A stretch of 64,000 nucleotides of DNA, from IMG/VR virus record IMGVR_UViG_3300010885_076238, positions 1 to 64,000 of that record. The stretch is one strand, 5' to 3'. The translations under genes were made by a program, and so were the position numbers. Shown piece after piece: positions 1 through 64,000 of this stretch (the first letter of the stretch is position 1; each line of letters opens with the position of its first letter). The notes beneath the pieces were generated by a model. That model saw nothing but the letters and a program-made list of their open reading frames with translations. It did no database searches and was not told the DNA's origin.

Positions 1-1
1 A

Positions 2-1234
2 ACCGAGTCTAGTACAAGTACACCTACTCCAACGTTGACACTGACCAATACTCCAACCGTCACTGAATCTAGTACAAGTACACCTACTCCAACGTTGACA
101 TTGACTCCTACTGTTAATTTCAGTGATGTAGTTGAAATTATCACTACACCTACACCAACGTTAACCGAGTCTAGTACGAGTACACCAACACCAACTAATA
201 CTAATACTCTAACTTTAACAAAAGGTCCTGATTGTGATGTTTTCCTAAGGTTCACACCTACTCCAACACCAACAGAAGCTCCTAATTGTGATGTTTTCTT
301 GAGAGTGACTCCTACAAGCACTTGCACTCCAACTCTAACTCCAACTCTAACTCCTACTTTAACTGCTACTCCAACTTTTACTCCAACCCTTACTCCAACC
401 GATGTGCCTAACATTTTGACAGAACAATCAGAAAAAATATTAACAGAAAATGAAGGCTATATTTTATTAGATTTTCTAATTGGACCAAAACCAACTCGAA
501 CTCTTACTGCCACGCCAACTATTACTCCTACGAGAACTATTACTTCTACAATAACAATAACAAAAACAATAACAAAAACAATGACGCAAACATTGACCTC
601 AACTAGAACAAATACTAGTACTCCTACCCAAACTCAAACTAAAACTTCAACAAGCACTGTCACTTCGACCAGTGCCGCAACCAAAACTCCAACTCCAACT
701 AATACTAACACTCCAACTACAACAAGCACTGTTACTGCTACTAAAACCCCAACTCTAACTTCAACTCTAACTTCAACTAAAACACTAACTCCAACTCCAA
801 ATCCAACCTTAACTTCAACTAATACCTTAACTTCAACTAATACTCCAACTTTAACTTCAACTAAAACACTAACTCCAACTTTAACTAAAACTCCAACTCC
901 AACTCCAACTCCAACACTAACTCCAACTCCAACACTAACTCCAACTCCAACACTAACTCCAACTTTAACTAAAACACTAACTCCAACTTTAACTAAAACA
1001 CCAACTCCAACTTCAACTAAAACACTAACTCCAACTTCAACTAAAACACTAACTCCAACTTTAACTAAAACACTAACTCCAACAACCACGCCTGGACTAA
1101 CATTAACACCAACACCAACAATAATAAATCCTCTCAACTATAGTAGATCAAGTGTAAATAACACTTCTCATACAAATTGGGGTTTGTTAAGATCTATAAT
1201 TTCATCTAATATTAATAATTGGGGGTCTGAATGA
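2..1234 (+). CDS. Pro/Thr-rich mucin-like protein, 5'-truncated by window edge; probably virion-associated
   Basis: Frame is open from nt 2 (TESSTSTPTPT). Long TPTPTLT repeats, two PxCDVFLR motifs, and an ILTEQSEKILTE motif typical of phage structural proteins. Confidence 0.75.
   Translation, partial: TESSTSTPTPTLTLTNTPTVTESSTSTPTPTLTLTPTVNFSDVVEIITTPTPTLTESSTSTPTPTNTNTLTLTKGPDCDVFLRFTPTPTPTEAPNCDVFLRVTPTSTCTPTLTPTLTPTLTATPTFTPTLTPTDVPNILTEQSEKILTENEGYILLDFLIGPKPTRTLTATPTITPTRTITSTITITKTITKTMTQTLTSTRTNTSTPTQTQTKTSTSTVTSTSAATKTPTPTNTNTPTTTSTVTATKTPTLTSTLTSTKTLTPTPNPTLTSTNTLTSTNTPTLTSTKTLTPTLTKTPTPTPTPTLTPTPTLTPTPTLTPTLTKTLTPTLTKTPTPTSTKTLTPTSTKTLTPTLTKTLTPTTTPGLTLTPTPTIINPLNYSRSSVNNTSHTNWGLLRSIISSNINNWGSE
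640..1120 (+). repeat. Coding low-complexity tandem repeats (actccaact / TPT units)
   Basis: Dense ACTCCAACT and ACTAAAACACTA units. A 60-bp-period direct repeat also occurs at 1-100. Confidence 0.9.
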
Positions 1235-3810
1235 AAGAAATAGAAAGCATCGATGACATTTTATCTGGACTGAAGCGGATGGACTCCGAACCCGGATCAG
1301 ATCTTAAGAAATTTACAATTGTTTTAAAAAATCAACAAGATAAACAAAATTTTATTGATGATATGCGTTCTCAAACATCTTTGGTTTCAAACATACCAAG
1401 TAGATTATGTAAAGCATTAAATGAAATAGAAAATAGCAGAAGGGTTTTAGAGTATAATTTAACTAAAGAAGAAGCTGAAAATATTAGAAAAGACTCAAGG
1501 GTAGAGTGTGTAGAACAATATATTGAAAAAAAAATAATTAACTTAGGCTTTAGAGATGAGACGATCTTGCCAAAGCCTTTTGATTATGTAGAAACTCCCC
1601 TAGATTCTAAGTTAAAAATTCAGTCCTTCGATCAATCTGCGGTAATATCAGGTTTGCCTGATGGTTCTGATGTTGATGTTGTAGTAGTCGATGGTTTCAT
1701 GGCCCCAGCCAATCCAGAATTCGCAAGCAACCCTGATGGAACTGGTGGTAGTAGAGTTAATCAAATAGATTGGTATGACGTAATAAGTTATACCAATCCT
1801 TCGTATCCTTCTTATCCATATTCTTCATTTATCACAGGAAATAGCAATTCTGATCTCAATAATAATCATGGATCTCATGTTGCAGGAACCATCTCCGGTA
1901 ATACTCAGGGCTGGGCAAAAAAATCAAATATATATAATATAAATCCATATTATTCATTCATGCCAAGCGCAGGAAAAGATCTATATTTATATGCAATTAA
2001 GACTTGGCACGAAAATAAACAAGTAAATAATTTATATGGGAACAAAAATCCAACTATAAGCAATCATAGCTATGGTTATATTTGGCCATATAATATAGAT
2101 ATTAGAAACGTACTATCAATTAAATATAGAGGAGCAACTTTAATTGCTCCAAGAAATTATAATGGAGCACGATTATCTGCTGTTTTAAACGGTTCCGGTG
2201 GGATATCCGTAATAAATGTTATAAATAATGGAACAAACTATACTAACGAGCCGCAGATATCATTTTATGGAGGGGGTCAAGCAACAGCCACTGCTGAGTT
2301 AGCTAGTGGATCTGTTTATGAGATAATTATAACCGATGGTGGTTCGGGCTATAGTTCCTCTAACCCACCAACAGTAACTTTTAGCAGCCCGCCAGCAGGA
2401 GGCACTAGAGCCACTGCAACAATAGTTTCTCGTCGATTAATAGATGATTCTTCTGGCAACCCCTATGTTTATGTGAATGACAATCCAATGTATCAAATTG
2501 GAAGTCCAGGAGTTGGTCAAATTTTTGGAATTGAAATAACAGAAGCTGGTTCTGGATACATTAATCCTCCAACGGTAACTTTTTCTAATCCTGGTCCTGG
2601 GGGAAGAGTTGCGCAAGCAACTGTTGGGCTAGGATCTAACTTTATTAAAAAAATAAATATAACAAATGGAGGAACGGGATACAGCAACAATGATAGTATT
2701 CCTGATGTTATATTAAGTGGAGTAAATTATACTGAAAGTGCAAGAATTGATAAATTTTTGGTAATTCATAATGGAGAACGAAGGTACACAGACTCAAATG
2801 GATCCTTATTAAATGGAATTTATCAACCTGGTATGAGAAGATATCAGAACTTTTTCGGAGGTCCTTTGTATATACGTTACTCTGCTGGAGGCAATTACAG
2901 TTCTAGTCCAACAGTTTCATTCTATGGTGGAAATTCATTTCCTACATTCGGACCGAATGCAGGAACAATTGTAGGAACTAAACCTCATGTTAGAGCGGTA
3001 ATGGGAACTGGATCTAATGCTGGCAAAATAATGTCAATAGATGTTATTAAATCAGGAGAAGGTTATACCTCTCCTCCAAATATAGTAATAACCAACGGGG
3101 GAGGTTTTACAGAGCAGCAACTTTCAAGCTATGGCGTTGTTATATATTATAGCGACTATCTTGAAGATTTAAATAGACCTATTATGTCCGAAATGCCTAT
3201 GAGAGATTCAGGAGTTGATTCTGATATTCAAGATTTGATTGATTCTGGGGTTGTGGTTGTGGTAGCTGCTGGCAACAATTACTACAAAATAGATTTGACT
3301 TCCGGCCAAGACTATGACAATTATATTCAAGTAATTGATACTTATCATAGGAGAGCCGAACCTTCAATACTACCCGCTGAGCTGGAAAGCACAATTGATT
3401 TTTACTACCACAGAGGTTCTTCTCCTGGAAGTTGTCCTGGTGTAATTTGTGTCGGAGCATCCGCAGCGGCATCAACGGAATATAAGACTGATTTTAGTAG
3501 TACTGGACCTAGGGTTGATGTATATGCACCGGGACAACATATAAATTCAAGTACTTATAACGATGGATTAAATGATCCAAGAGATAGCAATTATCGTTTG
3601 GCTAAGTGGTCGGGTACGAGTATGGCAAGTCCTCAGGTAGCAGGAATGATTGCTTGTTATGCACAGAATAATAGAACTATAAATCAACAAGATGCTCGTG
3701 ATTTTATTATAAATAATGCAAAACCAACCGTTCAAAATGGAACTAATTATAAATCTTTACAAGGTGGAACTAATAAGTATGCTTATTTCCCGGGAATTAG
3801 CTATAGATAG
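1231..3810 (+). CDS. Subtilisin-like S8 serine protease with a large internal insertion of ITxGGSGY repeats
   Basis: Catalytic triad motifs VVVDG (D154), HGSHVAGT (H213) and GTSMASPQVAG (S797). Repeats INNGTNY, ITDGGSGY, ITEAGSGY, ITNGGTGY, IKSGEGY lie between H and S. Confidence 0.9.
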   Translation: MKEIESIDDILSGLKRMDSEPGSDLKKFTIVLKNQQDKQNFIDDMRSQTSLVSNIPSRLCKALNEIENSRRVLEYNLTKEEAENIRKDSRVECVEQYIEKKIINLGFRDETILPKPFDYVETPLDSKLKIQSFDQSAVISGLPDGSDVDVVVVDGFMAPANPEFASNPDGTGGSRVNQIDWYDVISYTNPSYPSYPYSSFITGNSNSDLNNNHGSHVAGTISGNTQGWAKKSNIYNINPYYSFMPSAGKDLYLYAIKTWHENKQVNNLYGNKNPTISNHSYGYIWPYNIDIRNVLSIKYRGATLIAPRNYNGARLSAVLNGSGGISVINVINNGTNYTNEPQISFYGGGQATATAELASGSVYEIIITDGGSGYSSSNPPTVTFSSPPAGGTRATATIVSRRLIDDSSGNPYVYVNDNPMYQIGSPGVGQIFGIEITEAGSGYINPPTVTFSNPGPGGRVAQATVGLGSNFIKKINITNGGTGYSNNDSIPDVILSGVNYTESARIDKFLVIHNGERRYTDSNGSLLNGIYQPGMRRYQNFFGGPLYIRYSAGGNYSSSPTVSFYGGNSFPTFGPNAGTIVGTKPHVRAVMGTGSNAGKIMSIDVIKSGEGYTSPPNIVITNGGGFTEQQLSSYGVVIYYSDYLEDLNRPIMSEMPMRDSGVDSDIQDLIDSGVVVVVAAGNNYYKIDLTSGQDYDNYIQVIDTYHRRAEPSILPAELESTIDFYYHRGSSPGSCPGVICVGASAAASTEYKTDFSSTGPRVDVYAPGQHINSSTYNDGLNDPRDSNYRLAKWSGTSMASPQVAGMIACYAQNNRTINQQDARDFIINNAKPTVQNGTNYKSLQGGTNKYAYFPGISYR

Positions 3811-3887
3811 AATTTGAACCAAGATTCATATTTTAATATATTAATTAGTCTTAAAATAATAAATACAAGATAACAACAGAGGAGAAA

Positions 3888-4112
3888 ATGGATAAAAAAA
3901 TATCAGAACTAGAAGAATTATTAATAGCAAAAAATAATGATTTGTTGGTTATAGTAGACTCCATCAGTCCTACTTTAGTTACAAAAAAAATAAAAAGCAT
4001 AAACTTAAGAAATGCATTTATACCAATAGAAATTAGTGACGTCAACAATCTTCAATCTGTTTTAGATAACAAGATTAATTATCAATCAATTATAGACGGG
4101 GGGTCATTTTAA
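3888..4112 (+). CDS. Small phage structural-type protein
   Basis: KISELxxL...DLLVIVD...TKKI motif seen in tail-fibre-associated proteins; GAGGAG SD. Confidence 0.6.
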   Translation: MDKKISELEELLIAKNNDLLVIVDSISPTLVTKKIKSINLRNAFIPIEISDVNNLQSVLDNKINYQSIIDGGSF

Positions 4113-5461
4113 TGTCCGCATCATTTATTCCGGGATTTCCCGAGTCTATCTCCCTTCAACCGCCAGATGTAAAAGTATTTTTTTTAGGTACTAATAGACT
4201 ATCTCATTGTGATTATACTTTGAAATTAAGTGAATCTTGGCCATCTTTCCCCGGCTTTCAAAATTGGGAGCTAGATCAAAATTCGGGAGAATTGACTTTA
4301 AATAATGCCGATTTTGATGAATCTGGATTCGATGTTCATATAGGTAAAAATATAGAGGTGACCATAGGAATATGTTCGGAATCTGGCAAGTGGCATGAGT
4401 GCGGAAATCTTTCAAAAACATACAAAGGAATATATACGATAACAGACATAGGTATGTGGTCAGACAAAATTATCTGCTCTCCAGATCCTGCAAACGATAA
4501 TATTCCTAGTGAATTTTTTAACCTTGGATCTGGCGAAGTCCAATATATGGAAAGTTTTTGGAATGCCTATCAATATTGTCCTATTCAAGAAAACTATTAT
4601 ACAAATGAAGTTTTAAAATTTGGAATTCAGGTTATAGGTGCAGGATCAGCCCTAGGATATAAGGTTATAGGAACCCCTAAATTAGCGATTTCTTTTTCAG
4701 GTCAAAATGGAAATATAACAAGATACGCAGAATTCAAAGAGGAGTTCAGCTCATATTCTGATTCTTCGAGAGAGGCCTATTTTGAATTTCATTATGCCAT
4801 ACAAGGCGTGGACAATGGAATTCCTAGGATTGGCGACAAAGCCACCCCTTGGTCGTCTGATGCTCTCAATTCAATTCGATGGAGCGCCCCCGATAATAAT
4901 TATTATTCTAGTTTCACCTCATATTTGCCCGTTACGGATATGACCAGAGTTAGGGTGAATATGGATGGAGAGCCATCTGGAAGAAATAGCGGTCAAGTCA
5001 CAATATTATTGAAAAGAAGTGATGTTCCAGGTAAAGCACCTAGTTCTTCAGATATTTTATTGGGAGAGCCTGCTTTAAACACAAGTGACGGCAAGCTATT
5101 TATTAAAAAAGAAGACGGCTCAGTAATATCTATAACTCCGATTGAGCCTCAAATTTTTACTACAAAAAATATAGATATAACATCAAGTCAAAATGATTTA
5201 AACTTAGAATCTAGTGCTACTGTTAGATTGAATCCAACCGTTGAAAGTGCCAATATAAGTGGATTTGCAGCAGGAACACCAGGAGAAATTAAATTATTAT
5301 TTAATGCTGGGACTCAAAGTTTAAATATACTTCATAATTCAAGTGACAGCATAGAAGGCAACAGAGTATTAATATCTGGCAATGATAATTTTTCTTTGGA
5401 TGTAAATTCAGGAGTTACTATTTTATATGATGAAGCTAGTAATGCTTGGAGATTATTTTAA
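4112..5461 (+). CDS. Putative tail fibre / virion protein
   Basis: C-terminal half has ILLKRSDVPGKAPSSSDILLGEPALNTSDGKLFIKK, a common tail-fibre N-terminal-type module. Abuts the previous stop. Confidence 0.6.
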   Translation: MSASFIPGFPESISLQPPDVKVFFLGTNRLSHCDYTLKLSESWPSFPGFQNWELDQNSGELTLNNADFDESGFDVHIGKNIEVTIGICSESGKWHECGNLSKTYKGIYTITDIGMWSDKIICSPDPANDNIPSEFFNLGSGEVQYMESFWNAYQYCPIQENYYTNEVLKFGIQVIGAGSALGYKVIGTPKLAISFSGQNGNITRYAEFKEEFSSYSDSSREAYFEFHYAIQGVDNGIPRIGDKATPWSSDALNSIRWSAPDNNYYSSFTSYLPVTDMTRVRVNMDGEPSGRNSGQVTILLKRSDVPGKAPSSSDILLGEPALNTSDGKLFIKKEDGSVISITPIEPQIFTTKNIDITSSQNDLNLESSATVRLNPTVESANISGFAAGTPGEIKLLFNAGTQSLNILHNSSDSIEGNRVLISGNDNFSLDVNSGVTILYDEASNAWRLF

Positions 5462-6577
5462 ATGTGGATTATTAGAAATAAAAGATTGGTTTTTACTCCT
5501 ACTCCTACTCCTACCGTAGCGCCTGACTGTGATTTTTCTTTAATTGAAGTTCCTGACTGTGATTTTTCTTTTATATTTACACCTACCCCTACACTATATG
5601 GGCCTTATGGACCTACAAGCACCCCCACTCCTACAAAATACGGAGCTGTTTATTCTCGTTTTGGTCTTGAATCTTTAGAATATAATTCATTAGGCAATTT
5701 CAATATCAATGAAAAATACAAATCTCCAAATAAAAGAGACATGGCTGTTTGTTTAGCTTTCTTTTCTCCAGTAGGATCAAAAAATCTATTATTAAATTAT
5801 AATAGAGTTAAAAATAAATTAGATAAAGCTAAAATTCCCAACTACACAATAGAATTAACTTATAACAATAAAAAATTAATAAAAGATCCATTTGTAAGGT
5901 TAAACACAAGTTCCATAATGTTTCATAAAGAAAATCTATGGAATATTTTGGCAAATAAGATATCGAAAAGATATAAAAAATTATTGTTCTTGGATGCAGA
6001 CATAATGTTTACAAATCCAAATTGGTACAATGATTTATCTATAGCGCTAGATTTTAATGATATAGTTCAGCCTTTCGAGTCTGCAGTATGGCAAAATTCA
6101 AAAGGCAAATTTAATTCTACTAATCCTTGTTCTGCTCAATTTATAGGATTAAATAAAAAATTAAACTTTTCAATGTGTCATCCTGGATTCGCTTGGGCAA
6201 TGACAAGAAATACATTTGATAAAATTAATGGATTTTACGAATATCAAGTTCTTGGCGCTGGCGATGCGCTATTTGCAATGGCATTAAATAAAAATGAATT
6301 TCTACCTGGAAATTATGGGTACCACTATTCTTTAGCAAGTTATTATCAACAATATGTAGATAAAATAAAAAAATATAGTCTTAAGATAAATTATTTAAAT
6401 AATTGCAATGCACTTCACTTATATCACGGATTATTAGAAAATAGAAATTATGGAGGAAAAGAAATTCCTAAAAATCTTGAATTCATAAGGACAAAAGATG
6501 GATTATTAGAATGGAAAAACCAAGAGAATAATCAAATAATGATTAGAAATTTCTCTAGTAGAAAAGAAGATTTCTAA
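5462..6577 (+). CDS. Glycosyltransferase-like protein with N-terminal TPTP/PDCDF repeats
   Basis: LLFLDADIMF DxD motif, HPGFAWA, HLYHG; paralog of 21437..22288. Confidence 0.7.
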   Translation: MWIIRNKRLVFTPTPTPTVAPDCDFSLIEVPDCDFSFIFTPTPTLYGPYGPTSTPTPTKYGAVYSRFGLESLEYNSLGNFNINEKYKSPNKRDMAVCLAFFSPVGSKNLLLNYNRVKNKLDKAKIPNYTIELTYNNKKLIKDPFVRLNTSSIMFHKENLWNILANKISKRYKKLLFLDADIMFTNPNWYNDLSIALDFNDIVQPFESAVWQNSKGKFNSTNPCSAQFIGLNKKLNFSMCHPGFAWAMTRNTFDKINGFYEYQVLGAGDALFAMALNKNEFLPGNYGYHYSLASYYQQYVDKIKKYSLKINYLNNCNALHLYHGLLENRNYGGKEIPKNLEFIRTKDGLLEWKNQENNQIMIRNFSSRKEDF

Positions 6578-6638
6578 AGTTATATTGTTTTGTTTTTTGA
6601 ATTAGATTATATTCTGCCTGTCAATTCGAGAGGAACAT

Positions 6639-6932
6639 ATGAAAAGAAAAACAAACAGTATGAATAAGAATACAAATATTTTAGTTAAATTTTATCCAGC
6701 CACAGATAAAGAAATCAATAGATTACTAAAATCTTTGAGTATTATGGGCACCAAAGTTTCTAATTTGATTCCAAGATGGGCAATAGATGTGCCTTTTTGG
6801 AAGGAAAATTATTATGTTGAAAAACTTATGAGTAGCGAGCTTGTGGAAAAAGTTTATAGAAATCCCAATAGTAAAAAATTCAATAGAGAAGTTGAAAATT
6901 CACCTAATGGGGAGATAGTAGATGAACAATAA
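6639..6932 (+). CDS. Hypothetical protein
   Basis: ORF with GAGAGG SD; overlaps the next gene. Confidence 0.65.
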   Translation: MKRKTNSMNKNTNILVKFYPATDKEINRLLKSLSIMGTKVSNLIPRWAIDVPFWKENYYVEKLMSSELVEKVYRNPNSKKFNREVENSPNGEIVDEQ

Positions 6933-7152
6933 ACTAGTTGAATTTAGAAAAATTTTAGCTGAACAAGGTAAGGAATTAACCCTAGATCAGGCGAAAGTTC
7001 TTTATATTTCTGCTGAAAAGTTGCTAAAAAGATCAAAGAAACTCTCTCAGATAGATCTATGGAACATGCAGGATGAAAAGATTGAAGGAATGACAGAGAA
7101 AGAAAAGCAAGAAGCCATAGCCTTATATCAGTACATTAGAGATCTTGTATGA
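6922..7152 (+). CDS. Hypothetical protein
   Basis: Coupled overlap at both ends (ATGA with glf). Confidence 0.65.
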   Translation: MNNKLVEFRKILAEQGKELTLDQAKVLYISAEKLLKRSKKLSQIDLWNMQDEKIEGMTEKEKQEAIALYQYIRDLV

Positions 7153-8240
7153 ATTTTGATTTTCTAATTGTTGGAGCCGGTCTTTTTGGTTCCACCTTTG
7201 CTAGAACAGTAGCGGAAAAAGGAAAAACTGTTTTAATTGTTGAAATAAGAAACCATATAGGTGGTAATTGTTATTCCGAAAAAATAGAAGGAATAAATGT
7301 TCACAAATATGGTCCGCATATATTTCATACTAATGACTTAAGAATTTGGAATTTTATCAATAGATTTTCTAAATTCAATAGTTATCAGCATAGACAAAAA
7401 GTTAATTATAAAAATAAAATTTATTCATTTCCCATAAATTTGATGACTTTATATCAGATTTGGGGAGTAACCTCACCAGAAGAAGCAAAGGCAAAGATTG
7501 ATTCTATCAAGGTTCCCAATATAGAATCTGATAATCTAGAAGATTGGGTTTTGTCTCAAGTTGGCGAAGAATTATATGAAATTTTTGTCAAAGGATATAC
7601 AACCAAGCAATGGGGAAAAAGCCCTAAAAGTTTGCCAAATTTTATAATTAAAAGATTGCCAATAAGACTCACGTACGACGACAGATATTTCAATGATGAA
7701 TATCAAGGAGTTCCAGTTGACGGCTATACTGGCATTTTTGAAAATATGCTTGACCATCCCAATATAAAAATTCAAACAAATGTTGATTTTTTCAGCAATA
7801 AAAGCGAACTACTGAATCAAGCAGAAAAAATTATTTTTACAGGGAAGATAGATGAATTTTATGAATATAAATTTGGGGAGTTAGAATATAGATCTTTAAG
7901 ATTTGAAAATAAAATATTAGATGGTGATCATCAGGGTGTTGCAATTATGAATTACACTGAAAAAGAAATCCCATTTACTAGAATTGTTGAACACAAGCAT
8001 TTTGAATTTAATAATTCCAATAAAACTGTTGTTACTTGGGAATATCCTGATAACTATTCTATAGGAAAAATACCTTATTACCCAATCAATGACGAAAAAA
8101 ATAATAATTTATATAAAAAATATGAAGGTCTTAATGAAAGTGGAAAAATTATTTTTGGTGGCAGACTAGGTAAATATGAGTACCGGGATATGCATCAAAT
8201 AATAGCTTCTGCACTTGTTTGTGCGAAAAAAAATATATGA
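7149..8240 (+). CDS. glf: UDP-galactopyranose mutase
   Basis: IVGAGLFG FAD motif, HIGGNCY, HKYGPHIFHT, PYYP, GRLGKYEYRDMHQ. Confidence 0.95.
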   Translation: MNFDFLIVGAGLFGSTFARTVAEKGKTVLIVEIRNHIGGNCYSEKIEGINVHKYGPHIFHTNDLRIWNFINRFSKFNSYQHRQKVNYKNKIYSFPINLMTLYQIWGVTSPEEAKAKIDSIKVPNIESDNLEDWVLSQVGEELYEIFVKGYTTKQWGKSPKSLPNFIIKRLPIRLTYDDRYFNDEYQGVPVDGYTGIFENMLDHPNIKIQTNVDFFSNKSELLNQAEKIIFTGKIDEFYEYKFGELEYRSLRFENKILDGDHQGVAIMNYTEKEIPFTRIVEHKHFEFNNSNKTVVTWEYPDNYSIGKIPYYPINDEKNNNLYKKYEGLNESGKIIFGGRLGKYEYRDMHQIIASALVCAKKNI

Positions 8241-8950
8241 TAACATCAACAAAAGTTTTAGTATTAAATAAAAATTGGACAGCAATAGGCATAACTTCTT
8301 TACAAAGAAGCATGTCTTTGTTGTATTCCGAATATGAGAATGGCGAGCCTAAAGCTCACATTGTAACTCCTCCACCGAAAGGTAGCTATGAGGTTTGGAG
8401 TTGGAAAGACTGGTCTGAACTTTTTCCGTCCGAAGGAGAAAATGGGATAGTCTCAGCAAAAAGAGTTTATAAAGTGCCTGAGGTTATACTTCTTAGTAGA
8501 TATGAAGAAGTTCCATCTACAAGAGTCAATTTTTGTAGAAGAGCCATATGGAAAAGAGATGAGTTTAGATGCCAATATTGTGGAGTCAGACCAAATTATG
8601 ATGAAGCTACGTTAGACCATATTATTCCTAGATCTTGTGGCGGAGAAACAAGTTGGACAAATTGTGTTTTAGCCTGTTATCGATGCAATAGTCAAAAAGC
8701 AGATAGGGAACCACATCAGGCTTTTAGACCCAAAGATAAAGAAAAAGCCAAGTTTTGGAGAGGTCCTTCTCCAATGAAGTTGTTGAAAGAACCAAATAGA
8801 CCTGAGTTTTCAATATTTAGGGGCGAGTATAGAATTAAAGTTTTGGATACTTGGAAGCACTGGATTGATAAATTATATTGGGATATAACTTTAGATAATG
8901 ATATGGAAGAAGAAGATTTGGACATTGCAAAATTAGCATACGAAAACTAA
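8237..8950 (+). CDS. HNH endonuclease
   Basis: KVLVLN N-terminus; RDEFRCQYCG...TLDHIIPRSCGGETSWTNCVLACYRCN. ATG 8237 overlaps the glf stop. Confidence 0.9.
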   Translation: MITSTKVLVLNKNWTAIGITSLQRSMSLLYSEYENGEPKAHIVTPPPKGSYEVWSWKDWSELFPSEGENGIVSAKRVYKVPEVILLSRYEEVPSTRVNFCRRAIWKRDEFRCQYCGVRPNYDEATLDHIIPRSCGGETSWTNCVLACYRCNSQKADREPHQAFRPKDKEKAKFWRGPSPMKLLKEPNRPEFSIFRGEYRIKVLDTWKHWIDKLYWDITLDNDMEEEDLDIAKLAYEN

Positions 8951-10387
8951 TTGTTTTTTGTCGTCATAGCAATCAAAGCCAGATTTTGCATAGGGTATTT
9001 GAATTACTTTTAGATGATCTTGATTTGAAAAATACAACATAGCAACCCTTTCATAAAGAAAGGCTGCTTTTCTTTTGTCTTGACCGAAATCTACCTTATA
9101 GTCAAAATTGTATCCATATTTGCTATTTATATAATGAAAAATATCTCTAAATTTATAAATAAAATCAGCAAAAACAAATTTATGGCATATAAAGTTATTC
9201 GCCCAAAAAACATGCTTCCTTCTTATGGGTAGATTAAAAACCTCAGAAATCTCTCTAATATATTTTTCTATTCCTGGATGGTAATTTATAGAATAGTCAA
9301 ACCATTCTTTTCTTGCAAAATGACATGTAAATACACATCTTTCGTCTAGCTTGTCAACCATTTGTGGTAGTTTTTTGATATCTAAATTATATTTTTGTTT
9401 GTATCTATGAGTCATAACCCCAACGTATGATTCTTTGCAACGAAAAACATAATCTGTTAGATAAAATTTATTTTCTGCTATATCTTCTGTGTTTGGTATT
9501 GATAATTCTAATTTGCCTAAATCTAGCTTTTGTATAAAAGGTTCATTTTCCACCTTTTTAAGGGATTCTTCATTGTGCCCAAGAACAAAAACTTTTAATG
9601 AATTTTTTATATTTTTATTGCTTATGTCTTTTTTGAACCAAAAGTAAGGCTTAGGACACCCGCCCAGATGAACTATTGTGCTTTTTCTTTTCTTAAGTTC
9701 TTCATACAATAAATTTGGACTTTCTAACCTTAGATTAGGATTATATAAAGCATCATTGAATTCTCTTTCACAAAGAATAACATTAGAATTTTTACTTGCT
9801 TCTAATGCCCAATGAATTACTCCTTGATCCCACCACTTTATCAGATCTCTTAAGTGTTGTGATTTTGCAGCCTCCTTCGTTAAAAATAAATATTTTTTCA
9901 AAAAGTCAATATCTTTTTTTCTAGTTTTGCATATTCCAAGAACTCCTCCGTTTGGAGGATTTTTTAGACGCTCTTCAACAGGATAAATTTCATATAATTC
10001 TTTTTTATTGTTTATCTCTGCTCCAAAGAAATCTTTTATCGAAACTATATTTTTTTTCAATACTTCAAATAATTTATTTAATTTTTTATAAACAATTGTG
10101 TCTGAGTCTAACCACAAGGTATATTCGAATGGTGATCTAAAAATATAATCCGGTTTATTCCAGGTTTGCCACATGAATAGGCTTTTGGGAATTATTGGGT
10201 TTTCATATTTTATTAAATTAATTTTATTTTTTTTGCACCAATTAATTTCTTTTGATTCTAGTCCTATGTCAAAAACCAACAATGGAATGTTTGGATTTGT
10301 TTTTCTTAAGCTATGACTGAATAGTTGAAAAGCAGAAAAACAGATAGAATCTGTTGAAGTAACTATACCTTGGCTAACTTTTTTCAT
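8933..10387 (-). CDS. Two-domain glycosyltransferase-like protein (GT8-like N-terminus)
   Basis: TLWLDSDTIV, NGGVL, WDQG, IVHLGG; second domain has NNFIC and FLYER motifs. Confidence 0.7.
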   Translation of the reverse strand: MKKVSQGIVTSTDSICFSAFQLFSHSLRKTNPNIPLLVFDIGLESKEINWCKKNKINLIKYENPIIPKSLFMWQTWNKPDYIFRSPFEYTLWLDSDTIVYKKLNKLFEVLKKNIVSIKDFFGAEINNKKELYEIYPVEERLKNPPNGGVLGICKTRKKDIDFLKKYLFLTKEAAKSQHLRDLIKWWDQGVIHWALEASKNSNVILCEREFNDALYNPNLRLESPNLLYEELKKRKSTIVHLGGCPKPYFWFKKDISNKNIKNSLKVFVLGHNEESLKKVENEPFIQKLDLGKLELSIPNTEDIAENKFYLTDYVFRCKESYVGVMTHRYKQKYNLDIKKLPQMVDKLDERCVFTCHFARKEWFDYSINYHPGIEKYIREISEVFNLPIRRKHVFWANNFICHKFVFADFIYKFRDIFHYINSKYGYNFDYKVDFGQDKRKAAFLYERVAMLYFSNQDHLKVIQIPYAKSGFDCYDDKKQLVFVC

Positions 10388-10426
10388 ATAACTTTTACCG
10401 AAGTTTGACTGTTATAATATAGTTTT

Positions 10427-11188
10427 TCAATTGTGTTTTCTTTTGTAAAATTTTACATGAATATCGATCCAGGCCTTATATCTGGATATTCTTGTGTGTC
10501 CGCTTTCATCTCCAAATTTTGAATTTGGCCTTCCATTAGAGCTGGAAACAAATGAATTAATTCCAGCTAATTTTCCATCAATAAATAAGCCACCTCCACT
10601 ATCCCCATGGGCAATTAGAAATTCCAAAGAAGTTGGGTTATTTTTACTCATATCACAAAACAAAATTGAATCTGTAACAAGCATTATCTTATTACTTCCT
10701 GCTCTTTTTTTATCATCACTTTTATGACTTCCGCTTTGTCCTGTTCCGGTCAAACCGTACCCAGCGATTCCGCAAATCTTATTATGTTCATCTTCTTTTT
10801 CATAGAGAATTGGGTAAAAATCCATCTCAATTTTTTCTTCAACATAGCATAATGCTAAATCTCCTGAACTCATCGTTTTGTTTTCGTCAAAATCTGGGTT
10901 TACTATCACCTCTTTTATTGTGTATTTTTTTTCTTTTATTATAAAATAAGGCTCTTCCATGCAATTGAGGACGTGTGCAGCAGATAAAATCCAATGCTCA
11001 GAAATTACAACGCCAGAACCAGAAGCAATGACTTTTTCATTCTTGAGCCGTCCTGATACTTTAACGACACATTTATATTTTTCTCCATATTGTATATAAT
11101 TTGAGTCAGGAACATCTGGCCTTATTGTTCCGCCATATAAATTACTACCAAATAATAAAGAAAAAATTAAAATTGTATTTTTAATCAT
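10427..11188 (-). CDS. Secreted trypsin-like (S1) serine protease
   Basis: Signal peptide; ILSAAHV, GDLAL, GDSGGGL triad motifs; AAGGAG SD. Confidence 0.9.
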   Translation of the reverse strand: MIKNTILIFSLLFGSNLYGGTIRPDVPDSNYIQYGEKYKCVVKVSGRLKNEKVIASGSGVVISEHWILSAAHVLNCMEEPYFIIKEKKYTIKEVIVNPDFDENKTMSSGDLALCYVEEKIEMDFYPILYEKEDEHNKICGIAGYGLTGTGQSGSHKSDDKKRAGSNKIMLVTDSILFCDMSKNNPTSLEFLIAHGDSGGGLFIDGKLAGINSFVSSSNGRPNSKFGDESGHTRISRYKAWIDIHVKFYKRKHN

Positions 11189-11289
11189 AACACTCCTTTA
11201 TGTTAAAATCCTTGCTTATATTTAGTCTTTTAATACATAGATATGTAAAAAGGAGAAAATATGATTTTTTCATCTAAAAGGTTGGCAAA

Positions 11290-11565
11290 ATGAAAAATAA
11301 AAGCGATCTTCCATTTGAAGAATTAAAAAAAGACAATGTTTTTATTCGCAAGTTTTCTGAAAATATCGACTCTCAGGAATTACATTGGCACAAAGATAGA
11401 GAAGATAGAATTGTCACCCCATTAAAAGAAACAGATTGGCTATTTCAAAGAGACAACCAACTCCCAGAGCCAATTATCGAAGGATTAAAAATAAAAGCAG
11501 GCGAATGGCATAGGGTTATAAAAGGAACTGGGGATTTAGAAATAAAGGTTAATAAATGTTATTGA
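11290..11565 (+). CDS. Conserved small phage protein, cupin-like
   Basis: ELHWHKDREDR and WHRVIKGTGDL motifs. Confidence 0.6.
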   Translation: MKNKSDLPFEELKKDNVFIRKFSENIDSQELHWHKDREDRIVTPLKETDWLFQRDNQLPEPIIEGLKIKAGEWHRVIKGTGDLEIKVNKCY

Positions 11566-12404
11566 CTTTATTTGTTCTTGCTTTTGGCAAGCCAAAACCT
11601 TTTCACTCTGTTATAATCAAAAATTGGAAAAAAATCCCAGATGTTAAGTTTGTATTAATTACAAATTATAGTGAATGTTGGCAAGAATTAGTGCAAGATC
11701 AGAAGCAATTTAAAATTGTTCAAATATCAATTGAATCTTTTTTTTCTTATTTTTTTAAATTTTTAGATTGTGATAATTTTAATAATTTTAGTGAAAAGTA
11801 TGGCAGTTTGTTTGATATTAAACGACATCCAATAAGTGGTTGGCTTGCTTGTACTTTAAGGCCTTGTCTATGTAGATTTATAAAGCCAGAAACTCTTTGG
11901 TGGGGATGGATCGACTGGGATGTTTTTATAGATAAAAAGAGTATTTCAGAATCACTAAATAGTAGTTCTTTTGATGCTTTTTACTTTCCAAAACAAGGTT
12001 GCCAATGGGAGCAATTCAAGGTTTTTAGATCTAATCTTCCGATAGACGAAATTTATCTAAAGACTCTTAATGAAAATCATTCAAAAAATATTTATTTGGG
12101 TCAACCCTTAGATGTTCATGTTATTTATAAAATTAGAAGTGAAGGTTTGTTTTCTCTTGATGATTCTTCTATAGAAGAATTTGCTGTTCATTGGGAATAT
12201 ACAAATAAACATAATTTGCCACATGTTCAAAAAAACGTACTACTAGACAGTAGTTATTGTAATTTATTAGATGAGAACAATACTTGTATTAAGTTTTTTA
12301 TGGCAGACATTCAAGGTAAAAAATATGGTCAAAATGAAGTGGATTTAATATTTGATAAAATTAATAATGATGGTTATTTTATTTTTAATTATAATAAAGA
12401 TTAA
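11556..12404 (+). CDS. Glycosyltransferase-like hypothetical protein
   Basis: WWGWIDWDVF DxD-like motif, VKFVLITN; glyco-gene context. Confidence 0.5.
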   Translation: MLLTLFVLAFGKPKPFHSVIIKNWKKIPDVKFVLITNYSECWQELVQDQKQFKIVQISIESFFSYFFKFLDCDNFNNFSEKYGSLFDIKRHPISGWLACTLRPCLCRFIKPETLWWGWIDWDVFIDKKSISESLNSSSFDAFYFPKQGCQWEQFKVFRSNLPIDEIYLKTLNENHSKNIYLGQPLDVHVIYKIRSEGLFSLDDSSIEEFAVHWEYTNKHNLPHVQKNVLLDSSYCNLLDENNTCIKFFMADIQGKKYGQNEVDLIFDKINNDGYFIFNYNKD

Positions 12405-12454
12405 ATAACCTCCCATTTTAGAATTGCTTCTGGATCACTCAATCAAGCCAAAAG

Positions 12455-12547
12455 AACCGTAGGAACGTCGGGAATGGACCTGTGAAGACCTGAGAGCAAC
12501 AGAGGCTGAATCAGGAAGCCCAATCCCTTTAAGGGCTTTGTAGTTCG
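12455..12547 (+). mobile_element. Orphan IS200/IS605 TnpB right-end / omega-RNA-like remnant
   Basis: AACCGTAGGAAC..CGGGAAT, CCTGTG..GA...TGAATCAGGAAGCCCAATCCCTTT..GGG..GTAGTTC pattern. Vestigial TVGTSG and QEAQSL* frames like TnpB C-termini. No tnpB ORF nearby. Confidence 0.65.
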
Positions 12548-12559
12548 TTTCTGATCGGA

Positions 12560-13330
12560 TTAAGGGTAGTATTCATTGGTGTTATAAGTAATCAAATTAT
12601 TATTAATTAAATGTTCAATTATATTATGATAGTCGTTTTCTATTCCAATATTTTTAATGACTTGATTAAAAAATGGCACCCTATCCTCAGAATGTCCAGA
12701 GCCAATATGTCTTAAAAATTGTGAAGGATATTCTTCAAACATCCAATCATCAATAACTGAAATCTTATTAATAAAATTGTTTAGATTGATGTACAACGAA
12801 TTTTGTTCCCAATTATGTAATAAATTATTTCTCGGATTATCGGTTTCAAACCATGTTTTAAACATCTCCCTACTACTAGAGTTGTTTTTAAATATATAAA
12901 AACCCGAGCAAGGCAATACCGAACTCCAGGGTTTGTCATTTAAGAATATTAGAGTAGCTTCATCAATTGAAACGCCATTGACTACTTTGGAATTTGCCAG
13001 ATAATTAGAAATACTTAAATTAATATCATAAAATATGCAATCACTATCGATATAGACTACATAATCATATTGGGGGTATTCATCAATAATTTTAATTGAT
13101 GATAATAATTTAGACCAGGCACAATATCTTAATTCATTTTTGGAAGAAAAACAATTATTGATAGGGTATTCATTTTCTAATCCAGGTCTTAAGTATAAAA
13201 AATCATAATTCATTTTTTTTGAATATGAATAATTTATTGCCGCGACCAAAGAATTATAATTTGAATTATTTAATATATTTGATAATCCCCTATTATCTGA
13301 CATTGAAATTAATATTTTTTTACTATTCAT
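12560..13330 (-). CDS. Galactosyl/xylosyltransferase-like protein (GT34, GMA12/MNN10-like)
   Basis: YVVYIDSDCIF, CSGFYIF, WEQNSL. Confidence 0.7.
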   Translation of the reverse strand: MNSKKILISMSDNRGLSNILNNSNYNSLVAAINYSYSKKMNYDFLYLRPGLENEYPINNCFSSKNELRYCAWSKLLSSIKIIDEYPQYDYVVYIDSDCIFYDINLSISNYLANSKVVNGVSIDEATLIFLNDKPWSSVLPCSGFYIFKNNSSSREMFKTWFETDNPRNNLLHNWEQNSLYINLNNFINKISVIDDWMFEEYPSQFLRHIGSGHSEDRVPFFNQVIKNIGIENDYHNIIEHLINNNLITYNTNEYYP

Positions 13331-13418
13331 TTTTCCCCACTTTTTACATATTTATATGTATTTGTGTGAATTTATTAATATAAAATCTTTTATAGGCTTG
13401 CCATAACTATATAACCAT

Positions 13419-13973
13419 GTGAAAGTTTACACTCCAAATAAAATAGATAATCCCAAGGTTATCCAAGCAATTTCTGCTTGGGGAGATATTCCCAATATTC
13501 TTCTAGACATAATTGAAAGATTCAACATTTCAAGAAGAAAATGCTTAGAATTTGGCGTTGAATTTGGCTATTCCACATCTGCATTGGCGAATTATTTTGA
13601 TCAAGTTTTAGGAGTAGACACTTTTGAGGGAGATGCTCATAGCGGACACAAAACAGATCATTTTGAAACAACTAAAAATAATCTGTTAGAATTCAAAAAT
13701 ATTAAACTAATTAAATCTCCGTATCAAGAATTTATTAAAAATAATAATGATTTTTATGATTTTGTACACATAGACATTGTGCACAACTATTTGGAAACTT
13801 TTGAGTGCGGAGATTGGTCTATAAATCATTCAAATTGTGTAATTTTTCATGATACGGAATCTTTTCCTGAAGTTAAAAAAGCCGTAGAAGACTTACAAAT
13901 CAAGTATAATTTAGAAGCTTTTAATTATGAAAATTCACATGGATTAGGAATTTTAGTTGGAAAATCTATATAA
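13419..13973 (+). CDS. Class I SAM-dependent methyltransferase (Methyltransf_24-like)
   Basis: CLEFGVEFGYST, GVDTF, FVHIDIVH, IFHD. Confidence 0.85.
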   Translation: MKVYTPNKIDNPKVIQAISAWGDIPNILLDIIERFNISRRKCLEFGVEFGYSTSALANYFDQVLGVDTFEGDAHSGHKTDHFETTKNNLLEFKNIKLIKSPYQEFIKNNNDFYDFVHIDIVHNYLETFECGDWSINHSNCVIFHDTESFPEVKKAVEDLQIKYNLEAFNYENSHGLGILVGKSI

Positions 13974-13991
13974 AATTATAAGAGGTGTTTT

Positions 13992-14591
13992 ATGAAATTT
14001 AAAGATTTTATTAATAAGAAAGAATCGTCCATGCATTTGGCCTCAGAAGTCATTGTTAGTAAAAATTTACAGTATCATATAGACAATAAAATTCCTCTTT
14101 CTGAAAATATTTTTCGTATTTATAGCAAAGCTTATTTTGATTTGATTAATGAAGCAAGAGATTTGTACGATAGAGATTTGCTTGAAGTTACCGACGAAGA
14201 CGCAGAATTATTAGAAACTGATCTTGGCAAGACGGCAGAATACAATGGAAAATTAGTTCATTTAGACGCTCCGAGACCAATAAAAGAAAAGCTAAATGAA
14301 GCTGACGTTGGTGGCAAAAAGGTAAAATTAAATAAGCCAATGAGAACTCCAGGTGGACCTAAGAAATTTAAGGTCTACGTAAAATCCGGAGACAGGGTAA
14401 AGTTGGTAAGATTTGGTGATTCTAAAAAATCAGGTCTTTCAATTAAAAATAATAATCCAAAAAGAGCAAAAAGCTTTAGAGCTAGACACAAATGCTCAGA
14501 GAAAAAAGACAGAACCACTCCTGGTTACTGGTCTTGTAATGTTTCGCGTTATGCAAAATCTTTAGGACTTAAAAGTGATCGTCCTTGGTAA
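13992..14591 (+). CDS. Conserved phage protein (KVKLNKP...SFRARHKC...YWSC family)
   Basis: Motifs familiar from T4-like and large phages; GAGGTG SD. Confidence 0.7.
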   Translation: MKFKDFINKKESSMHLASEVIVSKNLQYHIDNKIPLSENIFRIYSKAYFDLINEARDLYDRDLLEVTDEDAELLETDLGKTAEYNGKLVHLDAPRPIKEKLNEADVGGKKVKLNKPMRTPGGPKKFKVYVKSGDRVKLVRFGDSKKSGLSIKNNNPKRAKSFRARHKCSEKKDRTTPGYWSCNVSRYAKSLGLKSDRPW

Positions 14592-14600
14592 ATCTTCTCC

Positions 14601-14629
14601 TTGCGTCTTCTTCTTTGTTCTGCTATAAT
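14601..14629 (+). promoter_or_regulatory. Sigma70-like promoter (17-bp spacer, extended -10)
   Basis: TTGCGT-N17-TATAAT with TG upstream of the -10. Confidence 0.55.
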
Positions 14630-14664
14630 TTTGAAGACTGAAGACCAATTCCAAGGAGAAATTA

Positions 14665-14847
14665 ATGTCTTTTAAAGAAAATATTCAAAAGCAATACGTC
14701 TATAAAAAAGACAATGAAAAATGGTCTTTTTATGATGAAAATAATAGACCAATTGGAATTGAATATCTAACAATAGAGAATGCCGTAGATGCCCTTTATC
14801 AGTATTTGGAATTGACTTCTACAAAAGAAGTTGGCCTTTCAAAATAA
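14665..14847 (+). CDS. Hypothetical protein
   Basis: AAGGAG SD, downstream of a promoter. Confidence 0.65.
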   Translation: MSFKENIQKQYVYKKDNEKWSFYDENNRPIGIEYLTIENAVDALYQYLELTSTKEVGLSK

Positions 14848-14857
14848 GGATGTAAAT

Positions 14858-15211
14858 ATGCCATATATCAAACAAGATAGAAGAAAAGTCTTAAATGACT
14901 CTGTAAGTAAAATGGTTCTATCAATTAGAACCAATACATCAGAGAGTCCATTCACAAAAGAAGAAATTACAAACGAAGAATTTCTTTCTATTTGTGGCGA
15001 TATAAATTATTGTTTTTCTAGAGTTGTTTCTAAATTGATGCAAAATCCAAGTTATTCAAAAATAGCTATTATAACTGGCGTTCTGGAGAACATTAAACAA
15101 GAGTTTTATCGAAGAGTCGCAGAACCTTATGAAGATCTTAAAATAGAAGAAAATGAGGATATTTTAGAGTATTACGAAATTAATTCTTCTATAAGGGTGA
15201 AACCCAACTAA
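14858..15211 (+). CDS. Conserved phage hypothetical protein (MPYIK...EFYRR..PYED.KI.EN)
   Basis: Recognisable phage family motifs; AAGGA SD before ATG 14858. Confidence 0.7.
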   Translation: MPYIKQDRRKVLNDSVSKMVLSIRTNTSESPFTKEEITNEEFLSICGDINYCFSRVVSKLMQNPSYSKIAIITGVLENIKQEFYRRVAEPYEDLKIEENEDILEYYEINSSIRVKPN

Positions 15212-15217
15212 TTGCAT

Positions 15218-16462
15218 ATGTACGACCTAATTCTTTGTGTCCTTGCAACTACTAAAAACAATAGATTATCTATTTTTTCAAAAATAGGTTACAAAAAATC
15301 TAATAAATATAAGACAAAAATAATATATCTCGTTGATTCAGATGACAGACCAGATTTTATTGAAGGCGATTGGATTAATTATGGCCGTTTTTATTCAACT
15401 AGATTTCTTAAGTATTTAGAAGAAACTAAAGATGAATCAAGATGGTTTATGCAGGTCGATGACGACTCATGTACAGACCTAGATAATACAATTGATTTGC
15501 TTGATCATTCTTATGACTACAAAGACCCGGTGGTTGTTACTGGGTCTTTTTGTTATGTTTTAGATGTTCCAAGATATGTTGATCAAACTCAAAGTTCAAG
15601 GCCTTGTTTTTCTAACAACATAGATTCTAAGATGCAGCAAGTTTTAAAAGAAATGAAAATTGAAAACTTGTTTTTGGAAACTGATGATTTAAATCAATAT
15701 GAAACAATGCCATATGTTTGTAGAGGTTGGGAGCAAAGTGTCTTTTCATTAAAAGCATTAGATAGAATTAAGAACTACAATAGATTACAAGAATATGTTT
15801 CTAAGTGTGTTGAAATCAAACCTGATTTCGGTGATCAAGTTCCTTTTGTTTTGGCCAAAATAGCTAAAATTCCAATTTCTCAATGTTTCTTTCTTAGTCC
15901 CGCTCCTTCTGCGAGCGAATACACAGCAATCAATAAAAACGGTAGGTTTTCTCATATACATCATGTTTGTGAATCTTGGGATCAACTAGATTATTTTAAA
16001 GATATAATTGAAAATAATATTATTTTTAATTCTTCTGAGGATGTTGATAAATTCTTAGATAAAAAAATAGAAAATACAGAATGGTTTTTCTTTCACATCA
16101 TAAACAATAAGTTGCAATCAAGGTGCGTACTAAAACTCCTTGATCATGCCAAAATAAAGATTGTAAATATTAATATAGATTGTTTAGTTTCTTATTGTGC
16201 TGTTCCTGAGTTCGATCTAAGTTTTAATTATGAACAATATAATTTTGAAGATAAAGATTGGAATTTTAATTTAGAAGATGATTGTTTTGAAATTTCTAAT
16301 ACTTTTAATCAAAAACTTATTTTTAATAAAATCAAATATAAGTTATATGGGTCCAAAGTCAGTGAAAATGAGTTTTATTTATTGTCTAAAATCAATCCAA
16401 TAGATTCTGTTTATTGGCGACAAAAAAAGTTTTTAGATACAAATTTTACGAGAATTGAATGA
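15218..16462 (+). CDS. Glycosyltransferase-like protein (Fringe/GT31-like DDD motif)
   Basis: WFMQVDDDS, DFGDQV, HIHH. Confidence 0.55.
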   Translation: MYDLILCVLATTKNNRLSIFSKIGYKKSNKYKTKIIYLVDSDDRPDFIEGDWINYGRFYSTRFLKYLEETKDESRWFMQVDDDSCTDLDNTIDLLDHSYDYKDPVVVTGSFCYVLDVPRYVDQTQSSRPCFSNNIDSKMQQVLKEMKIENLFLETDDLNQYETMPYVCRGWEQSVFSLKALDRIKNYNRLQEYVSKCVEIKPDFGDQVPFVLAKIAKIPISQCFFLSPAPSASEYTAINKNGRFSHIHHVCESWDQLDYFKDIIENNIIFNSSEDVDKFLDKKIENTEWFFFHIINNKLQSRCVLKLLDHAKIKIVNINIDCLVSYCAVPEFDLSFNYEQYNFEDKDWNFNLEDDCFEISNTFNQKLIFNKIKYKLYGSKVSENEFYLLSKINPIDSVYWRQKKFLDTNFTRIE

Positions 16463-17499
16463 AACTCACAGAAGAACAAAAATCTGTAATAAGACAAGTA
16501 TCTAAATTTGATAAAAAAGTCTATAAAATTGGCGGATTGGCTGGGACGGGCAAGTCTGTTCTTGTAAGAAATTTAATGGAGCTTTTCCCTAATTTTGCAG
16601 CTTGTGCCTACACCGGCAAGGCAGCGAATGTTCTTAGAAAAAAGGGAGTTTGGAATGCAACAACTATTCATAGCTTAATCTACAAGGCTAGCGAAGACGA
16701 TGAGGGTAATGTCCACTTTTCTTTAGCAGGGAATATTGATTATGATGGCGTGATTGTTGATGAAGCTTCTATGGTTAGTGAAGATATTTATAAAGACCTG
16801 TTGTCTTTTGGTAGGCCGGTTATATTTGTTGGTGATCATGGTCAATTAGAGCCAATAGGCGATAAGTTTAATTTGATGAAAGAGCCTGATTTTACTTTAG
16901 AAGAAATTCACAGGAATGCGGGAGAAATTGCTCATTTCGCTGAGTTTGTCAGAAAGGGATACAAGCCCAGCTCTTGGCAACATAGATCTGGATCTAGCGA
17001 TAAGATTAAATTTTTAAGTAAGTCTGTTTATAAAGAAATGGTCACTGAAGTTGATCAAATTATTTGTGCTTTCAATAAAACAAGAACAGAAATAAATCGT
17101 TTTGTTAGACAAAAAATGGAAATGAATGCAGATTTTCCTCAGATAGGAGACAAGGTTATTTGTCTGAGAAATAATTCTGGCAAGGGCATTTTTAATGGAA
17201 TGCAAGGAAATATAGGTTGGTTTTATGATAAAAATTTTATTCAATTTGTTTCTGAAGATCATTGCGTTGATATCTCCATAGACTTAAACTCTTTTAATCA
17301 AGCAAAATATGAATTTGATTTTGATAAGGATAGTCCTAATCCTTTTGATTACGCATATGCTATAACATGTCATAAATGCCAAGGAGATGAGTTCAATAAG
17401 ATTCTAGTTTTAGAACAAAAATGCGATTTGTGGTCTCATCAAAGATGGGCCTACACGGCGGCGAGTAGAGCAAAAGAAAAAATTTACTGGGTTTATTAA
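16459..17499 (+). CDS. SF1B 5'-3' DNA helicase (Dda/RecD2-like)
   Basis: GGLAGTGKS, VDEASMV, VGDHGQLEPI, YAITCHKCQG, YTAASRAK. Confidence 0.9.
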   Translation: MKLTEEQKSVIRQVSKFDKKVYKIGGLAGTGKSVLVRNLMELFPNFAACAYTGKAANVLRKKGVWNATTIHSLIYKASEDDEGNVHFSLAGNIDYDGVIVDEASMVSEDIYKDLLSFGRPVIFVGDHGQLEPIGDKFNLMKEPDFTLEEIHRNAGEIAHFAEFVRKGYKPSSWQHRSGSSDKIKFLSKSVYKEMVTEVDQIICAFNKTRTEINRFVRQKMEMNADFPQIGDKVICLRNNSGKGIFNGMQGNIGWFYDKNFIQFVSEDHCVDISIDLNSFNQAKYEFDFDKDSPNPFDYAYAITCHKCQGDEFNKILVLEQKCDLWSHQRWAYTAASRAKEKIYWVY

Positions 17500-18423
17500 A
17501 TGAAAAAAATAATAGTTACTGGCGGAACTGGCTTGGTTGGACAAGCACTTAAAAAAGTTGTTGGAAATGATTCAAGATTCTTTTTTTTATCATCTAAAGA
17601 TTGCAATCTTCTTCAATATGACAAAGCTTACGAAACAATAAAATCAATACAGCCAGATTTTGTTGTTCATTTGGCGGCTAATGTTGGAGGTGTTTTTAAA
17701 AATATAAATAAAAAAGTAGAAATGTTTGAAGACAATCTTTTGATTAATTTTAATATATTAAAAATTTGTAGAGAATTGAATGTTGAAAAGTTTTTGGGGT
17801 GTTTGTCTACTTGTATATTTCCTGACAAAACAACCTATCCTATATCTGAAGAGATGTTGTTTAACGGGCCTCCTCATTATTCTAATTATGGATATGCTTA
17901 TTCTAAAAGAATGCTAGAAATTCATTGTAGGGTTTGTAGAGAGCAATATGGGTTGAATTATAATTGCATAATTCCTACCAACATATATGGGCCTTATGAT
18001 AATTTCAATTTTGAAAATGCCCATGTAATTCCCGCCTTAATTCACAAATGCTATTTGGCAAATCAAACAAACGAGCCTTTTGTTGTTAGTGGAACAGGAA
18101 GGCCTAAGAGACAATTTTTATATTCTATTGATCTTGCCAAAATAATTCTAAACTTAATAAATTTTGAATTTAATGAAACAATAATAATATCTCCAAGCGA
18201 AGAATTTAGCATAAAAGACGTTGCGGAAATTATTGCTAATAAGTTTAATTATATAGAAAATATTAAATTCGATACTACAAAATCAGACGGCCAGTACAAG
18301 AAAACAGCTAGCAATTACAGACTAATGAAAATTATGCCTGATTTTAAGTTTACAGAAATTTCTGTTGGACTAAACAGCACAATTGATTGGTTTTTGGATA
18401 ATCAATCAATTGCTAGATTATAA
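17500..18423 (+). CDS. fcl: GDP-L-fucose synthase
   Basis: VTGGTGLVG, HLAANVGG, LSTCIFPD, YAYSKR, PTNIYGPYDNF, HVIPALI, DGQYKKTA. Confidence 0.92.
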   Translation: MKKIIVTGGTGLVGQALKKVVGNDSRFFFLSSKDCNLLQYDKAYETIKSIQPDFVVHLAANVGGVFKNINKKVEMFEDNLLINFNILKICRELNVEKFLGCLSTCIFPDKTTYPISEEMLFNGPPHYSNYGYAYSKRMLEIHCRVCREQYGLNYNCIIPTNIYGPYDNFNFENAHVIPALIHKCYLANQTNEPFVVSGTGRPKRQFLYSIDLAKIILNLINFEFNETIIISPSEEFSIKDVAEIIANKFNYIENIKFDTTKSDGQYKKTASNYRLMKIMPDFKFTEISVGLNSTIDWFLDNQSIARL

Positions 18424-18624
18424 AATCCATCTCCATAAAAAATTTAAAATAGTGCAAATTCCCGAAAGAAAACACACTATGTAAAACGCTACAACTATGC
18501 AGCCAGTAGCAACAACAAATTGGGCTTCAATTTTATCTTTTTTATTTTCATTATGATATAATATAAGCCCGCCGGATACTAAAAAAATTACCAAGTAAAT
18601 CCAAGGATTGTATAGCCATTCCAT
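18418..18624 (-). CDS. Small two-TM membrane protein
   Basis: Two hydrophobic stretches; GAGG SD. Confidence 0.6.
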   Translation of the reverse strand: MEWLYNPWIYLVIFLVSGGLILYHNENKKDKIEAQFVVATGCIVVAFYIVCFLSGICTILNFLWRWIL

Positions 18625-18626
18625 AT

Positions 18627-19574
18627 TTATTTCCTCAAAACGTAATCATGAAAGCATTGTTCTATTTGAAATTTTGGAAAATCATTTATTCCAAATAAAG
18701 TTTTAATTCTATTGGCAACAATTTGATTTTTATCAAAGAAATCTTCATATGTTTGCTTTTCTATATCTTCCGATTCTTTATTGATACCACATTTTCTGAA
18801 TAGTTCTTGATAATCTCTTATAGGAAACAATACGTTGTTGTTTCTTTCTTCTAAAACATATCCCATATTATTTAGTTCTTGTTCTGTAAAAACCAAATGA
18901 ACAAAAGCTTTATTTATTTGTCTGTAATAGTGTCCTCCATGTCTTCCGCACCAAGGATGACATCTAAGATATATTTTTCCGTTATCAGAAAGCACAGATT
19001 TAGCTTTGATCAAAACGTCTTCAGGGTTTTCTGCATGATCTAAGACATCATAGATCATAATTATATCATATGGACCTTTTTCTTTTATTTTGTCAAAATT
19101 GGTAGTAAGTAAAAAGTTGTTTTCTTCTACTTCCCAATTTAATTTAGACTTTTCGGATTTTATTATATCATAGCCAATACTAAATGTTGTTTTTTGATTT
19201 GATGCGTATTTTGCCATATGTCCTTCACCACAACCAATATCTAAAAACTTTTTATTTTCTAATTCTTCTTGGACTAATATATCAATAATTCCTTCCGCTC
19301 TGTCCATTTTTTCTTCTTCTAATTCGATATTGACTATTTGAAATGCACTAACAGCTTCGGGCCATTCGTCGGATTGTAGTAGCATTTTAAGCTTTTCAAA
19401 ATCACTTGAAACTGTTGGAGTTTCATTCAATACGGGTGTATCTTCATTTTGTTTTGGAATAAGCATTTCGCCTTCATGTTTTAGAACTATATTTTCTTCA
19501 TAAATTTCGGCAGCTAGTCTATCTAGATTATTTTTAATTTCTTGAATTAAGTTTAATTTTTCTTTTTTATTCAT
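18627..19574 (-). CDS. Class I SAM-dependent methyltransferase with N-terminal extension
   Basis: FLDIGCGEGH, YDVLDHAENP; AGGAG SD favours ATG 19574. Confidence 0.85.
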   Translation of the reverse strand: MNKKEKLNLIQEIKNNLDRLAAEIYEENIVLKHEGEMLIPKQNEDTPVLNETPTVSSDFEKLKMLLQSDEWPEAVSAFQIVNIELEEEKMDRAEGIIDILVQEELENKKFLDIGCGEGHMAKYASNQKTTFSIGYDIIKSEKSKLNWEVEENNFLLTTNFDKIKEKGPYDIIMIYDVLDHAENPEDVLIKAKSVLSDNGKIYLRCHPWCGRHGGHYYRQINKAFVHLVFTEQELNNMGYVLEERNNNVLFPIRDYQELFRKCGINKESEDIEKQTYEDFFDKNQIVANRIKTLFGINDFPKFQIEQCFHDYVLRK

Positions 19575-19610
19575 TTTTTCTCCTACTATTATTATAGTAT
19601 AGTATATAAT

Positions 19611-20237
19611 ATGAAAATCGCCATACAACAACCTTATTTTTATCCGTATTTTGGTTATTTTAAATTAATTAAATCTGTAGATAAATTTGTATTTTTCAAT
19701 GATGTTCAGTACATTAGAAGAGGCTGGGTCAATAGAAATAGAATTTCTAATGGTTTGTTTATCACAGTGCCCGTTTGTAAATCGAAAAGAAGTGACTTCA
19801 TTAATAAAATTAAAATAGACTATTCATCAAATTGGCACTACAAACATTGTAGAACCTTAGAAACAAGGTATGGGAAAAAATGCACTAATCATCCTATTTA
19901 TTTGTTTTATAAAAATGTTCAAAAATATATTTATCTTGTTGATTTATTGAAAGATTCTATAATGAACGTTTGTGAATTCTTAAAAATAAAAACAGAATTT
20001 ATAGACTCAGAAAAAATTAAAATAAATCCTTTATCTAAAAAACAGCAAAGAATAATAGAAATTTGCAATAGACTAAATTGCAAATCTTATTATAATCTTC
20101 CTGGCGGTAAAGGTCTGTACTCTGCGGAAGACTTTTTGTCTAACGAAATCAGCATACAATTCATACAGACGGAAAAAATTGTTAATTATCTTTCTGTATT
20201 TGACCTTTGCCTAGGAGAAGGTTTAGAAAAAATATGA
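19611..20237 (+). CDS. wbqC: WbqC family protein
   Basis: AIQQPYFYPYFGYF, DVQYIRRGWVNRNRI, YYNLPGG, LSVFD. Confidence 0.92.
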   Translation: MKIAIQQPYFYPYFGYFKLIKSVDKFVFFNDVQYIRRGWVNRNRISNGLFITVPVCKSKRSDFINKIKIDYSSNWHYKHCRTLETRYGKKCTNHPIYLFYKNVQKYIYLVDLLKDSIMNVCEFLKIKTEFIDSEKIKINPLSKKQQRIIEICNRLNCKSYYNLPGGKGLYSAEDFLSNEISIQFIQTEKIVNYLSVFDLCLGEGLEKI

Positions 20238-20836
20238 ATCCATACAGTATAGTAGCAGAATTTGAAAAAACAGTAGCAGAATATGCCGGTAGCAAATATG
20301 CAGTTGCAATAGACAATTGTACAAATGCAATTTTTTTATGTTGTAAATATCTGTGTGTGAAAGAAGTGACTATTCCTAGTCGAACATATGTTTCGGTTCC
20401 TTGTGCAATTATTAACTCTGGTGGTGTGGTGAAATTTTCAGATTATGAATGGTTGAATAAAGGATATTACAAATTAGATCCATATCCAATTTATGATGCA
20501 GCACAATTTTTTAATCGAAATATGTATATTAGACATTCATATTTTTGCTTGTCTTTTTCATCCACCAAGACAATAAATATAGGCAAGGGAGGAATGATAC
20601 TAACAGATGATGAAAAAGCAGCCAATTGGTTCAAACAAGCAAGGTATTGCGGAAGACATGAAGTTCCTTTGATGAATGACAAGTTCGAAATTGTTGGATG
20701 GAACATGTATATGCTTCCAGAGCAGGCCGCAAGAGGATGTCTTTTAATGAGTCACGTTAAAGACATAAATGAACAAAAAAAACCACAATATCCCGACTTA
20801 TCAAAATATGAAATTTATAAATCAAAATCTTTATGA
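20234..20836 (+). CDS. Short DegT/DnrJ-family PLP aminotransferase
   Basis: YAVAIDNCTNA, YDAAQ, SFSSTK (PLP Lys), GKGGMILT, GWNMYM; about 200 aa. Confidence 0.8.
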   Translation: MNPYSIVAEFEKTVAEYAGSKYAVAIDNCTNAIFLCCKYLCVKEVTIPSRTYVSVPCAIINSGGVVKFSDYEWLNKGYYKLDPYPIYDAAQFFNRNMYIRHSYFCLSFSSTKTINIGKGGMILTDDEKAANWFKQARYCGRHEVPLMNDKFEIVGWNMYMLPEQAARGCLLMSHVKDINEQKKPQYPDLSKYEIYKSKSL

Positions 20837-21440
20837 AGAAAAAATAAAAATTGATTTAAATAATAATTATCGTTGGTTTGATTATCATAATTTTTATGAT
20901 TTTATTATAAACAAATATAATCCTAAAGTTTTTGTAGAGATTGGATGTTGGAAGGGACATTCTATTTCTTACTTATCTTCTAAGGCTAGTAAAAATTCTA
21001 TTTTATACGCTATTGATTTGTGGTCTTTAGACTTGGCAATAAAGACTATTGGAAAATTAGAATATGAAAAAATCAAAGATTTTTATGGAGATTTTTTTAA
21101 TGAAGATTTATTTTTTGATATTTTTTTAGAAAATATCAAAAATATAAACAATATAAAGCCAATTAGAAAAAGTTCAATAGATGCTGCTTCTTTTTTTGAT
21201 TATTTGAAGGTGGATTTTGTCTTCATAGACGCGGACCACTCTTACAGCTCAGTAACAAATGATTTATTGTGTTGGATGAAAGTTATAAAAAAATCTAAAT
21301 TTGCAATAATTGCCGGACATGATTATAAAATAAATTCTGTTAGATCTGCGGTTCAAAAAGTTATAAGATCTAATTTGAAAGTTTTTGATTATAATTGTTG
21401 GTATTATATTCATAACAATTACGATAAAATTTATAATTAA
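20769..21440 (+). CDS. Class I SAM-dependent methyltransferase (Methyltransf_24-like); start may be 20808
   Basis: FVEIGCWKGHS, AIDLW, VFIDADHSY, IIAGHDY. Confidence 0.88.
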   Translation: MNKKNHNIPTYQNMKFINQNLYEEKIKIDLNNNYRWFDYHNFYDFIINKYNPKVFVEIGCWKGHSISYLSSKASKNSILYAIDLWSLDLAIKTIGKLEYEKIKDFYGDFFNEDLFFDIFLENIKNINNIKPIRKSSIDAASFFDYLKVDFVFIDADHSYSSVTNDLLCWMKVIKKSKFAIIAGHDYKINSVRSAVQKVIRSNLKVFDYNCWYYIHNNYDKIYN

Positions 21441-22288
21441 TTTTTATCGTAATTAACACAAAGACTGTTCATTTCTTCATGCATCTTTAATTTGTTAGAG
21501 CACCATTCGAAGCATTTTTTTTCATTTATTTTTATATCTTTTTTAGGATCAAAATCTTTTAATATCTCTATTCTTTTATTGTAGTTTCTTTTTTTCATGT
21601 CTCCATGCCATAAGTGTTTTATTTCTGTGTCTAAGAATCCAAAGCTACTCTTTGCTTCTTTATGAAAAGGAATTGCCCATTCTAAATAATGATCTCTCAT
21701 TTCTTTATTAATCAATTTTAGAAAATTAGCATCAAACAGACCGAGTAATCCTATTAGAATTGCCAAGTCGCTACTCCACATCCAATAGTCATAAATTTTC
21801 CACTTTTTAATAAAATCCAAATCACATGCCCAGGCGAAACCGGACCATGCTTTTTTGTCAAATGGGGTCTTGTATTTTGAATAGAAACTACCACAGCTAT
21901 ATCTTGTTTCATTTATTTTATTGTCTTTGTCAAGAAAATGAGCCTTGTAAAATAATTGTATAAATAGATTTTTTTCTAAACATTTTGTTGCTTTTTTGGC
22001 CCATTCTTTATCTTCGAATATTATATCACAATCCACCCAAGCAACAGATCGATATCTGTCCGGCAGATTTTCAATCAGTATATTTATCAGCCTATATTGC
22101 TGCCAAATGTTATTTTTCGCATCAATATTTATTGAAATATTATTTGAACTTTTATTTATTGGCGAATTTTGATTCAATTCTAAAGTATATAAATTTAAAT
22201 TATCTATATTTTTAAGAAATATTTTATAATTGTTTAGTTTTTGTGGATCATTATTTGGATTATAATAATTTGTTATAACTGCTAGCAT
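21437..22288 (-). CDS. Glycosyltransferase-like protein (paralog of 5462..6577)
   Basis: VAWVDCDIIF, GFAWA, HLWHG...RNY. Confidence 0.7.
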   Translation of the reverse strand: MLAVITNYYNPNNDPQKLNNYKIFLKNIDNLNLYTLELNQNSPINKSSNNISINIDAKNNIWQQYRLINILIENLPDRYRSVAWVDCDIIFEDKEWAKKATKCLEKNLFIQLFYKAHFLDKDNKINETRYSCGSFYSKYKTPFDKKAWSGFAWACDLDFIKKWKIYDYWMWSSDLAILIGLLGLFDANFLKLINKEMRDHYLEWAIPFHKEAKSSFGFLDTEIKHLWHGDMKKRNYNKRIEILKDFDPKKDIKINEKKCFEWCSNKLKMHEEMNSLCVNYDKN

Positions 22289-22297
22289 AGGAATTTT

Positions 22298-23764
22298 ATG
22301 TTTTTTGGAATTAACACTGTATCACACGACTTAGGGTTATCTATAATAGATGACACAGGAAAAATAATTTTTTACGCTCCAACAGAAAGATATAACAGAA
22401 ATAAAAAAGGAGTTTCAGAATTTGGACTTCATCTATCTAAAAAAGAAAAGCTCAAGTGTATATTTGATATTTTTTCTAATATTCAAAAGCCAAAAAAAGG
22501 CGACATTGTTTGTTGGGTTTCTGGTGATTTTGGTGGCATGAAGACCAAAAGAGCCATGGAAGAAATGCTAATAGAAAGTTCAAATCAAATTAAAAATATT
22601 TCTACAAATTCAATTTGTCAAGTTGATGAGTGTGATGGAATAAAATATATTAGGCTTGACCACCACATAGCTCACGCAGTTTCTTCTTGGATGTTTAGAA
22701 AAGATGATGAAGAAGGAAAATTTTTGGTTTATGATGGCGGAGGCTATGGGGTAGACCATGTTAGTTACCATTCAACAACGGGCTATATTGATAAGCATAA
22801 ATTAGAAATAATAGATAAGAATACGATTCCTAGTTCTTTTAAAATATCTAATTTATTGGGCTGGATGTCTGCTGGAAAACTAATGGGCCTAGCAGGATAT
22901 TACCCAGAAGCTAATATTCAATGTGAATTTCCTAGTGGCGAACTAATGGAATTTGCTGGATTTTATAAATGTTTTATAGAAGATCTTTGGAACTCAATAG
23001 AAAGTAAACTTGATAAAAAAGTAGTTATAGCAGGTGGCACTGCCTTGGCCTTAGAAATAAATTCTAGAATACATAGTAAAGTCAATGATTTGGTATTTGG
23101 ACCGGCTCCCGACGATAGCGGATTATGTTTGGGATGTTCGGCATACGGTTATTTTTTCTCTAATGGACATTGGCCCAGTTCTATTTCAACCCCTTCAATT
23201 GTTTCTTTGCAAAGTCCTCATTTTCAAGTCGGTCCTCAGAGCACAAGAGAAATAGCAAAGGAAATACACGAGGGTAAAGTAATTTTTTTAATGAGAGGTA
23301 AAGCAGAATGCGGCCCAAGGTCTCTGGGATTTAGGTCTATCTTATCATCTTGTAATATTGAAAATTTAAAATTAGTTTCTGTAGATATTAAAAAAAGAGA
23401 ATTCTATAGACCTTTGGCTCCAATCGTTACGGACAGTCAATTTTTTAATTTTTTTTCTGGACCTAAAGGGCAATACATGCAATACAAAGTAGAATGCAAA
23501 GAAGCCGCAGCCAGATCAATACCAGCAGTAGTTCACAGAGATAACTCTTCTAGGCCGCAAGTTGTATGTGAAAAAATAGATCCTTGGTTACATGAGTTGT
23601 TGGTCGAATATGGAAAGTTGTCGGGGGTTGAGTGTTTAGTAAACACTTCTCTTAATGTTGCCGGAAAGCCAATTTGTAATACAAATAAAGATTTATTAGA
23701 ATTTGACAAAGAAACTATGAAGAATGTTGTTGTTGTTTCAATTCCTTCTTTTAAATTATATTAG
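22298..23764 (+). CDS. Carbamoyltransferase (NodU/CmcH family)
   Basis: HHIAHA, AGKLMGLAGY, AGGTAL, PAPDDSG, GPRSLGFRS, KKREFYRPLAP, VHRDNSSRPQ, NTSLN. Confidence 0.92.
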   Translation: MFFGINTVSHDLGLSIIDDTGKIIFYAPTERYNRNKKGVSEFGLHLSKKEKLKCIFDIFSNIQKPKKGDIVCWVSGDFGGMKTKRAMEEMLIESSNQIKNISTNSICQVDECDGIKYIRLDHHIAHAVSSWMFRKDDEEGKFLVYDGGGYGVDHVSYHSTTGYIDKHKLEIIDKNTIPSSFKISNLLGWMSAGKLMGLAGYYPEANIQCEFPSGELMEFAGFYKCFIEDLWNSIESKLDKKVVIAGGTALALEINSRIHSKVNDLVFGPAPDDSGLCLGCSAYGYFFSNGHWPSSISTPSIVSLQSPHFQVGPQSTREIAKEIHEGKVIFLMRGKAECGPRSLGFRSILSSCNIENLKLVSVDIKKREFYRPLAPIVTDSQFFNFFSGPKGQYMQYKVECKEAAARSIPAVVHRDNSSRPQVVCEKIDPWLHELLVEYGKLSGVECLVNTSLNVAGKPICNTNKDLLEFDKETMKNVVVVSIPSFKLY

Positions 23765-24559
23765 TTTTTCTATTTCTTCAAAAACAAATTCTGCACTGAT
23801 ATTTTTCGTGCAAATATTTTCATGTATACAATTTTCATGCGTTTTAAGAAAACAGGGGCAGCATTGCGTTTTGTATTCAATAACTTTATAGTTATATAAG
23901 TTCCACCAATTAGAGGAAGTAACTCCCGATTGTATTACTAGTCCTTTATTTGCTACCATAGAAACATAATGGCTTGTTCCTGTGTCCATTCCCAAATAAA
24001 TTTTAGAACTTTTTACATAATTCAAGCATTCGTTGTCTTTTATTTTATTTTCATTTAAGTCTATAAATGATATTTTTTTATCTGATAGTAAACTTTTTAG
24101 TTTATTAAAATACGGCCATTTTTTGTGAGTGCTAAATTTGCCAACATCGCTACAAATTACGACATCATATCTATTTATATTTTTTATTTCTTCGTATTTT
24201 ACTGGTATGAAATTTCTATTTATTTTTATTTCTTTTTTTATTTTATATTTTATTTTAAACTGATTTAATAAATCATCAAGTATGCTAATTTTTGTATTTT
24301 TTTTGGCAACATCTTCATTTGGAATGGGCCAATGCACTATCATATTTTCATGGCAATTTTTAGAAAGAGGGCAGTCTATTAAATTTTCTATATATGTACA
24401 TCCTCCCCAAAAGATTGCTGTTTCTTTTTTTATTCTGGACTCATAATAAGACTCTATTCCGTTGTCATTTAAGACATGCACCATCAAAGTTGCAATCAAT
24501 TGATCCCCAAAACTAGCATCTCTACGTATTGAAAATTTCTGATTTTTTTGAAATAACAT
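23756..24559 (-). CDS. GT9-like (heptosyltransferase-type) glycosyltransferase
   Basis: FGDQL, LGMDTGTSH, C-terminal CCPCF...C. Confidence 0.75.
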   Translation of the reverse strand: MLFQKNQKFSIRRDASFGDQLIATLMVHVLNDNGIESYYESRIKKETAIFWGGCTYIENLIDCPLSKNCHENMIVHWPIPNEDVAKKNTKISILDDLLNQFKIKYKIKKEIKINRNFIPVKYEEIKNINRYDVVICSDVGKFSTHKKWPYFNKLKSLLSDKKISFIDLNENKIKDNECLNYVKSSKIYLGMDTGTSHYVSMVANKGLVIQSGVTSSNWWNLYNYKVIEYKTQCCPCFLKTHENCIHENICTKNISAEFVFEEIEKLI

Positions 24560-25400
24560 CTTTCATATTCCATTTTGGATTTTTGTTCATGCAATAAATT
24601 TCTTTTGCCAATTCATTTGTCTCATAAAGATCAAAGATAAAACTAGTCTTATTTAAACCCACGGCATGAAACATTTTGTATTTTATTTTTGCGTTGGCTT
24701 TTTTTAGTCTTGAGGGAGTTAGATGCTCTGATTCGTCTAACTCTTCTACCAAATTTGTACTAGAAGACAAATAATAATTAACAAGTTCATCAGATATCAT
24801 CTTTCTATAATTTTTACATGGATGAAATTCTTTTATTTTTGTAAAATATTCAAAATCTGATAGCGCGAGATCTATAGTCTCTTTATATTTGTCAAAATAA
24901 TTCGAAACTTGATGGGAATTTTTATTGAAATAAAATAACCCGGTATTTCCAAAAGAAGTGAATTTGGATCCGGATTTATTAAGACTTAGAACGTTGTCGA
25001 GCCAAAACACATCACAATCACAATGTATTATTATTTCTTCTTCAATATTAGCAGAGAACTTAAAAATATCCAAGTGCCTAGAAGCCAGAATGGAAATTAA
25101 ATGATCATCTGCTGATATATCTTTTTTGTCGTATGGAAATTTTGTTATTCTTTTGTCTATACCCCATGAAAATATAATTGGTTCGCATCTTATAACTTTG
25201 AAGTTGTATTTTTTTTCGAAGTCTATCCAATTTGTTTTTTCATCACAATCAAGAACATATATTTTTATACTTTTATTGTATTTTCTCAAAGTAGCAATAG
25301 ACAATATAATAGGTGTGCTTGTGTTTTCATTTATTTTATTGCATTCATTACTCCAATAGTAATATACTATTGCATGTTTTTGTTTTTTTATAGATAGCAT
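24522..25400 (-). CDS. GT-A glycosyltransferase-like protein
   Basis: LSIATLRKYN, IHCDCDVFW, NTGLFYF. Confidence 0.6.
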   Translation of the reverse strand: MLSIKKQKHAIVYYYWSNECNKINENTSTPIILSIATLRKYNKSIKIYVLDCDEKTNWIDFEKKYNFKVIRCEPIIFSWGIDKRITKFPYDKKDISADDHLISILASRHLDIFKFSANIEEEIIIHCDCDVFWLDNVLSLNKSGSKFTSFGNTGLFYFNKNSHQVSNYFDKYKETIDLALSDFEYFTKIKEFHPCKNYRKMISDELVNYYLSSSTNLVEELDESEHLTPSRLKKANAKIKYKMFHAVGLNKTSFIFDLYETNELAKEIYCMNKNPKWNMKDVISKKSEIFNT

Positions 25401-25421
25401 TTATTTATTATAGTTTAATTT

Positions 25422-26243
25422 ATGAAATATTGTATGAGCACAATGTGTATTGACACATCATCTTTTGAAGAAAAAGTAAAGGCCATTTCCTTTGGTGGGT
25501 TTGAGTCAATAGAAATTTGGTTAAAAGATTTTAAAGATAAAAAAATTAGCGAAGTCAAAAAAATCATCAAAGATCACAACCTAAGGGTTGCAGAGACTGT
25601 TAAATTGGAAGGTTGGTTTGAATTAGACGGATCTTTAATGGGAGTTAAAAATAATTGGAGTTCAATTTTTGATGAATGTAAAAATAGAATGGAGATTTCT
25701 AAAGATTTAGGCAGTGAATATATTGTAACACTACCCAGCAGAGATGACAGAGGTAAATTTTCTTCTTTTGAAGATGGGGCTGAAAGATATTTTCAAATTT
25801 TAGAATTTGGTAAAAAAATTGGAATATGTCCTACTTTAGAGTTCGTAGGTCAGTCTTCACAGATATATAATGTCAGGACAGTTTTGGATTTTTGCAATTT
25901 AATAAAAGATGATTATTGCAAAATAATTGTTGATGTTTTCCACGTTTGGAGAAGTGGAGATGATATAGAAGAAGTTTCAAAAATACCAGTTGAGCTTGTG
26001 AGTTTGCTCCATCTTCATGATGCTACATCAAAATTTGGTAGAGAAGAATACAAAGACAGACACAGGGTTATGCCAGGAGACGGAATATTGGATTTGAAAA
26101 AATTTATAAATATATTTAAGAAAAAAGGATTTTCTGGAGACATTTCATTGGGAGTTTACAATCATGACAACTGGACTAGGGATCCATATAATGTTTGTAG
26201 AGAAGGATTTTTGAAGATGAAAAAAATAATAGAGGATTATTGA
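25422..26243 (+). CDS. Sugar-phosphate isomerase/epimerase (xylose-isomerase-like TIM barrel)
   Basis: LEFVG, IVDVFH, LHLHD, RVMPGDG metal motifs. Confidence 0.88.
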   Translation: MKYCMSTMCIDTSSFEEKVKAISFGGFESIEIWLKDFKDKKISEVKKIIKDHNLRVAETVKLEGWFELDGSLMGVKNNWSSIFDECKNRMEISKDLGSEYIVTLPSRDDRGKFSSFEDGAERYFQILEFGKKIGICPTLEFVGQSSQIYNVRTVLDFCNLIKDDYCKIIVDVFHVWRSGDDIEEVSKIPVELVSLLHLHDATSKFGREEYKDRHRVMPGDGILDLKKFINIFKKKGFSGDISLGVYNHDNWTRDPYNVCREGFLKMKKIIEDY

Positions 26244-26245
26244 CA

Positions 26246-26821
26246 ATGAAAAAAGCTTGTGTAATTGGATCAAGTGGAAAGTTAGGTTCTGCAATAACTA
26301 GAAATTTGCGCTGTAATCATCAAGTCATAGAGCATCTTGGGCGAAACCACTCAGATTTAACAAAAGAAAATAATGTAATAGAATTTTCCAACGCAGTAAA
26401 TGATATAGATTTATTAATTTGTGCGATTGGAAAAAAAATAGAAGGCTCTGCAACAGGAGAATTTGATGATTTTAATAAAATTTTTAATATAAATTTTTTT
26501 TCTATTTTTTTGTGTTGTAAGCATATTTCTAAAAAAATGAAAGAAAATTCTTGCATACTAATAATTGGAAGTGTAGATGGTTGTTTTGGAAACAAGTCAG
26601 CAATGTACTCCACGGCAAAATCTGCTCTTCACATGTATTCAAGATGTCTTTCTAAAGAGTTGGTTGATAGAAAGATAAATGTAAACTGTATTGCACTTGG
26701 AACTCTTTATGATTATAATATTGAAAATTGTGCCAAGTCCATATTAGGACTTGCAGATTGTAAACATATTAATGGACAGGTCATAAGAATAGATGGAGGA
26801 AACCATACATTCCCATGTTAA
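26246..26821 (+). CDS. Short-chain dehydrogenase/reductase
   Basis: VIGSSGKLG, YSTAK, INVNCIALG, INGQVIRIDGG. Confidence 0.88.
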   Translation: MKKACVIGSSGKLGSAITRNLRCNHQVIEHLGRNHSDLTKENNVIEFSNAVNDIDLLICAIGKKIEGSATGEFDDFNKIFNINFFSIFLCCKHISKKMKENSCILIIGSVDGCFGNKSAMYSTAKSALHMYSRCLSKELVDRKINVNCIALGTLYDYNIENCAKSILGLADCKHINGQVIRIDGGNHTFPC

Positions 26822-27585
26822 AAAATGAAGGATTTTTATTAGTTAAAAATTTTTTTAGTAAGAATAAAATTACAAAAATTAAAAAAGAAATGGAGTATTG
26901 TTTTGAATTGATTTCAAAAAGAAATCACAATGAAATTGACAAAGATATAATTGAATTATTTAAAAAAGATACGCAATCTTTTTTGGGTTGGGCCAATTTA
27001 TGTCAAAATTTATTATCCCTTCATAGGCTGTCTAGTTCTAAAAAAATAGAAAATCTTCTAAAAAAATTAGGACTAAATAAGCCAACAATAAACACGAGAC
27101 CTCTTTTGTCTCTAAGTTGTAAAAGTTTGTCAAAACACGATTCACATTGGAAAGTTCCAAGTCATCAGGATTGGCCCAGCACAAGAGGAAGCCTTAATGG
27201 GGTAACGGTATGGATTCCTTTGGTTGGCATAAACAAGGATATTGGGCCATTAGAAATTGCACCAAAGAGTCATTTGCTGGGATTTTTAGAACATCATAAT
27301 GATGGCTTAGTGCCTATAATATCAAAACTAGAAGATAGAAAATTTATTTCAAATTCCATGAATGTCGGTGATATTTTAATTTTTAATTATTTTACTATAC
27401 ATAAGTCGGGATTGAATATCAATCTTGATAAAATAAGATGGTCTGTCCATTTCAGATACGACGACGCAGAAGAAAAAACTTTTATTGAAAGAAAATACCC
27501 TAGATATAAAAAAGAAATAAGATCTGATGAAAATATTGATTCTTCTTTCCCAAATCTTAAACAGATTGAGGACTCTCTAAAATGA
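26815..27585 (+). CDS. Phytanoyl-CoA dioxygenase-family 2OG-Fe(II) enzyme
   Basis: HQD, VTVWIPL, GPLEIAPKSH, GDILIF, HKSG, RWS. Confidence 0.88.
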   Translation: MLKNEGFLLVKNFFSKNKITKIKKEMEYCFELISKRNHNEIDKDIIELFKKDTQSFLGWANLCQNLLSLHRLSSSKKIENLLKKLGLNKPTINTRPLLSLSCKSLSKHDSHWKVPSHQDWPSTRGSLNGVTVWIPLVGINKDIGPLEIAPKSHLLGFLEHHNDGLVPIISKLEDRKFISNSMNVGDILIFNYFTIHKSGLNINLDKIRWSVHFRYDDAEEKTFIERKYPRYKKEIRSDENIDSSFPNLKQIEDSLK

Positions 27586-28292
27586 AAGTAAAATTAGATA
27601 AAATTAAAAAAGACTACGAAAATAATGGATTTGTTTTTATTGATGATTTTTTAGATAAAAATCTTTTTATTGAATACGTCAATAACATAAACAACATTAC
27701 TATTTGGAATGATCCAAATAATGGGTTTTTGGAAAGACAAAAAAAACAAAACAAAAGCAATTATGAACTTCATGAAAATTATTCTTCTGAGTATAATCCA
27801 ACAAGCAATAGAACGGTTGCAGACAGAAATCAGATAAAACAAAATTTACCAAAAACTATTAGTTTTTTTTCTTCTTTTGATTTTATAAATTTCATAAAAA
27901 ATGTTTCTGGTATTGATGATTTGTTTTTTGACGATAGTCTAAGGGGTGGAGGATTGCAAAAAAGTGAAAATGGAGCCTATCTAAACATTCATTTAGATAA
28001 TAACTGGAGTCCCAACACAGAGAGCTATCCTGTAGTCAATTTGATTTTATTTTTTAGCAATTGGAAAAAAGAGTATGGTGGAGAATTGGAAATTTGGAAC
28101 AAAAATTATAAAAACTATATTTTGCCAAAAGAAAACAGACTGGTAATCAGGCACAACTCAGAAGAATCTTATCATGGATTTCCAAATCCAATTAATTGTC
28201 CAAAAAATGAAAATAGAATTGCTTTAGTCTTATTCTATCATACAAAAAAAATAATTCCAAAAAATAAAAGATCAAGTGCATTATGGATTTGA
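27582..28292 (+). CDS. 2OG-Fe(II) oxygenase
   Basis: GGGLQ, LNIHLD, YGGELEIW, SYHGFP, RIAL. Confidence 0.88.
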   Translation: MKVKLDKIKKDYENNGFVFIDDFLDKNLFIEYVNNINNITIWNDPNNGFLERQKKQNKSNYELHENYSSEYNPTSNRTVADRNQIKQNLPKTISFFSSFDFINFIKNVSGIDDLFFDDSLRGGGLQKSENGAYLNIHLDNNWSPNTESYPVVNLILFFSNWKKEYGGELEIWNKNYKNYILPKENRLVIRHNSEESYHGFPNPINCPKNENRIALVLFYHTKKIIPKNKRSSALWI

Positions 28293-29023
28293 GACTTCCT
28301 GATTTTATCTGCGTTGGCACACAAAAGTCTGGGACAACTTGGTTGTATCATGAGTTGTCTAAGCACCCGGACATTGATATGCCAAAAACAAAAGAGGTTG
28401 GAAATAACAACGCCTCAACAGGAGTTGAAAAAAATAAACATGGAATTTCTTCGCCTTTTTTAAATTTAGAAAAATATTCTTCTTATTTTCCTAAAAACAA
28501 TAAAATAACTGGAGATATTACCCCCCTCTACTTCTACGAGCCAGATTGTGCCAAACAAATAAAAAAAGTCTTGCCTAATTCATTTGTTTTTGTAATATTA
28601 AGAAATCCTGTAGATAGGGCTTTTTCTCAATGGAGAATGGTTAGAAACTTAGGGGCAATGGAGAAAACAGCAACATTTATGAAGTGTTTTGAAGAAAATG
28701 TGAGAAACATAAAAACTAGAGGTCTATATATTAATTATATTAGGTCTTTTATTGATGAATTAGGAGAAAATTTTAAATTTTATTTTTATGATGATATTTT
28801 GAAAAATCCAAATTATTTTTTAAAAAATATATTAAAAAATATAAATGTAAATTTAGAATTTAACTTTAGTTCTTCTTGGTTAAAAATGCCCTACCATGAT
28901 GACAATCAAATAATTAAAAAAGAAGACAAGAAAAGATGCATGTCTTTTTACTATAGTTCTATTAAAGAATTAGAAAAACTTGTTCATGTCAATACGGAAT
29001 GGACATATGAAAAAATTCTATGA
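28283..29023 (+). CDS. Sulfotransferase
   Basis: PDFICVGTQKSGTTWL (5'-PSB), ILRNPVDRAFS (3'-PB). Confidence 0.92.
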   Translation: MDLRLPDFICVGTQKSGTTWLYHELSKHPDIDMPKTKEVGNNNASTGVEKNKHGISSPFLNLEKYSSYFPKNNKITGDITPLYFYEPDCAKQIKKVLPNSFVFVILRNPVDRAFSQWRMVRNLGAMEKTATFMKCFEENVRNIKTRGLYINYIRSFIDELGENFKFYFYDDILKNPNYFLKNILKNINVNLEFNFSSSWLKMPYHDDNQIIKKEDKKRCMSFYYSSIKELEKLVHVNTEWTYEKIL

Positions 29024-29438
29024 TTTAGTTCTTCACAGCTCAGTAATAAATAAAAGTAATACTTATAAGGTTGCAAAAAAAATATCTAATTTTTTGAAAA
29101 TAGATATTTTACACATAGATGATGTTGATTTTTTTAAATATAAAAACATAATAATTTGCTGTTCTACTTTTGGTGATGAAGAATTACCTTTTAATATGGA
29201 GTTTTTTTTAGAAAATTTAAAAATTAAGTCAAAAAATTATACTATTTGTGAATTAGGTAACTATTTTGGAGTCGATGATAAAGAATTCGGAGCAGCCAGA
29301 ATAATTAAACATAAGTTGAAATATTTGAATTGGAAACTTATTGATGAGTGTCTTTCTTTAGATTCTGTGCCTGAAATAGATTGGCAAAGTTTTTCTTTAT
29401 GGATTAAAAAAATAAATGAAAGATATAGAAATAATTAG
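29007..29438 (+). CDS. Flavodoxin-like protein
   Basis: SNTYKVAKKI, CSTFGDEELP, ELGNY..FGAA. Confidence 0.7.
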   Translation: MKKFYDLVLHSSVINKSNTYKVAKKISNFLKIDILHIDDVDFFKYKNIIICCSTFGDEELPFNMEFFLENLKIKSKNYTICELGNYFGVDDKEFGAARIIKHKLKYLNWKLIDECLSLDSVPEIDWQSFSLWIKKINERYRNN

Positions 29439-30288
29439 TAAAATTAAAAAAATTACTAATTGCAAATTTATTTTAAAAGAAGATAAGTGTATTTTTTTAG
29501 ATTTTTATGATAATGAATCTACTTATGGTGGAGTTTTTAGACATTCCACTAAAAAAAAAGAAATTTTAGATCTTTTAAACAATCTTAAAAATATTATTTA
29601 TCTTGATTTAAGAAAGAATAGAATAAACTCAGAGTTTAATCTTGATTTGCCAAATTTAAAACATTTAGATTTAGGTTCTAATTATTTGTCAAAAGTTCCA
29701 TTTTGGATTAAAAATTTATCTTTAGAATATTTAAATTTGGGAGTAAATCAATTAAGTACAGTCCCAGAATGGTTTGCAGAAAAAAAATTTACCACATTGA
29801 AAATTCATAAAAATAATTTAAATCACATGCCTGTTCTCAGAGCGGATAATTTAATATTTTTAAATCTTTATCAGAATAAATTTGAAAAAATTCCTGAATT
29901 TGTTTTTAGTTTATATAAATTAAAATATTTTTGTTGGGGCATGAGTTGTATTGAAGAGATCCCAGAAGAAATTTCGAACTTAGTTAATTTAGAGTGGCTT
30001 TCTTTGGTTCCTAATAAAATAAGATTTTTACCTAGTAATTTTAATAATTTAAAAAAATTAATTGGAATTAGAATTGGTAAAAACAAACTATCAGAAATTC
30101 CAAATTTTTTTGATGAATTTTCTAATTTGAAGCAATTATCTTTATATAAAAATAAAATTAAAAAAATACCTGATAGTTTGTTTAATTTAAATAATATTGA
30201 ATATATAAATATACAACAAAATCCAATAGAAACCAAGTCAATAAATAAATTAAAAAAATATTTAGTCAATGCTAAAATTGAATATTGA
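29416..30288 (+). CDS. Leucine-rich repeat protein
   Basis: About 9 LxxLxLxxNxL repeats. Confidence 0.92.
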   Translation: MKDIEIISKIKKITNCKFILKEDKCIFLDFYDNESTYGGVFRHSTKKKEILDLLNNLKNIIYLDLRKNRINSEFNLDLPNLKHLDLGSNYLSKVPFWIKNLSLEYLNLGVNQLSTVPEWFAEKKFTTLKIHKNNLNHMPVLRADNLIFLNLYQNKFEKIPEFVFSLYKLKYFCWGMSCIEEIPEEISNLVNLEWLSLVPNKIRFLPSNFNNLKKLIGIRIGKNKLSEIPNFFDEFSNLKQLSLYKNKIKKIPDSLFNLNNIEYINIQQNPIETKSINKLKKYLVNAKIEY

Positions 30289-30664
30289 TTATAATAAACA
30301 TATTAATTTTATTAAAAATTTTGATGAAAAAAATATAAAATCTAATAAGAAATTTTTAAAATTATTGTTAAAAAATAATAATTTTAAAAATTTCTTATTA
30401 GATGATATTAGATTTTGTTATTATTTTTGCCATTGGGTCATTGAGGGTCGTTGTGAAGTTTTAGAAGATATTTTTGTTTCAAATTCTTGTTACGCTCTCA
30501 ACTACGCAGCATTTGTATTGAATAGCAAATTACCTGAAAATTTACATAATTGCATGATACTGAAGCATTTATCAGAAAAAGACGAGTGTGCAAATCAATA
30601 TTTTATTTGGCTTCTTAATAAAGAAAATAAAATTAATATCGGTGTATGGGGAGATTACAAATGA
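30269..30664 (+). CDS. Hypothetical protein
   Basis: Overlaps both neighbours; YY..WVIEGR..E and YA..VL..LPE phage-like motif. Confidence 0.6.
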   Translation: MLKLNIDYNKHINFIKNFDEKNIKSNKKFLKLLLKNNNFKNFLLDDIRFCYYFCHWVIEGRCEVLEDIFVSNSCYALNYAAFVLNSKLPENLHNCMILKHLSEKDECANQYFIWLLNKENKINIGVWGDYK

Positions 30665-31512
30665 TTCCACACCTAGTCATAATGCTTAGTCCTAAAAAAC
30701 CAAACATGCAAATAAATGCCAAGTTTTGTATCGAATCAATCCGAAGGTTTTCAGGTTTTGAAAATTTTTATACCACATTGGTTGTGCCTGATCATGAGAA
30801 AGATCATTTGGATTCTTGGTTTTATAAAAAAAAGTGCGAGGTATATGCATATAAATATAATAATAATTTTCATTGTCCTTGGAATTTTGGTCCAAGATGG
30901 TATATAGAGCCTAAATCTGAATTTTATTTGGCATTGGATGCTGATGTTATTTGTCTTAATACAATTGCATCGATTCAAAAATTAATAAAAAATAAATCTT
31001 TTAATGCCGTTTCAGCTGTTTCTTGCCCATTTGATTTGAATCCTTTTGACATGTGGAGAAAATTATTCGAAGCAGCAGGATTGATTTTTCCTAATAAAAC
31101 ATATTCATACAGAGAAAAAAGAAGTATAAAAAATAAAAGTATTGATGATTATTCTCCTTTTTACCCAAATTGTGGAGTTCTATTATTAAATTCTTGTTTA
31201 TTAAAAGATATTAAGAAGGCATGTCCAGAAATTGTTAAAATTGTTGATAGGTTTTGTAGGAAAAATTATTATTTCCCACAGATAGTAAGTTCTTTGTTAA
31301 TATATTATTGTAATTTTGAAATTAATGAGTTAGAGTCTAATTGGAATTCGCTCGAAACTTTCGACAATCACAGCCCAGAAGTAATTTTTTATCATCACAA
31401 TCGATTTTCAATTTTTGAAAAAATAAAAAATGCACATAACTCAAATTTAGATTTAACCAAAAAACTAGATTCTATAAAAACTTCTATAGAAAAAAAGTTC
31501 AAGTTATTGTAG
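30661..31512 (+). CDS. GT8-like glycosyltransferase
   Basis: YLALDADVIC, YPNCGVLL, NWN, YHH. Confidence 0.7.
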   Translation: MIPHLVIMLSPKKPNMQINAKFCIESIRRFSGFENFYTTLVVPDHEKDHLDSWFYKKKCEVYAYKYNNNFHCPWNFGPRWYIEPKSEFYLALDADVICLNTIASIQKLIKNKSFNAVSAVSCPFDLNPFDMWRKLFEAAGLIFPNKTYSYREKRSIKNKSIDDYSPFYPNCGVLLLNSCLLKDIKKACPEIVKIVDRFCRKNYYFPQIVSSLLIYYCNFEINELESNWNSLETFDNHSPEVIFYHHNRFSIFEKIKNAHNSNLDLTKKLDSIKTSIEKKFKLL

Positions 31513-31521
31513 AATTTGATT

Positions 31522-32157
31522 ATGAAACTTATTATTTTTGGAACCAATGAAATTTCTTGTTTGGCCAAATTTTATTTCGAAAATGATAGTCAATTTAGTT
31601 GTTTTTCTTATTGTTTGGACTCTGGGTTTATAAAGGAAAATAGTCTAGAGGGACTACCAATTATTTCTTTTGAAGAAATAGATGTAAAAAAATATCCAAT
31701 TGAAGAGTATTTATTTTTTGTGCCTCTTTATGAAAACAAATTGAGAGATTTGAAAACAAAACAGGTCTTATCTAAAGGGTATGGTTTAGCATCATATATT
31801 TCTTCAAAAGCAACGGTTTTTTCAAAAAAAATTGGTTCTAATTGTTTTATAATGGAAAATAATGTAATTCAACCATATGTTGAAATAGGAGATAACAACA
31901 TATTTTGGAGTGGTAATCATATTGGTCATCATAGTATTATAAAAAATAATGTATTCTTTTCTTCTCATGTTGTTTTATCAGGAAAATGTTTGGTTGAAGA
32001 TTATTGTTGGTTCGGAGTCAACAGTTGCATAAGAGATAGACTAGAAATAGCAGAGGGTTCTTTTATATCAATGGGATCTGTTATTACAAAAAGCACAAAA
32101 CCTTACAAAAAGTATTCAGGCAACCCAGCCAAGGAATATGGCGATGTTGTTTCATAA
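31522..32157 (+). CDS. Hexapeptide-repeat sugar acetyltransferase
   Basis: IGSNCFI, IGDNNIFW, IGHHSII, GNPAK. Confidence 0.9.
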   Translation: MKLIIFGTNEISCLAKFYFENDSQFSCFSYCLDSGFIKENSLEGLPIISFEEIDVKKYPIEEYLFFVPLYENKLRDLKTKQVLSKGYGLASYISSKATVFSKKIGSNCFIMENNVIQPYVEIGDNNIFWSGNHIGHHSIIKNNVFFSSHVVLSGKCLVEDYCWFGVNSCIRDRLEIAEGSFISMGSVITKSTKPYKKYSGNPAKEYGDVVS

Positions 32158-32923
32158 ATTAGGGCTAGTTTTTTCTGACCAAGCTCAACTTCCAACATTA
32201 GAAGACCGAAACGAAATCATCAGAGTTTATTATTCGTACAGAATAAATAAACAAAGTCACATAAATTATTTTGAAATACTTAAAAAAAATTTAAAATTAA
32301 AATACAAAAATAAAAGACCAGTTTTTTCTCCTGGTCATACGGGTTGTTTTGATGACGTGGGAGTTATGCCTTCCTGCCTAGTTGGAGGAAGACTATATTA
32401 TACAGGTTGGAATTTGCGCGGAACTGTTCCGTACGGCCACTCAATAGGTTTTGCTATTTTCAATGAAAAAAAAAATAAATTCGAAAGAATTCAAAAAGGT
32501 CCGGTTTTGGACAGAGGTAGAAAAGTTCCTTATTTAGCAAATTCTCCTTTTGTAATTGGCAATAAAATGTGGTTTTGTAATGGAACCGGTTGGGATGGAA
32601 ATTTTGCAAAATATACTATATGGGAAGCAGAAAATAACAATGAAGATTGGATTGTAAAAAAACAATTATTCGGCAAATTAAATGAGGCTTGTTCAAGAGC
32701 CTGCTATTCTGAAATTGGATTTTTATTTGCAAAAAAAACAAAAAAAACTCAATATGAAATATTTTTATATAAAAAAAATAAAATTAAAAAAATTATAAGA
32801 AAATCTTCAAAAGACGACTGGGACTCTGAGATGACATGCTATCCTTATTTTTTTAAGGATATGATTTTTTATAATGGCAATGGATACGGAAAGTCTGGCG
32901 TTGGTGTGGTTAGGCTAGAATGA
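32138..32923 (+). CDS. Five-bladed beta-propeller glycoside-hydrolase-like protein
   Basis: FDDVGVMPSC, LYYTGWN, CYPY, FYNGNGYGKSG. Confidence 0.65.
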   Translation: MAMLFHKLGLVFSDQAQLPTLEDRNEIIRVYYSYRINKQSHINYFEILKKNLKLKYKNKRPVFSPGHTGCFDDVGVMPSCLVGGRLYYTGWNLRGTVPYGHSIGFAIFNEKKNKFERIQKGPVLDRGRKVPYLANSPFVIGNKMWFCNGTGWDGNFAKYTIWEAENNNEDWIVKKQLFGKLNEACSRACYSEIGFLFAKKTKKTQYEIFLYKKNKIKKIIRKSSKDDWDSEMTCYPYFFKDMIFYNGNGYGKSGVGVVRLE

Positions 32924-33796
32924 TTTTTTTATATGTTTTATATATTCTGCTATGCCTTCCTTGATTGTGTATTTAGGCTCCCATCCTAATTCTTTTTTTG
33001 ATTTTGATATGTCACATTTTGTGTCTATTTGATATTTTTTTGAAAAACAGCAATTAATATATTTAGGCTCTAATTTTGTTTTTAAGTTTGTATTTATAAT
33101 TTTAATTAATTCCAAAAAACTCACAGAATTACCAGACCCAATATTAAAAATTCCGCTTTTATTGTATTTTAGGCATTTTAGATTTGCTTCCACAACATCT
33201 TCAACAAAACACCAGTCTCTTTTCTGTTTTCCAAATTTGAATATCTTAGGATTTTTATTTTCCATCATTTGTTTGATTATTTGAAATATCATGCTTGATC
33301 TTTTTTCTTTTATTTGTTCGTAAGGCCCATACACATTGCAATATCTTAGTCCTATTATGCTAATGTTATTTTTTTTTGCAAAATCTTCTGCAAATTCGTC
33401 AAACGCCAGTTTTGATTCGGCATACAAATTTAGAGGATTTGTTTTTGTTTTTTCACTAAATGGAGCTGGGCTGTTACCATAAACAGCGGTAGAAGATGCA
33501 TAAATAAATTTTTTACATCCATTTTCTAATAATTCATTAAATAGATTTATGGGTTCATGTAAATTTGCCCTAAACATTTCTTTTGAATTTGTACATGTTG
33601 TATCATTGTTTGCTGCCATATGAAAACATACATCTTGTTTTTTTAAATTTTTAATATTATTTATAAAATAAGTTTTTTTAAAAATTGGATTTTCTTTTGT
33701 TTTTCCTGTAATAGAGATTGTATGTTTTTGTTTTATTATTTTTTTAATTAAATTAAATCCTATAAAACCAGTTGCACCAGTGACTAAAATATTCAT
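32915..33796 (-). CDS. NAD-dependent epimerase/dehydratase (HldD/RfaD-like)
   Basis: VTGATGFIG, YASSTAVYG, PLNLYAESK, RYCNVYGP, RDWCFVEDVV. Confidence 0.88.
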   Translation of the reverse strand: MNILVTGATGFIGFNLIKKIIKQKHTISITGKTKENPIFKKTYFINNIKNLKKQDVCFHMAANNDTTCTNSKEMFRANLHEPINLFNELLENGCKKFIYASSTAVYGNSPAPFSEKTKTNPLNLYAESKLAFDEFAEDFAKKNNISIIGLRYCNVYGPYEQIKEKRSSMIFQIIKQMMENKNPKIFKFGKQKRDWCFVEDVVEANLKCLKYNKSGIFNIGSGNSVSFLELIKIINTNLKTKLEPKYINCCFSKKYQIDTKCDISKSKKELGWEPKYTIKEGIAEYIKHIKKSF

Positions 33797-33827
33797 ATTT
33801 TAATATTAGTTATACTATTTTATAAAT

Positions 33828-34628
33828 ATGTCAAACACCAAAACAGCAAAGCCACTATCTTTTGTTCCTTTTTCAAAGTCCAGAGTAGATATAATAATAC
33901 CTTTTCATGGTCAATATGAAAAGGTAGTCTCCCTCGTTCAGAGTATAATATTTTCTGTAAAAAGCAATCCTTATCAAATTACTTTAGTAGACGATCACTC
34001 AGAAAATGAAACTTTCCACAAAGAGTTGGCAGATCAATTTAAGAAAACAACCCCAGAAGGCTATAGACATCAAGTTGTTTGCATTAGAAACAAAAAACAA
34101 CTTGGTTTTGGTGGCTCTTTAAGAGTGGGATATGAAAATACAAATTTGCCTTGGGTTTTGTTTTTGCATTCTGATTGTTTGGTGGAAGATCCCAACTTTA
34201 TGATTGAAATGGGCCAGTCGCTATTAGATTGGAAAGAACAGAACGTTCCTGTGAAATTTGTTTCTGCAAGATCAAATAATCCTGGTGATCTACTAAAAGC
34301 AAAAGCAAAAAGCCATGAGAAAGAAAATAAAAATATAGTTTTAGAAGAAAATGAAACATTGCCTCTTTTTTGTGCAATGTGTCATAGAGAATTGTTTGAA
34401 AGAATTGGAGGTTTTATAAAAGAATATCCGTATGCTTGGTATGAAGATGAAGAATTAGCACATAGAATGAGAAAATACGGATACAAACAAGGAGTATCAA
34501 CTAAATCTTGGATTTATCACGAAGGCGGTTCTACAATAAAATATCTTTGGGATAAAAATAAAAAAGCAAAAGAAATTATGGACAACAACAGAGAATTGTG
34601 CTTGAGCGACATAAAGTCAATTAAATGA
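33828..34628 (+). CDS. GT2 glycosyltransferase
   Basis: DIIIPF, LVDDHS, FLHSD, WYEDEE, YHEGG. Confidence 0.85.
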   Translation: MSNTKTAKPLSFVPFSKSRVDIIIPFHGQYEKVVSLVQSIIFSVKSNPYQITLVDDHSENETFHKELADQFKKTTPEGYRHQVVCIRNKKQLGFGGSLRVGYENTNLPWVLFLHSDCLVEDPNFMIEMGQSLLDWKEQNVPVKFVSARSNNPGDLLKAKAKSHEKENKNIVLEENETLPLFCAMCHRELFERIGGFIKEYPYAWYEDEELAHRMRKYGYKQGVSTKSWIYHEGGSTIKYLWDKNKKAKEIMDNNRELCLSDIKSIK

Positions 34629-34705
34629 TATGGAATTATTTTTTTCCATAGTTCAAATATAAGCATTTGAACAATGAATAAATAAGGTTGAACAAATTTG
34701 TTCAA
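34629..34705. promoter_or_regulatory. Three consecutive inverted repeats, including the perfect palindrome TTGAACAAATTTGTTCAA
   Basis: TATGGAA/TTCCATA (34629-34650), GTTCAAAT/ATTTGAAC (34651-34672), 18-bp palindrome (34688-34705). Confidence 0.6.
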
Positions 34706-34726
34706 ATTAACAAGGAGGAAACATAT

Positions 34727-34948
34727 ATGTATTGTCGCAGACCAGATGGTGTATTGATAAATTTCGATTCAGTAAAATACAAACGTTGTTCAAACGGTCT
34801 AACCAACGCAGCTGGACAAAAGTCAGCTAAATGCGGTGGTTGGAAATATTTTTATGCTAATTGCCCAAAAACCAATTTTATGTGCTCCGCTCTTTCTGGA
34901 GCTTGGGTTTCGGCCATAACCGTATGCCGTCAGCAACTTTATAGCTGA
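34727..34948 (+). CDS. 73-aa Cys-rich protein (6 Cys)
   Basis: Strong AAGGAGG SD before ATG 34727; followed by a terminator hairpin. Confidence 0.6.
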   Translation: MYCRRPDGVLINFDSVKYKRCSNGLTNAAGQKSAKCGGWKYFYANCPKTNFMCSALSGAWVSAITVCRQQLYS

Positions 34949-34962
34949 TCTTTCGGTCTCAT

Positions 34963-35007
34963 AAATAAATCCTTGTAAATTAATTTTTATGAGGATTTAT
35001 TTTTTTA
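34963..35007 (+). terminator. Intrinsic terminator-like hairpin
   Basis: AAATAAATCCT/AGGATTTATTT arms plus T tract. Confidence 0.6.
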
Positions 35008-35032
35008 ATTTATGAAACCAGCACGCAAATCA

Positions 35033-35060
35033 TTGACAACAAAAAAAATTCATGTATATT
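35033..35060 (+). promoter_or_regulatory. Sigma70-like promoter, 16-bp spacer
   Basis: TTGACA-N16-TATATT upstream of csrA copy 1. Confidence 0.65.
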
Positions 35061-35103
35061 GTTGTTGCTGTCTAATTTGTTCTCAAGAAAGGAATCTTTT
35101 ACA

Positions 35104-35286
35104 ATGCTTGTTCTTTCAAGGAAGATTGACGAATCTATATTAATTTCTAACAATATCGAATTGATAATTGTTGATATCATTGGAGATAAAGTTAAAATTG
35201 GAATCAATGCTCCGAAAGATGTTAGAATTCTAAGATCTGAAATCTATGAAAAATTGTGCAAAAAAAATATTGTGCAAAAAAAATAA
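35104..35286 (+). CDS. csrA: Carbon storage regulator CsrA (copy 1)
   Basis: MLVLSRKIDESILI...VKIGINAPKDVRILRSEI. Confidence 0.93.
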   Translation: MLVLSRKIDESILISNNIELIIVDIIGDKVKIGINAPKDVRILRSEIYEKLCKKNIVQKK

Positions 35287-35290
35287 TTTT

Positions 35291-35318
35291 TAAAGTATTT
35301 TTTTTACATGGTCGATAA
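35291..35318 (+). promoter_or_regulatory. Candidate sigma28-type promoter
   Basis: TAAAGTAT...GTCGATAA; 16 nt between TAAA and the -10. Confidence 0.35.
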
Positions 35319-35459
35319 CAGTACTACTTGGTTTATATCCAAGTTTTTTACTAATTTTTTAATTTTAGCTAATATTTCTTTAGATTCGCTAATTCTTTTC
35401 GGCAAAAATTTTGTCGGAAATTATCTTAATTTTAATCATTAATTAAATATTTTATTCAC

Positions 35460-35487
35460 TTTACTCCTTGAGTATTCGGCCTATAAT
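35460..35487 (+). promoter_or_regulatory. Sigma70-like promoter, 16-bp spacer
   Basis: TTTACT-N16-TATAAT. Confidence 0.65.
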
Positions 35488-35512
35488 CGTCTTAAACTGA
35501 ATGGAGTTGATT

Positions 35513-36151
35513 ATGAAAATTTTATTCCCGCCTCATCCAAACGTAAGAATTCCATCTCACAAATTAAGTGAGTATGAAAAAACTGGAAATTGGATTGCAC
35601 AAAGAAAATTCAACGGAACTAACGTTGTAATTTATGTGTCTTTAGATAGAAAAATTCATATTCTGACGAGACATGGAACTCCCCCTAAATTATTTTCTTT
35701 GAGCAAATCACACACAGATCAAATTTTGTCTCTAAATTTAGAGCAAGGAAAAGATTATTGGTTAAATGGAGAACTTCTGGATCATAAGACAAAAAATCCT
35801 GAATATAAGAAAAAAATCGTTTTATTCGATGTTCTTCATGCAGGAAGGTATTTGATCAAAAATCCCAATCAAGAAAAAAGATTGGAAATATTAAATGACA
35901 TTTGTAAAAATCCTACAAAATTAGAAAAAAATGGTTTGGCTTTAGAAATATCTGATGATATTTGGTTGGCAAATTCTTGGAAAAATGATTTTGAATTTCA
36001 TTATAAAGAGTATTTAGATCGAGATGAAATTGAAGGATTAGTTTTGAGGAAATTAAATTCATTTATAGATAATTTTGGACAAAAAGAACATGATGTTTCT
36101 TGGATCGTTAAGTGCCGAAAGCCCCACGCTGGAGGCAACTACAATTTTTGA
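35513..36151 (+). CDS. ATP-dependent ligase-type nucleotidyltransferase, adenylation domain only
   Basis: Motifs I QRKFNG, III LNGEL, IIIa VLFDV, IV EGLVLR, V WIVKCR; no OB-fold; GGAG SD before 35513. Confidence 0.8.
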   Translation: MKILFPPHPNVRIPSHKLSEYEKTGNWIAQRKFNGTNVVIYVSLDRKIHILTRHGTPPKLFSLSKSHTDQILSLNLEQGKDYWLNGELLDHKTKNPEYKKKIVLFDVLHAGRYLIKNPNQEKRLEILNDICKNPTKLEKNGLALEISDDIWLANSWKNDFEFHYKEYLDRDEIEGLVLRKLNSFIDNFGQKEHDVSWIVKCRKPHAGGNYNF

Positions 36152-36159
36152 TCTTCCTC

Positions 36160-36187
36160 TTGACAAGTACTTTTTTCTGTTTTATAC
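36160..36187 (+). promoter_or_regulatory. Sigma70-like promoter, 16-bp spacer
   Basis: TTGACA-N16-TATACT. Confidence 0.7.
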
Positions 36188-36307
36188 TAATGCCCAACAT
36201 TTTGGGGGTCTCTTACTCATTGGAGATTTGTTTTCTTAGAACTCTTTTTCTTCAAGAGTATAGCATAGTATATCGTCGCCTTTCCCTTTATTCACGGATG
36301 GATAAAC

Positions 36308-36907
36308 ATGAAAATAAAAATTGGTTTAAAGCAGAAGACGGTTCAGTCAGTTGAAATCGCAGAAAAAATAAGCATCAAACCCAAGGAAATTTCTTGTGGG
36401 GTTGATGAACAAAAAAAATCTATTTCAAATGAATTAAATAATTCTGATATTGAAGAGCATATCAGACAATATTTCTTAACTCCCTTAAAAGAATTGATCA
36501 AAAATGAAGGAGTTAGCAATGGCTACTTAATTGCCAACGTGGAGGCTTTAGGTGTTATCAAAAAAATTATAAAATCCATACTAAAACAGAAGAAAATTTC
36601 AGTTATAGAAATTTTAGAAAAGGCCGCATTCGAAGAATATGGAGAATATAAAGAATCTGATGAGCCTGGAGAATATGAATCAGAAGAAGAATCTGTGGAA
36701 TATGAGTCCGAGGAATCTGACGAAGATGAGTCTGAAGCATCTGTAGAATCTTCTATTGTTCAAAAAGCCGTACTTGTCACCGAAGAGGAAGAAGAGGAAG
36801 AGGAAGAAGAGGAAGAAGAGGAAGAGGAAATTGACGAGTACGACTTGGAAGAGGCGAGAGAATGCGATTCATACTGTTTTAATGAAGATGAAAGTATGGA
36901 CGGATGA
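36308..36907 (+). CDS. Hypothetical protein with highly acidic C-terminus
   Basis: C-terminal ~90 aa dominated by E/D, including a poly-Glu run; ATGA overlap with tilS. Confidence 0.7.
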   Translation: MKIKIGLKQKTVQSVEIAEKISIKPKEISCGVDEQKKSISNELNNSDIEEHIRQYFLTPLKELIKNEGVSNGYLIANVEALGVIKKIIKSILKQKKISVIEILEKAAFEEYGEYKESDEPGEYESEEESVEYESEESDEDESEASVESSIVQKAVLVTEEEEEEEEEEEEEEEEIDEYDLEEARECDSYCFNEDESMDG

Positions 36908-37542
36908 TCAAAATAATTAAGGAAATTTTACCTAAAGATAAAAAATATTATTTTGCTGTTTCTATGGGGGTTGATAGTGTAGCTGCATATCTCTTTTTGA
37001 GGTCAAAAGGCTATAAGGTTACCCCTGTTCATTTTAATCATAAACTAAGAATTCAAAATGATCTGATGGAGCAGAAGTATATTGAATTATGTAAATTTAC
37101 CAATGTTGATCCAATTGTTGGACATGGCGAAAATTTAACAACAGAATCCGATTGTAGGAATGCAAGGTTGAATTTTTATAAACAATTTTGCCACAATGAA
37201 ACAATAATTACGGCTCATCATATGAACGATTGGATCGAGAGCTATTTATTAAACTGCTTCAGAGGTCAGCCAAATAACGATTGCATCGAATTAACTAGTG
37301 AATTCAAAAGCTTTAAAATAATTCATCCATTCCTTCTATCCAGAAAAAAAGATTTTGAACAGTATCTTGAACGCAACAACTATTTGTGCTATACTGTTCA
37401 AGACGAAACCAATTTCATTTGCAAAGGAAGTAGAAGAAATTGGATTCGGAAGCAGATTTTTCCTGAGATGATTAAAAATAAATTGTCTTTAGAAAAATTT
37501 GCTGAAAGAAAAATAAAAGGAGATTTAGTAGAAAGCATTTGA
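36904..37542 (+). CDS. tilS: tRNA(Ile)-lysidine synthetase, minimal catalytic domain
   Basis: AVSMGVDS PP-loop, HFNHKLR, RNAR, TAHHMND..E..L..FRG, DETN...RNWIR. Confidence 0.88.
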   Translation: MIKIIKEILPKDKKYYFAVSMGVDSVAAYLFLRSKGYKVTPVHFNHKLRIQNDLMEQKYIELCKFTNVDPIVGHGENLTTESDCRNARLNFYKQFCHNETIITAHHMNDWIESYLLNCFRGQPNNDCIELTSEFKSFKIIHPFLLSRKKDFEQYLERNNYLCYTVQDETNFICKGSRRNWIRKQIFPEMIKNKLSLEKFAERKIKGDLVESI

Positions 37543-37567
37543 ATAAGGTAGCGGAATCAAATACATT

Positions 37568-37641
37568 GGGCCATTAACTCAGCTGGTTAGAGTGTCAAAC
37601 TCATAATTTGAAAGTCCTTGGTTCGAATCCAAGATGGCCCA
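37568..37641 (+). tRNA. tRNA-Ile2 (anticodon CAT, lysidine-modified type)
   Basis: Cloverleaf: acceptor GGGCCAT/ATGGCCC, anticodon stem TCAAA/TTTGA with loop CTCATAA, GGTTCGAATCC T-arm, A73, no encoded CCA. C4:G69 and C5:G68 present; no initiator features. Confidence 0.9.
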
Positions 37642-37713
37642 CTTCAGTCACTTTTGATTCCTCTACTTTTATCAAAATGAACTTCTCTGACTTCTAATTT
37701 TTTCACTTAGATA

Positions 37714-38499
37714 TTATGTCTTGTCTACAATCCAATGCGAGTTTCGATTCATGTAATATATTTTTTCTTTACCTAAGAGATATGTGTAGTGTAGCATCCA
37801 ATATTCACTCAAATTTTTGTAATAGAAAGAAGTAGAGAAATTTGGGAAAATTATTTTTGGAATTGTATAAACATTCATGTTTAGTGGAGTAATTTTTTGA
37901 TTTATGAAATTTTGATTTCCACTATAATTCTTAATATCTTCTTTGTTATAAGAAAGAAGTTCAATAATTTTGTCTTTTTTTTCGCTATTGAAAACCATGA
38001 AGCCTGTGCAATAGTTATCGCATTTTCTCTTTTTTACCAATACGCCATCAATTAGATCGCAACACTCATCGGTGCCATTTAAATAATCTTCGCCATCTTG
38101 AAAAATAATATCAAAAGGATCGCTTTTTTTCTTCAACATATTTTTTAATATTTTATCTAACTCTTTGGTGAAGTTAAAGTTCACCCAAATATCAGTGTCT
38201 ATATAAGTTACGAAAGGATAGTTTTTACTTTCTTGCTCAATAAATTTTTTCTTTATATCCAGCTTATTGAATACTATTTCTTTATATTTTTTTGTTTCCC
38301 ACTGATGAAACTTTTCAGATAAATTTTTGTTTTCTACTAACTCACAATCAGCTCCTTCTTTTTTTAACTCTTCGTAACAAATGTTATCCGTACAAATAAA
38401 AACTAATTTCGAATCTATTTTTAATTGCTTCCATCTTTTGTAGAAATTAAAAGCAAAATATTTGTACCCATTGTTTATTATTGCGAAAAATATATTCAT
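37714..38499 (-). CDS. Nucleotide-diphospho-sugar transferase (GT77-like)
   Basis: YIDTDIW, IIFQD, CTGFM, NQ, FPN, LHY. Confidence 0.8.
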   Translation of the reverse strand: MNIFFAIINNGYKYFAFNFYKRWKQLKIDSKLVFICTDNICYEELKKEGADCELVENKNLSEKFHQWETKKYKEIVFNKLDIKKKFIEQESKNYPFVTYIDTDIWVNFNFTKELDKILKNMLKKKSDPFDIIFQDGEDYLNGTDECCDLIDGVLVKKRKCDNYCTGFMVFNSEKKDKIIELLSYNKEDIKNYSGNQNFINQKITPLNMNVYTIPKIIFPNFSTSFYYKNLSEYWMLHYTYLLGKEKIYYMNRNSHWIVDKT

Positions 38500-39257
38500 A
38501 GCACTCCCTTTGTAGGATAGTCTAAATTATTGTTTCTTATTTTATTTATCATTAACGAGAAAGAGCTTTCGTTTGACCCAATAAAATAACGACAACTTTG
38601 CAAGATAAAAAAATCAGCTATAGTGTGGATATCGCTTGTATATCTAACAACTTTTTTTCTATCATACATACCTTCAAACTTTTCTTCTCCTTTGCTTATT
38701 CTCTCGAACAATATTATTCTATCTTTGAATATTTCGATGAATTTTCTTTGAGTTTCTGCGTTATCTGTTGCTAAGAAAATTTTTTTATCATTAGTCTCTA
38801 GAAATCTTACAATAGCTCTTTGAGGAATCGGTTTATCTCTTGTCTTATCAGACATCAACAGTGCTGTCTTGCAACCCGTTCTTATGTGCAGACCGATAGT
38901 TTCTTTGATTTTAAATTTTTCAACAAAGTCTTGAAAAAAGTTCTTATATTCTTCTTTTAATTTCAAATAGCTATAGGCTTGTCTGAACAAATCTGTAGAA
39001 GAGTTACACTTAAATGTTTCCATCATTTTTTTAAACGAAGTGGTTTTTATAACATCATCCGCTTCTGTTAATTTTTCAAATTTCAAAGAAGGAAGATAGT
39101 CGAAAAATTTTAAAAATTCTACTAAGTTATGGTTGTTTACAATCCATTCTTGCGTTGCTTCGCTTGCAATTTTTTTTTCAACCAAAAGATTCGCAGCCAA
39201 TGACAGTCTTAGTTGATTTGCAAATCCATCTGGGCATTTTATATAAATTTTATTCAT
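38496..39257 (-). CDS. Fucosyltransferase-like protein (GT23/NodZ-type)
   Basis: GFANQL, IGLHIRTG, IFLATDN, DFFIL, SSFS. Confidence 0.75.
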   Translation of the reverse strand: MNKIYIKCPDGFANQLRLSLAANLLVEKKIASEATQEWIVNNHNLVEFLKFFDYLPSLKFEKLTEADDVIKTTSFKKMMETFKCNSSTDLFRQAYSYLKLKEEYKNFFQDFVEKFKIKETIGLHIRTGCKTALLMSDKTRDKPIPQRAIVRFLETNDKKIFLATDNAETQRKFIEIFKDRIILFERISKGEEKFEGMYDRKKVVRYTSDIHTIADFFILQSCRYFIGSNESSFSLMINKIRNNNLDYPTKGVL

Positions 39258-40197
39258 ATTTTTCTACCAAAAAATTAGAAGTATAAAACGCCTCTTTTAA
39301 ATGAAGTACATTTGAAAATTCATGCCAATTCATCTGTACTTTACACTTAGACTTATCTACTCCTTGTGAAAGCCTTATAGAATAATGTCCTGGCTCTTTA
39401 AGTTCAAGCTTTATGGTTTCTCTTTCATAATGGCACCAAACATCCCATATTGGGTATTTACTTAAAATTTTTCCATCCTTATAAATTTCCACACAATCAG
39501 AGTAGGGACCAATAGTTTGAAAAATGCCTATTAATTCGTCTTCAACATAAATATCAATAAAATTTTTAACACTTATGTTTAATTCTTTTATTAGTATTTC
39601 TGTATATTTATTTTTTAATGGACAGACTATGTTGTAATTCGAGTGCAATGGCTCATCAGGGTGGTTGAATACGTTGTGCTCTAGGTGTTGGAATATTTTT
39701 GAGGAATAATAATTTCCTCCAAATTCTGTGGTATGAACATAGTCCTTAATTATTTGACTAATCTCTATTTTATCTTCTAAAAATTCTTCATAAACATTTA
39801 TGCAATGAATATTGTGTTCAGAAGAATATTTTTTAACGTCATCATACATCTCAAGTCTTGAGTTTAGCATTTCACTTATTGGGAAAAGCAAAAAAATTGG
39901 AGTTATATTGTTTTTTAAAAGTTTAAAAGTTATACAATCAAGATATTCAAAAATTTTCTTATCATAATTAGTTCTAGAAGTTGAAAACCAATCAATTAAA
40001 CATATTTCTGGTTTGTATTCTATTACTTCTTCTATAAAGCAAATTCCCGCATCCGATAAATGCATAGATCCATAGCCGAACTTCCTATACTCTGCTTGCA
40101 CCATTGACATGAGCGAATCTGCGTATGAGTTATTTTGCTTCGTAACAGATGCTCCGAAGAAAGCTATTTTATTGTATGTTATTTTCATATATTTCAA
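39250..40197 (-). CDS. SGNH/GDSL hydrolase-like protein
   Basis: FFGASVT block I, DYVHTT DxxH. Confidence 0.7.
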   Translation of the reverse strand: MKYMKITYNKIAFFGASVTKQNNSYADSLMSMVQAEYRKFGYGSMHLSDAGICFIEEVIEYKPEICLIDWFSTSRTNYDKKIFEYLDCITFKLLKNNITPIFLLFPISEMLNSRLEMYDDVKKYSSEHNIHCINVYEEFLEDKIEISQIIKDYVHTTEFGGNYYSSKIFQHLEHNVFNHPDEPLHSNYNIVCPLKNKYTEILIKELNISVKNFIDIYVEDELIGIFQTIGPYSDCVEIYKDGKILSKYPIWDVWCHYERETIKLELKEPGHYSIRLSQGVDKSKCKVQMNWHEFSNVLHLKEAFYTSNFLVEKYE

Positions 40198-40375
40198 TCA
40201 ATGCTAGTATTATCTCGTTTTCTTGCAAGTAGTATGACTCTTTATCATATGGATCTTTGATTAGTTCAAAAAAATATGGATTTTTACTTAATTGTATTTG
40301 AGTCTCAAGTATAAAAAAATCTTTATCTTCAAATAACTTTTTCTTATATTCTTCAATATTCATTATCTTCTTCAT
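40169..40375 (-). CDS. Hypothetical protein
   Basis: ORF within a tight minus-strand operon. Confidence 0.55.
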   Translation of the reverse strand: MKKIMNIEEYKKKLFEDKDFFILETQIQLSKNPYFFELIKDPYDKESYYLQENEIILALIEIYENNIQ

Positions 40376-40541
40376 CCTTTATTTGATAAAAATAATCATT
40401 ATAGTCTAGATTGTTATCATAGTCTTTTTTTTTGGCATCATCTATGTAATTCTTCGCTTCATCTAAAGATAGAAAATTTTTGCGATAAATTTCTTTAAAT
40501 ATATCTGCGTATCCCTCGTATTTGATTACTAAAAATTTCAT
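40353..40541 (-). CDS. Hypothetical protein
   Basis: ORF within a tight minus-strand operon. Confidence 0.5.
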   Translation of the reverse strand: MKFLVIKYEGYADIFKEIYRKNFLSLDEAKNYIDDAKKKDYDNNLDYNDYFYQIKDEEDNEY

Positions 40542-41232
40542 AAAATTCTTTCTTGAAAAAATCTAAACTCATTTCGAAACTATTGTTTTTTATTTCTTTA
40601 CCACTGTGTTTATTATTGATTAATAAATGATATTTTCCCTCACAGAATTTAGATATTTTTTTGTAACAATTAGAATTAAACCCATTATTTAATTCTAATA
40701 TTTTTGTTTTTTTACTGCAAAAAATAATATTGGTTAGCCCTGCTCCGTGAGAAGCGACAACACAATCGGCATTATACATAATGTTTGCTTGTTGTTCTAC
40801 TGAATAATTTTCTAAAAATATTTCTACGAAATCTTGTTGGGCCAAAAAGTCTAATATTTCTTTAGAAATATATCTATTGTTCCTTTTTATTATAATTTTT
40901 TTATGACTATTTTCTATATTTGATCTTATTTGCTTTAAATAACAAGCCAATTCTTCATTAATGCTATTTTTTATTTCTTCGTATTTAAAGGCGACTTTAT
41001 CAGATGGATCAAAAGAACTTAATACATTTATTGTTTTTTCTTTATATAATTCTTTTAAAATTTTTTCGATCAATAAAATTTGATCATTTGGCAGATCAAA
41101 AAATAAATCAAAAGAATTAAAGTTTTTGTATATTTCGTGAATAATTGGTAAAAAATCAATTATTGCATGATGATAATTTGATACTTGTTTTGAATCTAAA
41201 AATATGAACTTTTTTGATGATTTGCTACTCAT
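40495..41232 (-). CDS. GT61 (DUF563-like) glycosyltransferase
   Basis: NYHH, IKRNNR, EQQA..M, VASHGAGLTN. Confidence 0.85.
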   Translation of the reverse strand: MSSKSSKKFIFLDSKQVSNYHHAIIDFLPIIHEIYKNFNSFDLFFDLPNDQILLIEKILKELYKEKTINVLSSFDPSDKVAFKYEEIKNSINEELACYLKQIRSNIENSHKKIIIKRNNRYISKEILDFLAQQDFVEIFLENYSVEQQANIMYNADCVVASHGAGLTNIIFCSKKTKILELNNGFNSNCYKKISKFCEGKYHLLINNKHSGKEIKNNSFEMSLDFFKKEFYEIFSNQIRGIRRYI

Positions 41233-42238
41233 AAATGTATTCTATATATTTATCAATCATGTATTCGAAAACTTTGTACATAAAGTTTTCACTTAAATAC
41301 TCTGAGGCGAACAAATTTGCTTGATTCTTTATTTCTAAGCATTTGTCATCATTTTTAATACACCATGAAATCTGCTCATGCAGGTCTGATAAATCTTCTT
41401 TTATTGGCAAGTAATGAATATATGGTTTCAGTAAAGGCTGGAACCATTCTAAAACTTCTGCGGAGTGTATTACTGTTACGCTGTTCATAAACAACAATAT
41501 TCTTAATCTTTCTGCCCAATCTATATTATTACCGATATTCAATATGAATTTGTATTGTTGCTGATCAGACATTGGCATAAAATCAGACAAAGGAATTTCC
41601 GGTTCGTATGACTTGGTGAATCCTATGTCGAATAACGGATCGTTGTGAAAATTTTTGTATAAAAAACCTCTGGTAGTATCCGACCAGCACGATGATTTTT
41701 CTACACCAACTTTTGCTATTTTCCAAGTTTTTTTGGATAGTTGTCCTCGAAAAACAGCTTTGTTAATCTTGGCATCCCAGGGATATAAACTTTGTTTTTT
41801 TACAATAGTTTTATCGATATAATCATCCCATCCAATAATTGGTGTGCCACAACTTCGCTCTATTCCTCGATCATTTCCCATAGGTATGGGAATATTGTAC
41901 ACAGCTTTTTTAGATTCTCTTGTGATTGAGAAACAAGGTATATTTAGTGGTCTGCCGTCGTTTAATACAAATAAAGCAGTAAAGTTTTTACTAGGATTAT
42001 TAAAAATATATTTATTTAAAAAATAATTTAGGTGCTTGAATCTCGCGTGCTTATCTGTGTCTCCGATACATAATAATTCTCCTCCCGAAATTTTTATTAA
42101 ACAAGAAACATCTGAGATGTGTGTTGAATTTTGAAAAGACTCTAGAAGTTTATTGTGCGAAATCTTACACCCAGCGGAAATCAATGAATTAAAATAGGCA
42201 TCTAATGTTTCTTTTGTCGCCTTATCTATTGTGTGCAA
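41225..42238 (-). CDS. GT90 (CAP10/POGLUT-like) glycosyltransferase
   Basis: AVFRGQ, QYKFILNI, WAERL, EWFQPLLKPYIHYLPIKEDLSDL. Confidence 0.85.
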   Translation of the reverse strand: MHTIDKATKETLDAYFNSLISAGCKISHNKLLESFQNSTHISDVSCLIKISGGELLCIGDTDKHARFKHLNYFLNKYIFNNPSKNFTALFVLNDGRPLNIPCFSITRESKKAVYNIPIPMGNDRGIERSCGTPIIGWDDYIDKTIVKKQSLYPWDAKINKAVFRGQLSKKTWKIAKVGVEKSSCWSDTTRGFLYKNFHNDPLFDIGFTKSYEPEIPLSDFMPMSDQQQYKFILNIGNNIDWAERLRILLFMNSVTVIHSAEVLEWFQPLLKPYIHYLPIKEDLSDLHEQISWCIKNDDKCLEIKNQANLFASEYLSENFMYKVFEYMIDKYIEYIYE

Positions 42239-42754
42239 CTAATCTATTTCTCCAAGTATTATTTCAGGGTATTTTTCACTTATTATTTCTTGGACTTGAA
42301 TGTTATTTATTTCTTCAAACTTCTTTGTAATGGCATTCAAGATATAGTCATCTTTTTCTTCTGCTGACATTGTGTTTAATACTTGGATGGCATATTTATT
42401 TATAAAATAATTCCTGTTGTGATCAACTACATATCCATCCATATTTTTAATCTCTTCTTCTACAACGTATTTGTCTAATTCTCGTAGATCTATTTCTTCA
42501 TCTCTTCCTCGGAGTTGATTATTTTTTTTTATTTTTTCTGTTTTTAATTTTTCAAACTCTTCTCTACACCCACAGAGTCCAAGGTTTTTACCAAAAAAAA
42601 TATAGTGATAAAACAATCTTTGTCGCTCTGTTATGCTATTTTCCCGGCAGTATGGTTGGTAAAAACTTTTTACATCACCAGTTTGCGTTATATAAAATTC
42701 ATCATCAAAATTTTTTTCTATAAGATTTTTTTCGTAAAACTCAATGATTTCCAT
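42239..42754 (-). CDS. Hypothetical protein
   Basis: Heads the minus-strand operon. Confidence 0.6.
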   Translation of the reverse strand: MEIIEFYEKNLIEKNFDDEFYITQTGDVKSFYQPYCRENSITERQRLFYHYIFFGKNLGLCGCREEFEKLKTEKIKKNNQLRGRDEEIDLRELDKYVVEEEIKNMDGYVVDHNRNYFINKYAIQVLNTMSAEEKDDYILNAITKKFEEINNIQVQEIISEKYPEIILGEID

Positions 42755-42833
42755 GTTTTAAACACATCCTTTTTTTGTAAATTATAACGACATCCGCCTC
42801 CGTAAGATTATAATAGCACAAACAACTATATTT

Positions 42834-43505
42834 TTGAAAAAAACATTCATATCATCTCTATTATTCAATATGTCTTTAGATTTTTATACTTCTTTTTCAA
42901 AAAATTATGGCGATCAATATAAAACTTGGCTTTCATTTGCAAATGAAATTTTTGCGATTCAAGCACAAGAAGAAACCAGTCCAAATGATGCAGAGACAAT
43001 ATGCAATAAAGCCAATTTAGTTGATAATAAAAATCTCCATAAAATTAACGATATAACAAAAATTGCCAGAAACAACTCTGGCAATTTTTGTTTAACTAAT
43101 TGTGATATTGAATTAGTAGGCGATCATTTTATTTGGGATGAAATTTTAAAAAAAGAAGGTCTGATAATTGGCCAGAGATATAATTATAAAAAAAAATACG
43201 AACATATAGGTCAGAACTTTGGTGGAATAGATTTTTTTATATTTAATAGGCAATTTGAAATTGAAGAATCAAATTTTGCCATGGGATCTTGTTGTTGGGA
43301 TTGGTGGATTGTTTATTTAGCTATGATTCAAAGTGTTCCGATATACAAAATAAATATTCCTTTTGTATATCATGAAATCCATGATCGAAGATGGTCTGAT
43401 GATCAATGGATGAATCAAATGAAGATTTTTGAAAGCATGTATGGAATAAAACAAGACAGAGAATTTAAAATAAAATTATTAAATTATGCAATTGATATTT
43501 TTTAA
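42834..43505 (+). CDS. Hypothetical, glycosyltransferase-like protein
   Basis: LTNCDI, GIDFFIF, GSCCWDWW, HEIH. Confidence 0.55.
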   Translation: MKKTFISSLLFNMSLDFYTSFSKNYGDQYKTWLSFANEIFAIQAQEETSPNDAETICNKANLVDNKNLHKINDITKIARNNSGNFCLTNCDIELVGDHFIWDEILKKEGLIIGQRYNYKKKYEHIGQNFGGIDFFIFNRQFEIEESNFAMGSCCWDWWIVYLAMIQSVPIYKINIPFVYHEIHDRRWSDDQWMNQMKIFESMYGIKQDREFKIKLLNYAIDIF

Positions 43506-43507
43506 TT

Positions 43508-43705
43508 TTATTGTTCTGCTGCTACTGTTTTTTGTTGAATCTTTTCATCAAGTTCTGATCTTAGTATTACAACATCTTTTTCAGCTTCGACTCCTATTCT
43601 AACCTTGTTCATGTTGTCGATCCTTACAACAGTTAGACGGATGTCCTCTCTTCCAGGTATTCTTACAATAATTGTCTCGTCTTTCTTTCGGCTTAAAACT
43701 AGCAT
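43508..43705 (-). CDS. csrA: Carbon storage regulator CsrA (copy 2, divergent)
   Basis: MLVLSRKKDETI...KVRIGVEAEKDVVILRSEL; AAAGGAG SD. Confidence 0.9.
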   Translation of the reverse strand: MLVLSRKKDETIIVRIPGREDIRLTVVRIDNMNKVRIGVEAEKDVVILRSELDEKIQQKTVAAEQ

Positions 43706-43775
43706 TTTTGTCTCCTTTCTTTTTCCTTGCTAATAGTAGTATAGTATTCTTATCAAAAAAAATTTTCACCAAAAA

Positions 43776-43812
43776 ATAAATTAATAATAATTTTTTTTTA
43801 TTATTAATTTAT
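43776..43812. repeat. Perfect 15-bp all-AT inverted repeat
   Basis: ATAAATTAATAATAA-T7-TTATTATTAATTTAT. Confidence 0.85.
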
Positions 43813-43895
43813 GGTCTAGAAAAAAAATTATCGACGTAAGTCTTTGATTACAAGGTCTTTGCGACGTTTATTCTAGGAAAATCTGAAAAAGTTTT

Positions 43896-43923
43896 TTGAC
43901 ATTCGAACCCTGTTACGTATAGT
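43896..43923 (+). promoter_or_regulatory. Sigma70-like promoter, 16-bp spacer
   Basis: TTGACA-N16-TATAGT. Confidence 0.7.
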
Positions 43924-43937
43924 TGAATAGGAAACAA

Positions 43938-43989
43938 CGAGTGGTTGAAACAAAGGCTCATCAACCGGTCGCTATAAAACATCGAGCCT
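43938..43989 (+). promoter_or_regulatory. 5'-UTR H-type pseudoknot candidate
   Basis: Stem1 CGAGTGGTTGA/TCAACCGGTCG; loop AGGCTC pairs with downstream GAGCCT. Confidence 0.5.
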
Positions 43990-44013
43990 AAAATTGGAAA
44001 CGGGAGTTGTGTA

Positions 44014-44703
44014 ATGACTACTAAGCAGTTCGAAAGGACGATTGCTCGGATTAAGGATTTTCATTCTAAGGCTGAAAACCTCATCAATGAGATTTTCACT
44101 TCGCACAAGGTCGAAGAAAAGACGGTTGCTAAGAAAGAGGCAAAGGCCTCTAGAAAGGCCGATAAGACCACCAAGGTCAAGACGGGAGCAGAAAAGCCTC
44201 GTTCTGGTCGAGATGGCGGTCCTAATCGTTCGGAGCTTATCCGTGCTTATTTCAAGAAGTACGGCTCTAACGCTCGTCCTAGAGATGTTATTGAAGCTCT
44301 CAAGAAAGAGGGCATAGAGGTTGCCCCTGCTTTGGTTTCTATTGTGAAGAATAAGCTTAACGGCGGAGCAACGGTTACTCCTAAAGTGGATAAAACCGTT
44401 GTGAAGAAAGCTGAAAGAGTCGCCAAGAGCGGCGATCCCCTTCCGGCAGTTGTTCAGTCTGTTCTTGGGAAAAATAAGGATGGACTTAAGTTGGCGGATT
44501 TGACCAATAGGGTTGAAGAGGCTGGCTATAATTATAGCGGTAAGAAAGGTCGCGATGGATTGAAGCAGAATGTCTATCAGTGTCTTTACAGTCTCTCGAA
44601 AGAGAAACACCACCCTGGTTATGAAGGTACTGATCCGGTCGTTCTTCACGACGAAACTAGCAAAAGGTACATGCTGAATCCTAATGCTAAACGTACCGCT
44701 TGA
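44014..44703 (+). CDS. Lys-rich putative nucleoid-associated DNA-binding protein (planctomycete-type HTH plus C-terminal winged helix)
   Basis: NRSELIRAYF...PRDVIEALKKEGIEV.PALVS.VK; C-terminal VQSVL...GLKLADLT..VEEAGY. Confidence 0.7.
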   Translation: MTTKQFERTIARIKDFHSKAENLINEIFTSHKVEEKTVAKKEAKASRKADKTTKVKTGAEKPRSGRDGGPNRSELIRAYFKKYGSNARPRDVIEALKKEGIEVAPALVSIVKNKLNGGATVTPKVDKTVVKKAERVAKSGDPLPAVVQSVLGKNKDGLKLADLTNRVEEAGYNYSGKKGRDGLKQNVYQCLYSLSKEKHHPGYEGTDPVVLHDETSKRYMLNPNAKRTA

Positions 44704-44713
44704 TTTTTAGATC

Positions 44714-44752
44714 AAAAAATCCCACCCTCTGAAAAAGGGGGTGGGATTTTTT
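44714..44752. terminator. Bidirectional intrinsic terminator
   Basis: A6-TCCCACCCTCT/AGGGGGTGGGA-T6 between convergent genes. Confidence 0.85.
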
Positions 44753-44762
44753 ATTTAATTAA

Positions 44763-44945
44763 CTACCAAGGCATATCTTTTAATAATTCAATTATCCGGC
44801 GAGCTAAAGCTGCTCCACCAACAATGCGTCCATCACAATAATCCTCGCCATAACCAACTTTAGATTCATGCTTCTTTTGCTCTTCTATCTTCTCATTGCA
44901 TAATTTTATTATTTTAGAGATCTTCTCTTTTTGTTTAATATTCAT
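44763..44945 (-). CDS. Hypothetical protein
   Basis: GGAGG SD, 60 aa. Confidence 0.65.
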   Translation of the reverse strand: MNIKQKEKISKIIKLCNEKIEEQKKHESKVGYGEDYCDGRIVGGAALARRIIELLKDMPW

Positions 44946-45012
44946 AAAACCTCCAACAAATAAACCGCAAAAATAAATAATAATAACGAGTTAATTATAT
45001 TTTATTTTACAC

Positions 45013-45040
45013 TTTACTTTTCAATCGTTTATTCTATAAT
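45013..45040 (+). promoter_or_regulatory. Sigma70-like promoter, 16-bp spacer
   Basis: TTTACT-N16-TATAAT. Confidence 0.65.
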
Positions 45041-45106
45041 GTTGAGCGTTCGAAGAAGTTTGCAGAATTTTTGCAAATGGATTTCTCTAAAAGAAAGGGA
45101 TTGACT

Positions 45107-45622
45107 ATGACTAGGTTTGTTATGTTTTCGGCTATGTTTGTTTTTTCTATGGTTGTGAATGCTGCTGAGAATGGCGTTCCCACCTTAGCAAATGACACGC
45201 AGAGCGTTTTAAAGACTCCTGCTCAGGAAACCGTTCCTGCTCAGGAAACTACTACTACGTCTGCCGCTGCTGTGCAGGAGCAGATTTCCTCGACTCTTCT
45301 TGTTGTGGATTCCGCACCTGTCTGCAATGGCCCTAATTGTGTTAAGTATAAGCACAAGGGTAGAATTGCTCCTTGTGCTGTGCCGACCTCTGTTGGGGTC
45401 TGTATGACAGAAACGGGTTGTGATGCTTGTTGCCAGAAGGTAACTACCAGAACTCCTGTTTCTGTTGAAATTTGTGCTCCTCCTTGCCCCTCTAAGCAGG
45501 AAGTAAGGAAGAACAAGGACGGCAGTAGAGTTGTCTATGATTATGGCCGATATGAGGCTGTGGTCACTGGCAAGGATGGCGTTGTTGAAGTTAAGTATCG
45601 CAAGAGACTCTTCAATCGCTAA
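45107..45622 (+). CDS. Secreted Cys-rich protein of planctomycete type
   Basis: Signal peptide (VVNA/AE); CVKYK..IAPCAVP...EICAPPC...DGSRVVYDYGRY; PAQET tandem duplication. Confidence 0.75.
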   Translation: MTRFVMFSAMFVFSMVVNAAENGVPTLANDTQSVLKTPAQETVPAQETTTTSAAAVQEQISSTLLVVDSAPVCNGPNCVKYKHKGRIAPCAVPTSVGVCMTETGCDACCQKVTTRTPVSVEICAPPCPSKQEVRKNKDGSRVVYDYGRYEAVVTGKDGVVEVKYRKRLFNR

Positions 45623-45635
45623 TCTAATCTTAAAA

Positions 45636-46403
45636 TTAAAGCCCCGATGTCTTAACCGGCATCGGGGCTTTTTTATTTAATTTATAAAAATCCCAACCAG
45701 TATGATTTTCATTTCTATTAGATTCTAAAAAATGGTAGCCATTGCATTCTTTATATTTTGCATAAGCACAATCATAAATTAATATTTGATCTTCTGGTAT
45801 GACTATTGCCTCATTGTTCATTGTTAAAGCTGCGGTTATAATTCCTTGATCATCATTATGAGCAAGCTCTCTATCTTGTTTCCAATTTCCAATGCATAAA
45901 TTTTTTAATTTATCTTCAAAATCAAAGTTAGGTGGAATTCCAAATAATCCTCCATTTATTATGTATTTTTGATCTATAAAATGATCGTATTGTCCATAAT
46001 ATCTTTTTTGCACCTCTTTTCCATTAACTTTATGACGCTCGCCAGTAAATCCTGATAATATTATTGTTTTTTCTTTTTCTCGCAGAAACTCATCAATTTG
46101 TGGTATTTTATTTGTTATTATTAAGTCATTATCCAAGAAAATTTCATGTGTATTTGGGCTTAGTCTAGGAGGGCAAATTTTCCAAATTTCTTTTATTGGA
46201 GCGTACGGAAGACTATTTGTATATTTTTCTTGATCAATTAACTCTTCATTTATTTCTCTTAATATGTCTTTATTTTTTATTTGATTGTAACAAACAACAA
46301 TGTCGCAATCATAATTTTTTTTAAGTAAATTAATGGATTCTTTTAGTATTTCAAATCCTAAATTTGAAACAGGACCCAGAGTGTATCTAAATAATGGTTT
46401 CAT
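45636..46403 (-). CDS. GT-A glycosyltransferase-like protein
   Basis: IFLDNDLII, INGGLFG, DDQG. Confidence 0.6.
   Translation of the reverse strand: MKPLFRYTLGPVSNLGFEILKESINLLKKNYDCDIVVCYNQIKNKDILREINEELIDQEKYTNSLPYAPIKEIWKICPPRLSPNTHEIFLDNDLIITNKIPQIDEFLREKEKTIILSGFTGERHKVNGKEVQKRYYGQYDHFIDQKYIINGGLFGIPPNFDFEDKLKNLCIGNWKQDRELAHNDDQGIITAALTMNNEAIVIPEDQILIYDCAYAKYKECNGYHFLESNRNENHTGWDFYKLNKKAPMPVKTSGL
45638..45674 (+). terminator. Intrinsic terminator (possibly bidirectional)
   Basis: AAAGCCCCGATGTC/GGCATCGGGGCTTT plus T tract. Confidence 0.85.
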
Positions 46404-46430
46404 TACTAATTTAATTTAAAGGAGATTTTT

Positions 46431-47042
46431 ATGAGACTAGACCATCTTGCTTATAGAGTATCGGATAGGAGAAAAACCGCACAATTTTTTATTGATGCTT
46501 TTGGATATCAAATTCAAACTGAGTTTGATATAAACTTTGCTGAAGGAACATTATCAAAATGCATATCACTAGAACCGCCAGAAAAGCCAAAGGTGGAAAA
46601 TTTACATTGGCTCATCAGACAATATGTAGGTGATTTTTTGACTTCAAAATCTTCGAAAAAATCAAGTTCTTTTTCAAGTGATGAAATAGATGATACAAAA
46701 TTTGCAGAATTTCATCTTCCTCCAGAAATATTCATATCAGATGGAACTCCAGATTCTAGTGTTGGAAAATGGGTTGCAAGAAGAGATGGCGTTGGGGGTA
46801 TTCATCACATAGCATATCAAGTTGAAAGTGTTGAAAAAATAATGAAAGAATGGCAGGAAAAAGGATATGCCGAGTTTTCTTCAAGCAAACCGTTGACATG
46901 TCCTGGTTTAACACAAGTTTTTACAAAACCGAGTGCGTTGACAGGCGTTATTTATGAATTTATTGAACGTGGTGAGCATGGTTTCTGTACAGAAAATATA
47001 AAAGATTTAATGGAGAGTGCTAAAAATAATAATGAATTTTGA
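46431..47042 (+). CDS. VOC/glyoxalase-family protein
   Basis: LDHLAYRV, GIHHIAYQV, YEFIER. Confidence 0.85.
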   Translation: MRLDHLAYRVSDRRKTAQFFIDAFGYQIQTEFDINFAEGTLSKCISLEPPEKPKVENLHWLIRQYVGDFLTSKSSKKSSSFSSDEIDDTKFAEFHLPPEIFISDGTPDSSVGKWVARRDGVGGIHHIAYQVESVEKIMKEWQEKGYAEFSSSKPLTCPGLTQVFTKPSALTGVIYEFIERGEHGFCTENIKDLMESAKNNNEF

Positions 47043-47781
47043 AAAAATCAAAGAAGAATTATTATTGTCTGATAGTTCTGATGGAATAAACAAAGACATA
47101 TTAATTGTTGTTCATAATCAATATGATTATGTTAAAAATTGCATAGAATCAATTTACAAAAACACTAAAAACTTTAATTTATTTATTTGGGACAACGCCT
47201 CAGATAAAAATACAAAATTTTATTTACAAAAACTTAGTAATAAAAATAAAAATGTTAAGCTATACAGATCTGAAGAGAATATAGGATTTGTTATTCCTAA
47301 TAATAAAATGGCAAAGGAGACTACGTCGCCATACATTTTATTGCTGAACTCAGACACAGAAGTTCGACCATATTGGGATGGTGTTTTGATTGGATTTTTA
47401 GAAAATAATAAAGATGTGGCAGCCACTGGTTTTGAAGGTGGAATTGTTGATTCGATGGGAATGGGTGTTTCAAGAAATTATGGTTACGAAATAGATTATA
47501 TTTGTGGTTTTTGTTTATGTATTCCGCGTAAAATTTATGAAGATTTTGGCTTATTTGATGAAGAAAACATTAAATTTGCTTATTGTGAAGATTCTGATTT
47601 TTCATTTAGACTAAAAGAAAAAAATAAAAAAATATATGCTTGCTATTCTTCTGATCTTGTTTTTCACTATGGAAGCGTAACATCTAACTCTGTTGCACAA
47701 AAAATAAACTTAAAATATAATATTCAAAATAATTTAATTTATTTACAAAAAAGATGGGGCAAATATTTAATTAAAAATTAA
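47017..47781 (+). CDS. GT2 glycosyltransferase
   Basis: IVVHNQ, WDNAS, ENIGF, LLNSDTE, YCEDSD. Confidence 0.88.
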   Translation: MLKIIMNFEKIKEELLLSDSSDGINKDILIVVHNQYDYVKNCIESIYKNTKNFNLFIWDNASDKNTKFYLQKLSNKNKNVKLYRSEENIGFVIPNNKMAKETTSPYILLLNSDTEVRPYWDGVLIGFLENNKDVAATGFEGGIVDSMGMGVSRNYGYEIDYICGFCLCIPRKIYEDFGLFDEENIKFAYCEDSDFSFRLKEKNKKIYACYSSDLVFHYGSVTSNSVAQKINLKYNIQNNLIYLQKRWGKYLIKN

Positions 47782-47797
47782 ACGTTTCTTCTCATGG

Positions 47798-47826
47798 TTT
47801 ACTGGGTCGTCTCTTTGGGCTACAAT
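47798..47826 (+). promoter_or_regulatory. Sigma70-like promoter (17-bp spacer)
   Basis: TTTACT-N17-TACAAT upstream of clpX. Confidence 0.5.
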
Positions 47827-47867
47827 GTGCGTGTATATAAAATCATTGTTCCTAAGGAGTTGTATTT

Positions 47868-49130
47868 ATGAGCAGGAAGAAAGTTGAAGAAAAAAAGTGT
47901 GATTTTTGTGGCAAGGCCTCCAAAGAGATTGGCCCTCTGGTAGAAGGTGGGCCGGAAGGCACTGATCGCGTTTATATTTGCAGCGATTGCATTGATACCG
48001 CCGATAAGGTTATGTCTAAGAGAATTGCATCATCGCCTAGCAAGCCTAAAAAATTAAGCATTCCATCTCCAAGAGAAATTGTTTCGAAATTAGACGAATA
48101 TATTTGTGGTCAAACTGAAGCTAAAAAGAATTTGGCAGTTAGTGTTTATAATCATTACATTCGTCTTATGGATAAAGAACTGAGTAAGACCATAACGGAC
48201 AAGACCTTAGCAGAGACTCAGATTGACAAAAGCAATGTTTTGATGGTTGGTCCGACTGGATCGGGCAAAACTTTGTTGGCTTCTACTTTGGCTAAAATTT
48301 TGGAAGTTCCTTTTGCCATTGGAGATGCTACTACGGTTACGGAAGCTGGGTATGTTGGCGAGGATGTTGAGAATCTTCTTCTAAGACTCATTCGTTCTGC
48401 TGATATGGACATAGGCAGAGCAGAGATGGGAATTCTTTATATTGATGAAATTGACAAAATTGGTCGTTCTTCTGGAAATGTCTCTATAACAAGAGACGTT
48501 TCGGGAGAAGGAGTCCAGCAAGCTTTGCTAAAGATGCTTGAGGGAACCGTGTGCAATGTTCCTCCCGTCGGAGGTAGAAAGCACCCAGAGCAAGAGTTCT
48601 TGCAGGTAAATACTCAAAATATTTTGTTTATTTGCGGAGGAACTTTTGTTGGGATTGATGATATTATTAAGAAGCGTTTAGGCAAAAAGCAAATAGGTTT
48701 TGGAAGTCCCTTCGGTGATGCCTCTAAATTTCGAGGCGATTCTTGGATGGATTTCCTTCAATCCGAAGACCTAGTTGAATTCGGGATGATTCCTGAGTTT
48801 ATTGGAAGGCTTCCTGTCCAAACTTGTCTTAGAGAGCTTACTGAAGATGAATTGGTTCATGTTTTGACTGAACCAAAAAATGCTCTCCTTAAGCAGTACA
48901 AGAAACAATTTCTTTATAGCAATGTAAATTTAGAATTTACCAAAGAAGCCATAAAGGAAATTGCAAAAATGGCAATCAAAGAGAAAACAGGAGCTAGAGC
49001 TTTGAGAAGAATTGTTACTAAAATTATGAATCCCATTACTTTTGACTTGTCTGAGTTTGAAAGTAAAGATCTCATAATTGATGAGAAGATTATTAGAGGA
49101 GAAAGAGATATTTTCAAAAAAGCGGCTTAG
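47868..49130 (+). CDS. clpX: ATP-dependent Clp protease ATP-binding subunit ClpX
   Basis: Zn finger CDFCGK...[46 protein letters not shown] loop, TGARALR. Confidence 0.97.
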
Positions 49131-49391
49131 TTGAAACCAAACCACAAGAACGCAAATAAACCTAATTATTACGGGATGAAAATGGATTTTTGTTCAATAT
49201 GCTCGCTATTTTCTAGAACTTCAGAAAAAGCTCATAGAAATCCCGAATATGTTTGCAAGTGCAACTTTGAATTAAATTCAAGTAAGTCTATTTGCGATTC
49301 TTGTGGTTTGTTTTTTAAATCTTCGTCCCATTTTTATCTTTGCAAATGCAAGGATAAACCCACCAAGAAAAAAGCAGTAAGTAAAAGTTGA
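49131..49391 (+). CDS. Small Cys-rich protein with duplicated CxxC...CxC motif
   Basis: CSIC...CKC and CDSC...CKC; start uncertain. Confidence 0.45.
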   Translation: MKPNHKNANKPNYYGMKMDFCSICSLFSRTSEKAHRNPEYVCKCNFELNSSKSICDSCGLFFKSSSHFYLCKCKDKPTKKKAVSKS

Positions 49392-49415
49392 CTTTTATAT
49401 AAAATTGATTATACT
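49388..49415 (+). promoter_or_regulatory. Sigma70-like promoter, 16-bp spacer
   Basis: TTGACT-N16-TATACT. Confidence 0.65.
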
Positions 49416-49434
49416 AAGCCAAAGGAGGGCTTTT

Positions 49435-49722
49435 ATGAAAACTTCATCCGTTTCTGATAAACTACCCACAATATCCATTGAGGCTTTGGCCGCGATTAAA
49501 AAGGGGGTTGAAGAAAAACACTCTATTTCTAATTTGGAAAATTTAGGAGTCAAGCAAAGATTAATTAATCTACTTGAATCTCATAAAATTTCAAATTTAG
49601 AACAATTGATGTTTCATAAAAAAGAAACTTTATTATCAATCCCAAATTTTGGAAAGAGACAATTATTTGTTTTGTTTGAAGCTCTTTCTAAATATAATGA
49701 ATTAGAAAACGAGTACAAATGA
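49435..49722 (+). CDS. Stand-alone RNA polymerase alpha-subunit C-terminal-domain-like protein
   Basis: LENLGVKQRLINLLESHKISNLEQL...LLSIPNFGKRQL matches alpha-CTD ELSVRS.NCL...L....NFG.KSL; AAGGAGG SD. Confidence 0.8.
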   Translation: MKTSSVSDKLPTISIEALAAIKKGVEEKHSISNLENLGVKQRLINLLESHKISNLEQLMFHKKETLLSIPNFGKRQLFVLFEALSKYNELENEYK

Positions 49723-50780
49723 TGTTGTCGTTTTCTAATTTGGTTGCAATAGCCGCTTCTTTTTTGGCAGCTTGGGCTGTTGTTAAATATCTAATATTAA
49801 TAGAAATAAGGATTGACGAAAATTCTTACAAGGTTTTATATGATATATGTAAAAATAACAAAATCGTATTAATTGAAGAAGAATTTACTCATGAAAGAAA
49901 ATATCCAATAGTTTTTTCTGCCTTATGTTTTATAAAAGAATGTCCCGGTTTTTATATCAATCATCAAGAAAGATTAATGAGTGCTGGCTTTGAAGCAAAA
50001 GATTTCATTACCAAAGTAACCCTGTTCAGATTTAGTTATTATGATTTTAAAGAATACCTAATAAAATCTCATAAGAATTGCGTAAATGTTCCGATTGATT
50101 TGTTGTTTCCTTATGGATCTGACAAGATCGGAAGCATAAAGAGCAAAGAATTGAATCCAATCATACTCAATGAAATATGTTTGGATTTTGAAAAAGAAAT
50201 AGGAGATAAAGTAAAAACAAGTGCTTTATTCTATGGCAACCCAGGTAATGGGAAAACTTATTTTATTAAATATTTGGCCACAAAATACAATTTGCCAATA
50301 AAGATGATTACTTTTTCTCCTGATTTTACCAATCATGATTTATTGATGCTTTTTTCTCAGATCCCATCTGATTGCATTGTTTTGTTGGAAGATTTTGATA
50401 ATTACTTCGACAAAAGAAAATGCATTATTGGCGACGACAATAAAAATATTAAATTTACATTCGACATTATCTTGAATGCTTTTGACGGTGTTTACAACAC
50501 CTATGAAAATGTCATTTTTATAATGACCGTTAATGATATTTCTAAAGTAGATGATGCTCTGAAGAACAGACCCGGTCGATTCAAATATGTTTTGGAATTT
50601 CCAAATCCAAGTGTAGAAATTATTGAAAAATTAGTTGATAATAAAGATTTTGCAAAAAGAATGGTTGGAATGAATCTAGATCAGGTTCTTACTGTTAAAA
50701 AATATCTTACAGCAGGAGTTGACTTTGAAGATTCATTAAAACGAATCAATTATCAAAAGGAAGTAGCTCCCATCGGCTAA
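49719..50780 (+). CDS. BCS1-like AAA ATPase with N-terminal TM helix
   Basis: FYGNPGNGKT, LLEDFD, FIMTVN, ALKNRPGRF. Confidence 0.8.
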   Translation: MMLSFSNLVAIAASFLAAWAVVKYLILIEIRIDENSYKVLYDICKNNKIVLIEEEFTHERKYPIVFSALCFIKECPGFYINHQERLMSAGFEAKDFITKVTLFRFSYYDFKEYLIKSHKNCVNVPIDLLFPYGSDKIGSIKSKELNPIILNEICLDFEKEIGDKVKTSALFYGNPGNGKTYFIKYLATKYNLPIKMITFSPDFTNHDLLMLFSQIPSDCIVLLEDFDNYFDKRKCIIGDDNKNIKFTFDIILNAFDGVYNTYENVIFIMTVNDISKVDDALKNRPGRFKYVLEFPNPSVEIIEKLVDNKDFAKRMVGMNLDQVLTVKKYLTAGVDFEDSLKRINYQKEVAPIG

Positions 50781-51561
50781 TCTTTTTATGTTTTCTATTA
50801 TTGAATAAAGTTTTTTCAATATAAAAAACTTTTGAAGTGTTATAAAGTCCTGCCAATATAGAAAATGAGCTTGGGGCTGTTACTAGAACATCAGATTTCG
50901 TTAAGTTATAAAAGCTTTCAAAAACATTTTCATTTGCATGAATTTTTATATTTTGGTTTTTAAAATAATCGAATTCGTTTAGATTTTTTTTAATTTCTGT
51001 GAATATATGAATTTGATAATTTTCATATATTTTTTTTAATTTTTCTATAAGTTTTTTATAAAAATCTATTGGAACGTATCTTTTAGGATAAGATTTTATT
51101 GTTACATCTCCTCTCCTAATATGAATTGATATATTGCGGGATTTTTCATCGAACCGCAGTTGTTTTTTTGAAATTAGAGGACGCAACACGGGCATAATTT
51201 CATCATAGATTTCCATGTAATTTTTATTATCATCCCATCCTTCTATAATTCCAAATGGCAAAAAAATTCTAACTAGTGTGTTTTGTTTTTGTTCTTTGAT
51301 TTTTTCAAGTTGACTTTCTGTCGGATACAATATGTCTATTATTTGGTCATATTTTATTTGATCTACATTTTTGTAAATTTTATTTATATTAAAAAAATCT
51401 TCAGATTCTTTTGCGTCTACGCAATGCTCTATGCTTGTGATTGGAGAGTGGACATATTCACAATTTAATATTTTTGATAAAGCTATTATTCCTATTATTC
51501 TTTGATATTGTGCTCCTAGCCCATCTTTTTTTTCTTCTGTTTTATATGTCAAGTAAAGCAT
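50746..51561 (-). CDS. Fucosyltransferase-like protein (GT11-type)
   Basis: DGLGAQ, SIHIRRGD, DVLVTAPSSFS. Confidence 0.75.
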   Translation of the reverse strand: MLYLTYKTEEKKDGLGAQYQRIIGIIALSKILNCEYVHSPITSIEHCVDAKESEDFFNINKIYKNVDQIKYDQIIDILYPTESQLEKIKEQKQNTLVRIFLPFGIIEGWDDNKNYMEIYDEIMPVLRPLISKKQLRFDEKSRNISIHIRRGDVTIKSYPKRYVPIDFYKKLIEKLKKIYENYQIHIFTEIKKNLNEFDYFKNQNIKIHANENVFESFYNLTKSDVLVTAPSSFSILAGLYNTSKVFYIEKTLFNNRKHKKISRWELLPFDN

Positions 51562-51563
51562 GT

Positions 51564-52535
51564 CTATATGTTATTTAGCCAATACTCTATCATTTCATCC
51601 ATCATGGATTTGAAAGTATATGACGGTTCCCACCCTAGTTTTTCTTTAGCTTTAGAAGCATCACCTTTCAGATAATTTAGTTCTTCAGGTCTAATGTATT
51701 TCTCATCGCAAGCAATGTATTTTTTAGAGTCTAATTCTAAATTATTAAAGACATAATCAACCAAATCTCTTACGCTTCTAGATGACCCCGTCGCCAGAAC
51801 AAAATCCTCGGGTTCTTTTTGTTGCAGCATTGACCACATTCCAACAACATAATCTTTCGCATGTCCCCAATCTCTTCTTGCATCTAAATTTCCTAAAGAA
51901 AGCTTATTGGACAATCCTTTTTTAATTTTTACTGCTTCTAAGGCAACTTTATTTGTAACAAAATTTATTCCTCTCCTTGGACTTTCGTGGTTAAAAAGAA
52001 TTCCTGAACAAATGAAAAGATTATATGAGTTTTTGTAATTATTGCATAAGGAGTGTGCAAATAATTTTGAACAACCATAAGGACTCACAGGTATCATTTG
52101 AGTTGTTTCTCTTTGATATCCATCCGCATCACAGCAATTTCCAAACATTTCTGAAGTTGCTGCATGGTAAACTTTTGATTTTGGAGAGAATTTTTTTACA
52201 GCTTCAAGCACGGCCAAAGTTCCTCCAGCATTAACATCAAGAGTATATTTGGGCAATTCAAAAGATATTTGAACATGGGACTGAGCTGCTAAGTGGTAAA
52301 TTTCATCTGGTTTTAATTTGCTAATTACCGTTTCAATACTTAGCGGATCTGTTAAATCTGTATAATGAAGACTTATTAGGTTTTCTGCATGTATATTTTT
52401 AATTCTTGTTGTTTGTGACTCGGGAACAGAATTTCTTCTTATTGTGCCGTGTATTTCATATTTTTTTTCTAGTAAAAATTCTATTAAATAAGAAGCGTCT
52501 TGTCCATTTGCCCCTAAAATTAGTGCTTTTTTCAT
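51564..52535 (-). CDS. gmd: GDP-mannose 4,6-dehydratase
   Basis: GANGQDASYL, HLAAQSHV, AATSEMFG, SPYGCSK, FNHESPRRG..FVT, LGNLDARRDWGHA. Confidence 0.96.
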   Translation of the reverse strand: MKKALILGANGQDASYLIEFLLEKKYEIHGTIRRNSVPESQTTRIKNIHAENLISLHYTDLTDPLSIETVISKLKPDEIYHLAAQSHVQISFELPKYTLDVNAGGTLAVLEAVKKFSPKSKVYHAATSEMFGNCCDADGYQRETTQMIPVSPYGCSKLFAHSLCNNYKNSYNLFICSGILFNHESPRRGINFVTNKVALEAVKIKKGLSNKLSLGNLDARRDWGHAKDYVVGMWSMLQQKEPEDFVLATGSSRSVRDLVDYVFNNLELDSKKYIACDEKYIRPEELNYLKGDASKAKEKLGWEPSYTFKSMMDEMIEYWLNNI

Positions 52536-52543
52536 AAAATATA

Positions 52544-53452
52544 TTAGTAAATTTTTTCTTTATTGTCTACTGGTAATCTTTGTTTTTTATGAAGTATAGC
52601 ATAATTATATAAATTAATAATTTTATTTTCATCAAAATTTTCATCAAAACTAAGACTGAAATTAAATATGAATTTATTTGCTACGTAGTTTCTATTGATA
52701 AATTTCCAAAAAAAGTGGTCTTTTTTATTTTTTATATTTTCATTTATAAAACATCTAAAAGCCCAATCGTATGCTAAATTAGGAGTTTGTTTAACTGATT
52801 CTAAAAAATCTTGTTCAAAATGCTGCATAAATATTTGGAAGTTTTTTTTACCTGTTGCGTATAAAGCAACTCCATTTATATGCGTTAACATAGTAGGATC
52901 TGTTGAGAATTGCTCCCCATCGTACAAAGCCCCAGAAATCCAAAATTCATTTGAATTTTCAACATAATTTTTTATTTTTTCTAGCCAATCATTAGATAAA
53001 ATACAATCTGTTTCTAGTAGCAAAGTGGTATCATATTCTTTTGATAATTCCATAGATTTAAAAAACATTAAATTTGGTCCTGATTTTATTCCGTAAGCAG
53101 GAATATTATCTTTATTTTCTTCAATGTATCGCTTCTCTATCTTAAAAGGAATATACAAATCTTCATGCTCAGTAAGATTTAAATTATAAATTTTAACTTC
53201 TTTGAACATTTCTTTTAAATCAACATCTTCTTCAGGCATAAAGTTATTTGCTATTATTATAAAACATAAATCTTTTGATAAGTTTTTATTTGTTTTATTT
53301 TTTAATTGATTCAAGAAAATTTCATATTGATTTTTTTCTTTTGAAATAAAATTTATACAAACACACTCTAGCTTGTTTGGCTCACTTTTTATTTCATTTA
53401 AATTTAAACTATCTATTAGACTTTTGTAAATTACATTTTTAATCTCGCTCAT
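52544..53452 (-). CDS. Hypothetical protein, possibly glycosyltransferase-like
   Basis: LLETDCIL, WISGA, HINGVALY; in the gmd operon. Confidence 0.55.
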   Translation of the reverse strand: MSEIKNVIYKSLIDSLNLNEIKSEPNKLECVCINFISKEKNQYEIFLNQLKNKTNKNLSKDLCFIIIANNFMPEEDVDLKEMFKEVKIYNLNLTEHEDLYIPFKIEKRYIEENKDNIPAYGIKSGPNLMFFKSMELSKEYDTTLLLETDCILSNDWLEKIKNYVENSNEFWISGALYDGEQFSTDPTMLTHINGVALYATGKKNFQIFMQHFEQDFLESVKQTPNLAYDWAFRCFINENIKNKKDHFFWKFINRNYVANKFIFNFSLSFDENFDENKIINLYNYAILHKKQRLPVDNKEKIY

Positions 53453-53459
53453 TTTTTCC

Positions 53460-54344
53460 TTAAGATAAATGATTTAACTCAATTTCTATATCAAATATTT
53501 TACTAATCCAAAAAGAAAACCCAGAACCCCAAAAATGAGAGCTATAAGAAATTATGTTTTTCGATTGTGATAATATTTTCAAATCTAAAGCTAAATCAAA
53601 CATGTTTTTTATAGAAATACTCTTTTCTTGAAGACAAAGAAAACCGGGTTTATTTACACAGTGGTTGCTTTTTGTTTTGGCAACTACAATTCTTTTATTT
53701 TTTTTATTTATTAGAAACTTTTTGAATTTATTGGAGTCCGATAGCACCACTATTTTCTCTTTTGTTTTCATAAGAATTCTATTATAAATAATTTCATATT
53801 TGAATTTAGTTTGAATTTTAATTTTTTCAATTATTTCGATTGGCTCTTTTTCTAGTAACTCTATGTCTCCAAGTCTAAAATGAAACACTTTATATTTTTT
53901 TTCTTTTAGTCTATTTTCTTTTAAGAATTTTTCGTATTCCAATTCTATTTTCTCATTAAAAGAAAAGCAATTTCTAAAAAATTGCTTTTCTTTTTTTTCT
54001 AATTTAAAATTTTCAATTTTTTCGTAAAGATTTTTATTGAAATTTGTTGGAAAAACATCAAAATAAAAAGAGCTAATAAAATGATTTTTATCTTTTTCTG
54101 AAATAATTTTTTGTATAATTTCTTCTACTTGAATAATTTTTTTTGACGCATCTAGATTGATTATTTCGCATTCTTTGTAGTCTAAATTTGATTCATTCTT
54201 ATTAATTAAATAATTAGATATTGGGTGATGCTTAAAATCAATAAATAAGTTTTCTGGGCATTTTCTATAAAGAAAAACACCTCCTCGAATGAAGTCGCCA
54301 ATTCCCCCGGAAAAATTTTTATTATATGATTGAATTATTGCCAT
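53460..54344 (-). CDS. Fucosyltransferase-like protein
   Basis: GGIGDFIRG, FHFRLGD, VLSDS, LDLKIL, GSGFS. Confidence 0.7.
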   Translation of the reverse strand: MAIIQSYNKNFSGGIGDFIRGGVFLYRKCPENLFIDFKHHPISNYLINKNESNLDYKECEIINLDASKKIIQVEEIIQKIISEKDKNHFISSFYFDVFPTNFNKNLYEKIENFKLEKKEKQFFRNCFSFNEKIELEYEKFLKENRLKEKKYKVFHFRLGDIELLEKEPIEIIEKIKIQTKFKYEIIYNRILMKTKEKIVVLSDSNKFKKFLINKKNKRIVVAKTKSNHCVNKPGFLCLQEKSISIKNMFDLALDLKILSQSKNIISYSSHFWGSGFSFWISKIFDIEIELNHLS

Positions 54345-54475
54345 TTGTATATTTTAATTTAGCTTCTGCACAAATTATTTATCAAATATCATTGAATTTA
54401 AATTTAATAATATTTTTACAAATTTGTCGCTTAAATTTTTTTTTTATTATTAATAAATCCATCATGAAATCGCTA

Positions 54476-54503
54476 TTGACAGAAAAAAAATATTTAGTAT
54501 AAT
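54476..54503 (+). promoter_or_regulatory. Sigma70 consensus promoter, 16-bp spacer
   Basis: TTGACA-N16-TATAAT. Confidence 0.75.
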
Positions 54504-54531
54504 AATTTTGTCACTAAAATTTGGAGGGTTT

Positions 54532-54771
54532 ATGTTCTTGTACTATGTTAGAACGGGATCGGTTGATACAAGACAATTAGCTTCAAGTCACAAGCAAGCG
54601 GCCATAAAAACTTTAAAAAGCTGCAGTGATTTTGGAAAATTTGTGATAGTTGGAACCAATGATATTGATGACGCAACCACCAGTGGTTCGCAGATGTTCT
54701 TTTCAACCTCTGCTCTATTAGAGGATTGCGAATCAGATTTGCTTGATAACAACATGAAATTAGTTTATTAA
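54532..54771 (+). CDS. Hypothetical protein
   Basis: GGAGG SD before ATG 54532. Confidence 0.7.
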   Translation: MFLYYVRTGSVDTRQLASSHKQAAIKTLKSCSDFGKFVIVGTNDIDDATTSGSQMFFSTSALLEDCESDLLDNNMKLVY

Positions 54772-54810
54772 AAAAATAATTTTTATTATTTTATCTATAA
54801 TTTTTCTTGC

Positions 54811-54838
54811 TTTACAATCTTGAATTGCGACCTATGAT
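54811..54838 (+). promoter_or_regulatory. Sigma70-like promoter, 16-bp spacer
   Basis: TTTACA-N16-TATGAT. Confidence 0.6.
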
Positions 54839-54989
54839 ATAGAGTCATGTGAATGATTTACTCAGTCGTTGAGTAAGTTATTTCAAATCAAATTAAATTT
54901 TTTAGGTCAAAAAATCGTCTAAAATATTAATTACTAAGACTCGTTATCCAAGTGTGTCCAACATAATTCCGAAAACAAGGAGAGAAGTT

Positions 54990-56024
54990 ATGGCTAAGAA
55001 GATTGATATTGTGAAGAAGTCTGAAACCAAGCCCGAAGCAGCATCTAAGTCTGATGCCGCTCATTCCATTCCTATGGGTGGGGATCGTGAAGCTCCTCGC
55101 AAGCATAGTAAGGTTGTGGATCGCTTTAGGACGAAGGTGAAGCCTTCTACTAAGGAGGTCAAGGCTGACGCTCGTCCAGTCATCGATATTGATGACGAGA
55201 CGAAGGAAAAGTTTGTAGAATTCGCTGCTACCAAGGAACTTTTTGACATTTTTGAGGCCAGCAAAAAGAGTCAGACGGCAGATATTTATGGGGCCATTTT
55301 TGAAAAGTATAAGGATACTTTGTGGCGTTCCAAGACTCAGCCTAAGAATCCTTCTATCAAGGTTCAAAATTTGGATGGAAGTCTTGAAGCCGAAGGTCAG
55401 TTTATTGTTCAAGTTGGAACTAGAATTAAGATTAATATGCCAGAGGTTCCAGAAGATGAGTTGCCGGAAGATGTCCTTCTTAAGGCGCTTGTCGATCTTG
55501 GCGTAAAGAAGAGCAATGCGGCTCGTATTATTGAAGATGAGGTTTCATTCGTTCCTCAGTGGAGTCTTAACTTCACAGATATGCTCAATGGCGTGATGGT
55601 TGAAGGAAAGTTGCAGCCTGCAACAGACCCTCAGATTTCTGCTTCCGAGCTTCTTTTTCAGGTTATAAATGGTCAGGATGAAGATGGAATTGAATTAAAT
55701 TCTAAGTCTCGTCTTGATATGTTGAAAAAGATTTCGGAAGAAGGTTGGGTATTGATCAAGCAGAATGTGGAAAGTCATACCAAATACTTTCCGCAGCTTG
55801 TTGACGGTGCGGATTTTCTTGATAGAGTTTGCAATTACGCAGAATCTAAGGATGAATTGGATTCTATTCTGACAGTTTTCTGCCCTGTGCATTTCTGTCA
55901 GAGAGTCAAGTTTGCTTGTAGTGACGCTCCTGCCGATAAGACCGCAAGGCTTTTGTCGGAAGCAGAAGCTACTATTACCGGCAAGCCGAATGATGATGAA
56001 GTTGAAAGAGCTTATAAAAAGTGA
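54990..56024 (+). CDS. Hypothetical protein with Lys-rich N-terminus and host-like codon usage
   Basis: AAGGAG SD before ATG 54990; AAG/GCT/CGT-rich codons. Confidence 0.8.
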   Translation: MAKKIDIVKKSETKPEAASKSDAAHSIPMGGDREAPRKHSKVVDRFRTKVKPSTKEVKADARPVIDIDDETKEKFVEFAATKELFDIFEASKKSQTADIYGAIFEKYKDTLWRSKTQPKNPSIKVQNLDGSLEAEGQFIVQVGTRIKINMPEVPEDELPEDVLLKALVDLGVKKSNAARIIEDEVSFVPQWSLNFTDMLNGVMVEGKLQPATDPQISASELLFQVINGQDEDGIELNSKSRLDMLKKISEEGWVLIKQNVESHTKYFPQLVDGADFLDRVCNYAESKDELDSILTVFCPVHFCQRVKFACSDAPADKTARLLSEAEATITGKPNDDEVERAYKK

Positions 56025-56040
56025 AAATTAGGAGTGCGTG

Positions 56041-56358
56041 ATGAGAAAAAAGTCTAGAACCGATATTATCAGAGAACACTTGCTTTCTGCAAAATCATTT
56101 GAACAAAGCCCAAATGCTGTTGTTCAGGATTTGAAGAAAAAGGGAGTTGATGTTACTGTTCATCATGTTGGAATGGTGAAACTCTCTATTAGAGGCAAAA
56201 GAGTTTTGAAGAGAATCGGTAATAGAAGTGGTCGTAGCGGTAGAACTAAGAAAAATTCTGGATTATTTATTGCCAAAGATCTTTTGAAATCTTGTAATAA
56301 TAATCTCGATTTGGCTTTGCAAAATTTGAAAGTTGTTGCCAAGCTAATGAATGATTAG
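56041..56358 (+). CDS. Planctomycete-type small DNA-binding protein (paralog)
   Basis: SRTDIIREHL...PNAVVQDLKKKGVDVT; C-terminal LFIAKDLLK...LALQNL. Confidence 0.7.
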   Translation: MRKKSRTDIIREHLLSAKSFEQSPNAVVQDLKKKGVDVTVHHVGMVKLSIRGKRVLKRIGNRSGRSGRTKKNSGLFIAKDLLKSCNNNLDLALQNLKVVAKLMND

Positions 56359-56410
56359 GCGTTGTGTGTCGCAATGCTATTGTTTCTAAAATGCCAAAGG
56401 AGAAAATTTT

Positions 56411-56770
56411 ATGGCTGAAAAGGAAGTGGTTAATCGGTCTCAGGCGATTCGTGAATATTTGAATTCGGTGAAGCCGTCTGATCGTGGCCCTAGGGCTGTT
56501 AGCGAAGCTTTGAAGGCTAAGGGTCTTAGCGTTAGCCCACAGCTTGTCTCCCAGGTTAAAACTTCTTTGAATAAGAAAACTTCTTCAAAGAAGAAGGGTC
56601 GAGTTTATGATTCTTCTTTTTCAAAGAAGATTAAGAAGTCTCGTCCAGATTGGTTTCAATTGGAAAGTGTTGACACTTTGATTAGTGCCAAGAATCTTCT
56701 TAAGTCTGTTGGTGGAGATTTGAATGCTGCAAAAAAGAATTTAGAAATCATTTCTAAGCTCTTGTCGTAA
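56411..56770 (+). CDS. Planctomycete-type small DNA-binding protein (paralog)
   Basis: VNRSQAIREYL...GPRAVSEALKAKGLSVSPQLVSQVK; LISAKNLLKSVGG. Confidence 0.75.
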   Translation: MAEKEVVNRSQAIREYLNSVKPSDRGPRAVSEALKAKGLSVSPQLVSQVKTSLNKKTSSKKKGRVYDSSFSKKIKKSRPDWFQLESVDTLISAKNLLKSVGGDLNAAKKNLEIISKLLS

Positions 56771-56775
56771 GCAGG

Positions 56776-56830
56776 AAAAGAGAGTAGAATTCCCGTCTGA
56801 GATACGGCGGGAGTTCTATTTCTCTTTTTA
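56776..56830 (+). terminator. Long intrinsic terminator hairpin
   Basis: AAAAGAGAGTAGAATTCCCGTC/GGCGGGAGTTCTATTTTCTCTTTT. Confidence 0.85.
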
Positions 56831-56841
56831 AAAGGATTTTT

Positions 56842-57192
56842 ATGAAAATTGACAAATCTTTAATCTTAATTGCTGTATTTTCAATTGTATCTTGGGAGAT
56901 ATTTTGTTATCAAAATAATCAAATCAAAGTATTGAAAGAATTTGTTGAAATAAATAAAAAATCTCAAGAAATTAACGAAGATGAAATTAGAGATTTAATT
57001 TGTGCAGTTCAAGAAGAAAAAAACAAAAATGAGGGAATTGCTACTCGCAACTATGTCGCTGGAATTTTGGATGGAGTGAATAAAAAAGACTACTACGCCG
57101 AGGTTTGGCATAAAGGATTCGATAGTGGCATTCAAAATAAAATTTTAATAGGAGAATCTGAAAAGGCATATGTTGTGAATAAAGGCGAATAA
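56842..57192 (+). CDS. Hypothetical protein with N-terminal TM anchor
   Basis: LILIAVFSIVSWEIF followed by a coiled region; AAGGA SD. Confidence 0.7.
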   Translation: MKIDKSLILIAVFSIVSWEIFCYQNNQIKVLKEFVEINKKSQEINEDEIRDLICAVQEEKNKNEGIATRNYVAGILDGVNKKDYYAEVWHKGFDSGIQNKILIGESEKAYVVNKGE

Positions 57193-57198
57193 AAATTA

Positions 57199-57356
57199 AT
57201 TTAAGGTGTTATGGATTGGATTGGGATTGCCCACAATCAAAGATAGTGCTTTGATTGAGCAATAACTTAAGCGAGCATAGTTGGTCACTCCAATGATTTT
57301 TGGGAAAGTGAGCGTTGTCGCGTCTCAAAAATAGCACCAATCCATAACCCTTAAAT
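57199..57356 (+). ncRNA. Unclassified structured RNA candidate
   Basis: 20-bp closing stem (57199-57219 with 57337-57356), second stem with G-U pairs, 9-bp hairpin 57234-57257, hairpin 57285-57311. Confidence 0.45.
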
Positions 57357-58046
57357 AAATTTAGGCTTTCTTTTAATTATGCTTGTTGTATCATCAAATA
57401 ATAAAAGATCGTCAATTGATCCTATTAATCCATCTGCTAAGATTTGAATCATTTCATCATTTTCTCTTAATTCTTTGACAATTTCAATTTGCATAGAATG
57501 GACATGGTTGTTAGGATACCATATTCTAAATAATTGATTCATATTGTTTTTCGAACGCCCAGAATATTTTCCTCTTTTTTTTCCTTCATAAACACCGAAC
57601 GATTCGTTTTCTAAAAAATAACAAAAAGCATCTTTTATACGAAGATCACAAGTATATGAAGAAGGATTTCCTTCTCCGTAACCTATAATTAAGTCTAAGT
57701 TTTGATCGGCAACTTCATTTTTTACGCTATTACTGCATCCATGTAAATAAAAAATATAAACTCTGTTGTCTATTTTTTTTAGAATTCTAGCTGTCATTCT
57801 TAGAATTTGTTCTAAAAATTCTTCTTTTATAACATCTTCGTGAACATGACCAACATGATTGCAGTCTGCTTCATCTGCAAAATAATTAAATTTTTTATTT
57901 CTTTTCCATCCTCTGTTTATAACGGCAAAAGCTCCCATCTCAGAGGCAACAGTGTCCGCAATCAAGGCGGTATTTGTATCGTCTAGACCATGGGGAGCAA
58001 CCAAAATTACCGGGATGTCTCCATTTATCAGACTTACTCTTTCCAT
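57351..58046 (-). CDS. N-formylglutamate amidohydrolase / poly-gamma-glutamate-hydrolase-like Zn hydrolase
   Basis: PVILVAPHG, FYLHG, SMQIEI; AAGGAG SD. Confidence 0.6.
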   Translation of the reverse strand: MERVSLINGDIPVILVAPHGLDDTNTALIADTVASEMGAFAVINRGWKRNKKFNYFADEADCNHVGHVHEDVIKEEFLEQILRMTARILKKIDNRVYIFYLHGCSNSVKNEVADQNLDLIIGYGEGNPSSYTCDLRIKDAFCYFLENESFGVYEGKKRGKYSGRSKNNMNQLFRIWYPNNHVHSMQIEIVKELRENDEMIQILADGLIGSIDDLLLFDDTTSIIKRKPKFI

Positions 58047-58184
58047 AAAATTTACTCCTTATTTTTCAATATTATAGTTGTTTTATAAATTTAAAAATAC
58101 TTTAAACAAACTTTAATTTATTGTGCATAAATTTTTTTTATTCTCGACCGTTATGTCGATAGACACCTGTACAAGGAGATAAAA

Positions 58185-59198
58185 ATGATGATTCCATATG
58201 TTCCAATAAACGAAAATCGTCGAGAAGAACTTCAAATTGATCTTTCGAATTGTAATAAAACCTTAAAAAAGTATTACAAACAAGTTGCTCATCGAAAAGG
58301 AAGCAGGGGATTTGTAACTAGCAACAACGAAAGTATTAATAGACCCAAATATTACAAACAAATATTGGGTGCGTATAGAAGTTGTCCCACGGCAGATATT
58401 AATTTGCACGGAGTCTTAATTCCAAATTGTGATGTTAGGGCAATAGTTTTTCTTGAAGATATTAGATGGGAAATTCTAACATCTATTTCGGGAATGCTCA
58501 CTGGGCTTGCCAATAAGAAAAACAAAAGCAAGAGTCTTTGTGATTCTGCGTTATCTTTTGAGGATTTGGAAAGTGAAGCTTTCAAGTCTGCCCTTTCCTC
58601 TATTCACTCTTACGCAAAAGAAAAGATTTGTTTTTCTACATATTTTTATGTTTGTGCAAACAGACACATCAGCAGCTTGTGCAGTAGATCTAATTCTATG
58701 TCTAAACTTAGCAAAAAATCAATTAAACTAAAAAGAAGATACATAGAAGTTCAAAAGTCTTTAGGAAGAAACTCTAATTTTGAAGAAGTTGTTGAACTTA
58801 TGAATTTGAAAGAAAATGAAATTGAACTTCTCCGATCTACATTGAATTGTTTCGTTTCTCATCACGATGAAAAAACTACAATGAGTAAGCATTACGCTGG
58901 AGTTGATGGGGCGAAACATTATTCTTCCTCTGGGAAAAGGGGTGGGGATTTGATTTTATCTTCAAATAATACTTTTGTAGAATCGTTAGATGATAAAGAG
59001 ATTGGAGGCATGAATCTCACCGATTTGGAAAAAGCTGTCTTAGAAGGATTTATGCAATCTTCTAGCAAACTAGGAATAAACTCCGTTGCTAAGAATGTTG
59101 TCAATCCTAAGACTGGCAAGCCTTTTTCAAGGATGGCTGTGACTTATGCTTGGAGAAGGGTAAAAGAGAAAATCAATAACTTCAGGAAAGTTGCCTAA
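58185..59198 (+). CDS. Divergent sigma70-family RNA polymerase sigma factor
   Basis: Region 2 (FEDLESEAF...Y..EKICFSTY...NRHI), region 3 (QKSLGRNSNFEEVVELMNL), region 4 (LTDLEKAVL...INSVAK...SRMAVTYAWRRVKEKI); AAGGAG SD. Confidence 0.75.
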   Translation: MMIPYVPINENRREELQIDLSNCNKTLKKYYKQVAHRKGSRGFVTSNNESINRPKYYKQILGAYRSCPTADINLHGVLIPNCDVRAIVFLEDIRWEILTSISGMLTGLANKKNKSKSLCDSALSFEDLESEAFKSALSSIHSYAKEKICFSTYFYVCANRHISSLCSRSNSMSKLSKKSIKLKRRYIEVQKSLGRNSNFEEVVELMNLKENEIELLRSTLNCFVSHHDEKTTMSKHYAGVDGAKHYSSSGKRGGDLILSSNNTFVESLDDKEIGGMNLTDLEKAVLEGFMQSSSKLGINSVAKNVVNPKTGKPFSRMAVTYAWRRVKEKINNFRKVA

Positions 59199-59204
59199 TA
59201 CATC

Positions 59205-60329
59205 ATGCAGAAACATCTTAATTTTTTGGTTCCGAGTTTAGACGCTAGAAGAAATTTTATTCAATCTGGCCAGTGTAATTTGAATTCTTTCATTGGAAAT
59301 GAGGAGGCAATAAGGCGCCTTTCTAGAGCGGTTTTTTCTGCCATTGGAAAAGAAGACCACTGCTGTTCGGACTATTCTTTTGCTTTGTGCGGGCCACCAT
59401 CTACCGGCAAGACTTATCTTGCAAAACTATTTGCCAAGACATTGTCTATACCTTTTGTTGTTATCGAACCGCAGACAGTGAAAAAAGTTGATGATATTTT
59501 CTTTGAAACCCAAAAGGCAATTACCGAGCATTATCAAAAGCTTGGACTAAACTTTGAATTATTTGACTTTGGCGACAAAGTTTATTGTCCTCCTCCTTGT
59601 GTTGTTTTTATCGATGAGGTTCACAATCTAAAATCAAATGTTGTTCAAGGTTTATTGAAGGCGACAGAGCCAAACGATAGACTTATGATTACTGAAGAAG
59701 GAAGTACGATTCATACAAATAATATCTGTTGGGTGATAGCAACCACAGATAGAGGCGATTTGTTCGATGCTTTTGATACAAGATTTCAAAAAGTATTTCT
59801 AAGACTGTATTCCAAGAAAGAAATTTCTAAAATTATCAACTCCAACAACCCAGATTGGAGCGAGGAGATTTGCGATATTGTTTCAAACTATAATTCACAA
59901 GTTCCAAGAGAAGCTATTGCTTTTGCAAAAGACATGAGGGTTGAACAAGAAATGAATCCAAGAGATTGGAAATTCGTTGCTCAATCTGTTGCAAGGGATC
60001 ACGGAATTGATGAATTTGGAATGAGCCAAATAAGAGTTGATATTCTTAAAGCATTGGGTCAATCTCCAATGTCTGCATCGCAACTTCCATTTGTTGCACA
60101 TGTAAAAGAAGATGAACTTAGAAAGTATATTATGCCCCCACTTCTCTCTAGAACCCCAGATCAAGCGATTCCCATGGTTACAGTCTCGACCAAAGGGTAT
60201 ACAATAACCATTGCTGGAATTGACGAGCTAAATAAGAGAGGGATTAGAAACAGGGGTTTAGAGGCTATTCCAGAAAGCGTTAGACATTCTTTCGTAAAAG
60301 AAGAAGAAAAGGAGATTTCTTATGCCTGA
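59205..60329 (+). CDS. RuvB-like AAA+ ATPase
   Basis: FIGNE, CGPPSTGKT, FIDEVHNL, IATT.RG...TRF, VPR sensor 2, GIDEFG, C-terminal winged helix. Confidence 0.85.
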   Translation: MQKHLNFLVPSLDARRNFIQSGQCNLNSFIGNEEAIRRLSRAVFSAIGKEDHCCSDYSFALCGPPSTGKTYLAKLFAKTLSIPFVVIEPQTVKKVDDIFFETQKAITEHYQKLGLNFELFDFGDKVYCPPPCVVFIDEVHNLKSNVVQGLLKATEPNDRLMITEEGSTIHTNNICWVIATTDRGDLFDAFDTRFQKVFLRLYSKKEISKIINSNNPDWSEEICDIVSNYNSQVPREAIAFAKDMRVEQEMNPRDWKFVAQSVARDHGIDEFGMSQIRVDILKALGQSPMSASQLPFVAHVKEDELRKYIMPPLLSRTPDQAIPMVTVSTKGYTITIAGIDELNKRGIRNRGLEAIPESVRHSFVKEEEKEISYA

Positions 60330-60462
60330 TAGTTTGAAGTTCGCAATTGCTTTAATTATAGTATTTTTTATCTATCCTCCATTGATGGGTTTGTTTTTCG
60401 GTCTTGGCGTAATTGTTTGCATTAGACTTTTGATAGAAAAAATTGTAAATGACTTTACGTAA
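60322..60462 (+). CDS. 46-aa two-TM membrane protein (below the ORF-track cutoff)
   Basis: AAGGAG SD 7 nt before ATG; MPDSLKFAIALIIVFFIYPPLMGLFFGLGVIVCIRLLIEKIVNDFT; overlaps the RuvB-like stop. Confidence 0.65.
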   Translation: MPDSLKFAIALIIVFFIYPPLMGLFFGLGVIVCIRLLIEKIVNDFT

Positions 60463-60468
60463 TTATGA

Positions 60469-60497
60469 TTGAAATTTGAATTTGAATTCGATATAAT
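60469..60497 (+). promoter_or_regulatory. Sigma70-like promoter (17-bp spacer)
   Basis: TTGAAA-N17-TATAAT. Confidence 0.55.
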
Positions 60498-60526
60498 GAT
60501 TCTTCCTCATTAGAGAATTAATAATT

Positions 60527-60973
60527 ATGTCTTATTCAACAAATAGAGTGGTTGCTATTCCTGCCGGGAAATGCCCTGTAAAATTGCAAAGCACTAAAAA
60601 AGAAGATGTTGTCGAATGGGCAGAAGAAGTTATTGCTACTGGATTTAAAAGCAATATAAATTACCTTCCTTCTTCTTTAATATTTTTTGCACAACAATTT
60701 TTTAATATTTTTACCGATGATTACAAAACGGTTTGCAATCACATAAACTTAGCATATAATACTGACTCCAAAGAGCTTCAAAATTTAATTGATAAAATTA
60801 GCATTGAAAAAAGAATATTAGACAAGCAAAAAGAAAAACAAAGAGAAGAGAAAGACAAAGAAGAAAATATTTTGAGGCTAAAAAAAGCTCAAGCACAAAA
60901 ACCTCAAATAGTCCAAAAAACAGAAGAGAAGCCTGTGGAAGTAAAAAAGAAGATTGTCATAAGAAGAAAATAA
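60527..60973 (+). CDS. Hypothetical protein
   Basis: 148-aa ORF with a charged C-terminus. Confidence 0.7.
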   Translation: MSYSTNRVVAIPAGKCPVKLQSTKKEDVVEWAEEVIATGFKSNINYLPSSLIFFAQQFFNIFTDDYKTVCNHINLAYNTDSKELQNLIDKISIEKRILDKQKEKQREEKDKEENILRLKKAQAQKPQIVQKTEEKPVEVKKKIVIRRK

Positions 60974-60984
60974 GACAATTAATT

Positions 60985-61053
60985 ATGGAAACAACGGCTT
61001 TAATATGGGTGTTAGTAGTTTTTGTTTACGCCTACTTTTGTAGCTTTGACTAA
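60985..61053 (+). CDS. Possible 22-aa single-TM peptide
   Basis: METTALIWVLVVFVYAYFCSFD fills the gap between genes; no clear SD. Confidence 0.35.
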   Translation: METTALIWVLVVFVYAYFCSFD

Positions 61054-61066
61054 CTTAGGAGTTTTT

Positions 61067-61267
61067 ATGAAGGATCATGTTCGTGACTATTCGCCTAGTC
61101 AGGAAGAAATTGAGCAGGCTTGCTTAGAGATAAGAAAAAAATGGTCTGAAGCTGAGTTTTTTAAACGAGCAAACATAAAGAAGCAAGATTATCATGTTCC
61201 ATTTTGTGATATAAGCAACTCATGCAGTGAATTTGAAGCAGAGAAAAACATCTATAGATTAGGATAA
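61067..61267 (+). CDS. Small protein with planctomycete-like PSQEEIEQACLEIRKKWS motif
   Basis: TAGGAG SD before ATG 61067. Confidence 0.65.
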   Translation: MKDHVRDYSPSQEEIEQACLEIRKKWSEAEFFKRANIKKQDYHVPFCDISNSCSEFEAEKNIYRLG

Positions 61268-61330
61268 AATTTTATTTAAGGTGGAACGTTATGGATTAGC
61301 ATAGATGAATTTTTTCCTGCGAGATTCCAC

Positions 61331-62239
61331 ATGAAATTCGGCGTTTGTTGTATAGTTCTTGATTTAGAAAATAATGATTCGCCTAAAAAGTTTCAAAAAA
61401 TAACTTACAAAAGATTTTCTTCTCTTCCTAGAGAAGAGGCAGTCGGAATTCTAAGTCAAAGAATATTAAATAATATTGACGTTACTTTTCACGCAATCAA
61501 GTATTGTGCGGAAAGAAATTACTGTTACAGGCTTTCTAGCGATTTGTTTCCTCTAATAACTTATGATAAAGCTAACGTAACTTTAGAAGAACTACCAGAT
61601 TATTCTAAAATAGAGAATTTGTTTTCTCAAATTAAAGAATATATTTGTGCAAGTAATACTAGAATTTCTTGTCATCCTAGTGAATATAATGTTCTTGCTT
61701 CTAAAAACCAAGAAGCGGTAAACAAAACTATAAAAGAATTAAATTTCTATAGTTGGTTCATGGATCAAATCGGATGTCCAGCCAATTATAATTCACCTAT
61801 GAATCTTCATATTCACAATAACGATGGTGATCCTTCGGAGATCATCGATAGATTTATAAAGAATTGCGAAGGTCTTGATGAAAATTGTTGGAACAGACTT
61901 GTTATTGAAAATGATGATAAAATTAATTGTTGGAGCGTGAATAAATTAATTAAATATTATCATTCTGCTACAAATAAGCCAATAACTCTTGATTATCTTC
62001 ATCACAAGTGTCATCCTGATAATCTTAGCGAAAAAGACGCTGTAGCCGCTTGTTGCAACACTTGGGGTGAATACAAGCCTTTATTTCACTACTCAGAAAG
62101 CAAAGAAGGCAAAAATCCACGCGCCCACGCAGATTATGCCATTAATAAATTTGACAACTACGGATTTGATTTTGATATTGACTTTGAATTGAAAATGAAA
62201 GACCAAGCCATAGCAAAATATTTGCAAGAAGTAGCATGA
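61331..62239 (+). CDS. uvsE: UV damage endonuclease
   Basis: YRLSSDLFP, RISCHPSEYNVLAS, LVIENDD, LDYLHH, HYSES, AHADY, ELKMKD. Confidence 0.93.
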   Translation: MKFGVCCIVLDLENNDSPKKFQKITYKRFSSLPREEAVGILSQRILNNIDVTFHAIKYCAERNYCYRLSSDLFPLITYDKANVTLEELPDYSKIENLFSQIKEYICASNTRISCHPSEYNVLASKNQEAVNKTIKELNFYSWFMDQIGCPANYNSPMNLHIHNNDGDPSEIIDRFIKNCEGLDENCWNRLVIENDDKINCWSVNKLIKYYHSATNKPITLDYLHHKCHPDNLSEKDAVAACCNTWGEYKPLFHYSESKEGKNPRAHADYAINKFDNYGFDFDIDFELKMKDQAIAKYLQEVA

Positions 62240-63204
62240 TTGATTTATTAGAAAAATACCACGATCAAAAATTACTAATTAAACAGAGCCACCCTACTCT
62301 TCCTTTAATTATTTGGAATTATTCTCCAAAAGTTCAATATGATCGGCTATGGAACGAAACAACCCTCATGTGCCGAGCTTTGGTTACTGATCAAGAAGGC
62401 AATATAGTAGCTAGAAGCTTCAATAAATTTTTTAATTTAGAAGAAGAAAAGCAAATACCAAACGAGCCTTATGAAATTTATGAAAAATTAGACGGATCAT
62501 TAATTGTTCTTTTCTGGTACAAAGACGAATTGATTGTATCTTCTAAAGGATCATTCATTAGTGATCATGCTTTGCAAGCTAAAAGGTTATTGAATAATTA
62601 TGATTTATCCTGTTTAGATTCTACGAAAACTTATTGTTTTGAACTTGTGGCTCCTTGGAATCGAATAGTTTGCTCTTATCCTAAAGAAGAATTGTTTTTA
62701 TTAGCTAAATTCGACAATTCTGGAAAAGAATACCCAATAGACACTTACACGAACTTTCCTTTTGTTAAAAAATATAATTCTTTAGATATTAATAAAATAA
62801 AAGAAACTATAACCGACGATAGAGAAGGTGTGGTTGTTCGTTTTGATTCTGGGAAAAGAATTAAAATAAAAGGAAGCGAATATGTCAGATTGCACAAACT
62901 GGTTACTGGGCTATCTGAAAGTTCTATTTTAGAACTATTAAAAAATAATCAATCCGTCGAATCCATATTAGACAAAGTTCCTGACGAATTCTATCAGTGG
63001 GCCAAAAGTGTCGAACAAAAATTTAAATTTGAATTTAATGAAATATTAAATGAGTGTAAAAATTCCTACAAGGAAATGGGAACCAGAAAAGAAACTGCCT
63101 TGTATTTTTTGAGTCAAAAATATCCTCAAATTTTATTTGCTTTGCTTGATAAAAAGGAAACAAATGATATAATTTGGAAAATAGTTGAGAAAAATCATGC
63201 TTGA
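62236..63204 (+). CDS. T4 Rnl1-like RNA ligase
   Basis: WNYSP, MCRALV, RSFNKFFN, EKLDGS, FEL, EGVV, IKIKG..Y..LH. Confidence 0.9.
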   Translation: MIDLLEKYHDQKLLIKQSHPTLPLIIWNYSPKVQYDRLWNETTLMCRALVTDQEGNIVARSFNKFFNLEEEKQIPNEPYEIYEKLDGSLIVLFWYKDELIVSSKGSFISDHALQAKRLLNNYDLSCLDSTKTYCFELVAPWNRIVCSYPKEELFLLAKFDNSGKEYPIDTYTNFPFVKKYNSLDINKIKETITDDREGVVVRFDSGKRIKIKGSEYVRLHKLVTGLSESSILELLKNNQSVESILDKVPDEFYQWAKSVEQKFKFEFNEILNECKNSYKEMGTRKETALYFLSQKYPQILFALLDKKETNDIIWKIVEKNHA

Positions 63205-63472
63205 ACACAGAGAAAGTTGCGGACATACTGAAGGGGGTTGGTGTTCTTATTGTATTGAGTTGTGGAAAGAAGCATATTATAAAGGCAAAAAAGATGGAGT
63301 AGTTGGGAAAAAAGCGTTCATGTGCGTTACAGATTATGAGTATGATCTAGAATCAGCAAGTGGTGGCTGTAGGATTTATCCAAGTGAAACAGACTTGAAA
63401 AAGCATTCCAAGTGCTGGGCAGAGTGCGGAATAGTTGAAGTTGAAGTAACACTAAAGAAAGAAGAGTCATGA
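63197..63472 (+). CDS. Hypothetical protein
   Basis: Overlaps neighbours; C/H-containing motifs. Confidence 0.6.
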   Translation: MLEHRESCGHTEGGWCSYCIELWKEAYYKGKKDGVVGKKAFMCVTDYEYDLESASGGCRIYPSETDLKKHSKCWAECGIVEVEVTLKKEES

Positions 63473-63933
63473 AAGAAGAACTTGAGCAAAAATTATTTGA
63501 TAAATATCCTTATTTATTTGAAAATCGTCATAAGTCCATTCAAGAAAGCTGTATGGCTTGGGGAATTGAATTTTCCGATGGGTGGTTTGATATTATTAAT
63601 AATTTGTGTTTTGAAGTAGAGCAATATGAAAAAGAAGTCGCAAATGAAAAGTCTTCAAGATATAACAAGGATTACCAAAAGGTAAAATTTGATCAAACTA
63701 AAGAAAAATTTGGCGGGCTTAGAGTTTATTATTCTGGCGGGGACGAATACGTCAGAGGACTAATCAACATGGCAGAAGCAATGAGTTATTCTACTTGTGA
63801 AAATTGTGGAAATAAAGGCAAGCCCAATGAAGGTGGTTGGATATCAACTCTTTGTGAAAATTGTAGAACCAAGGCAAGACTAGATTCTTTGCAAAAATTA
63901 TCAGACTCGGATCAGGAATTGGGATTCGTATGA
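63469..63933 (+). CDS. Conserved phage protein (DQ.KEKFGGLR.Y...CENCG)
   Basis: Widely seen phage motif GWFDII...QTKEKFGGLRVY...TCENCG. Confidence 0.75.
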   Translation: MKEELEQKLFDKYPYLFENRHKSIQESCMAWGIEFSDGWFDIINNLCFEVEQYEKEVANEKSSRYNKDYQKVKFDQTKEKFGGLRVYYSGGDEYVRGLINMAEAMSYSTCENCGNKGKPNEGGWISTLCENCRTKARLDSLQKLSDSDQELGFV

Positions 63934-64000
63934 AATATCACACCAGCCCAGAAAGATTCAGCTTTCTGAAAAACAATAAAGAAAATGACTTGTCTTTAAC
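63930..64000 (+). CDS. Partial ORF truncated at right edge
   Basis: ATGA overlap with the previous stop; frame open to the end. Confidence 0.45.
   Translation, partial: MKYHTSPERFSFLKNNKENDLSL

What the first reader, a model, noticed from the sequence alone, without database searches (positions are those of the whole stretch)
12455..12559. Orphan TnpB omega-RNA-like scaffold with no nuclease gene
Seen: the 155-bp gap between convergent genes contains AACCGTAGGAAC-TCGGGAAT, a CCTG...CAGG pairing, GAAGCCCAATCCCTTT..GGG and GTAGTTC, with vestigial TVGTSG and QEAQSL* frames. Established: IS200/IS605 tnpB 3' ends encode the omega-RNA scaffold, and the flank after the right end serves as guide. 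Inference: either a trans-acting guide RNA (guide ~TTTCTGATCGGATTAA, reading antisense into the 3' end of the convergent GT gene) or a decayed remnant used as a terminator. It ends GTTCG rather than the usual TCAC/TCAA, and the terminal hairpin is altered.
Basis: partly seen in the sequence, partly recalled or inferred. Interest (0 to 1): 0.65.

Follow-up and report, generated by a model that had tools for sequence, protein, structure and literature searches.

The report
Decayed tnpB transposon end in phage
The GC-rich gap between two convergent genes of this freshwater T4-like phage is the broken last tenth of a TnpB insertion sequence that still circulates intact in related phages, so it is a transposon scar and very probably not a working guide RNA.

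Summary
Window 12437-12548 (+) is homologous to the right end, which holds the omega-RNA scaffold, of real tnpB elements. A profile of the last 200 nt of ten intact family members hits the 204-kb phage genome once, here (75 bits, E=6.7e-22). A covariance model built only from unrelated Clostridia tnpB right ends also hits the window once (22.7 bits, E=5.6e-4).

Intact 1.3-kb copies encode a 389-aa TnpB. They lie in freshwater phage contigs that share genes with this phage. Only the last ~130 nt survive here. There is no left end, no tnpB and no other piece of the element in the record.

Against its nearest intact relative the remnant is 86% identical. It has two 10-nt deletions and keeps 14 of 34 family base pairs. 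The family fold drops from -43.4 to -3.0 kcal/mol, and the invariant TTCA[C/A] terminus reads TTCGT.

The "guide" is simply the flanking DNA and has no second target in the phage. The best reading is a 5'-truncated, decaying insertion-sequence relic. A trans-acting guide RNA is not supported. A terminator role is untested, because no RNA data exist.

The parts
12437..12548 (+). Remnant of the last ~130 nt of a 1.3-kb IS605-family tnpB element: the tnpB 3' coding end plus the right end, i.e. the omega-RNA scaffold. The alignment envelope starts at about 12424.
   Evidence: nhmmer with the RE profile: 12437-12546, 75 bits, E=6.7e-22. The whole-IS profile matches positions 1184-1312 only, E=9e-21. 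CM R1 hits 12448-12548, 22.7 bits, E=5.6e-4.
12426..12506 (+). Vestigial TnpB C-terminal coding sequence. ASGSLNQAKRTVGTSGMDL*RPESNRG corresponds to AINILNEAKRTVGTTGIACGLGVRPESNQG. It is broken by a stop, a deletion and a later frameshift into ..QEAQSL*.
   Evidence: tblastn of the 389-aa TnpB of L133 against the whole genome: the only hit with E below 0.1. Frames are shown.
12457..12471 (+). Hairpin 1 of the scaffold, damaged. CCGTAG-GAA-CGTCGG stands in place of CCGTAG-GAA-CTACGG, so 4 of 6 pairs are kept.
   Evidence: The hairpin covaries and is fully paired in all the other relatives examined; one, L141, also carries a mismatch.
12479..12515 (+). Central domain. The outer stem CCTG/CAGG is kept. 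Two 10-nt deletions remove one arm of each inner stem, so 4 of 18 pairs are kept.
   Evidence: Pairwise alignment with L134 and pair mapping; nhmmer alignment.
12516..12540 (+). Terminal hairpin, degraded. GAAGCCCAATCCC-TTTA-AGGGCTTT replaces CCCAATCCC-TTTA-GGGGTTGGG. Six of 10 family pairs are kept. An alternative 6-7 bp stem AAGCCC/GGGCTT with an 11-nt loop is possible.
12541..12548 (+). Position of the transposon terminus. It reads TAGTTCGT where the relatives used for comparison read (T/G/A)TTCA(C/A).
   Evidence: The right-end boundary is fixed by two copies in one genome, L087 and L108, which diverge right after TTCAC.
12549..12564 (+). Would-be guide, meaning the DNA that flanked the right end at insertion. 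It overlaps the stop codon (12560-12562) and the last codon of the convergent glycosyltransferase gene.
   Evidence: Sequence. No other site in the 204-kb genome matches with 2 or fewer mismatches in 16 nt.
11556..12404 (+). Upstream ORF of 282 aa with no family match. It points the same way as the remnant, so the remnant would lie in its 3' UTR.
12560..13330 (-). Convergent ORF of 256 aa with a weak Glyco_transf_34 match (E=8e-6).

Best explanation
An IS200/IS605-family, tnpB-only insertion sequence of about 1.3 kb once inserted just downstream of the glycosyltransferase gene of this freshwater T4-like phage. It carried a left-end hairpin, a 389-aa TnpB and a right end encoding the omega-RNA scaffold. 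Its right end abutted ...TTCTGATCGG.

A later deletion removed the left end and about 90% of the element. What is left is the last ~130 nt: the codons from just after RuvC-III to the stop, plus the right end. That piece has since picked up about 13 substitutions, two 10-nt deletions and a 1-nt insertion. Together these break the reading frame, most of the scaffold's base pairs and the terminal cleavage motif.

It is therefore an immobile, non-coding scar that fills most of the intergenic gap. It is probably transcribed passively as the 3' UTR of the upstream gene. It is fixed in the phage population.

Shown: the homology, the truncation, the damage, and the absence of tnpB and of a left end in the record. 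Inferred: the order of events, and that the piece is not functional.
For: - Homology is unique and highly significant. The RE profile gives E=6.7e-22 and the whole-IS profile E=9e-21. Each has a single hit in 204 kb, covering only the last ~130 of ~1315 profile positions.
- An independent CM from Clostridia right ends hits once, with the full model length.
- Intact relatives have TnpB with all three Pfam domains and open frames of 389-414 aa.
- Those relatives sit in phage contigs that share genes at 50-80% aa identity with this genome. The element therefore circulates in this phage group.
- No tnpB is in the genome. PF01385 gives nothing, PF07282 gives only 12.7 bits in a 154-aa ORF with no Pfam family, and tblastn finds only the remnant.
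- A left-end profile finds nothing upstream.
- Damage: 79 of 92 aligned bases are identical to L134, and there are two 10-nt deletions. Fourteen of 34 pairs are kept. The family topology scores -3.0 against -43.4 kcal/mol, and the minimum-energy fold no longer forms hairpin 1.
- The gap as a whole folds no better than shuffled sequence (z +0.3 and +0.5).
- The terminus reads TTCGT, against TTCA[C/A] in the relatives compared.
- Six or seven of about 13-14 substitutions fall in stems and none is compensatory. That is roughly what neutrality predicts, since stems make up about half of the positions.
Against: - The surviving piece coincides roughly with the scaffold-encoding part. The gene-less mini-element in L141 keeps almost the same stretch, which is what retention for RNA function would also look like.
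- The island is still 49-55% GC in a ~25% GC neighbourhood, and its substitutions show no AT bias (6 GC>AT against 6 AT>GC by my count). The decay is therefore not old.
- A strain about 2% diverged over 12139-14500 shows no listed difference in 12241-12596. About 3 would be expected in the 155-nt gap, so this is weak evidence, P~0.04.
- Some genuine right ends next to intact tnpB score as low as W with CM R1: L099 at 22.7 bits and L089 at 14.3.
- The record is 88% complete, the host is unknown, and no RNA data exist.
Confidence: 0.85

Rival explanations
1. Working orphan omega-RNA. The remnant is transcribed and processed, then loaded in trans by a TnpB (or a nuclease-dead TldR-like relative) supplied by the host or a co-infecting related phage. 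Its 16-20-nt guide (TTCTGATCGGATTAAG...) would direct cleavage or binding at TAM-flanked copies of the glycosyltransferase 3' end, for example in competitor phages that lack the insertion.
For: - Gene-less elements that encode omega-RNAs needing TnpB in trans are recognised (PATEs; PMC10055086).
- One with an intact scaffold occurs in related phage contigs (L141, L142, L161).
- Intact TnpB copies of the same lineage circulate in phages related to this one.
- The remnant is co-oriented with the upstream ORF, so it is likely to be transcribed.
- It is unchanged in a ~2%-diverged strain.
Against: - The scaffold keeps only 14 of 34 family pairs and has lost 20 nt of the central domain. Hairpin 1 has two central mismatches.
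- The bases next to the guide are changed (TTCGT).
- No TnpB is in the record.
- The guide has no other target in the phage. It equals the insertion flank, as it does in every copy, so it carries no sign of having been selected.
- There is no RNA evidence.
Confidence: 0.05
2. Exapted relic. The fragment is a transposon scar, but it is kept because its remaining hairpin (AAGCCC-11 nt-GGGCTT followed by UGUAGUUCGUUUCU) ends or stabilises the transcript of the upstream ORF and insulates the two convergent genes.
For: - It fills the only spacer between two convergent ORFs.
- A 6-7 bp GC stem followed by a U-rich stretch is present on the + strand.
- No variation is seen in a diverged strain.
- This reading is compatible with the best explanation and is an addition to it.
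Against: - The terminator scan finds no site in the gap. The loop is too long and the U-tract is interrupted.
- The fold is no more stable than shuffled sequence.
- On the minus strand no U-tract follows the hairpin.
- There are no transcript-end data.
Confidence: 0.12
3. Complete but decayed non-autonomous mini-element (PATE): a left-end hairpin fused to the right end, like the element in L141, rather than a 5'-truncated fragment.
For: - By eye, 12410-12436 (CCTCCCATTTTAGAATTGCTTCTGGAT) can be lined up with the left-end hairpin CCCAGTCCCTTTAGGGGCTGGGAT.
- The distance to the AAAAGAACCG motif is the same as in L141.
Against: - The left-end profile gives no hit there, even at E<=100 with filters off. 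Its only hit is the right-end hairpin itself.
- The same bases align better with the tnpB coding sequence: ACTCAATGAAGCG against ACTCAATCAAGCC, and tblastn AINILNEAK against ASGSLNQAK.
- blastn-short of 12380-12445 against full elements gives only chance words.
Confidence: 0.03

Closest known systems
Right end / omega-RNA (reRNA) scaffold of IS200/IS605-family tnpB elements (tnpB-only, IS1341-like organisation)
   Same: There is significant, collinear sequence homology to the last ~130 nt of intact elements. The order of parts is the same: RuvC-III tail codons, hairpin 1 with a GAA loop, the CCTG...CAGG long-range stem, GAAGCC plus the terminal hairpin, then TAGTTC.
   Different: There is no tnpB and no left end. 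Twenty nt are deleted, 20 of 34 pairs are lost, and the terminus is TTCGT rather than TTCA[C/A].
PATEs (palindrome-associated transposable elements): gene-less IS200/IS605 derivatives that often encode omega-RNAs used in trans (PMC10055086)
   Same: It is a scaffold-encoding piece without a nuclease gene. A true example of this lineage occurs in related phage contigs L141, L142 and L161.
   Different: A PATE has both ends and is mobilisable. Here no left end is detectable and the right-end cleavage motif is mutated.
TldR / domesticated TnpB-guide RNA pairs (PMC10705468)
   Same: The shared idea is a TnpB-type guide RNA used for something other than transposon homing, including in prophages.
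   Different: Those systems keep a TnpB-derived protein gene next to the guide. No such gene is in this 204-kb record.

Membership tests
IS200/IS605 tnpB element right end (omega-RNA-encoding region) | Sequence homology to the 3' end or right end of elements that carry an intact tnpB | tested here: met
   E=6.7e-22 with the profile of ten intact relatives. E=5.6e-4 with an independent CM. The relatives' TnpB has the HTH_OrfB_IS605, OrfB_IS605 and Cas12f1-like_TNB domains.
Functional omega-RNA | Lies at or overlaps the 3' end of a tnpB gene, or a cognate TnpB is encoded in the same genome | tested here: not met
   PF01385 gives no hit and PF07282 only 12.7 bits. tblastn with the family TnpB finds only the 27-aa vestige. 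The record is 88% complete and the host is unknown.
Functional omega-RNA | Conserved scaffold secondary structure: hairpin 1, central nested stems, terminal hairpin | tested here: not met
   Fourteen of 34 pairs are kept: 4/6, 4/18 and 6/10. The family topology scores -3.0 against -43.4 kcal/mol. The minimum-energy fold of W lacks hairpin 1.
Functional omega-RNA | A discrete processed transcript with a 3' guide | not testable with these tools
   No RNA run holds the phage. Only DNA contigs could be laid on it.
Mobilisable IS200/IS605 element or PATE | Left end with a subterminal hairpin, preceded by the TAM | tested here: not met
   The left-end profile gives no hit upstream of the remnant. 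The whole-IS profile matches only positions 1184-1312.
Mobilisable IS200/IS605 element or PATE | Right-end terminal cleavage motif (TTCAC or TTCAA in this lineage) | tested here: not met
   W reads TTCGT at 12544-12548. The relatives compared read TTCA[C/A].
Rfam RNA families | A covariance-model hit at the gathering score | tested here: inconclusive
   W gets no hit, but intact members of the family get none either. Rfam 15 has no model for this scaffold type.
Intrinsic terminator | A GC-rich hairpin with a 3-8 nt loop, followed directly by a U-tract | tested here: not met
   The scan finds no site in 12405-12559. The available stem has an 11-nt loop and an interrupted U-run.

The most novel reading that the evidence does not exclude
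A phage keeps a shortened, nuclease-less omega-RNA in the 3' UTR of one of its genes. It borrows TnpB from the intact copies of the same IS lineage that circulate in co-infecting related phages or in the host. The guide is aimed at the empty-site allele of the neighbouring glycosyltransferase locus. This would be a guide-only 'parasite of a parasite', used in competition between phages.
Probability: 0.04. Interest if true: 0.8.

Novelty: new member of a known kind. Interest (0 to 1): 0.25.

Why it matters
On its own this is an ordinary transposon scar. It explains an odd GC island and removes a candidate "orphan guide RNA".

The side result is worth a little more. One TnpB-only IS lineage of 1.3 kb, with an inferred TAM of TTTAT, is active across freshwater T4-like and jumbo phage contigs. 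It occurs there in every state of its life cycle: intact copies, a gene-less left-end-plus-scaffold mini-element, and truncated relics. That makes the lineage a convenient natural series for asking how far an omega-RNA scaffold can be trimmed, and whether phage-borne gene-less scaffolds use TnpB in trans.

Tried and rejected
- **Rfam.** The gathering search and the E<=10 search gave only chance hits. This is uninformative, because intact members also get no hit.
- **tRNA or tmRNA.** None in the gap.
- **Stable structure.** Folding z-scores were +0.3 and +0.5.
- **Second copies in the genome.** None.
- **blastn against the phage and plasmid collections.** No usable match.
- **Exact W-specific 23- and 24-mers in viral contigs.** None.
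- **Relatives of the two flanking proteins.** None in viral contigs or phage records, so no syntenic empty site could be found.
- **Host-derived fragment idea.** Dropped once the tnpB homology was clear.
- **psbA as a route to cyanobacterial genomes.** The phage has no psbA. Handles were obtained through the Glf gene instead.
- **Left-end vestige upstream (PATE hypothesis).** Not supported.
- **nhmmer hit of 12415-12450 to L097.** It lies on the wrong strand and place and has E=0.04. I treat it as chance.
- **Weak tblastn/nhmmer similarity at G000:146290-146327.** E=0.74 and 9.4, so chance.
- **Guide search.** No second target.
- **RNA evidence.** No RNA run holds the phage. The one X5 contig with insertions at 12473 and 12484 is another copy of the IS family, not this locus.
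- **Not done.** Loci L156 and L162, which are contigs of human-gut metagenome assemblies, were left unread. The large protein searches, structure prediction and complex prediction were not needed.

Full report
**Context.** The window is the first 64 kb of a 204,311-bp IMG/VR virus record, estimated 88% complete. Its subtilase/baseplate-type protein matches T4-like cyanomyoviruses at 31-40% identity. It has no psbA. Public runs that hold it are freshwater metagenomes from three studies, dated 2017 and 2022. The neighbourhood of the finding is a glycan-modification region: UDP-galactopyranose mutase, carbamoyltransferase, a glycosyltransferase and a methyltransferase.

**The observation.** The gap 12405-12559 lies between ORF 11556-12404 (+, 282 aa, no family) and ORF 12560-13330 (-, 256 aa, weak Glyco_transf_34). 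It is a GC island of 49-55% against about 25% in the flanks.

General tools see nothing in the gap:
- no Rfam family;
- no tRNA;
- no excess folding stability;
- no terminator call;
- a single copy in the genome;
- no blastn match in the phage or plasmid collections.

**Testing the tnpB idea against real tnpB loci.** I collected 30 loci with strong PF07282 hits from a sample of Clostridia genomes.

- nhmmer with the gap as query found L086:1747-1843, exactly 40 nt downstream of the TnpB zinc ribbon. That places it in the tnpB 3' end and right end. The alignment is collinear (ACCGTAGGAAC..CGGGAAT, CCTGTG.AGA, GAGG, TGAA.CAGGAA.CCC, CTTT.AG, AGTTC; E=0.0026).
- The same architecture recurs in other loci. 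Two copies in one genome (L087, L108) diverge right after ...TTCAC, which fixes the right-end boundary.
- RNAalifold on ten such right ends gives hairpin 1, a long-range stem and a terminal hairpin. Compensatory changes occur at 13 of 16 pairs.
- A covariance model built from them, without the window sequence, hits the window once: 12448-12548 (+), full model length, 22.7 bits, E=5.6e-4.
- Held-out genuine right ends score 14-58 bits with this model.

**The close family.**
- A scan of viral contigs for ACCGTAGGAACNNCGGGAAT gave 26 loci.
- A scan for CAGGAAGCCCANTCCCTTTA gave 8 viral and 20 metagenome loci.
- Eleven distinct loci carry an intact lineage whose 3' end reads ...DRDTNAAINILNEAKRTVGTTGIACGLGVRPESNQGQPRSKQEAQSL*.
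- The window's frames SLNQAKRTVGTSG, RPESNRG and QEAQSL* are that peptide in broken form.
- The full element is about 1.3 kb. It begins with a left end carrying the hairpin CCCAGTCCC-TTTA-GGGGCTGGG and is always preceded by TTTATA[C/T], from which I infer a TAM of TTTAT. It then encodes a 389-aa TnpB with all three Pfam domains and ends ...GGGTAGTTCAC.
- Several copies lie in phage contigs of up to 323 kb that share genes at 50-80% amino-acid identity with this genome. The element therefore circulates among relatives of this phage.

**Strength and extent of the homology.**
- A profile of the last 200 nt of ten intact members hits the 204-kb genome once, at 12437-12546 (75 bits, E=6.7e-22).
- A whole-element profile matches only its positions 1184-1312 (E=9e-21).
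- tblastn with the family TnpB finds only 12426-12506.
- A left-end profile finds nothing upstream.
- No tnpB exists elsewhere in the record.

What is left is therefore the last tenth of the element, truncated at its 5' side.

**State of the remnant.** Against L134 it is 79/92 identical, with two 10-nt deletions and a 1-nt insertion.

| Scaffold part | Family pairs kept in the window |
|---|---|
| Hairpin 1 | 4 of 6 |
| Central domain | 4 of 18 |
| Terminal hairpin | 6 of 10 |
| Total | 14 of 34 |

- Forced into the family topology the remnant scores -3.0 kcal/mol, against -43.4 for L134. Its own minimum-energy fold does not form hairpin 1.
- The terminus reads TTCGT. The relatives compared read TTCA[C/A].
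- About half of the substitutions fall in stems, which is the neutral expectation. None is compensatory.
- I count 6 GC>AT and 6 AT>GC changes from the alignment, so the decay is moderate and not ancient.

**The "guide".** In IS200/IS605 elements the guide is whatever DNA flanks the right end. This is established knowledge, and cites PMC10055086 for the homing model. Here that DNA is TTCTGATCGGATTAAG, which overlaps the stop codon of the glycosyltransferase gene. No other site in the phage matches it with 2 or fewer mismatches. Its antisense relation to the neighbouring gene follows from where the element landed. It is not evidence of function.

**Population data.**
- A second record, L155, is 100% identical over 3.5 kb.
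- Contigs from an independent 2022 study show a strain with 50 differences over 12139-14500 but none listed in 12241-12596.
- The zero count in the 155-nt gap is weakly unexpected (about 3 expected). The quiet stretch also covers the end of the upstream ORF, and the table is truncated, so I give this little weight.
- No RNA run holds the phage.

**What is known.** Gene-less IS200/IS605 derivatives (PATEs) that often encode omega-RNAs and would need TnpB in trans are described in PMC10055086. L141, L142 and L161 carry such a mini-element of this very lineage: the left-end hairpin joined directly to the last ~140 nt, with the scaffold intact. L150 carries an even shorter relic. The window's piece differs from a PATE because it lacks a left end and has a mutated terminus.

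**Verdict.** The feature is a 5'-truncated, decaying right-end fragment of a TnpB insertion sequence (confidence 0.85). A passive or exapted role in the 3' UTR, or as a terminator, remains possible but is untested. A working trans-acting guide RNA is unlikely (about 5%).

**Left unread.** Loci L156 and L162 were not read because they come from human-gut metagenome assemblies.

Noticed in passing
L141:8290-8476 (also L142 and L161): A gene-less mini-element of the same IS lineage. The TTTATATAT flank and left-end hairpin are joined directly to the last ~140 nt, with the scaffold intact and the end reading TAGTTCAC. It sits at the same locus in viral contigs of 85, 144 and 20 kb. This is a PATE-like omega-RNA module carried by phages.
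   Followed up: partly
L126, L131, L133, L134, L149, L152 (for example L133:7653-8960, minus strand): Intact tnpB-only IS copies of about 1.3 kb with a 389-aa TnpB. They lie in freshwater phage contigs, one of 323 kb, that share genes at 50-80% aa identity with this phage. The left-end flank is always TTTATA[C/T], from which I infer a TAM of TTTAT.
   Followed up: partly
L150 (Ga0194051_1033168), around 781-830: Another truncated relic of the same element. It keeps only the last ~60 nt (ATCAAGGGCAACC...TAGTTCAC) but is otherwise undamaged.
   Followed up: no
G000:126000-167000 (outside the window): The virus record is compositionally split. The window is about 27-30% GC, while 126-167 kb has 80-nt windows of up to 65-71% GC. 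This could be a conserved structural module, a foreign island or an assembly chimera.
   Followed up: no
window 13356-13822 and 11098-12377: Strain variants in independent 2022 runs. Contigs in X4 and X6 skip 13356-13822, which is most of the methyltransferase-like ORF, with CATTC in between. One X5 contig replaces 11098-12377 with 32 nt.
   Followed up: no
window 12443-12559, minus strand: The reading frame of the glycosyltransferase gene stays open for 39 codons past its TAA stop (SDQKRT...TVLLA*). This is expected by chance in a GC-rich insert, and nothing suggests read-through.
   Followed up: partly
window 37568-37642: A single tRNA-Met (CAT) gene, scoring 70.7 bits against Rfam tRNA.
   Followed up: no
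Rfam 15 against L134, L086, L087, L152, L111: Intact tnpB right ends of this scaffold type get no Rfam hit even at E<=0.01. The library lacks a model for them, so an Rfam blank cannot be used to reject omega-RNA candidates of this kind.
   Followed up: yes

What the first reader, a model, noticed from the sequence alone, without database searches (positions are those of the whole stretch)
35033..60329. Candidate multi-layer host-takeover system in a probable planctomycete jumbo phage
Seen: one window carries a sigma factor, a free alpha-CTD, three related nucleoid-protein-like genes, two CsrA, ClpX and TilS with tRNA-Ile2. Many sit behind near-consensus sigma70 promoters and use host-like codons. 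Established: these families act on promoter choice, activation, chromosome structure, mRNA translation, proteolysis and AUA decoding. Inference: an early host-RNAP-driven set rewires every layer of expression so a very AT-rich late programme can run in a GC-richer host. I know of no description of this combination.
Basis: partly seen in the sequence, partly recalled or inferred. Interest (0 to 1): 0.75.

Follow-up and report, generated by a model that had tools for sequence, protein, structure and literature searches.

The report
Conserved regulatory gene block, jumbo phage
A 204-kb, very AT-rich virus of bacteria, probably of planctomycetes, carries a block of regulator genes copied from bacteria in an order kept in related viruses; most of these gene types are already known in giant phages, but a stand-alone piece of the RNA polymerase alpha subunit and three planctomycete-type DNA-binding proteins are not.

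Summary
The genes are real. Region 35-60 kb holds two CsrA genes, a complete ClpX, a free alpha-CTD, a divergent sigma70-family factor, three related HTH proteins, and a TilS-like enzyme next to a tRNA(CAU). The TilS-like protein has only the catalytic N-domain.

The window is the first 64 kb of IMG/VR contig 3300010885_076238 (204 kb, 30% GC). The gene set is not scattered. A 173-kb relative keeps the whole order, and two more (154 and 487 kb) keep the ClpX-to-sigma part.

Five near-consensus sigma70 promoters are conserved in position across genomes. A subset of genes (o356, the HTH proteins, partly ClpX, sigma and its partner AAA+) avoids AUA, UUA, AGA and AAA. This bias is also conserved in relatives.

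The HTH family occurs almost only in Planctomycetota (79 of 80 genome hits), which supports that host. No direct host link exists.

Expression timing and functional integration remain untested. The general idea that huge phages redirect host expression is published, and phage CsrA, TilS, ClpX and sigma are known. I found no precedent for the free alpha-CTD or the phage-borne planctomycete HTH proteins.

Verdict: a new variant of a known kind, with the takeover story partly supported.

The parts
35033..35060 (+). Promoter-like site TTGACA-16-TATATT (11/12) upstream of CsrA1
   Evidence: The same position in relative L132 reads TTGACG-17-TATCAT.
35104..35286 (+). CsrA paralogue 1 (60 aa from the ATG; the listed ORF starts at TTG 35059)
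   Evidence: PF02599 77.7 bits; translation. Homologues lie next to an RNA ligase in L005, L008, L017, L024 and L132.
35501..36151 (+). RNA ligase-family protein (PF09414)
   Evidence: It is syntenic with CsrA in relatives.
36308..36907 (+). Acidic poly-Glu protein of unknown function; its end overlaps the TilS-like start by 4 nt
   Evidence: Translation; homologue in L132.
36904..37542 (+). TilS-like PP-loop enzyme, catalytic N-domain only (212 aa), motif SMGVDS
   Evidence: PF01171 82.2 bits; TIGR02432 92.2 against cut-off 93.6. The best PDB hits are TilS 1WY5 and 1NI5. It is conserved in L130 and L132.
37568..37642 (+). tRNA with anticodon CAU, candidate tRNA-Ile2 (called Met by ARAGORN), 25 nt after the TilS-like gene
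   Evidence: The same pairing occurs in L131, with four compensatory stem changes and an identical anticodon stem-loop.
37714..42754 (-). AT-rich glycosyltransferase island (O-FucT, GT61, GT90 and unknowns); an insertion relative to L132, not part of the regulatory set
43508..43705 (-). CsrA paralogue 2, 69-75% identical in distant huge-phage contigs
   Evidence: PF02599 55.4 bits.
43896..43923 (+). Promoter TTGACA-16-TATAGT (11/12) with a ~95-nt conserved 5'UTR, upstream of NAP229
   Evidence: L132 has TTGACG-16-TATAGT with the same flanks.
44014..44703 (+). NAP229: planctomycete-type HTH domain (residues ~70-115) with different N- and C-terminal regions. GC3 0.45, followed by a strong terminator at 44714-44752
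   Evidence: It is 80% identical in L131 and hits 35 planctomycete loci by tblastn.
45071..45622 (+). Secreted Cys-rich protein of unknown function, GC3 0.41, terminator at 45638-45671
   Evidence: 40% homologue in L008.
47868..49130 (+). ClpX unfoldase with the ClpP-docking IGF loop
   Evidence: 78-83% identical in close relatives.
49131..49391 (+). Small Cys-rich (zinc-ribbon-like) protein between ClpX and alpha-CTD
   Evidence: homologue in L124.
49388..49415 (+). Promoter TTGACT-16-TATACT (10/12) upstream of alpha-CTD
   Evidence: The same position in L124, L126 and L127 scores 11, 12 and 12 of 12.
49435..49722 (+). Free RNAP alpha C-terminal domain (about 95 aa), no alpha N-domain
   Evidence: PF03118 26.7 bits against 23.8. 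All 34 PDB hits are alpha CTDs, best 1DOQ at 4.8e-5. It is invariant in 46 columns across four genomes.
49719..50780 (+). Classical AAA ATPase (BCS1/Cdc48-like) with an unknown N-domain; its start overlaps the alpha-CTD stop
   Evidence: 37 relatives in IMG/VR.
50746..54344 (-). Second AT-rich minus-strand island (GT11, GDP-mannose dehydratase, two unknowns)
54476..54503 (+). Perfect promoter TTGACA-16-TATAAT (12/12) upstream of o87
   Evidence: It is conserved in L124 (12/12), L126 (11/12) and L127 (11/12) while the flanks diverge.
54811..54838 (+). Second conserved promoter TTTACA-16-TATGAT upstream of o356
54990..56024 (+). o356: unknown, strongly conserved (61-80%), the most codon-biased gene (GC3 0.40; 1 ATA in 21 Ile codons)
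56038..56358 (+). NAP106, member of the planctomycete-type HTH family
56411..56770 (+). NAP119, member of the planctomycete-type HTH family; terminator at 56782-56821
57351..58046 (-). o231, unknown, divergent from sigma; the pair is also conserved in more distant contigs
58185..59198 (+). Divergent sigma70-family factor (337 aa) with an N-terminal extension. It evolves faster (37-57% identity) than its neighbours (61-80%)
59205..60329 (+). RuvB-like AAA+ ATPase directly after sigma (abutting or overlapping it in relatives)

Best explanation
Region 35-60 kb is a conserved, plus-strand regulatory block of a clade of large, AT-rich tailed phages that most likely infect Planctomycetota. Two variable glycosyltransferase islands interrupt it.

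**Four sub-modules**
- A: CsrA1, an RNA ligase, an acidic protein, a TilS-like enzyme and tRNA(CAU).
- B: CsrA2 placed divergently from NAP229, plus a secreted protein.
- C: ClpX, a zinc-ribbon protein, a free alpha-CTD and a BCS1/Cdc48-like AAA ATPase.
- D: o87, o356, NAP106, NAP119, then o231 (-), a sigma70-family factor and a RuvB-like AAA+ ATPase.

**Shown**
- The family assignments.
- The synteny in relatives.
- Five positionally conserved consensus sigma70 promoters.
- A conserved codon-usage split.

**Inferred mechanism**
- After injection, the host primary-sigma RNAP reads the consensus promoters.
- The first products (o356 and the HTH proteins) avoid AUA, UUA, AGA and AAA, so an unmodified, GC-richer host can translate them.
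- The HTH proteins are phage copies of a host-lineage DNA-binding family and act on DNA.
- The free alpha-CTD competes with the RNAP alpha-CTD for UP-element DNA or for activators. Its translationally coupled AAA ATPase may assist.
- ClpX works with host ClpP on the proteome.
- The two CsrA copies bias translation.
- The phage sigma retargets core RNAP to phage promoters.
- The TilS-like enzyme plus tRNA(CAU) raise AUA-decoding capacity for the bulk of phage genes, which use AUA at 39 per 1000 codons.
For: **Identity**
- Window coordinates equal the coordinates of the 204,311-bp IMG/VR contig.
- Family assignments.
- The sigma fold matches sigmaA chains (E 7e-5, probability 1.0).

**Synteny**
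- The full A-D order is kept in JBJKNJ010011967.1, a 173-kb contig.
- Modules C and D are kept in the 154.5-kb and 487-kb contigs, at 37-83% amino-acid identity.
- CsrA, RNA ligase, glyoxalase and ClpX co-occur in more distant IMG/VR contigs and in the 595-kb LR756511.1.
- The o231-sigma pair is found in six more contigs.

**Promoters**
- The hexamers are conserved while the flanks diverge.

**Codon split**
- ATA is 44% of Ile codons in the AT-rich majority against 11% in the biased genes. AAG is 17% of Lys codons against 71%.
- The same genes are biased in three relatives.
- Planctomycete loci use ATA for 7% of Ile codons and AGA for 3% of Arg codons.

**Host**
- The HTH family has 918 representatives.
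- 79 of 80 genome loci are Planctomycetota, including isolates of Rhodopirellula and Zavarzinella.
- NAP119 aligns over its full length to 66 of those loci. The Atlas search agrees.

**tRNA**
- The tRNA(CAU) is kept next to the TilS-like gene, with compensatory stem changes.

**Phage nature of the wider clade**
- The large ORFs scanned, which lie within about 10 kb of AAA353 in IMG/VR relatives, match a major head protein family (2.6e-82), ribonucleotide reductase, helicase and homing endonucleases.
Against: - There is no expression, proteomic or host-linkage data.
- The total number of sigma70-like sites is at chance level. Only the best few stand out.
- The codon bias covers only part of the set. 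CsrA2, alpha-CTD, AAA353 and TilS are not biased.
- The biased genes are not truly host-like, since ATT and CTT/TTG are preferred rather than ATC and CTG.
- The phage-host GC gap would be very large (0.30 against 0.47-0.67).
- ClpX gives no host signal.
- The TilS-like protein lacks tRNA-binding domains and has a variant PP-loop.
- The tRNA type cannot be decided. Its nearest phage tRNAs are tRNA-Lys at 83% identity.
- In L130 the TilS-like gene has no tRNA nearby.
- No terminase, portal or capsid gene lies in the window. All the 'structural' PHROG hits come from one Ig-like domain of one protein.
- Conserved gene order may reflect only shared ancestry.
Confidence: 0.55

Rival explanations
1. 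This is an ordinary accessory repertoire. The genes are independent acquisitions, each useful on its own and as seen in many jumbo phages. They sit together only because the relatives share ancestry. There is no coordinated 'system' and no common early timing.
For: - Each family, except alpha-CTD and the HTH proteins, is already known in phages.
- The sub-modules separate in more distant relatives. AAA353 occurs without alpha-CTD, and TilS sits elsewhere in L130.
- Codon bias and strong promoters cover only some of the genes.
Against: - The order is conserved across four genomes down to 37% sigma identity, even though islands are inserted and lost between the modules.
- The gene pairs alpha-CTD/AAA353 and sigma/AAA374 overlap or abut.
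- The consensus promoters are conserved.
Confidence: 0.25
2. The codon-biased, promoter-driven genes (o356 and the HTH proteins) are very highly expressed phage chromatin, scaffold or virion-internal proteins rather than early takeover factors. The bias reflects expression level, not timing.
For: - The strongest bias is in small basic DNA-binding-type proteins and one abundant-looking unknown protein.
- Each of these has a strong terminator.
- Bias tied to expression level is well established in general (own knowledge).
Against: - Consensus TTGACA/TATAAT promoters point to the host primary sigma, which is typical of early classes.
- A highly expressed late gene would be expected to match the phage-supplied tRNA pool, that is AT-rich codons, and not to avoid them.
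Confidence: 0.12
3. The host is not a planctomycete. The HTH family entered the phage lineage by old horizontal transfer, and the phages infect some AT-richer bacterium, so the 'GC-richer host' premise fails.
For: - Phage and planctomycete copies are only 35-41% identical.
- No cellular genome carries the phage-type version.
- The GC gap is about 28 points.
- ClpX neighbours are Acidobacteriota, Actinomycetota and Bacteroidota, not Planctomycetota.
- The genome scan used patterns taken from planctomycete-type members, which biases it.
Against: - The family is essentially restricted to Planctomycetota in two independent resources.
- The phage keeps two to three copies in every close relative.
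- The avoided codons are exactly those that are rare in planctomycete loci.
Confidence: 0.3
4. The contig is cellular, plasmid-like or a chimeric assembly rather than a phage.
For: - No terminase, portal or capsid gene lies in the 64-kb window.
- The 'structural' PHROG hits reduce to one domain of one protein.
- There are many sugar-metabolism genes.
Against: - The contig is an IMG/VR viral contig.
- GC is uniformly about 30%, apart from islands that are conserved in relatives.
- T4-type Rnl1, HNH and tail-fibre-like segments are present.
- The 38 related viral contigs reach 459 kb, and the large ORFs scanned from them match a major head protein family, ribonucleotide reductase and homing endonucleases.
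- No rRNA or housekeeping genes are present.
Confidence: 0.04

Closest known systems
Huge-phage 'redirection of host biosynthesis' gene sets (Al-Shayeb et al. 2020, PMC7162821)
   Same: - Large phage genomes that carry their own sigma70, tRNAs, tRNA-modification and tRNA-repair enzymes, interpreted as interception of host expression.
- One genome of that set, LR756511.1, shares an RNA ligase, CsrA, glyoxalase and ClpX neighbourhood with the window.
   Different: - That paper does not mention CsrA, Clp or Planctomycetes.
- Here there are no ribosomal proteins, initiation factors or CRISPR in the window.
- The emphasis here is on transcription (sigma, free alpha-CTD, HTH proteins) and on a codon-usage split.
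Phage-encoded CsrA/RsmA homologues (Campa et al. 2021, PMC8450108)
   Same: Full-length CsrA domain genes in phage genomes. They were reported to correlate with hosts that have CsrA.
   Different: There are two divergent paralogues per genome here. One is tied to an RNA ligase and the other lies divergent from an HTH gene whose 5'UTR is rich in GGA. Function is untested.
TilS in jumbo phage vB_PaeM_MIJ3 (PMC6892783) and cellular TilS (PDB 1WY5, 1NI5)
   Same: - The PP-loop N-domain is most similar to TilS.
- TilS features prominently in the MIJ3 jumbo-phage paper, with the term in its abstract and 22 mentions in the text. I did not read the paper itself.
   Different: - Only 212 aa, with no C-terminal tRNA-binding domains.
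- The motif is SMGVDS.
- It is paired with its own tRNA(CAU), and this pairing is conserved in a relative.
Bacterial RNAP alpha subunit C-terminal domain (for example T. thermophilus 1DOQ, E. coli 1COO/1LB2)
   Same: - The double helix-hairpin-helix domain.
- The R..N.L and PNxGK(K/R) positions that form the DNA-binding '265 determinant' in E. coli are kept (alignments; residue roles from own knowledge).
   Different: - It is free-standing, with no N-terminal assembly domain or linker, so it cannot be an RNAP subunit in the usual way.
- It is translationally coupled to an AAA ATPase.
- There is no match in 50,697 GenBank phage records and only the window's own contig in IMG/VR.
T4-type temporal control of host RNAP (alpha-CTD ADP-ribosylation by Alt/ModA, AsiA/MotA, gp55/gp33 with the clamp; PMC2988021)
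   Same: Strong sigma70-type early promoters, manipulation of alpha-CTD function, a phage sigma for later classes, and an AAA+ protein next to the sigma. The last point recalls the clamp-loader dependence of T4 late transcription (own knowledge).
   Different: No homology to Alt, ModA, AsiA, MotA or gp55 was detected. The alpha-CTD is supplied as a protein rather than modified. The analogy is functional and untested.
ClpX in large phages (for example Bacillus phage G gp258)
   Same: A complete ClpX is encoded by many large phages: 192 phage records match, 58 of them over at least 80% of the length.
   Different: Here it sits in a fixed array with a zinc-ribbon protein, alpha-CTD and an AAA ATPase. 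No ClpP gene lies in the window.

Membership tests
CsrA/RsmA (PF02599) | Full-length CsrA domain above the curated score | tested here: met
   77.7 and 55.4 bits against cut-off 27, covering profile positions 1-51 and 1-53 of 53.
CsrA/RsmA (PF02599) | Conserved C-terminal Arg of the RNA-binding strand (E. coli R44; role from own knowledge) | tested here: met
   'ILRSEI' and 'ILRSEL' are present in both copies and in the L132 CsrA2; the L132 CsrA1 reads 'IFRSEI', so the Arg itself is kept.
CsrA/RsmA (PF02599) | Binds GGA motifs in mRNA leaders | not testable with these tools
   Only a lead: there are GGA motifs in the conserved NAP229 leader.
ClpX | N-terminal C4 zinc finger, AAA+ module and D2-small domain | tested here: met
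   PF06689 37.9, PF07724 103.7 and PF10431 40 bits.
ClpX | Pore-1 GYVG loop, RKH loop and the ClpP-docking IGF loop (roles from own knowledge) | tested here: met
   GYVGED, GGRKHP and QIGFGS are all in the translation.
TilS (tRNA-Ile lysidine synthetase) | TilS-type PP-loop N-domain at equivalog-domain score | tested here: inconclusive
   TIGR02432 92.2 against cut-off 93.6. The best PDB hits are TilS.
TilS (tRNA-Ile lysidine synthetase) | Canonical SGGxDS PP-loop | tested here: not met
   It reads SMGVDS or SMGIDS in all three phage copies. The variant is conserved, so it is not decay.
TilS (tRNA-Ile lysidine synthetase) | C-terminal tRNA-binding domain(s) | tested here: not met
   The protein ends at 212 aa. 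The alignment to 1WY5 stops at residue 221 of 317.
TilS (tRNA-Ile lysidine synthetase) | Lysidine formation at C34 | not testable with these tools
   Needs an enzyme assay and mass spectrometry.
tRNA-Ile2 (CAU, lysidine-modified) | CAU anticodon in an elongator-type, non-initiator body | tested here: met
   G1-C72 is paired and there are no three G-C pairs in the anticodon stem (sequence; rules from own knowledge). Rfam tRNA 70.7 bits.
tRNA-Ile2 (CAU, lysidine-modified) | Features that separate it from elongator tRNA-Met | tested here: inconclusive
   - C4-G69 and C5-G68 are as in E. coli tRNA-Ile2 (own knowledge) and are conserved in L131.
- ARAGORN calls it Met.
- BLAST against E. coli genomes found nothing, and against phages the nearest are tRNA-Lys.
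- The context next to the TilS-like gene is the main argument.
RNAP alpha C-terminal domain (PF03118) | Domain match above the curated score; specific hits to alpha CTDs | tested here: met
   26.7 against 23.8 bits. 34 of 34 PDB hits are alpha CTDs.
RNAP alpha subunit (RpoA) | N-terminal dimerisation and core-assembly domain | tested here: not met
   The protein is about 95 aa. The NCBIfam rpoA models match only their last ~70 positions. It is a free domain, not an RpoA.
Sigma70 family | Region 2 at the Pfam gathering score | tested here: inconclusive
   23.2 against 24 bits for the window protein. 14 of 25 homologues match at E down to 6e-6.
Sigma70 family | Overall sigma fold (sigma2 to sigma4) | tested here: met
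   - AF2 model with pLDDT 77.
- Nearly all of the top 50 Foldseek hits are sigmaA, sigmaS or sigmaB chains, E from 7e-5, probability 1.0.
- The profile aligns to sigmaF 1L0O over positions 92-282.
Sigma70 family | Binds core RNAP and directs promoter recognition | not testable with these tools
   No target promoter motif could be defined.
Nucleoid-associated protein | Small basic protein with a DNA-binding fold | tested here: inconclusive
   The model shows a three-helix N-domain, a Lys-rich disordered linker and a helical hairpin. The best structural matches are HTH domains (sigma54 RpoN box, ArgR, Fur), but at E about 2.
Nucleoid-associated protein | Abundant, low-specificity DNA binding that shapes the chromosome | not testable with these tools
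   No described function was found for the planctomycete family. There is no Pfam, NCBIfam or PHROG model.
Jumbo (>200 kb) tailed phage | Genome or contig over 200 kb | tested here: met
   The contig is 204,311 bp. Its completeness is unknown.
Jumbo (>200 kb) tailed phage | Virion and packaging hallmark genes | tested here: inconclusive
   - None lies in the window beyond one Ig-like virion domain and tail-fibre-like segments.
- A match to the major head protein family appears among the large ORFs scanned from more distant relatives.
Early (host-RNAP) gene class | Consensus sigma70 promoter conserved in relatives | tested here: met
   Five promoters. This is not met for ClpX, TilS or sigma.
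Early (host-RNAP) gene class | Transcribed first after infection | not testable with these tools
   There is no culture and no transcriptome.

The most novel reading that the evidence does not exclude
A clade of planctomycete-associated giant phages uses two devices not described before.
1. A free RNAP alpha-CTD, translationally coupled to a BCS1/Cdc48-like AAA unfoldase, acts as a decoy or adaptor that strips UP-element- and activator-dependent transcription from the host.
2. Phage copies of a planctomycete-specific HTH protein family, expressed first from consensus host promoters with codons tuned to the naive host, take over DNA organisation before a phage sigma and an AUA-decoding kit (minimal TilS plus tRNA) switch expression to the AT-rich genome.
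Probability: 0.2. Interest if true: 0.75.

Novelty: new variant of a known kind. Interest (0 to 1): 0.5.

Why it matters
- Planctomycete phages are almost unstudied. A gene family restricted to that phylum offers a practical host marker for a whole clade of 150-490 kb phages.
- I found no description of a free alpha-CTD in a virus. If it titrates UP elements or activators, it would be a new way to disable host transcription and a useful reagent.
- The conserved split between genes that avoid AUA, UUA, AGA and AAA and genes that use them heavily sits beside a minimal TilS and its own tRNA. This is a clean natural test of how a 30% GC virus can express itself in a host of nearly 60% GC.
- Without expression data, the region remains a well-annotated jumbo-phage regulatory block rather than a demonstrated system.

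Tried and rejected
- **Megablast against phages.** The region found nothing among 50,697 phage records.
- **tblastn of single proteins against phages.** Sigma, alpha-CTD and NAP119 all gave no match.
- **First genome-contig scan.** Patterns from the phage-type C-terminal helix found no relatives. Two broader alignments were too variable to give patterns.
- **ClpX as a host marker.** The Atlas neighbours are all at 0.99 across many phyla, which is uninformative.
- **Typing the tRNA.**
  - BLAST against E. coli genomes gave no match.
  - Against phages the nearest are tRNA-Lys.
  - No CAU tRNA lies in 50 planctomycete loci or 10 phage loci for comparison.
- **o356.** No family, no informative Atlas hit and no structural lead.
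- **Structural search of the HTH model.** No significant hit.
- **A phage-specific (late) promoter motif.**
  - TTGTGC is enriched (54 against 23) but is mostly intragenic and not clearly positioned.
  - Inspecting upstream regions by eye gave no consensus.
- **A second sigma.** L124 has one about 10 kb downstream, but it is not at the matching place in this contig.
- **Alpha-CTD in distant relatives.** No alpha-CTD lies upstream of AAA353 in the 37 more distant relatives.
- **'Structural genes' in 1-35 kb.** The first PHROG scan suggested many, but a second showed that they all come from one domain of one protein.
- **Walking along the 173-kb relative for hallmark genes.** This gave only more sugar-modification genes.
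- **Chimeric assembly.** I considered and rejected this: the GC-richer islands and their codon bias recur in three independent relatives.

Full report
**Where the window comes from**

The sigma-like protein and the AAA ATPase at 49719-50780 both map to IMG/VR contig IMGVR_UViG_3300010885_076238 (204,311 bp). They sit at the same coordinates there as in the window, so the window is the first 64 kb of that contig. GC is about 0.30 throughout. There is one tRNA and no other Rfam family. Exact copies of the sigma region also occur on short contigs from two JGI metagenomes and one SRA run.

**What is in 35-60 kb**

Pfam, NCBIfam and PHROG scans, together with the translations, give the following.

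| Coordinates | Gene | Key evidence |
|---|---|---|
| 35104-35286 (+) | CsrA1 | PF02599 77.7 bits |
| 35501-36151 | RNA ligase-family protein | PF09414 |
| 36308-36907 | acidic poly-Glu protein | translation |
| 36904-37542 | TilS-like PP-loop protein, 212 aa | see below |
| 37568-37642 | tRNA(CAU) | 25 nt after the TilS-like gene |
| 37714-42754 (-) | glycosyltransferase island | O-FucT, GT61, GT90 |
| 43508-43705 (-) | CsrA2 | PF02599 55.4 bits |
| 44014-44703 | NAP229 | related to NAP106 and NAP119 |
| 45071-45622 | secreted Cys-rich protein | unknown function |
| 47868-49130 | ClpX | see below |
| 49131-49391 | Cys-rich 86-aa protein | zinc-ribbon-like |
| 49435-49722 | free alpha-CTD | see below |
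| 49719-50780 | classical AAA ATPase | best PDB matches BCS1 and Cdc48 |
| 50746-54344 (-) | second island | GT11, GDP-mannose dehydratase |
| 54532-54771, 54990-56024 | o87 and o356 | unknown function |
| 56038-56358, 56411-56770 | NAP106 and NAP119 | related small basic proteins |
| 57351-58046 (-) | o231 | unknown function |
| 58185-59198 | sigma-like protein | see below |
| 59205-60329 | RuvB-like AAA+ ATPase | |

**How firm each assignment is**

- *ClpX* is complete. It has the zinc finger, [15 protein letters not shown], the ClpP-docking IGF loop and the sensor-2 region.
- *The alpha-CTD* is above the Pfam cut-off. A profile built from the four available sequences hits only RNAP alpha CTDs in the PDB (34 of 34, best 1DOQ at 4.8e-5).
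  - The R..N.L and PNFGK(R/E) positions are invariant in the four genomes. In E. coli these make the DNA-binding surface (own knowledge).
  - There is no alpha N-domain, so this is a free domain and not an RpoA.
- *The sigma* is weak by sequence: region 2 scores 23.2 against 24 bits, and phrog_351 gives 1e-7.
  - 14 of 25 homologues hit region 2, and the family profile hits sigmaH and sigmaF in the PDB.
  - An AlphaFold model (pLDDT 77) retrieves sigmaA, sigmaS and sigmaB chains as nearly all of its top 50 matches (E from 7e-5, probability 1.0).
- *The TilS-like protein* is closest to TilS (TIGR02432 92.2 against 93.6; PDB 1WY5 and 1NI5).
  - It stops after the catalytic domain, and its motif reads SMGVDS instead of SGGxDS. 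That variant is conserved in all three phage copies.
- *The tRNA* is not an initiator. It carries C4-G69 and C5-G68, as E. coli tRNA-Ile2 does (own knowledge). I could not separate it formally from elongator tRNA-Met.

**The three 'nucleoid-like' proteins**

They share an N-terminal motif (IREYL..P..V..LK.KG..V...VS.VK). NAP119 has close homologues of 109-131 aa. An HMM search finds 918 representative proteins, many with two or three tandem N-domains.

The model shows a three-helix bundle, a disordered Lys-rich linker and a C-terminal helical hairpin. The structural matches are HTH domains, but none is significant. A DNA-binding role is therefore plausible. 'Nucleoid-associated' is not shown.

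The family's distribution is the most informative result. A scan of one genome per species returned 80 loci, and 79 were Planctomycetota (Pirellulales, Planctomycetia, Gemmatales), including isolates of Rhodopirellula and Zavarzinella. NAP119 itself aligns over its full length to 66 of these loci at 35-41% identity. The Atlas search agrees. One caveat applies: the scan's patterns came from planctomycete-type members.

**Is it a phage?**

The window has no terminase, portal or capsid gene. A first PHROG scan seemed to show many structural hits. A second scan showed that they all come from one roughly 80-residue domain of the 859-aa protein at 1231-3810, which also has a subtilase domain. Tail-fibre-like segments occur in that protein and in the one at 4112-5461.

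Support for a phage comes from several directions:
- the contig is in IMG/VR;
- T4-type Rnl1, UvdE and HNH genes are present, and no cellular core genes are;
- AAA353 has 37 relatives on viral contigs of up to 459 kb;
- the large ORFs taken from those 21-kb loci around AAA353 include matches to a major head protein family (2.6e-82), ribonucleotide reductase, thymidylate synthase, helicase, SbcC and homing endonucleases;
- the window shares an RNA ligase, CsrA, glyoxalase and ClpX neighbourhood with the published 595-kb phage LR756511.1.

I put a cellular or chimeric origin at a few per cent.

**Co-occurrence in relatives**

- JBJKNJ010011967.1 (173 kb) has the same order from end to end: CsrA1, RNA ligase, acidic protein, TilS-like, tRNA(CAU), then CsrA2 (-), NAP229 (80% identical), then glyoxalase, GT2, ClpX, zinc-ribbon, alpha-CTD, AAA, then o87, o356, NAP, o231 (-), sigma, AAA+, UvdE and Rnl1.
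- Two further contigs (154.5 and 487 kb) keep the part from ClpX or alpha-CTD to sigma.
- Identities are 61-83% for most proteins, but only 37-57% for sigma and 41-65% for the small HTH proteins.
- The glycosyltransferase islands differ between genomes.
- More distant contigs keep only pieces: CsrA with RNA ligase, CsrA2 with glyoxalase and ClpX, and o231 with sigma. They lack alpha-CTD and the HTH proteins.
- The tRNA next to the TilS-like gene in the relative differs by four compensatory stem changes, while the anticodon stem-loop is identical.

**Promoters**

The total number of sigma70-like sites is what shuffled sequence gives. Sites with 11 or 12 matches out of 12 number 7 against 3.6 +/- 1.8, and all are on the plus strand.

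Comparison with relatives is decisive here. The hexamers upstream of o87 score 12, 12, 11 and 11 of 12 in the four genomes. Those upstream of alpha-CTD score 10, 11, 12 and 12. Those upstream of o356 (TTTACA-16-TATGAT), NAP229 and CsrA1 also hold their place while the surrounding intergenic sequence diverges. ClpX, TilS and sigma have no such promoter.

**Codon usage**

GC3 is about 0.2 for most genes. It is 0.38-0.45 for NAP229, sec183, o356 and NAP119, and 0.29-0.33 for ClpX, sigma and AAA374.

| Codon share | AT-rich majority | Five most biased genes |
|---|---|---|
| ATA among Ile | 44% (39 per 1000 codons) | 11% |
| AAG among Lys | 17% | 71% |
| AGA among Arg | 71% | 38% |
| TTA among Leu | 42% | 9% |

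The same genes show the same bias in three relatives, so the bias is maintained by selection and is not a trace of recent transfer.

Long ORFs in the planctomycete loci (GC 0.58) use ATA for 7% of Ile codons, AGA for 3% of Arg codons and TTA for 4% of Leu codons. The biased phage genes avoid those codons but do not adopt ATC, CTG or CGC. 'Host-like' is therefore true only in a relative sense. CsrA2, alpha-CTD, AAA353 and TilS are not biased.

**Interpretation**

The best reading is a conserved regulatory block of a clade of large phages, probably of Planctomycetota.
- Part of the block is read by host RNAP from consensus promoters and is translatable without phage help: o87, o356, the HTH proteins, CsrA1 and alpha-CTD/AAA.
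- The rest supplies a phage sigma, proteolysis and AUA decoding.
- The steps from gene content to mechanism are all inferred: alpha-CTD as a decoy, the HTH proteins acting on DNA, CsrA on leaders, sigma on late promoters, and lysidine formation.
- Rival readings remain open, as does a non-planctomycete host. The genes may be independent accessory genes, or the bias may reflect high expression rather than early expression.

**Comparison with the literature**

- Al-Shayeb et al. (PMC7162821) already describe huge phages with their own sigma70, tRNAs and tRNA-modification and repair enzymes that 'redirect' host biosynthesis.
- Campa et al. (PMC8450108) report many phage CsrA genes.
- TilS features prominently in the paper on jumbo phage MIJ3 (PMC6892783). 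I saw only its title and abstract listing.
- ClpX occurs in 192 phage records.
- Planctomycete-infecting phages, including fragments over 300 kb, have been inferred in one lake enrichment (PMC9040852).
- I found nothing on a free alpha-CTD in a virus, and nothing on the HTH family.

The finding is therefore a new variant of a known kind.

Noticed in passing
window, whole; e.g. 35254, 35270, 54368-54373(-), 58121: The hexamer TTGTGC occurs 54 times against 23 +/- 4.7 in shuffles. Seven copies lie 29-92 nt upstream of gene starts, including those of sigma and o294. Two tandem 'TTGTGCaaaaaaaa' copies follow the CsrA1 stop. Its meaning is unknown.
   Followed up: partly
window 7149-54344 (e.g. 7149-8240, 12560-13330, 17500-18423, 22298-23764, 38496-42238, 47017-47781, 50746-52535): There is a very large glycan-synthesis repertoire. 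It includes glycosyltransferase families better known from eukaryotes (GT61, GT90, GT11, O-FucT, GT34). It also includes UDP-galactopyranose mutase, GDP-mannose dehydratase, epimerases and a carbamoyltransferase. The two AT-richest islands are variable insertions between conserved blocks.
   Followed up: partly
window 1231-3810: An 859-aa protein has a short domain (residues ~311-398) shared with many phage virion proteins, plus a C-terminal subtilase. It accounts for all the 'structural' PHROG hits in the first 35 kb.
   Followed up: yes
window 43924-44013 and L132:12330-12443: The NAP229 gene has a ~95-nt leader that is conserved between genomes. It carries GGA motifs, one of them at the ribosome-binding site, and the gene lies divergent from CsrA2. 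It is a possible CsrA target.
   Followed up: no
window 29416-30288: A leucine-rich-repeat protein in the most AT-rich gene of the window (GC 0.20). An LRR protein also occurs at the matching place in the 173-kb relative.
   Followed up: no
window 35501-36151 and 62236-63204: There are two RNA ligases of different families (PF09414 type and T4 Rnl1 type). This suggests tRNA repair alongside the TilS-like enzyme and the tRNA.
   Followed up: no
L005:34798-34871 (LR756511.1): The 595-kb phage that shares the CsrA and ClpX neighbourhood carries a tRNA with anticodon CTA, an amber suppressor type.
   Followed up: no
L084:7223-7296, L088:7200-7274, L105:7283-7356: In three planctomycete genomes the HTH-family gene lies about 2.2 kb upstream of a tRNA-Cys. 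This suggests a stable chromosomal context rather than a mobile element.
   Followed up: no
L124:19856-20728: The 173-kb relative has a second, more canonical sigma factor (regions 2 and 4) about 10 kb downstream of the first. No counterpart lies at the matching place in this contig.
   Followed up: partly
window 8219-8950: An HNH endonuclease gene overlaps the end of the UDP-galactopyranose mutase gene. It is probably a homing element.
   Followed up: no

Follow-up and report, generated by a model that had tools for sequence, protein, structure and literature searches.

Four copies of an uncharacterized basic helix-turn-helix family in an AT-rich jumbo phage, possibly acting as architectural DNA-binding proteins

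Genes and transcription signals at the locus

The sequence analysed here (the window) comprises 64,000 nucleotides, positions 1 to 64,000 of IMG/VR virus record IMGVR_UViG_3300010885_076238. Its presumed phage origin was borne out by the record itself, a 204-kb, AT-rich jumbo phage genome (GC content, ~30%), and by PHROG matches to tail and baseplate proteins in the window. The three ORFs named in the original prediction are all present and encode basic proteins, P0001, P0002, and P0003, each containing a helix-turn-helix (HTH) domain. A search of the whole record (204 kb) identified exactly four copies of this family, three of which lie inside the window. The features are as follows.

43896-43923, + strand: sigma-70-like promoter candidate, TTGACA-16-TATAGT (11/12; consensus scan, pattern match only), ~90 nt upstream of P0001
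44014-44703, + strand: P0001, 229 aa, pI 9.9
44224-44361, + strand: HTH of P0001 (aa 71-116), the part common to the other paralogs (BLASTP to P0003, 3e-10)
44437-44679, + strand: winged helix of P0001 (aa 142-222), HARE-HTH-like, with a predicted fold similar to the linker-histone globular domain
44714-44752, + strand: strong intrinsic terminator 3' of P0001 (17-bp stem and T-run; -30 kcal/mol, z -6.46)
54811-54838, + strand: promoter candidate, TTTACA-16-TATGAT (pattern match only), upstream of the three-gene unit
54954-56024, + strand: 356-aa ORF, first gene of the P0002/P0003 unit
56041-56358, + strand: P0002, 105 aa from the ATG at 56041, pI 10.9
56053-56199, + strand: HTH of P0002, followed by a basic linker
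56251-56352, + strand: C-terminal hairpin of P0002
56358-56378, + strand: weak hairpin between P0002 and P0003 (-10.3 kcal/mol, z -2.13, poor T-run)
56411-56770, + strand: P0003, 119 aa, pI 10.2
56432-56575, + strand: HTH of P0003
56660-56764, + strand: C-terminal two-helix hairpin of P0003
56782-56821, + strand: strong intrinsic terminator closing the P0002/P0003 unit (16-bp stem; -31.4 kcal/mol, z -6.39)
About 123,950-124,423 of the record (outside the window): fourth copy, 157 aa, with an acidic D/E tail

The start of P0002 is most plausibly the ATG at 56041, which has AGGAG 6 nt upstream and is shared with identical 105-aa database entries. Two strong terminators had been anticipated and were found. 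However, the hairpin at 56358-56378 is weak and probably not an efficient terminator, and the genes thus probably form two transcription units rather than the three originally counted, both ending in a strong terminator.

The HTH genes reside in a replication/transcription module and adjoin genes for sigma-like, RNAP alpha-CTD-like, and AAA+ (clamp-loader-like) proteins; this synteny is conserved in both related contigs examined. Orthologs of the 356-aa ORF (84 and 69% identical) are located upstream of the HTH gene(s) in the same two contigs (L025 and L024, respectively), and the adjacent P0002/P0003 pair is represented in relatives by a single gene or by one fused two-HTH gene. The 356-aa ORF had no match in Pfam, PHROG, or PDB and was absent from the 101 genomes searched of one bacterial order (G158). 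GC3 is raised to 0.38-0.45 in three of the genes and the co-transcribed 356-aa ORF (P0001, 0.45; P0003, 0.38; 356-aa ORF, 0.40; background, about 0.20). This fits selection for high expression but could alternatively reflect past transfer from GC-rich donors, as the loci of non-phage-type homologs contain 54-65% GC, compared with about 30% in the phage.

The HTH proteins are strongly basic, probably highly expressed, and co-transcribed with a 356-aa protein that is phage-specific and highly conserved. These features would be compatible with proteins that condense the DNA and enter the virion together with it, as internal head or core proteins do. However, replication and transcription genes, not structural ones, surround the HTH genes, and homologs outside phages stand alone in chromosomes; we regard a virion role as highly improbable.

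Relationships among the four copies

P0001, P0002, and P0003 share a domain of ~50 residues. In BLASTP comparisons, P0001 and P0003 are 51% identical over 47 aa (E 3e-10), P0002 and P0003 can be aligned over their full lengths (E 6e-13), and P0001 matches P0002 with an E value of 2e-4. The originally described common motif is therefore far beyond chance by both BLASTP and profile searches, although P0002 deviates from its wording, with S-R-T for N-R-S, H for Y, and NNN for GG. All four phage copies were also detected with a profile for which only GC-rich homologs of the non-phage type were used (3.9e-20 for P0003, and 8e-16, 3.9e-14, and 6.3e-9 for the others). With hhalign, the short form matched the non-phage-type family over 107 columns including the hairpin (99.2%, E 3.7e-19), and the P0001 family did so over 59 columns (98.1%, E 7.5e-14).

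The C-terminal helix pair originally proposed for the short proteins was recovered both in this alignment and by AlphaFold2 (helices at residues 84-99 and 104-118 of P0003). The Lys-rich linker of P0003 carries an insertion, YD..F..(I/L)..RPDWF, and the fourth copy has a poly-Asp/Glu tail and a G-R-P-type arm preceding its HTH. In a poorly resolved tree of N-domains, the four phage copies did not form one clade and thus are perhaps not recent paralogs; P0002 grouped with domain 1 of a fused protein, P0164 (98% SH-aLRT). The phage lineage has turned the HTH module into four forms.

Domain organization of P0001

P0001 consists of a long N-terminal helix (aa 4-30), a Lys-rich disordered linker (34-59), the family HTH (71-116), a second Lys-rich linker (119-134), and a C-terminal winged helix (142-222). 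The Lys-rich linker and winged helix of the original prediction were thus both present, the linker in two disordered stretches and the winged helix modelled with a pLDDT of about 90. Full-length homologs (n = 37; 44-80% identity) were found on contigs of up to 270 kb, and an A-G-R-x-G-G arm is conserved in this family.

The 50 matches listed by VIA-align for P0001 all cover the winged helix (model range, about 118-229), and almost every title names a winged-helix DNA-binding protein or a regulator; they include TtgV (Z 9.2), the globular domain of histone H5 (1hst; Z 8.9, rmsd 1.8 A, 69 residues), and H1.8 (Z 8.8). Foldseek returned NFRKB and H1, and the top ESM Atlas match was a cluster from Planctomycetota, 48% of whose members have HARE-HTH. 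The match of the winged helix to Pfam HARE-HTH itself is below threshold (E 0.01-0.03). The winged helix is 40% identical (E 2e-13) to a 134-aa ORF from a genome of the G158 order, which was taken as belonging to Planctomycetota, and in genomes of one order of this phylum homologs of the winged helix are encoded on their own. P0001 is an HTH inserted into a 'long helix plus winged helix' protein.

HTH fold and predicted DNA binding

The family domain is predicted to form three helices (AlphaFold2, pLDDT about 87). Its conserved polar positions belong to helix 1 (K/R-S at the N-cap and an Arg within the helix) and to helix 3 (S/T just ahead of it and K/R close to its end). Its structural neighbours are mostly DNA-binding HTHs (GT-1, Zur/Fur, ArgR, sigma-54 RpoN, and Tc3; Z 5-6.4). 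PDB profile searches with the HTH gave the EspR HTH (E 0.066) and the ArgR N-domain (E 0.29). Among 40 non-phage-type homologs, 13 matched Arg_repressor (best 5.8e-7), 13 matched HTH_Tnp_Tc3_2 (1.8e-7), and 8 matched HTH_32, while every structural or Pfam similarity of the HTHs of the window's own proteins fell below family thresholds. An AT-hook-like arm precedes the HTH in only 51 of 307 domains.

The sub-threshold similarities, and the fact that small three-helix bundles are a common arrangement, would be in line with an RNA-binding or protein-adaptor bundle that merely resembles an HTH. We consider this very doubtful, as most structural neighbours and all recurrent Pfam near-matches are DNA-binding HTHs, several non-phage-type homologs reach E values of about 1e-7 to ArgR and Tc3 HTH models, and the proteins are strongly basic, with disordered Lys/Arg-rich linkers and pI values of 9.9-10.9 in the window's paralogs. 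Because they are small, very basic HTH proteins of a Planctomycetota chromosomal family, DNA binding is almost certain, and the prediction that P0001, P0002, P0003, and the fourth copy are DNA binders is well supported.

Distribution of the family in Planctomycetota

The domain had been regarded as a nucleoid-protein-like domain typical of Planctomycetota. The first part of this view was not supported by the evidence obtained: no Pfam, PHROG, or NCBIfam family matches the proteins, and no description of the family was found in the literature searched. The phage copies are members of an uncharacterized, undescribed family. A profile search recovered 1,527 cluster representatives (E<=1e-3), many with two or three tandem HTHs. 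In a set of 172 proteins (the 150 best matches of the 1,527, the window paralogs, and the first matches), the arrangements of N-domains (N, one to three per protein) and C-terminal hairpins (C) were NN (99), NC (40), N (20), NNN (8), and NNC (5). The two-helix hairpin is conserved throughout the family, also in proteins with tandem arrays of two or three HTHs, and no ligand-binding domain was found in the family proteins.

The second part was partly upheld. All taxon labels obtained were Planctomycetota: ESM Atlas neighbour clusters that have no Pfam family are all labelled 'commonest Planctomycetota', NCBI-named homologs are only Pirellulales, Planctomycetia, and Planctomycetota MAGs, and homologs in chromosomal contigs adjoin DUF1559, DUF1501, and sulfatase genes. 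Those non-phage members whose origin could be assigned are encoded in Planctomycetota chromosomes. However, distribution within the phylum is patchy: in genomes spread evenly over Planctomycetota, the non-phage-type profile found the family in only 5 of 201 and the phage-type profile in 5 of 401, yet 29 of 101 genomes in one order were positive. The census was drawn within Planctomycetota. Positive bacterial genomes contain one to nine copies, which are stand-alone genes in unrelated housekeeping neighbourhoods. The family link suggests a planctomycete host or gene donor for the phage clade.

Alternatively, the phage proteins may mimic host family members, forming mixed oligomers through the hairpin and thereby poisoning or redirecting host proteins (a dominant-negative or counter-silencing action) while shielding the AT-rich phage DNA. 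The conservation of the hairpin between phage and non-phage-type members (hhalign), the one to nine copies in positive genomes, the far higher AT content of the phage DNA than of the loci with non-phage-type homologs, and the acidic-tail copy, which could serve as a decoy, are consistent with mimicry. The HTH, dispensable for a pure decoy, is fully conserved in the phage copies, and we consider mimicry unlikely.

Architectural proteins or specific regulators

The reading we favour, at about an even chance of being correct, is that these phage copies are abundant proteins with an architectural or global DNA-binding role. The HTH would contact DNA, the basic linkers would contribute non-specific affinity, and the hairpin, or the N-terminal helix in P0001, may render the proteins multivalent. 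P0001 would unite two DNA-binding domains with H1-like basic linkers. During infection, rather than repressing single operators, the set may coat, bridge, or remodel the DNA of the phage, the host, or both. The basic pI values, disordered Lys/Arg linkers, tandem HTHs in relatives, and lack of a ligand-binding domain have an architectural flavour, as do the numbers of stand-alone copies in bacterial genomes (up to 9), raised GC3, consensus-like promoter candidates, strong terminators, the H5/H1-globular-like winged helix between basic linkers in P0001, and the acidic tail of the fourth copy.

The data suit ordinary phage transcription regulators nearly as well. The four copies would then have diverged to different sites and control temporal gene classes, with the HTH reading the operator and the hairpin dimerizing. 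Classical repressors are laid out in this way, with an HTH and then a small helical module at the C terminus, and the usual base-reading positions of helix 3 are the most variable in a 333-domain alignment (0.65, 1.57, and 0.90 bits) and differ among the four phage copies, as would be expected of diversified sequence-specific regulators. The replication/transcription module, with its conserved sigma-like, alpha-CTD-like, and AAA+ neighbours, is also a natural place for them. The possible donor origin of the GC3 signal, the scarcity of AT-hook-like arms, the sub-threshold HTH similarities, and the scattered positions of the four copies in the tree may likewise count against an architectural role. 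For simple repressors, however, one would not usually expect long disordered Lys/Arg-rich linkers, relatives with tandem arrays of two or three HTHs, a variant with an acidic tail, elevated GC3, or fusion to an H1-like winged helix; specific regulation is put forward as a possible, tentative alternative.

Comparison with known systems

T4 DsbA is a GapR homolog in jumbo phages (Iyer et al. 2021, PMC7824862) and likewise represents relatives of bacterial chromatin proteins encoded near transcription genes in large phages, but has another fold and belongs to another family. HARE-HTH, Planctomycetes, and histones have zero occurrences in that survey. The P0001 winged helix resembles HARE-HTH (PF05066) and linker histones H1/H5, with H5 and H1 variants among its top structural matches, and is flanked by Lys-rich disordered segments like the globular domain of H1. 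However, it has no sequence match to linker histones, and the winged helices of IclR, Fur, and MarR reach equally good scores.

EspR, a nucleoid-associated regulator of Mycobacterium tuberculosis (PDB 3qwg, 3qf3, and 4ndw), is similar in size (about 130 aa) and in combining an HTH at the N terminus with a helical dimerization module at the C terminus. It is the best PDB sequence-profile match of the phage HTH, spanning helix 2 to helix 3, but over only 36 residues and at the E value of 0.066 given above. EspR differs in lacking a Lys-rich disordered linker and tandem HTH variants, and no relationship was detected between the C-terminal parts. The ArgR/AhrC N-terminal domain (PF01316) has the same helix order and a similar length, with structural matches to 1aoy, 3ere, and 2p5k, and some family homologs are labelled 'arginine repressor' by JGI. 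However, the window's proteins score only 13-16 bits against a cut-off of 27, lack the arginine-binding hexamerization domain, and have no predicted beta-wing after helix 3.

Tc3/Hin-type HTHs (PF01498 HTH_Tnp_Tc3_2 and HTH_7) are linked to the family by the PF01498 matches of non-phage-type homologs, whereas the family contains no transposase or recombinase catalytic domain. The HTH of Hin is preceded by a G-R-P-type arm, and an arm of this type also precedes a minority (17%) of the family domains, including those of the fourth phage copy and, as A-G-R-x-G-G, the P0001 family.

Genomic setting of the HTH genes

The IMG/VR virus record (204,311 bp, linear class, CheckV completeness 88%), of which the window is the first 64 kb, encodes tail-fibre and baseplate-like proteins, a UvdE-type endonuclease, an RNA ligase, clamp-loader-like AAA+ proteins, and ClpX within the window, together with two CsrA homologs, an RNAP alpha-CTD-like ORF, and a sigma-70-region-2-like ORF. 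The GC content of the window is ~30%. The size of the record and this gene content identify a jumbo phage, as the original prediction had assumed. The features considered here are as follows (window positions, unless the record is named; strand where assigned).

35104-35256, +, CsrA homolog 1 (77 bits, above the Pfam cut-off)
37568-37642, +, tRNA-Met (CAT), the sole tRNA of the window
43508-43705, -, CsrA homolog 2 (54 bits, above the Pfam cut-off), back-to-back with the P0001 promoter region
44014-44703, HTH protein P0001 (229 aa)
45071-45622, +, 183-aa ORF adjoining P0001, Cys-rich, with a signal-peptide-like N-terminus
47868-49130, ClpX, near the HTH genes
49405-49722, RNAP alpha-CTD-like ORF (105 aa), translationally coupled to the AAA+ ATPase
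49719-50780, AAA+ ATPase, coupled to the alpha-CTD-like ORF
54476-54503, perfect sigma-70 consensus (TTGACA-16-TATAAT), directly 5' of the 87-aa ORF
54508-54771, 87-aa ORF
54954-56024, +, 356-aa ORF
56041-56358, HTH protein P0002
56411-56770, HTH protein P0003 (119 aa)
56606-56665, linker insertion YD..F....I..(I/L)RPDWF in P0003 (aa 66-84)
58185-59198, sigma-70 region-2-like ORF
59205-60329, clamp-loader-like AAA+ protein
Record ~72,510-73,133 (L005:1153-1776), 207-aa ORF
Record ~122,595-123,341 (L007:113-859), 248-aa ORF flanking P0014
Record ~123,950-124,423, HTH protein P0014 (157 aa)
Record ~124,895-125,608 (L007:2413-3126), 237-aa ORF flanking P0014

The genes surrounding the HTH genes (ClpX, alpha-CTD-like, AAA+, sigma-like, and clamp-loader-like) resemble a host-takeover set.

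Four phage copies and their transcription units

All three ORFs predicted in the window are present. For P0002, which can be read from 56038 or 56041, the ATG at 56041 originally chosen is the better start because an AGGAG sequence lies 6 nt upstream and 105-aa database entries match. The segment described as common to the three proteins is significant in every pairwise comparison (3e-10, 6e-13, and 2e-4). A search of the whole record identified a fourth copy, P0014, outside the window, which shares the HTH; its hairpin is recognisable and leads into a stretch of ~25 Asp/Glu residues. A profile built from A3, an alignment of GC-rich, non-phage-type homologs only, detected exactly four genes in the record: P0003 (3.9e-20), P0014 (8e-16), P0001 (3.9e-14; HTH only), and P0002 (6.3e-9). 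The feature originally reported is real and significant and is somewhat richer than described, comprising four copies, a composite long protein, and, in relatives, a fused variant.

P0001 to P0003 have pI values of 9.9-10.9, and the overall pI of P0014 is 4.3 because of its acidic tail. GC3 values of P0001 (0.45), the 356-aa ORF (0.40), and P0003 (0.38) are about twice the background of ~0.20. The terminators noted 3' of P0001 and 3' of P0003 are both real and strong (-30 and -31.4 kcal/mol, z about -6.4), and the hairpin separating P0002 from P0003 is weak. The genes probably form two units, one consisting of P0001 alone and the other of the 356-aa ORF, P0002, and P0003, and each predicted unit is flanked by a promoter-like site on its 5' side and a strong terminator on its 3' side. 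The P0001 leader contains several GGA motifs close to the ribosome-binding site; a structured 5' leader of this gene was rejected, the predicted structure not being significant (z -0.69).

Scans of P0001 to P0003, and likewise of the members of the phage-type alignment, against Pfam, PHROG, and NCBIfam gave nothing significant, and tblastn searches with P0003 and P0001 against 50,697 GenBank phage records gave no match.

A new HTH family in Planctomycetota

An exhaustive profile search yielded 1,527 cluster representatives at E<=1e-3, of which 204 reach E<=1e-10, compared with only ten close metagenomic relatives obtained by a word-indexed search with P0003. Among 172 parsed proteins (the 150 best matches, the window's paralogs, and the first matches), three layouts were found, namely one HTH plus a hairpin, two HTHs, and three HTHs, and most tails end in the same L..AK.L....GG....A...L..L hairpin. 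The phage-type short proteins (alignment A2) and the two-HTH non-phage-type proteins of A3 align over 107 columns covering both HTH and hairpin (hhalign 99.2%, E 3.7e-19), and the P0001 family aligns with A3 over the HTH only (98.1%, E 7.5e-14). The phage proteins therewith fall within the HTH-plus-hairpin family that A3 defines. Matches of 40 non-phage-type members to Pfam are scattered over Arg_repressor (13 of 40, best 5.8e-7), HTH_Tnp_Tc3_2 (13 of 40, 1.8e-7), and HTH_32 (8 of 40), and a few such members carry the JGI label 'arginine repressor'. This pattern and the profile comparisons indicate that the family is an unclassified branch of HTH domains.

Every taxon label obtained for the family is Planctomycetota. 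The only NCBI-named matches are Pirellulales, Planctomycetia, and Planctomycetota MAGs, and most of the ESM Atlas clusters nearest to P0003, to P0130 (a non-phage-type homolog), and to the P0001 model bear the label of the same phylum. The homolog-bearing contigs have a GC content of 54-65%, and their neighbouring genes encode sulfatases, WD40 Ser/Thr kinases, DUF1559 (SBP_bac_10) and DUF1501 proteins, RF-1, L31, and aconitase; the homologs are thus ordinary stand-alone genes of chromosomes, set in varied neighbourhoods. Two of these contigs belong to species genomes, through which their phylum was sampled evenly: the non-phage-type profile (E<=1e-5) was positive in at least 5 of 201 genomes and the phage-type profile in at least 5 of 401. 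At least 29 of 101 genomes were positive in the order to which G158, a positive complete genome, belongs. These prevalences are lower bounds because the number of candidates scored per genome was capped. Positive genomes mostly contain one match, with nine in G158 and six in another sampled genome (G004). Scans of genome contigs with P0130 alone and then with a four-sequence alignment gave pattern matches and no confirmed relative.

The family therefore occurs in Planctomycetota and is concentrated in part of the phylum. Enrichment relative to other phyla is only suggested, cross-phylum coverage consisting of E. coli K-12, a trivial control that gave no match. The original description, 'planctomycete-type nucleoid-protein-like', thus holds for the taxon and lacks support for the function; no Pfam, PHROG, or NCBIfam model and no paper found in the literature searches corresponds to the domain. 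The proteins constitute a new, unannotated family of small basic HTH proteins shared by part of Planctomycetota and uncultured AT-rich jumbo phages.

Structure of the short proteins

In the AlphaFold2 model of P0003 (13-sequence alignment), the N-domain consists of helices 9-19, 27-36, and 43-55 (pLDDT ~87) with no strands, and is followed by a low-confidence Lys-rich linker and a hairpin of helices 84-99 and 104-118 (pLDDT ~80). The structural neighbours of the N-domain are mostly DNA-binding HTHs (GT-1, Zur/Fur, ArgR, sigma-54 RpoN, Tc3, LUX, and PadR), with modest scores (Z 5-6.4; Foldseek E of 2 or more). Conserved polar sites are found at the helix-1 N-cap (K/R 85% and S/T 92%), in helix 1 (Arg 86%), immediately before helix 3 (S/T 83%), and near the end of helix 3 (K/R 98%). 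DNA binding by the phage proteins is well supported and very probable; host mimicry, packaging, and roles not involving DNA are, even taken together, unlikely. The conserved polar set would contact the DNA backbone, the disordered basic linkers may add electrostatic affinity, and multivalency may come from the hairpin or, in P0001, from the N-terminal helix.

The most variable positions of the HTH are the canonical base-reading positions of helix 3. This variability, as well as the location of the genes among transcription genes, would also be expected if the proteins were diversified sequence-specific regulators, which fits almost as well as an architectural role and is possible, if not probable. 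That the phage proteins are instead abundant architectural or global DNA binders has about an even chance of being correct. Basic composition, raised GC3, and the multi-copy stand-alone genes of the family hint, only indirectly, at the nucleoid-associated class, which is marked by abundance in the cell and low-specificity DNA binding across the genome.

The predicted homodimer of the P0003 C-terminal hairpin scored 0.37 against a mark of 0.42 and was counted neither for nor against dimerisation. An AT-hook or Hin-like 'GRP' arm was rejected as a family trait, any G-R-type arm being present in 51 of 307 domains and GRP in 6.

The linker of P0003 carries an insertion (YD..RPDWF) that is also present in its close homolog P0004 and absent from other close homologs. 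It resembles three tandem repeats in a 207-aa ORF elsewhere in the record (E ~1e-4). Neither the insertion nor the repeats match Pfam, and the insertion looks like a small mobile peptide module.

P0001 as a composite protein

P0001 is the best conserved of the set, with 37 full-length homologs that are 44-80% identical and lie on contigs as long as 270 kb. In the model, built with 23 homologs, the family HTH (72-115) lies between two disordered segments, one Lys-rich (34-59) and one basic (119-134); a long helix (4-30) forms the N-terminal part and a winged helix (143-221, pLDDT ~90) the C-terminal part. The last domain has an H-(E)-H-H-E-E topology and Z scores of 8-9 to many winged helices. 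All 50 VIA-align matches listed fall on it, nearly all of them titled as winged-helix DNA-binding proteins or regulators. Among the top ones, TtgV has a Z score of 9.2, H1.8 one of 8.8, and the histone H5 globular domain one of 8.9, with 69 of 74 residues aligned at an rmsd of 1.8 A. The winged helix that had been predicted for the long protein is thus confirmed as a fold.

In the order that includes G158, the P0001-family profile produced two separate sets of matches. HTH-plus-hairpin genes match positions ~50-130, and different ORFs (open frames of ~140-215 aa) match positions ~105-215 in 32 of 101 genomes. One of the latter, of 134 aa, begins with a coiled-coil-like helix, which an Arg-rich linker joins to a winged helix; the winged helices of this ORF and P0001 share 40% identity (E 2e-13). 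The two sets and this layout suggest that P0001 is a 'helix plus winged helix' protein into which the family HTH was inserted; it looks like a composite of two planctomycete-type parts.

Comparison with known families

In HTH sequence and fold, the closest known domains are the ArgR N-domain and the Tc3/Hin HTHs. The scores of P0002 (13.1 bits, E 0.085) and P0014 (15.7 bits, E 0.013) against PF01316 are below its gathering cut-off of 27 bits, P0001 and P0003 do not match it, and PF02863 had no match in the Pfam scan of the phage proteins. ArgR combines a winged HTH with an arginine-binding C-terminal domain, whereas the P0003 model has no strands and ends in a two-helix hairpin. Identity with ArgR was rejected, there being no wing, no arginine-binding domain, and scores far under the cut-off for the window's proteins. 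EspR, in which a dimerisation module follows the HTH, is the closest described protein in architecture and, with the ArgR N-domain, is the best PDB match of the N-domain by sequence profile; the EspR match (E 0.066) covers 36 HTH residues only, and whole-chain Foldseek superposition on 3r1f and 3qf3 gives an rmsd of ~15 A.

For the C-terminal domain of P0001, the closest are HARE-HTH and the linker-histone globular winged helices. HARE-HTH (PF05066, cut-off 25.9 bits) shares the winged-helix fold, and HARE-HTH is found in 48% of the members of the Planctomycetota cluster that is the best ESM Atlas shape match of P0001. Sequence scores are below the cut-off (E 0.032 for 2 of 23 P0001-family members; 16.6 bits, E 0.011 for the homolog from the G158 order), and residues 135-229 alone do not match Pfam HARE-HTH. 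Membership of this family is plausible. The likeness to linker histones H1/H5 is in fold only (1hst, Z 8.9; 7kbf_K, Z 8.8), and Pfam Linker_histone gave no match at E<=1 for the phage proteins.

H-NS, MvaT, Lsr2, and Rok gave no Pfam or NCBIfam match in the phage proteins, and the Rok DNA-binding domain appeared only as a weak Foldseek match of the P0001 winged helix. In these families of xenogeneic silencers oligomerisation is N-terminal and DNA binding C-terminal, an order that is reversed in the phage proteins, in which the hairpin comes last. Because family thresholds were not reached in any of these comparisons, the proteins were assigned to none of the known families.

The 356-aa ORF and phage relatives

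The 356-aa ORF has a basic, disordered N-terminus and is 69-84% identical in relatives. It has no family or PDB match and went undetected in the 101 G158-order genomes, and its only match among GenBank phages is in LR756511.1, a 595-kb uncultured phage (24% identity, 9e-11). In contrast to P0001, it is phage-specific as far as these searches extend.

In two related metagenomic contigs (GC ~34-35%), a 350-aa ORF is followed by the HTH gene(s), a small ORF, an oppositely oriented 231-aa ORF, an ORF of ~320-335 aa where the window has its sigma-like gene, and finally an AAA+ gene. The HTH part is a single short gene in one contig and, in the other, one fused gene (product P0164) encoding a P0002-like HTH, a P0003-like HTH, and one hairpin. 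A scan of viral contigs with A2 found nothing, and another alignment (A6) found one related IMG/VR contig of 48.6 kb, more GC-rich (locally ~47-56%), with a P0001-like gene and one short gene.

A tree of the N-domain (355 rows, 51 columns) is weakly resolved and cannot order duplication or transfer events. P0002 and P0003 both belong to a single group of Lys-rich short proteins (SH-aLRT 90), P0002 lies beside domain 1 of the fused protein (98), P0001 forms a clade with its orthologs (97), and P0014 stands apart among non-phage-type domains, so that, by the supported branches, the four copies need three or more separate placements. P0002 and P0003 therefore look like a duplication within the phage lineage, P0001 and P0014 represent lineages that are old or independent, and the term 'paralogs' applies only in a loose sense.

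Possible role and implications

Planctomycetota are known for condensed nucleoids. A passage in one report describes the Gemmata nucleoid as highly condensed (PMC3440768). Full-text literature searches found no paper on the family or on a planctomycete nucleoid protein of this type, and brought up no chromatin protein family dedicated to Planctomycetota. A survey covering 224 jumbo phages described GapR-like DsbA and HMG-like helicase loaders and nothing of the present kind (PMC7824862). The family has a clear DNA-binding fold, exceeds 1,500 sequence clusters, reaches nine copies in a genome, and lacks a Pfam entry, which makes it a reasonable candidate chromatin family for Planctomycetota. 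For the phage, a putative chromatin-like role and a putative planctomycete host are reasonable.

It is conceivable, though doubtful when taken as a whole, that an unrecognised major chromatin family of part of Planctomycetota was captured and diversified by AT-rich jumbo phages infecting them, and that the four pieces organise phage DNA or dismantle the host nucleoid. The toolkit would then comprise two short bridging proteins, a fusion of an HTH with an H1-like winged helix, and an acidic-tail variant; its genes could in addition mark the host of an uncultured phage clade. If the proteins are ordinary regulators, a usable annotation is still gained for four 'hypothetical' genes and a large orphan family. 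The main value lies in the candidate chromatin family and in the host clue. Four diverged forms in an uncultured 204-kb phage are a rare lead to the planctomycete host or gene donor of a jumbo-phage clade, and they would illustrate how phages take over DNA-organising proteins from their hosts.

Other ORFs near the HTH genes

The two ORFs flanking P0014 have no Pfam match and look mutually related, sharing '...GRLP...' motifs. The 87-aa ORF sits just ahead of the three-gene unit formed by the 356-aa ORF, P0002, and P0003. The 183-aa ORF next to P0001 has no match in Pfam or PHROG; a promoter-like site of its own (45013-45040) precedes it and a strong terminator (45638-45671) follows, and its GC3 (0.41) is as atypical for the phage genome as that of P0001.
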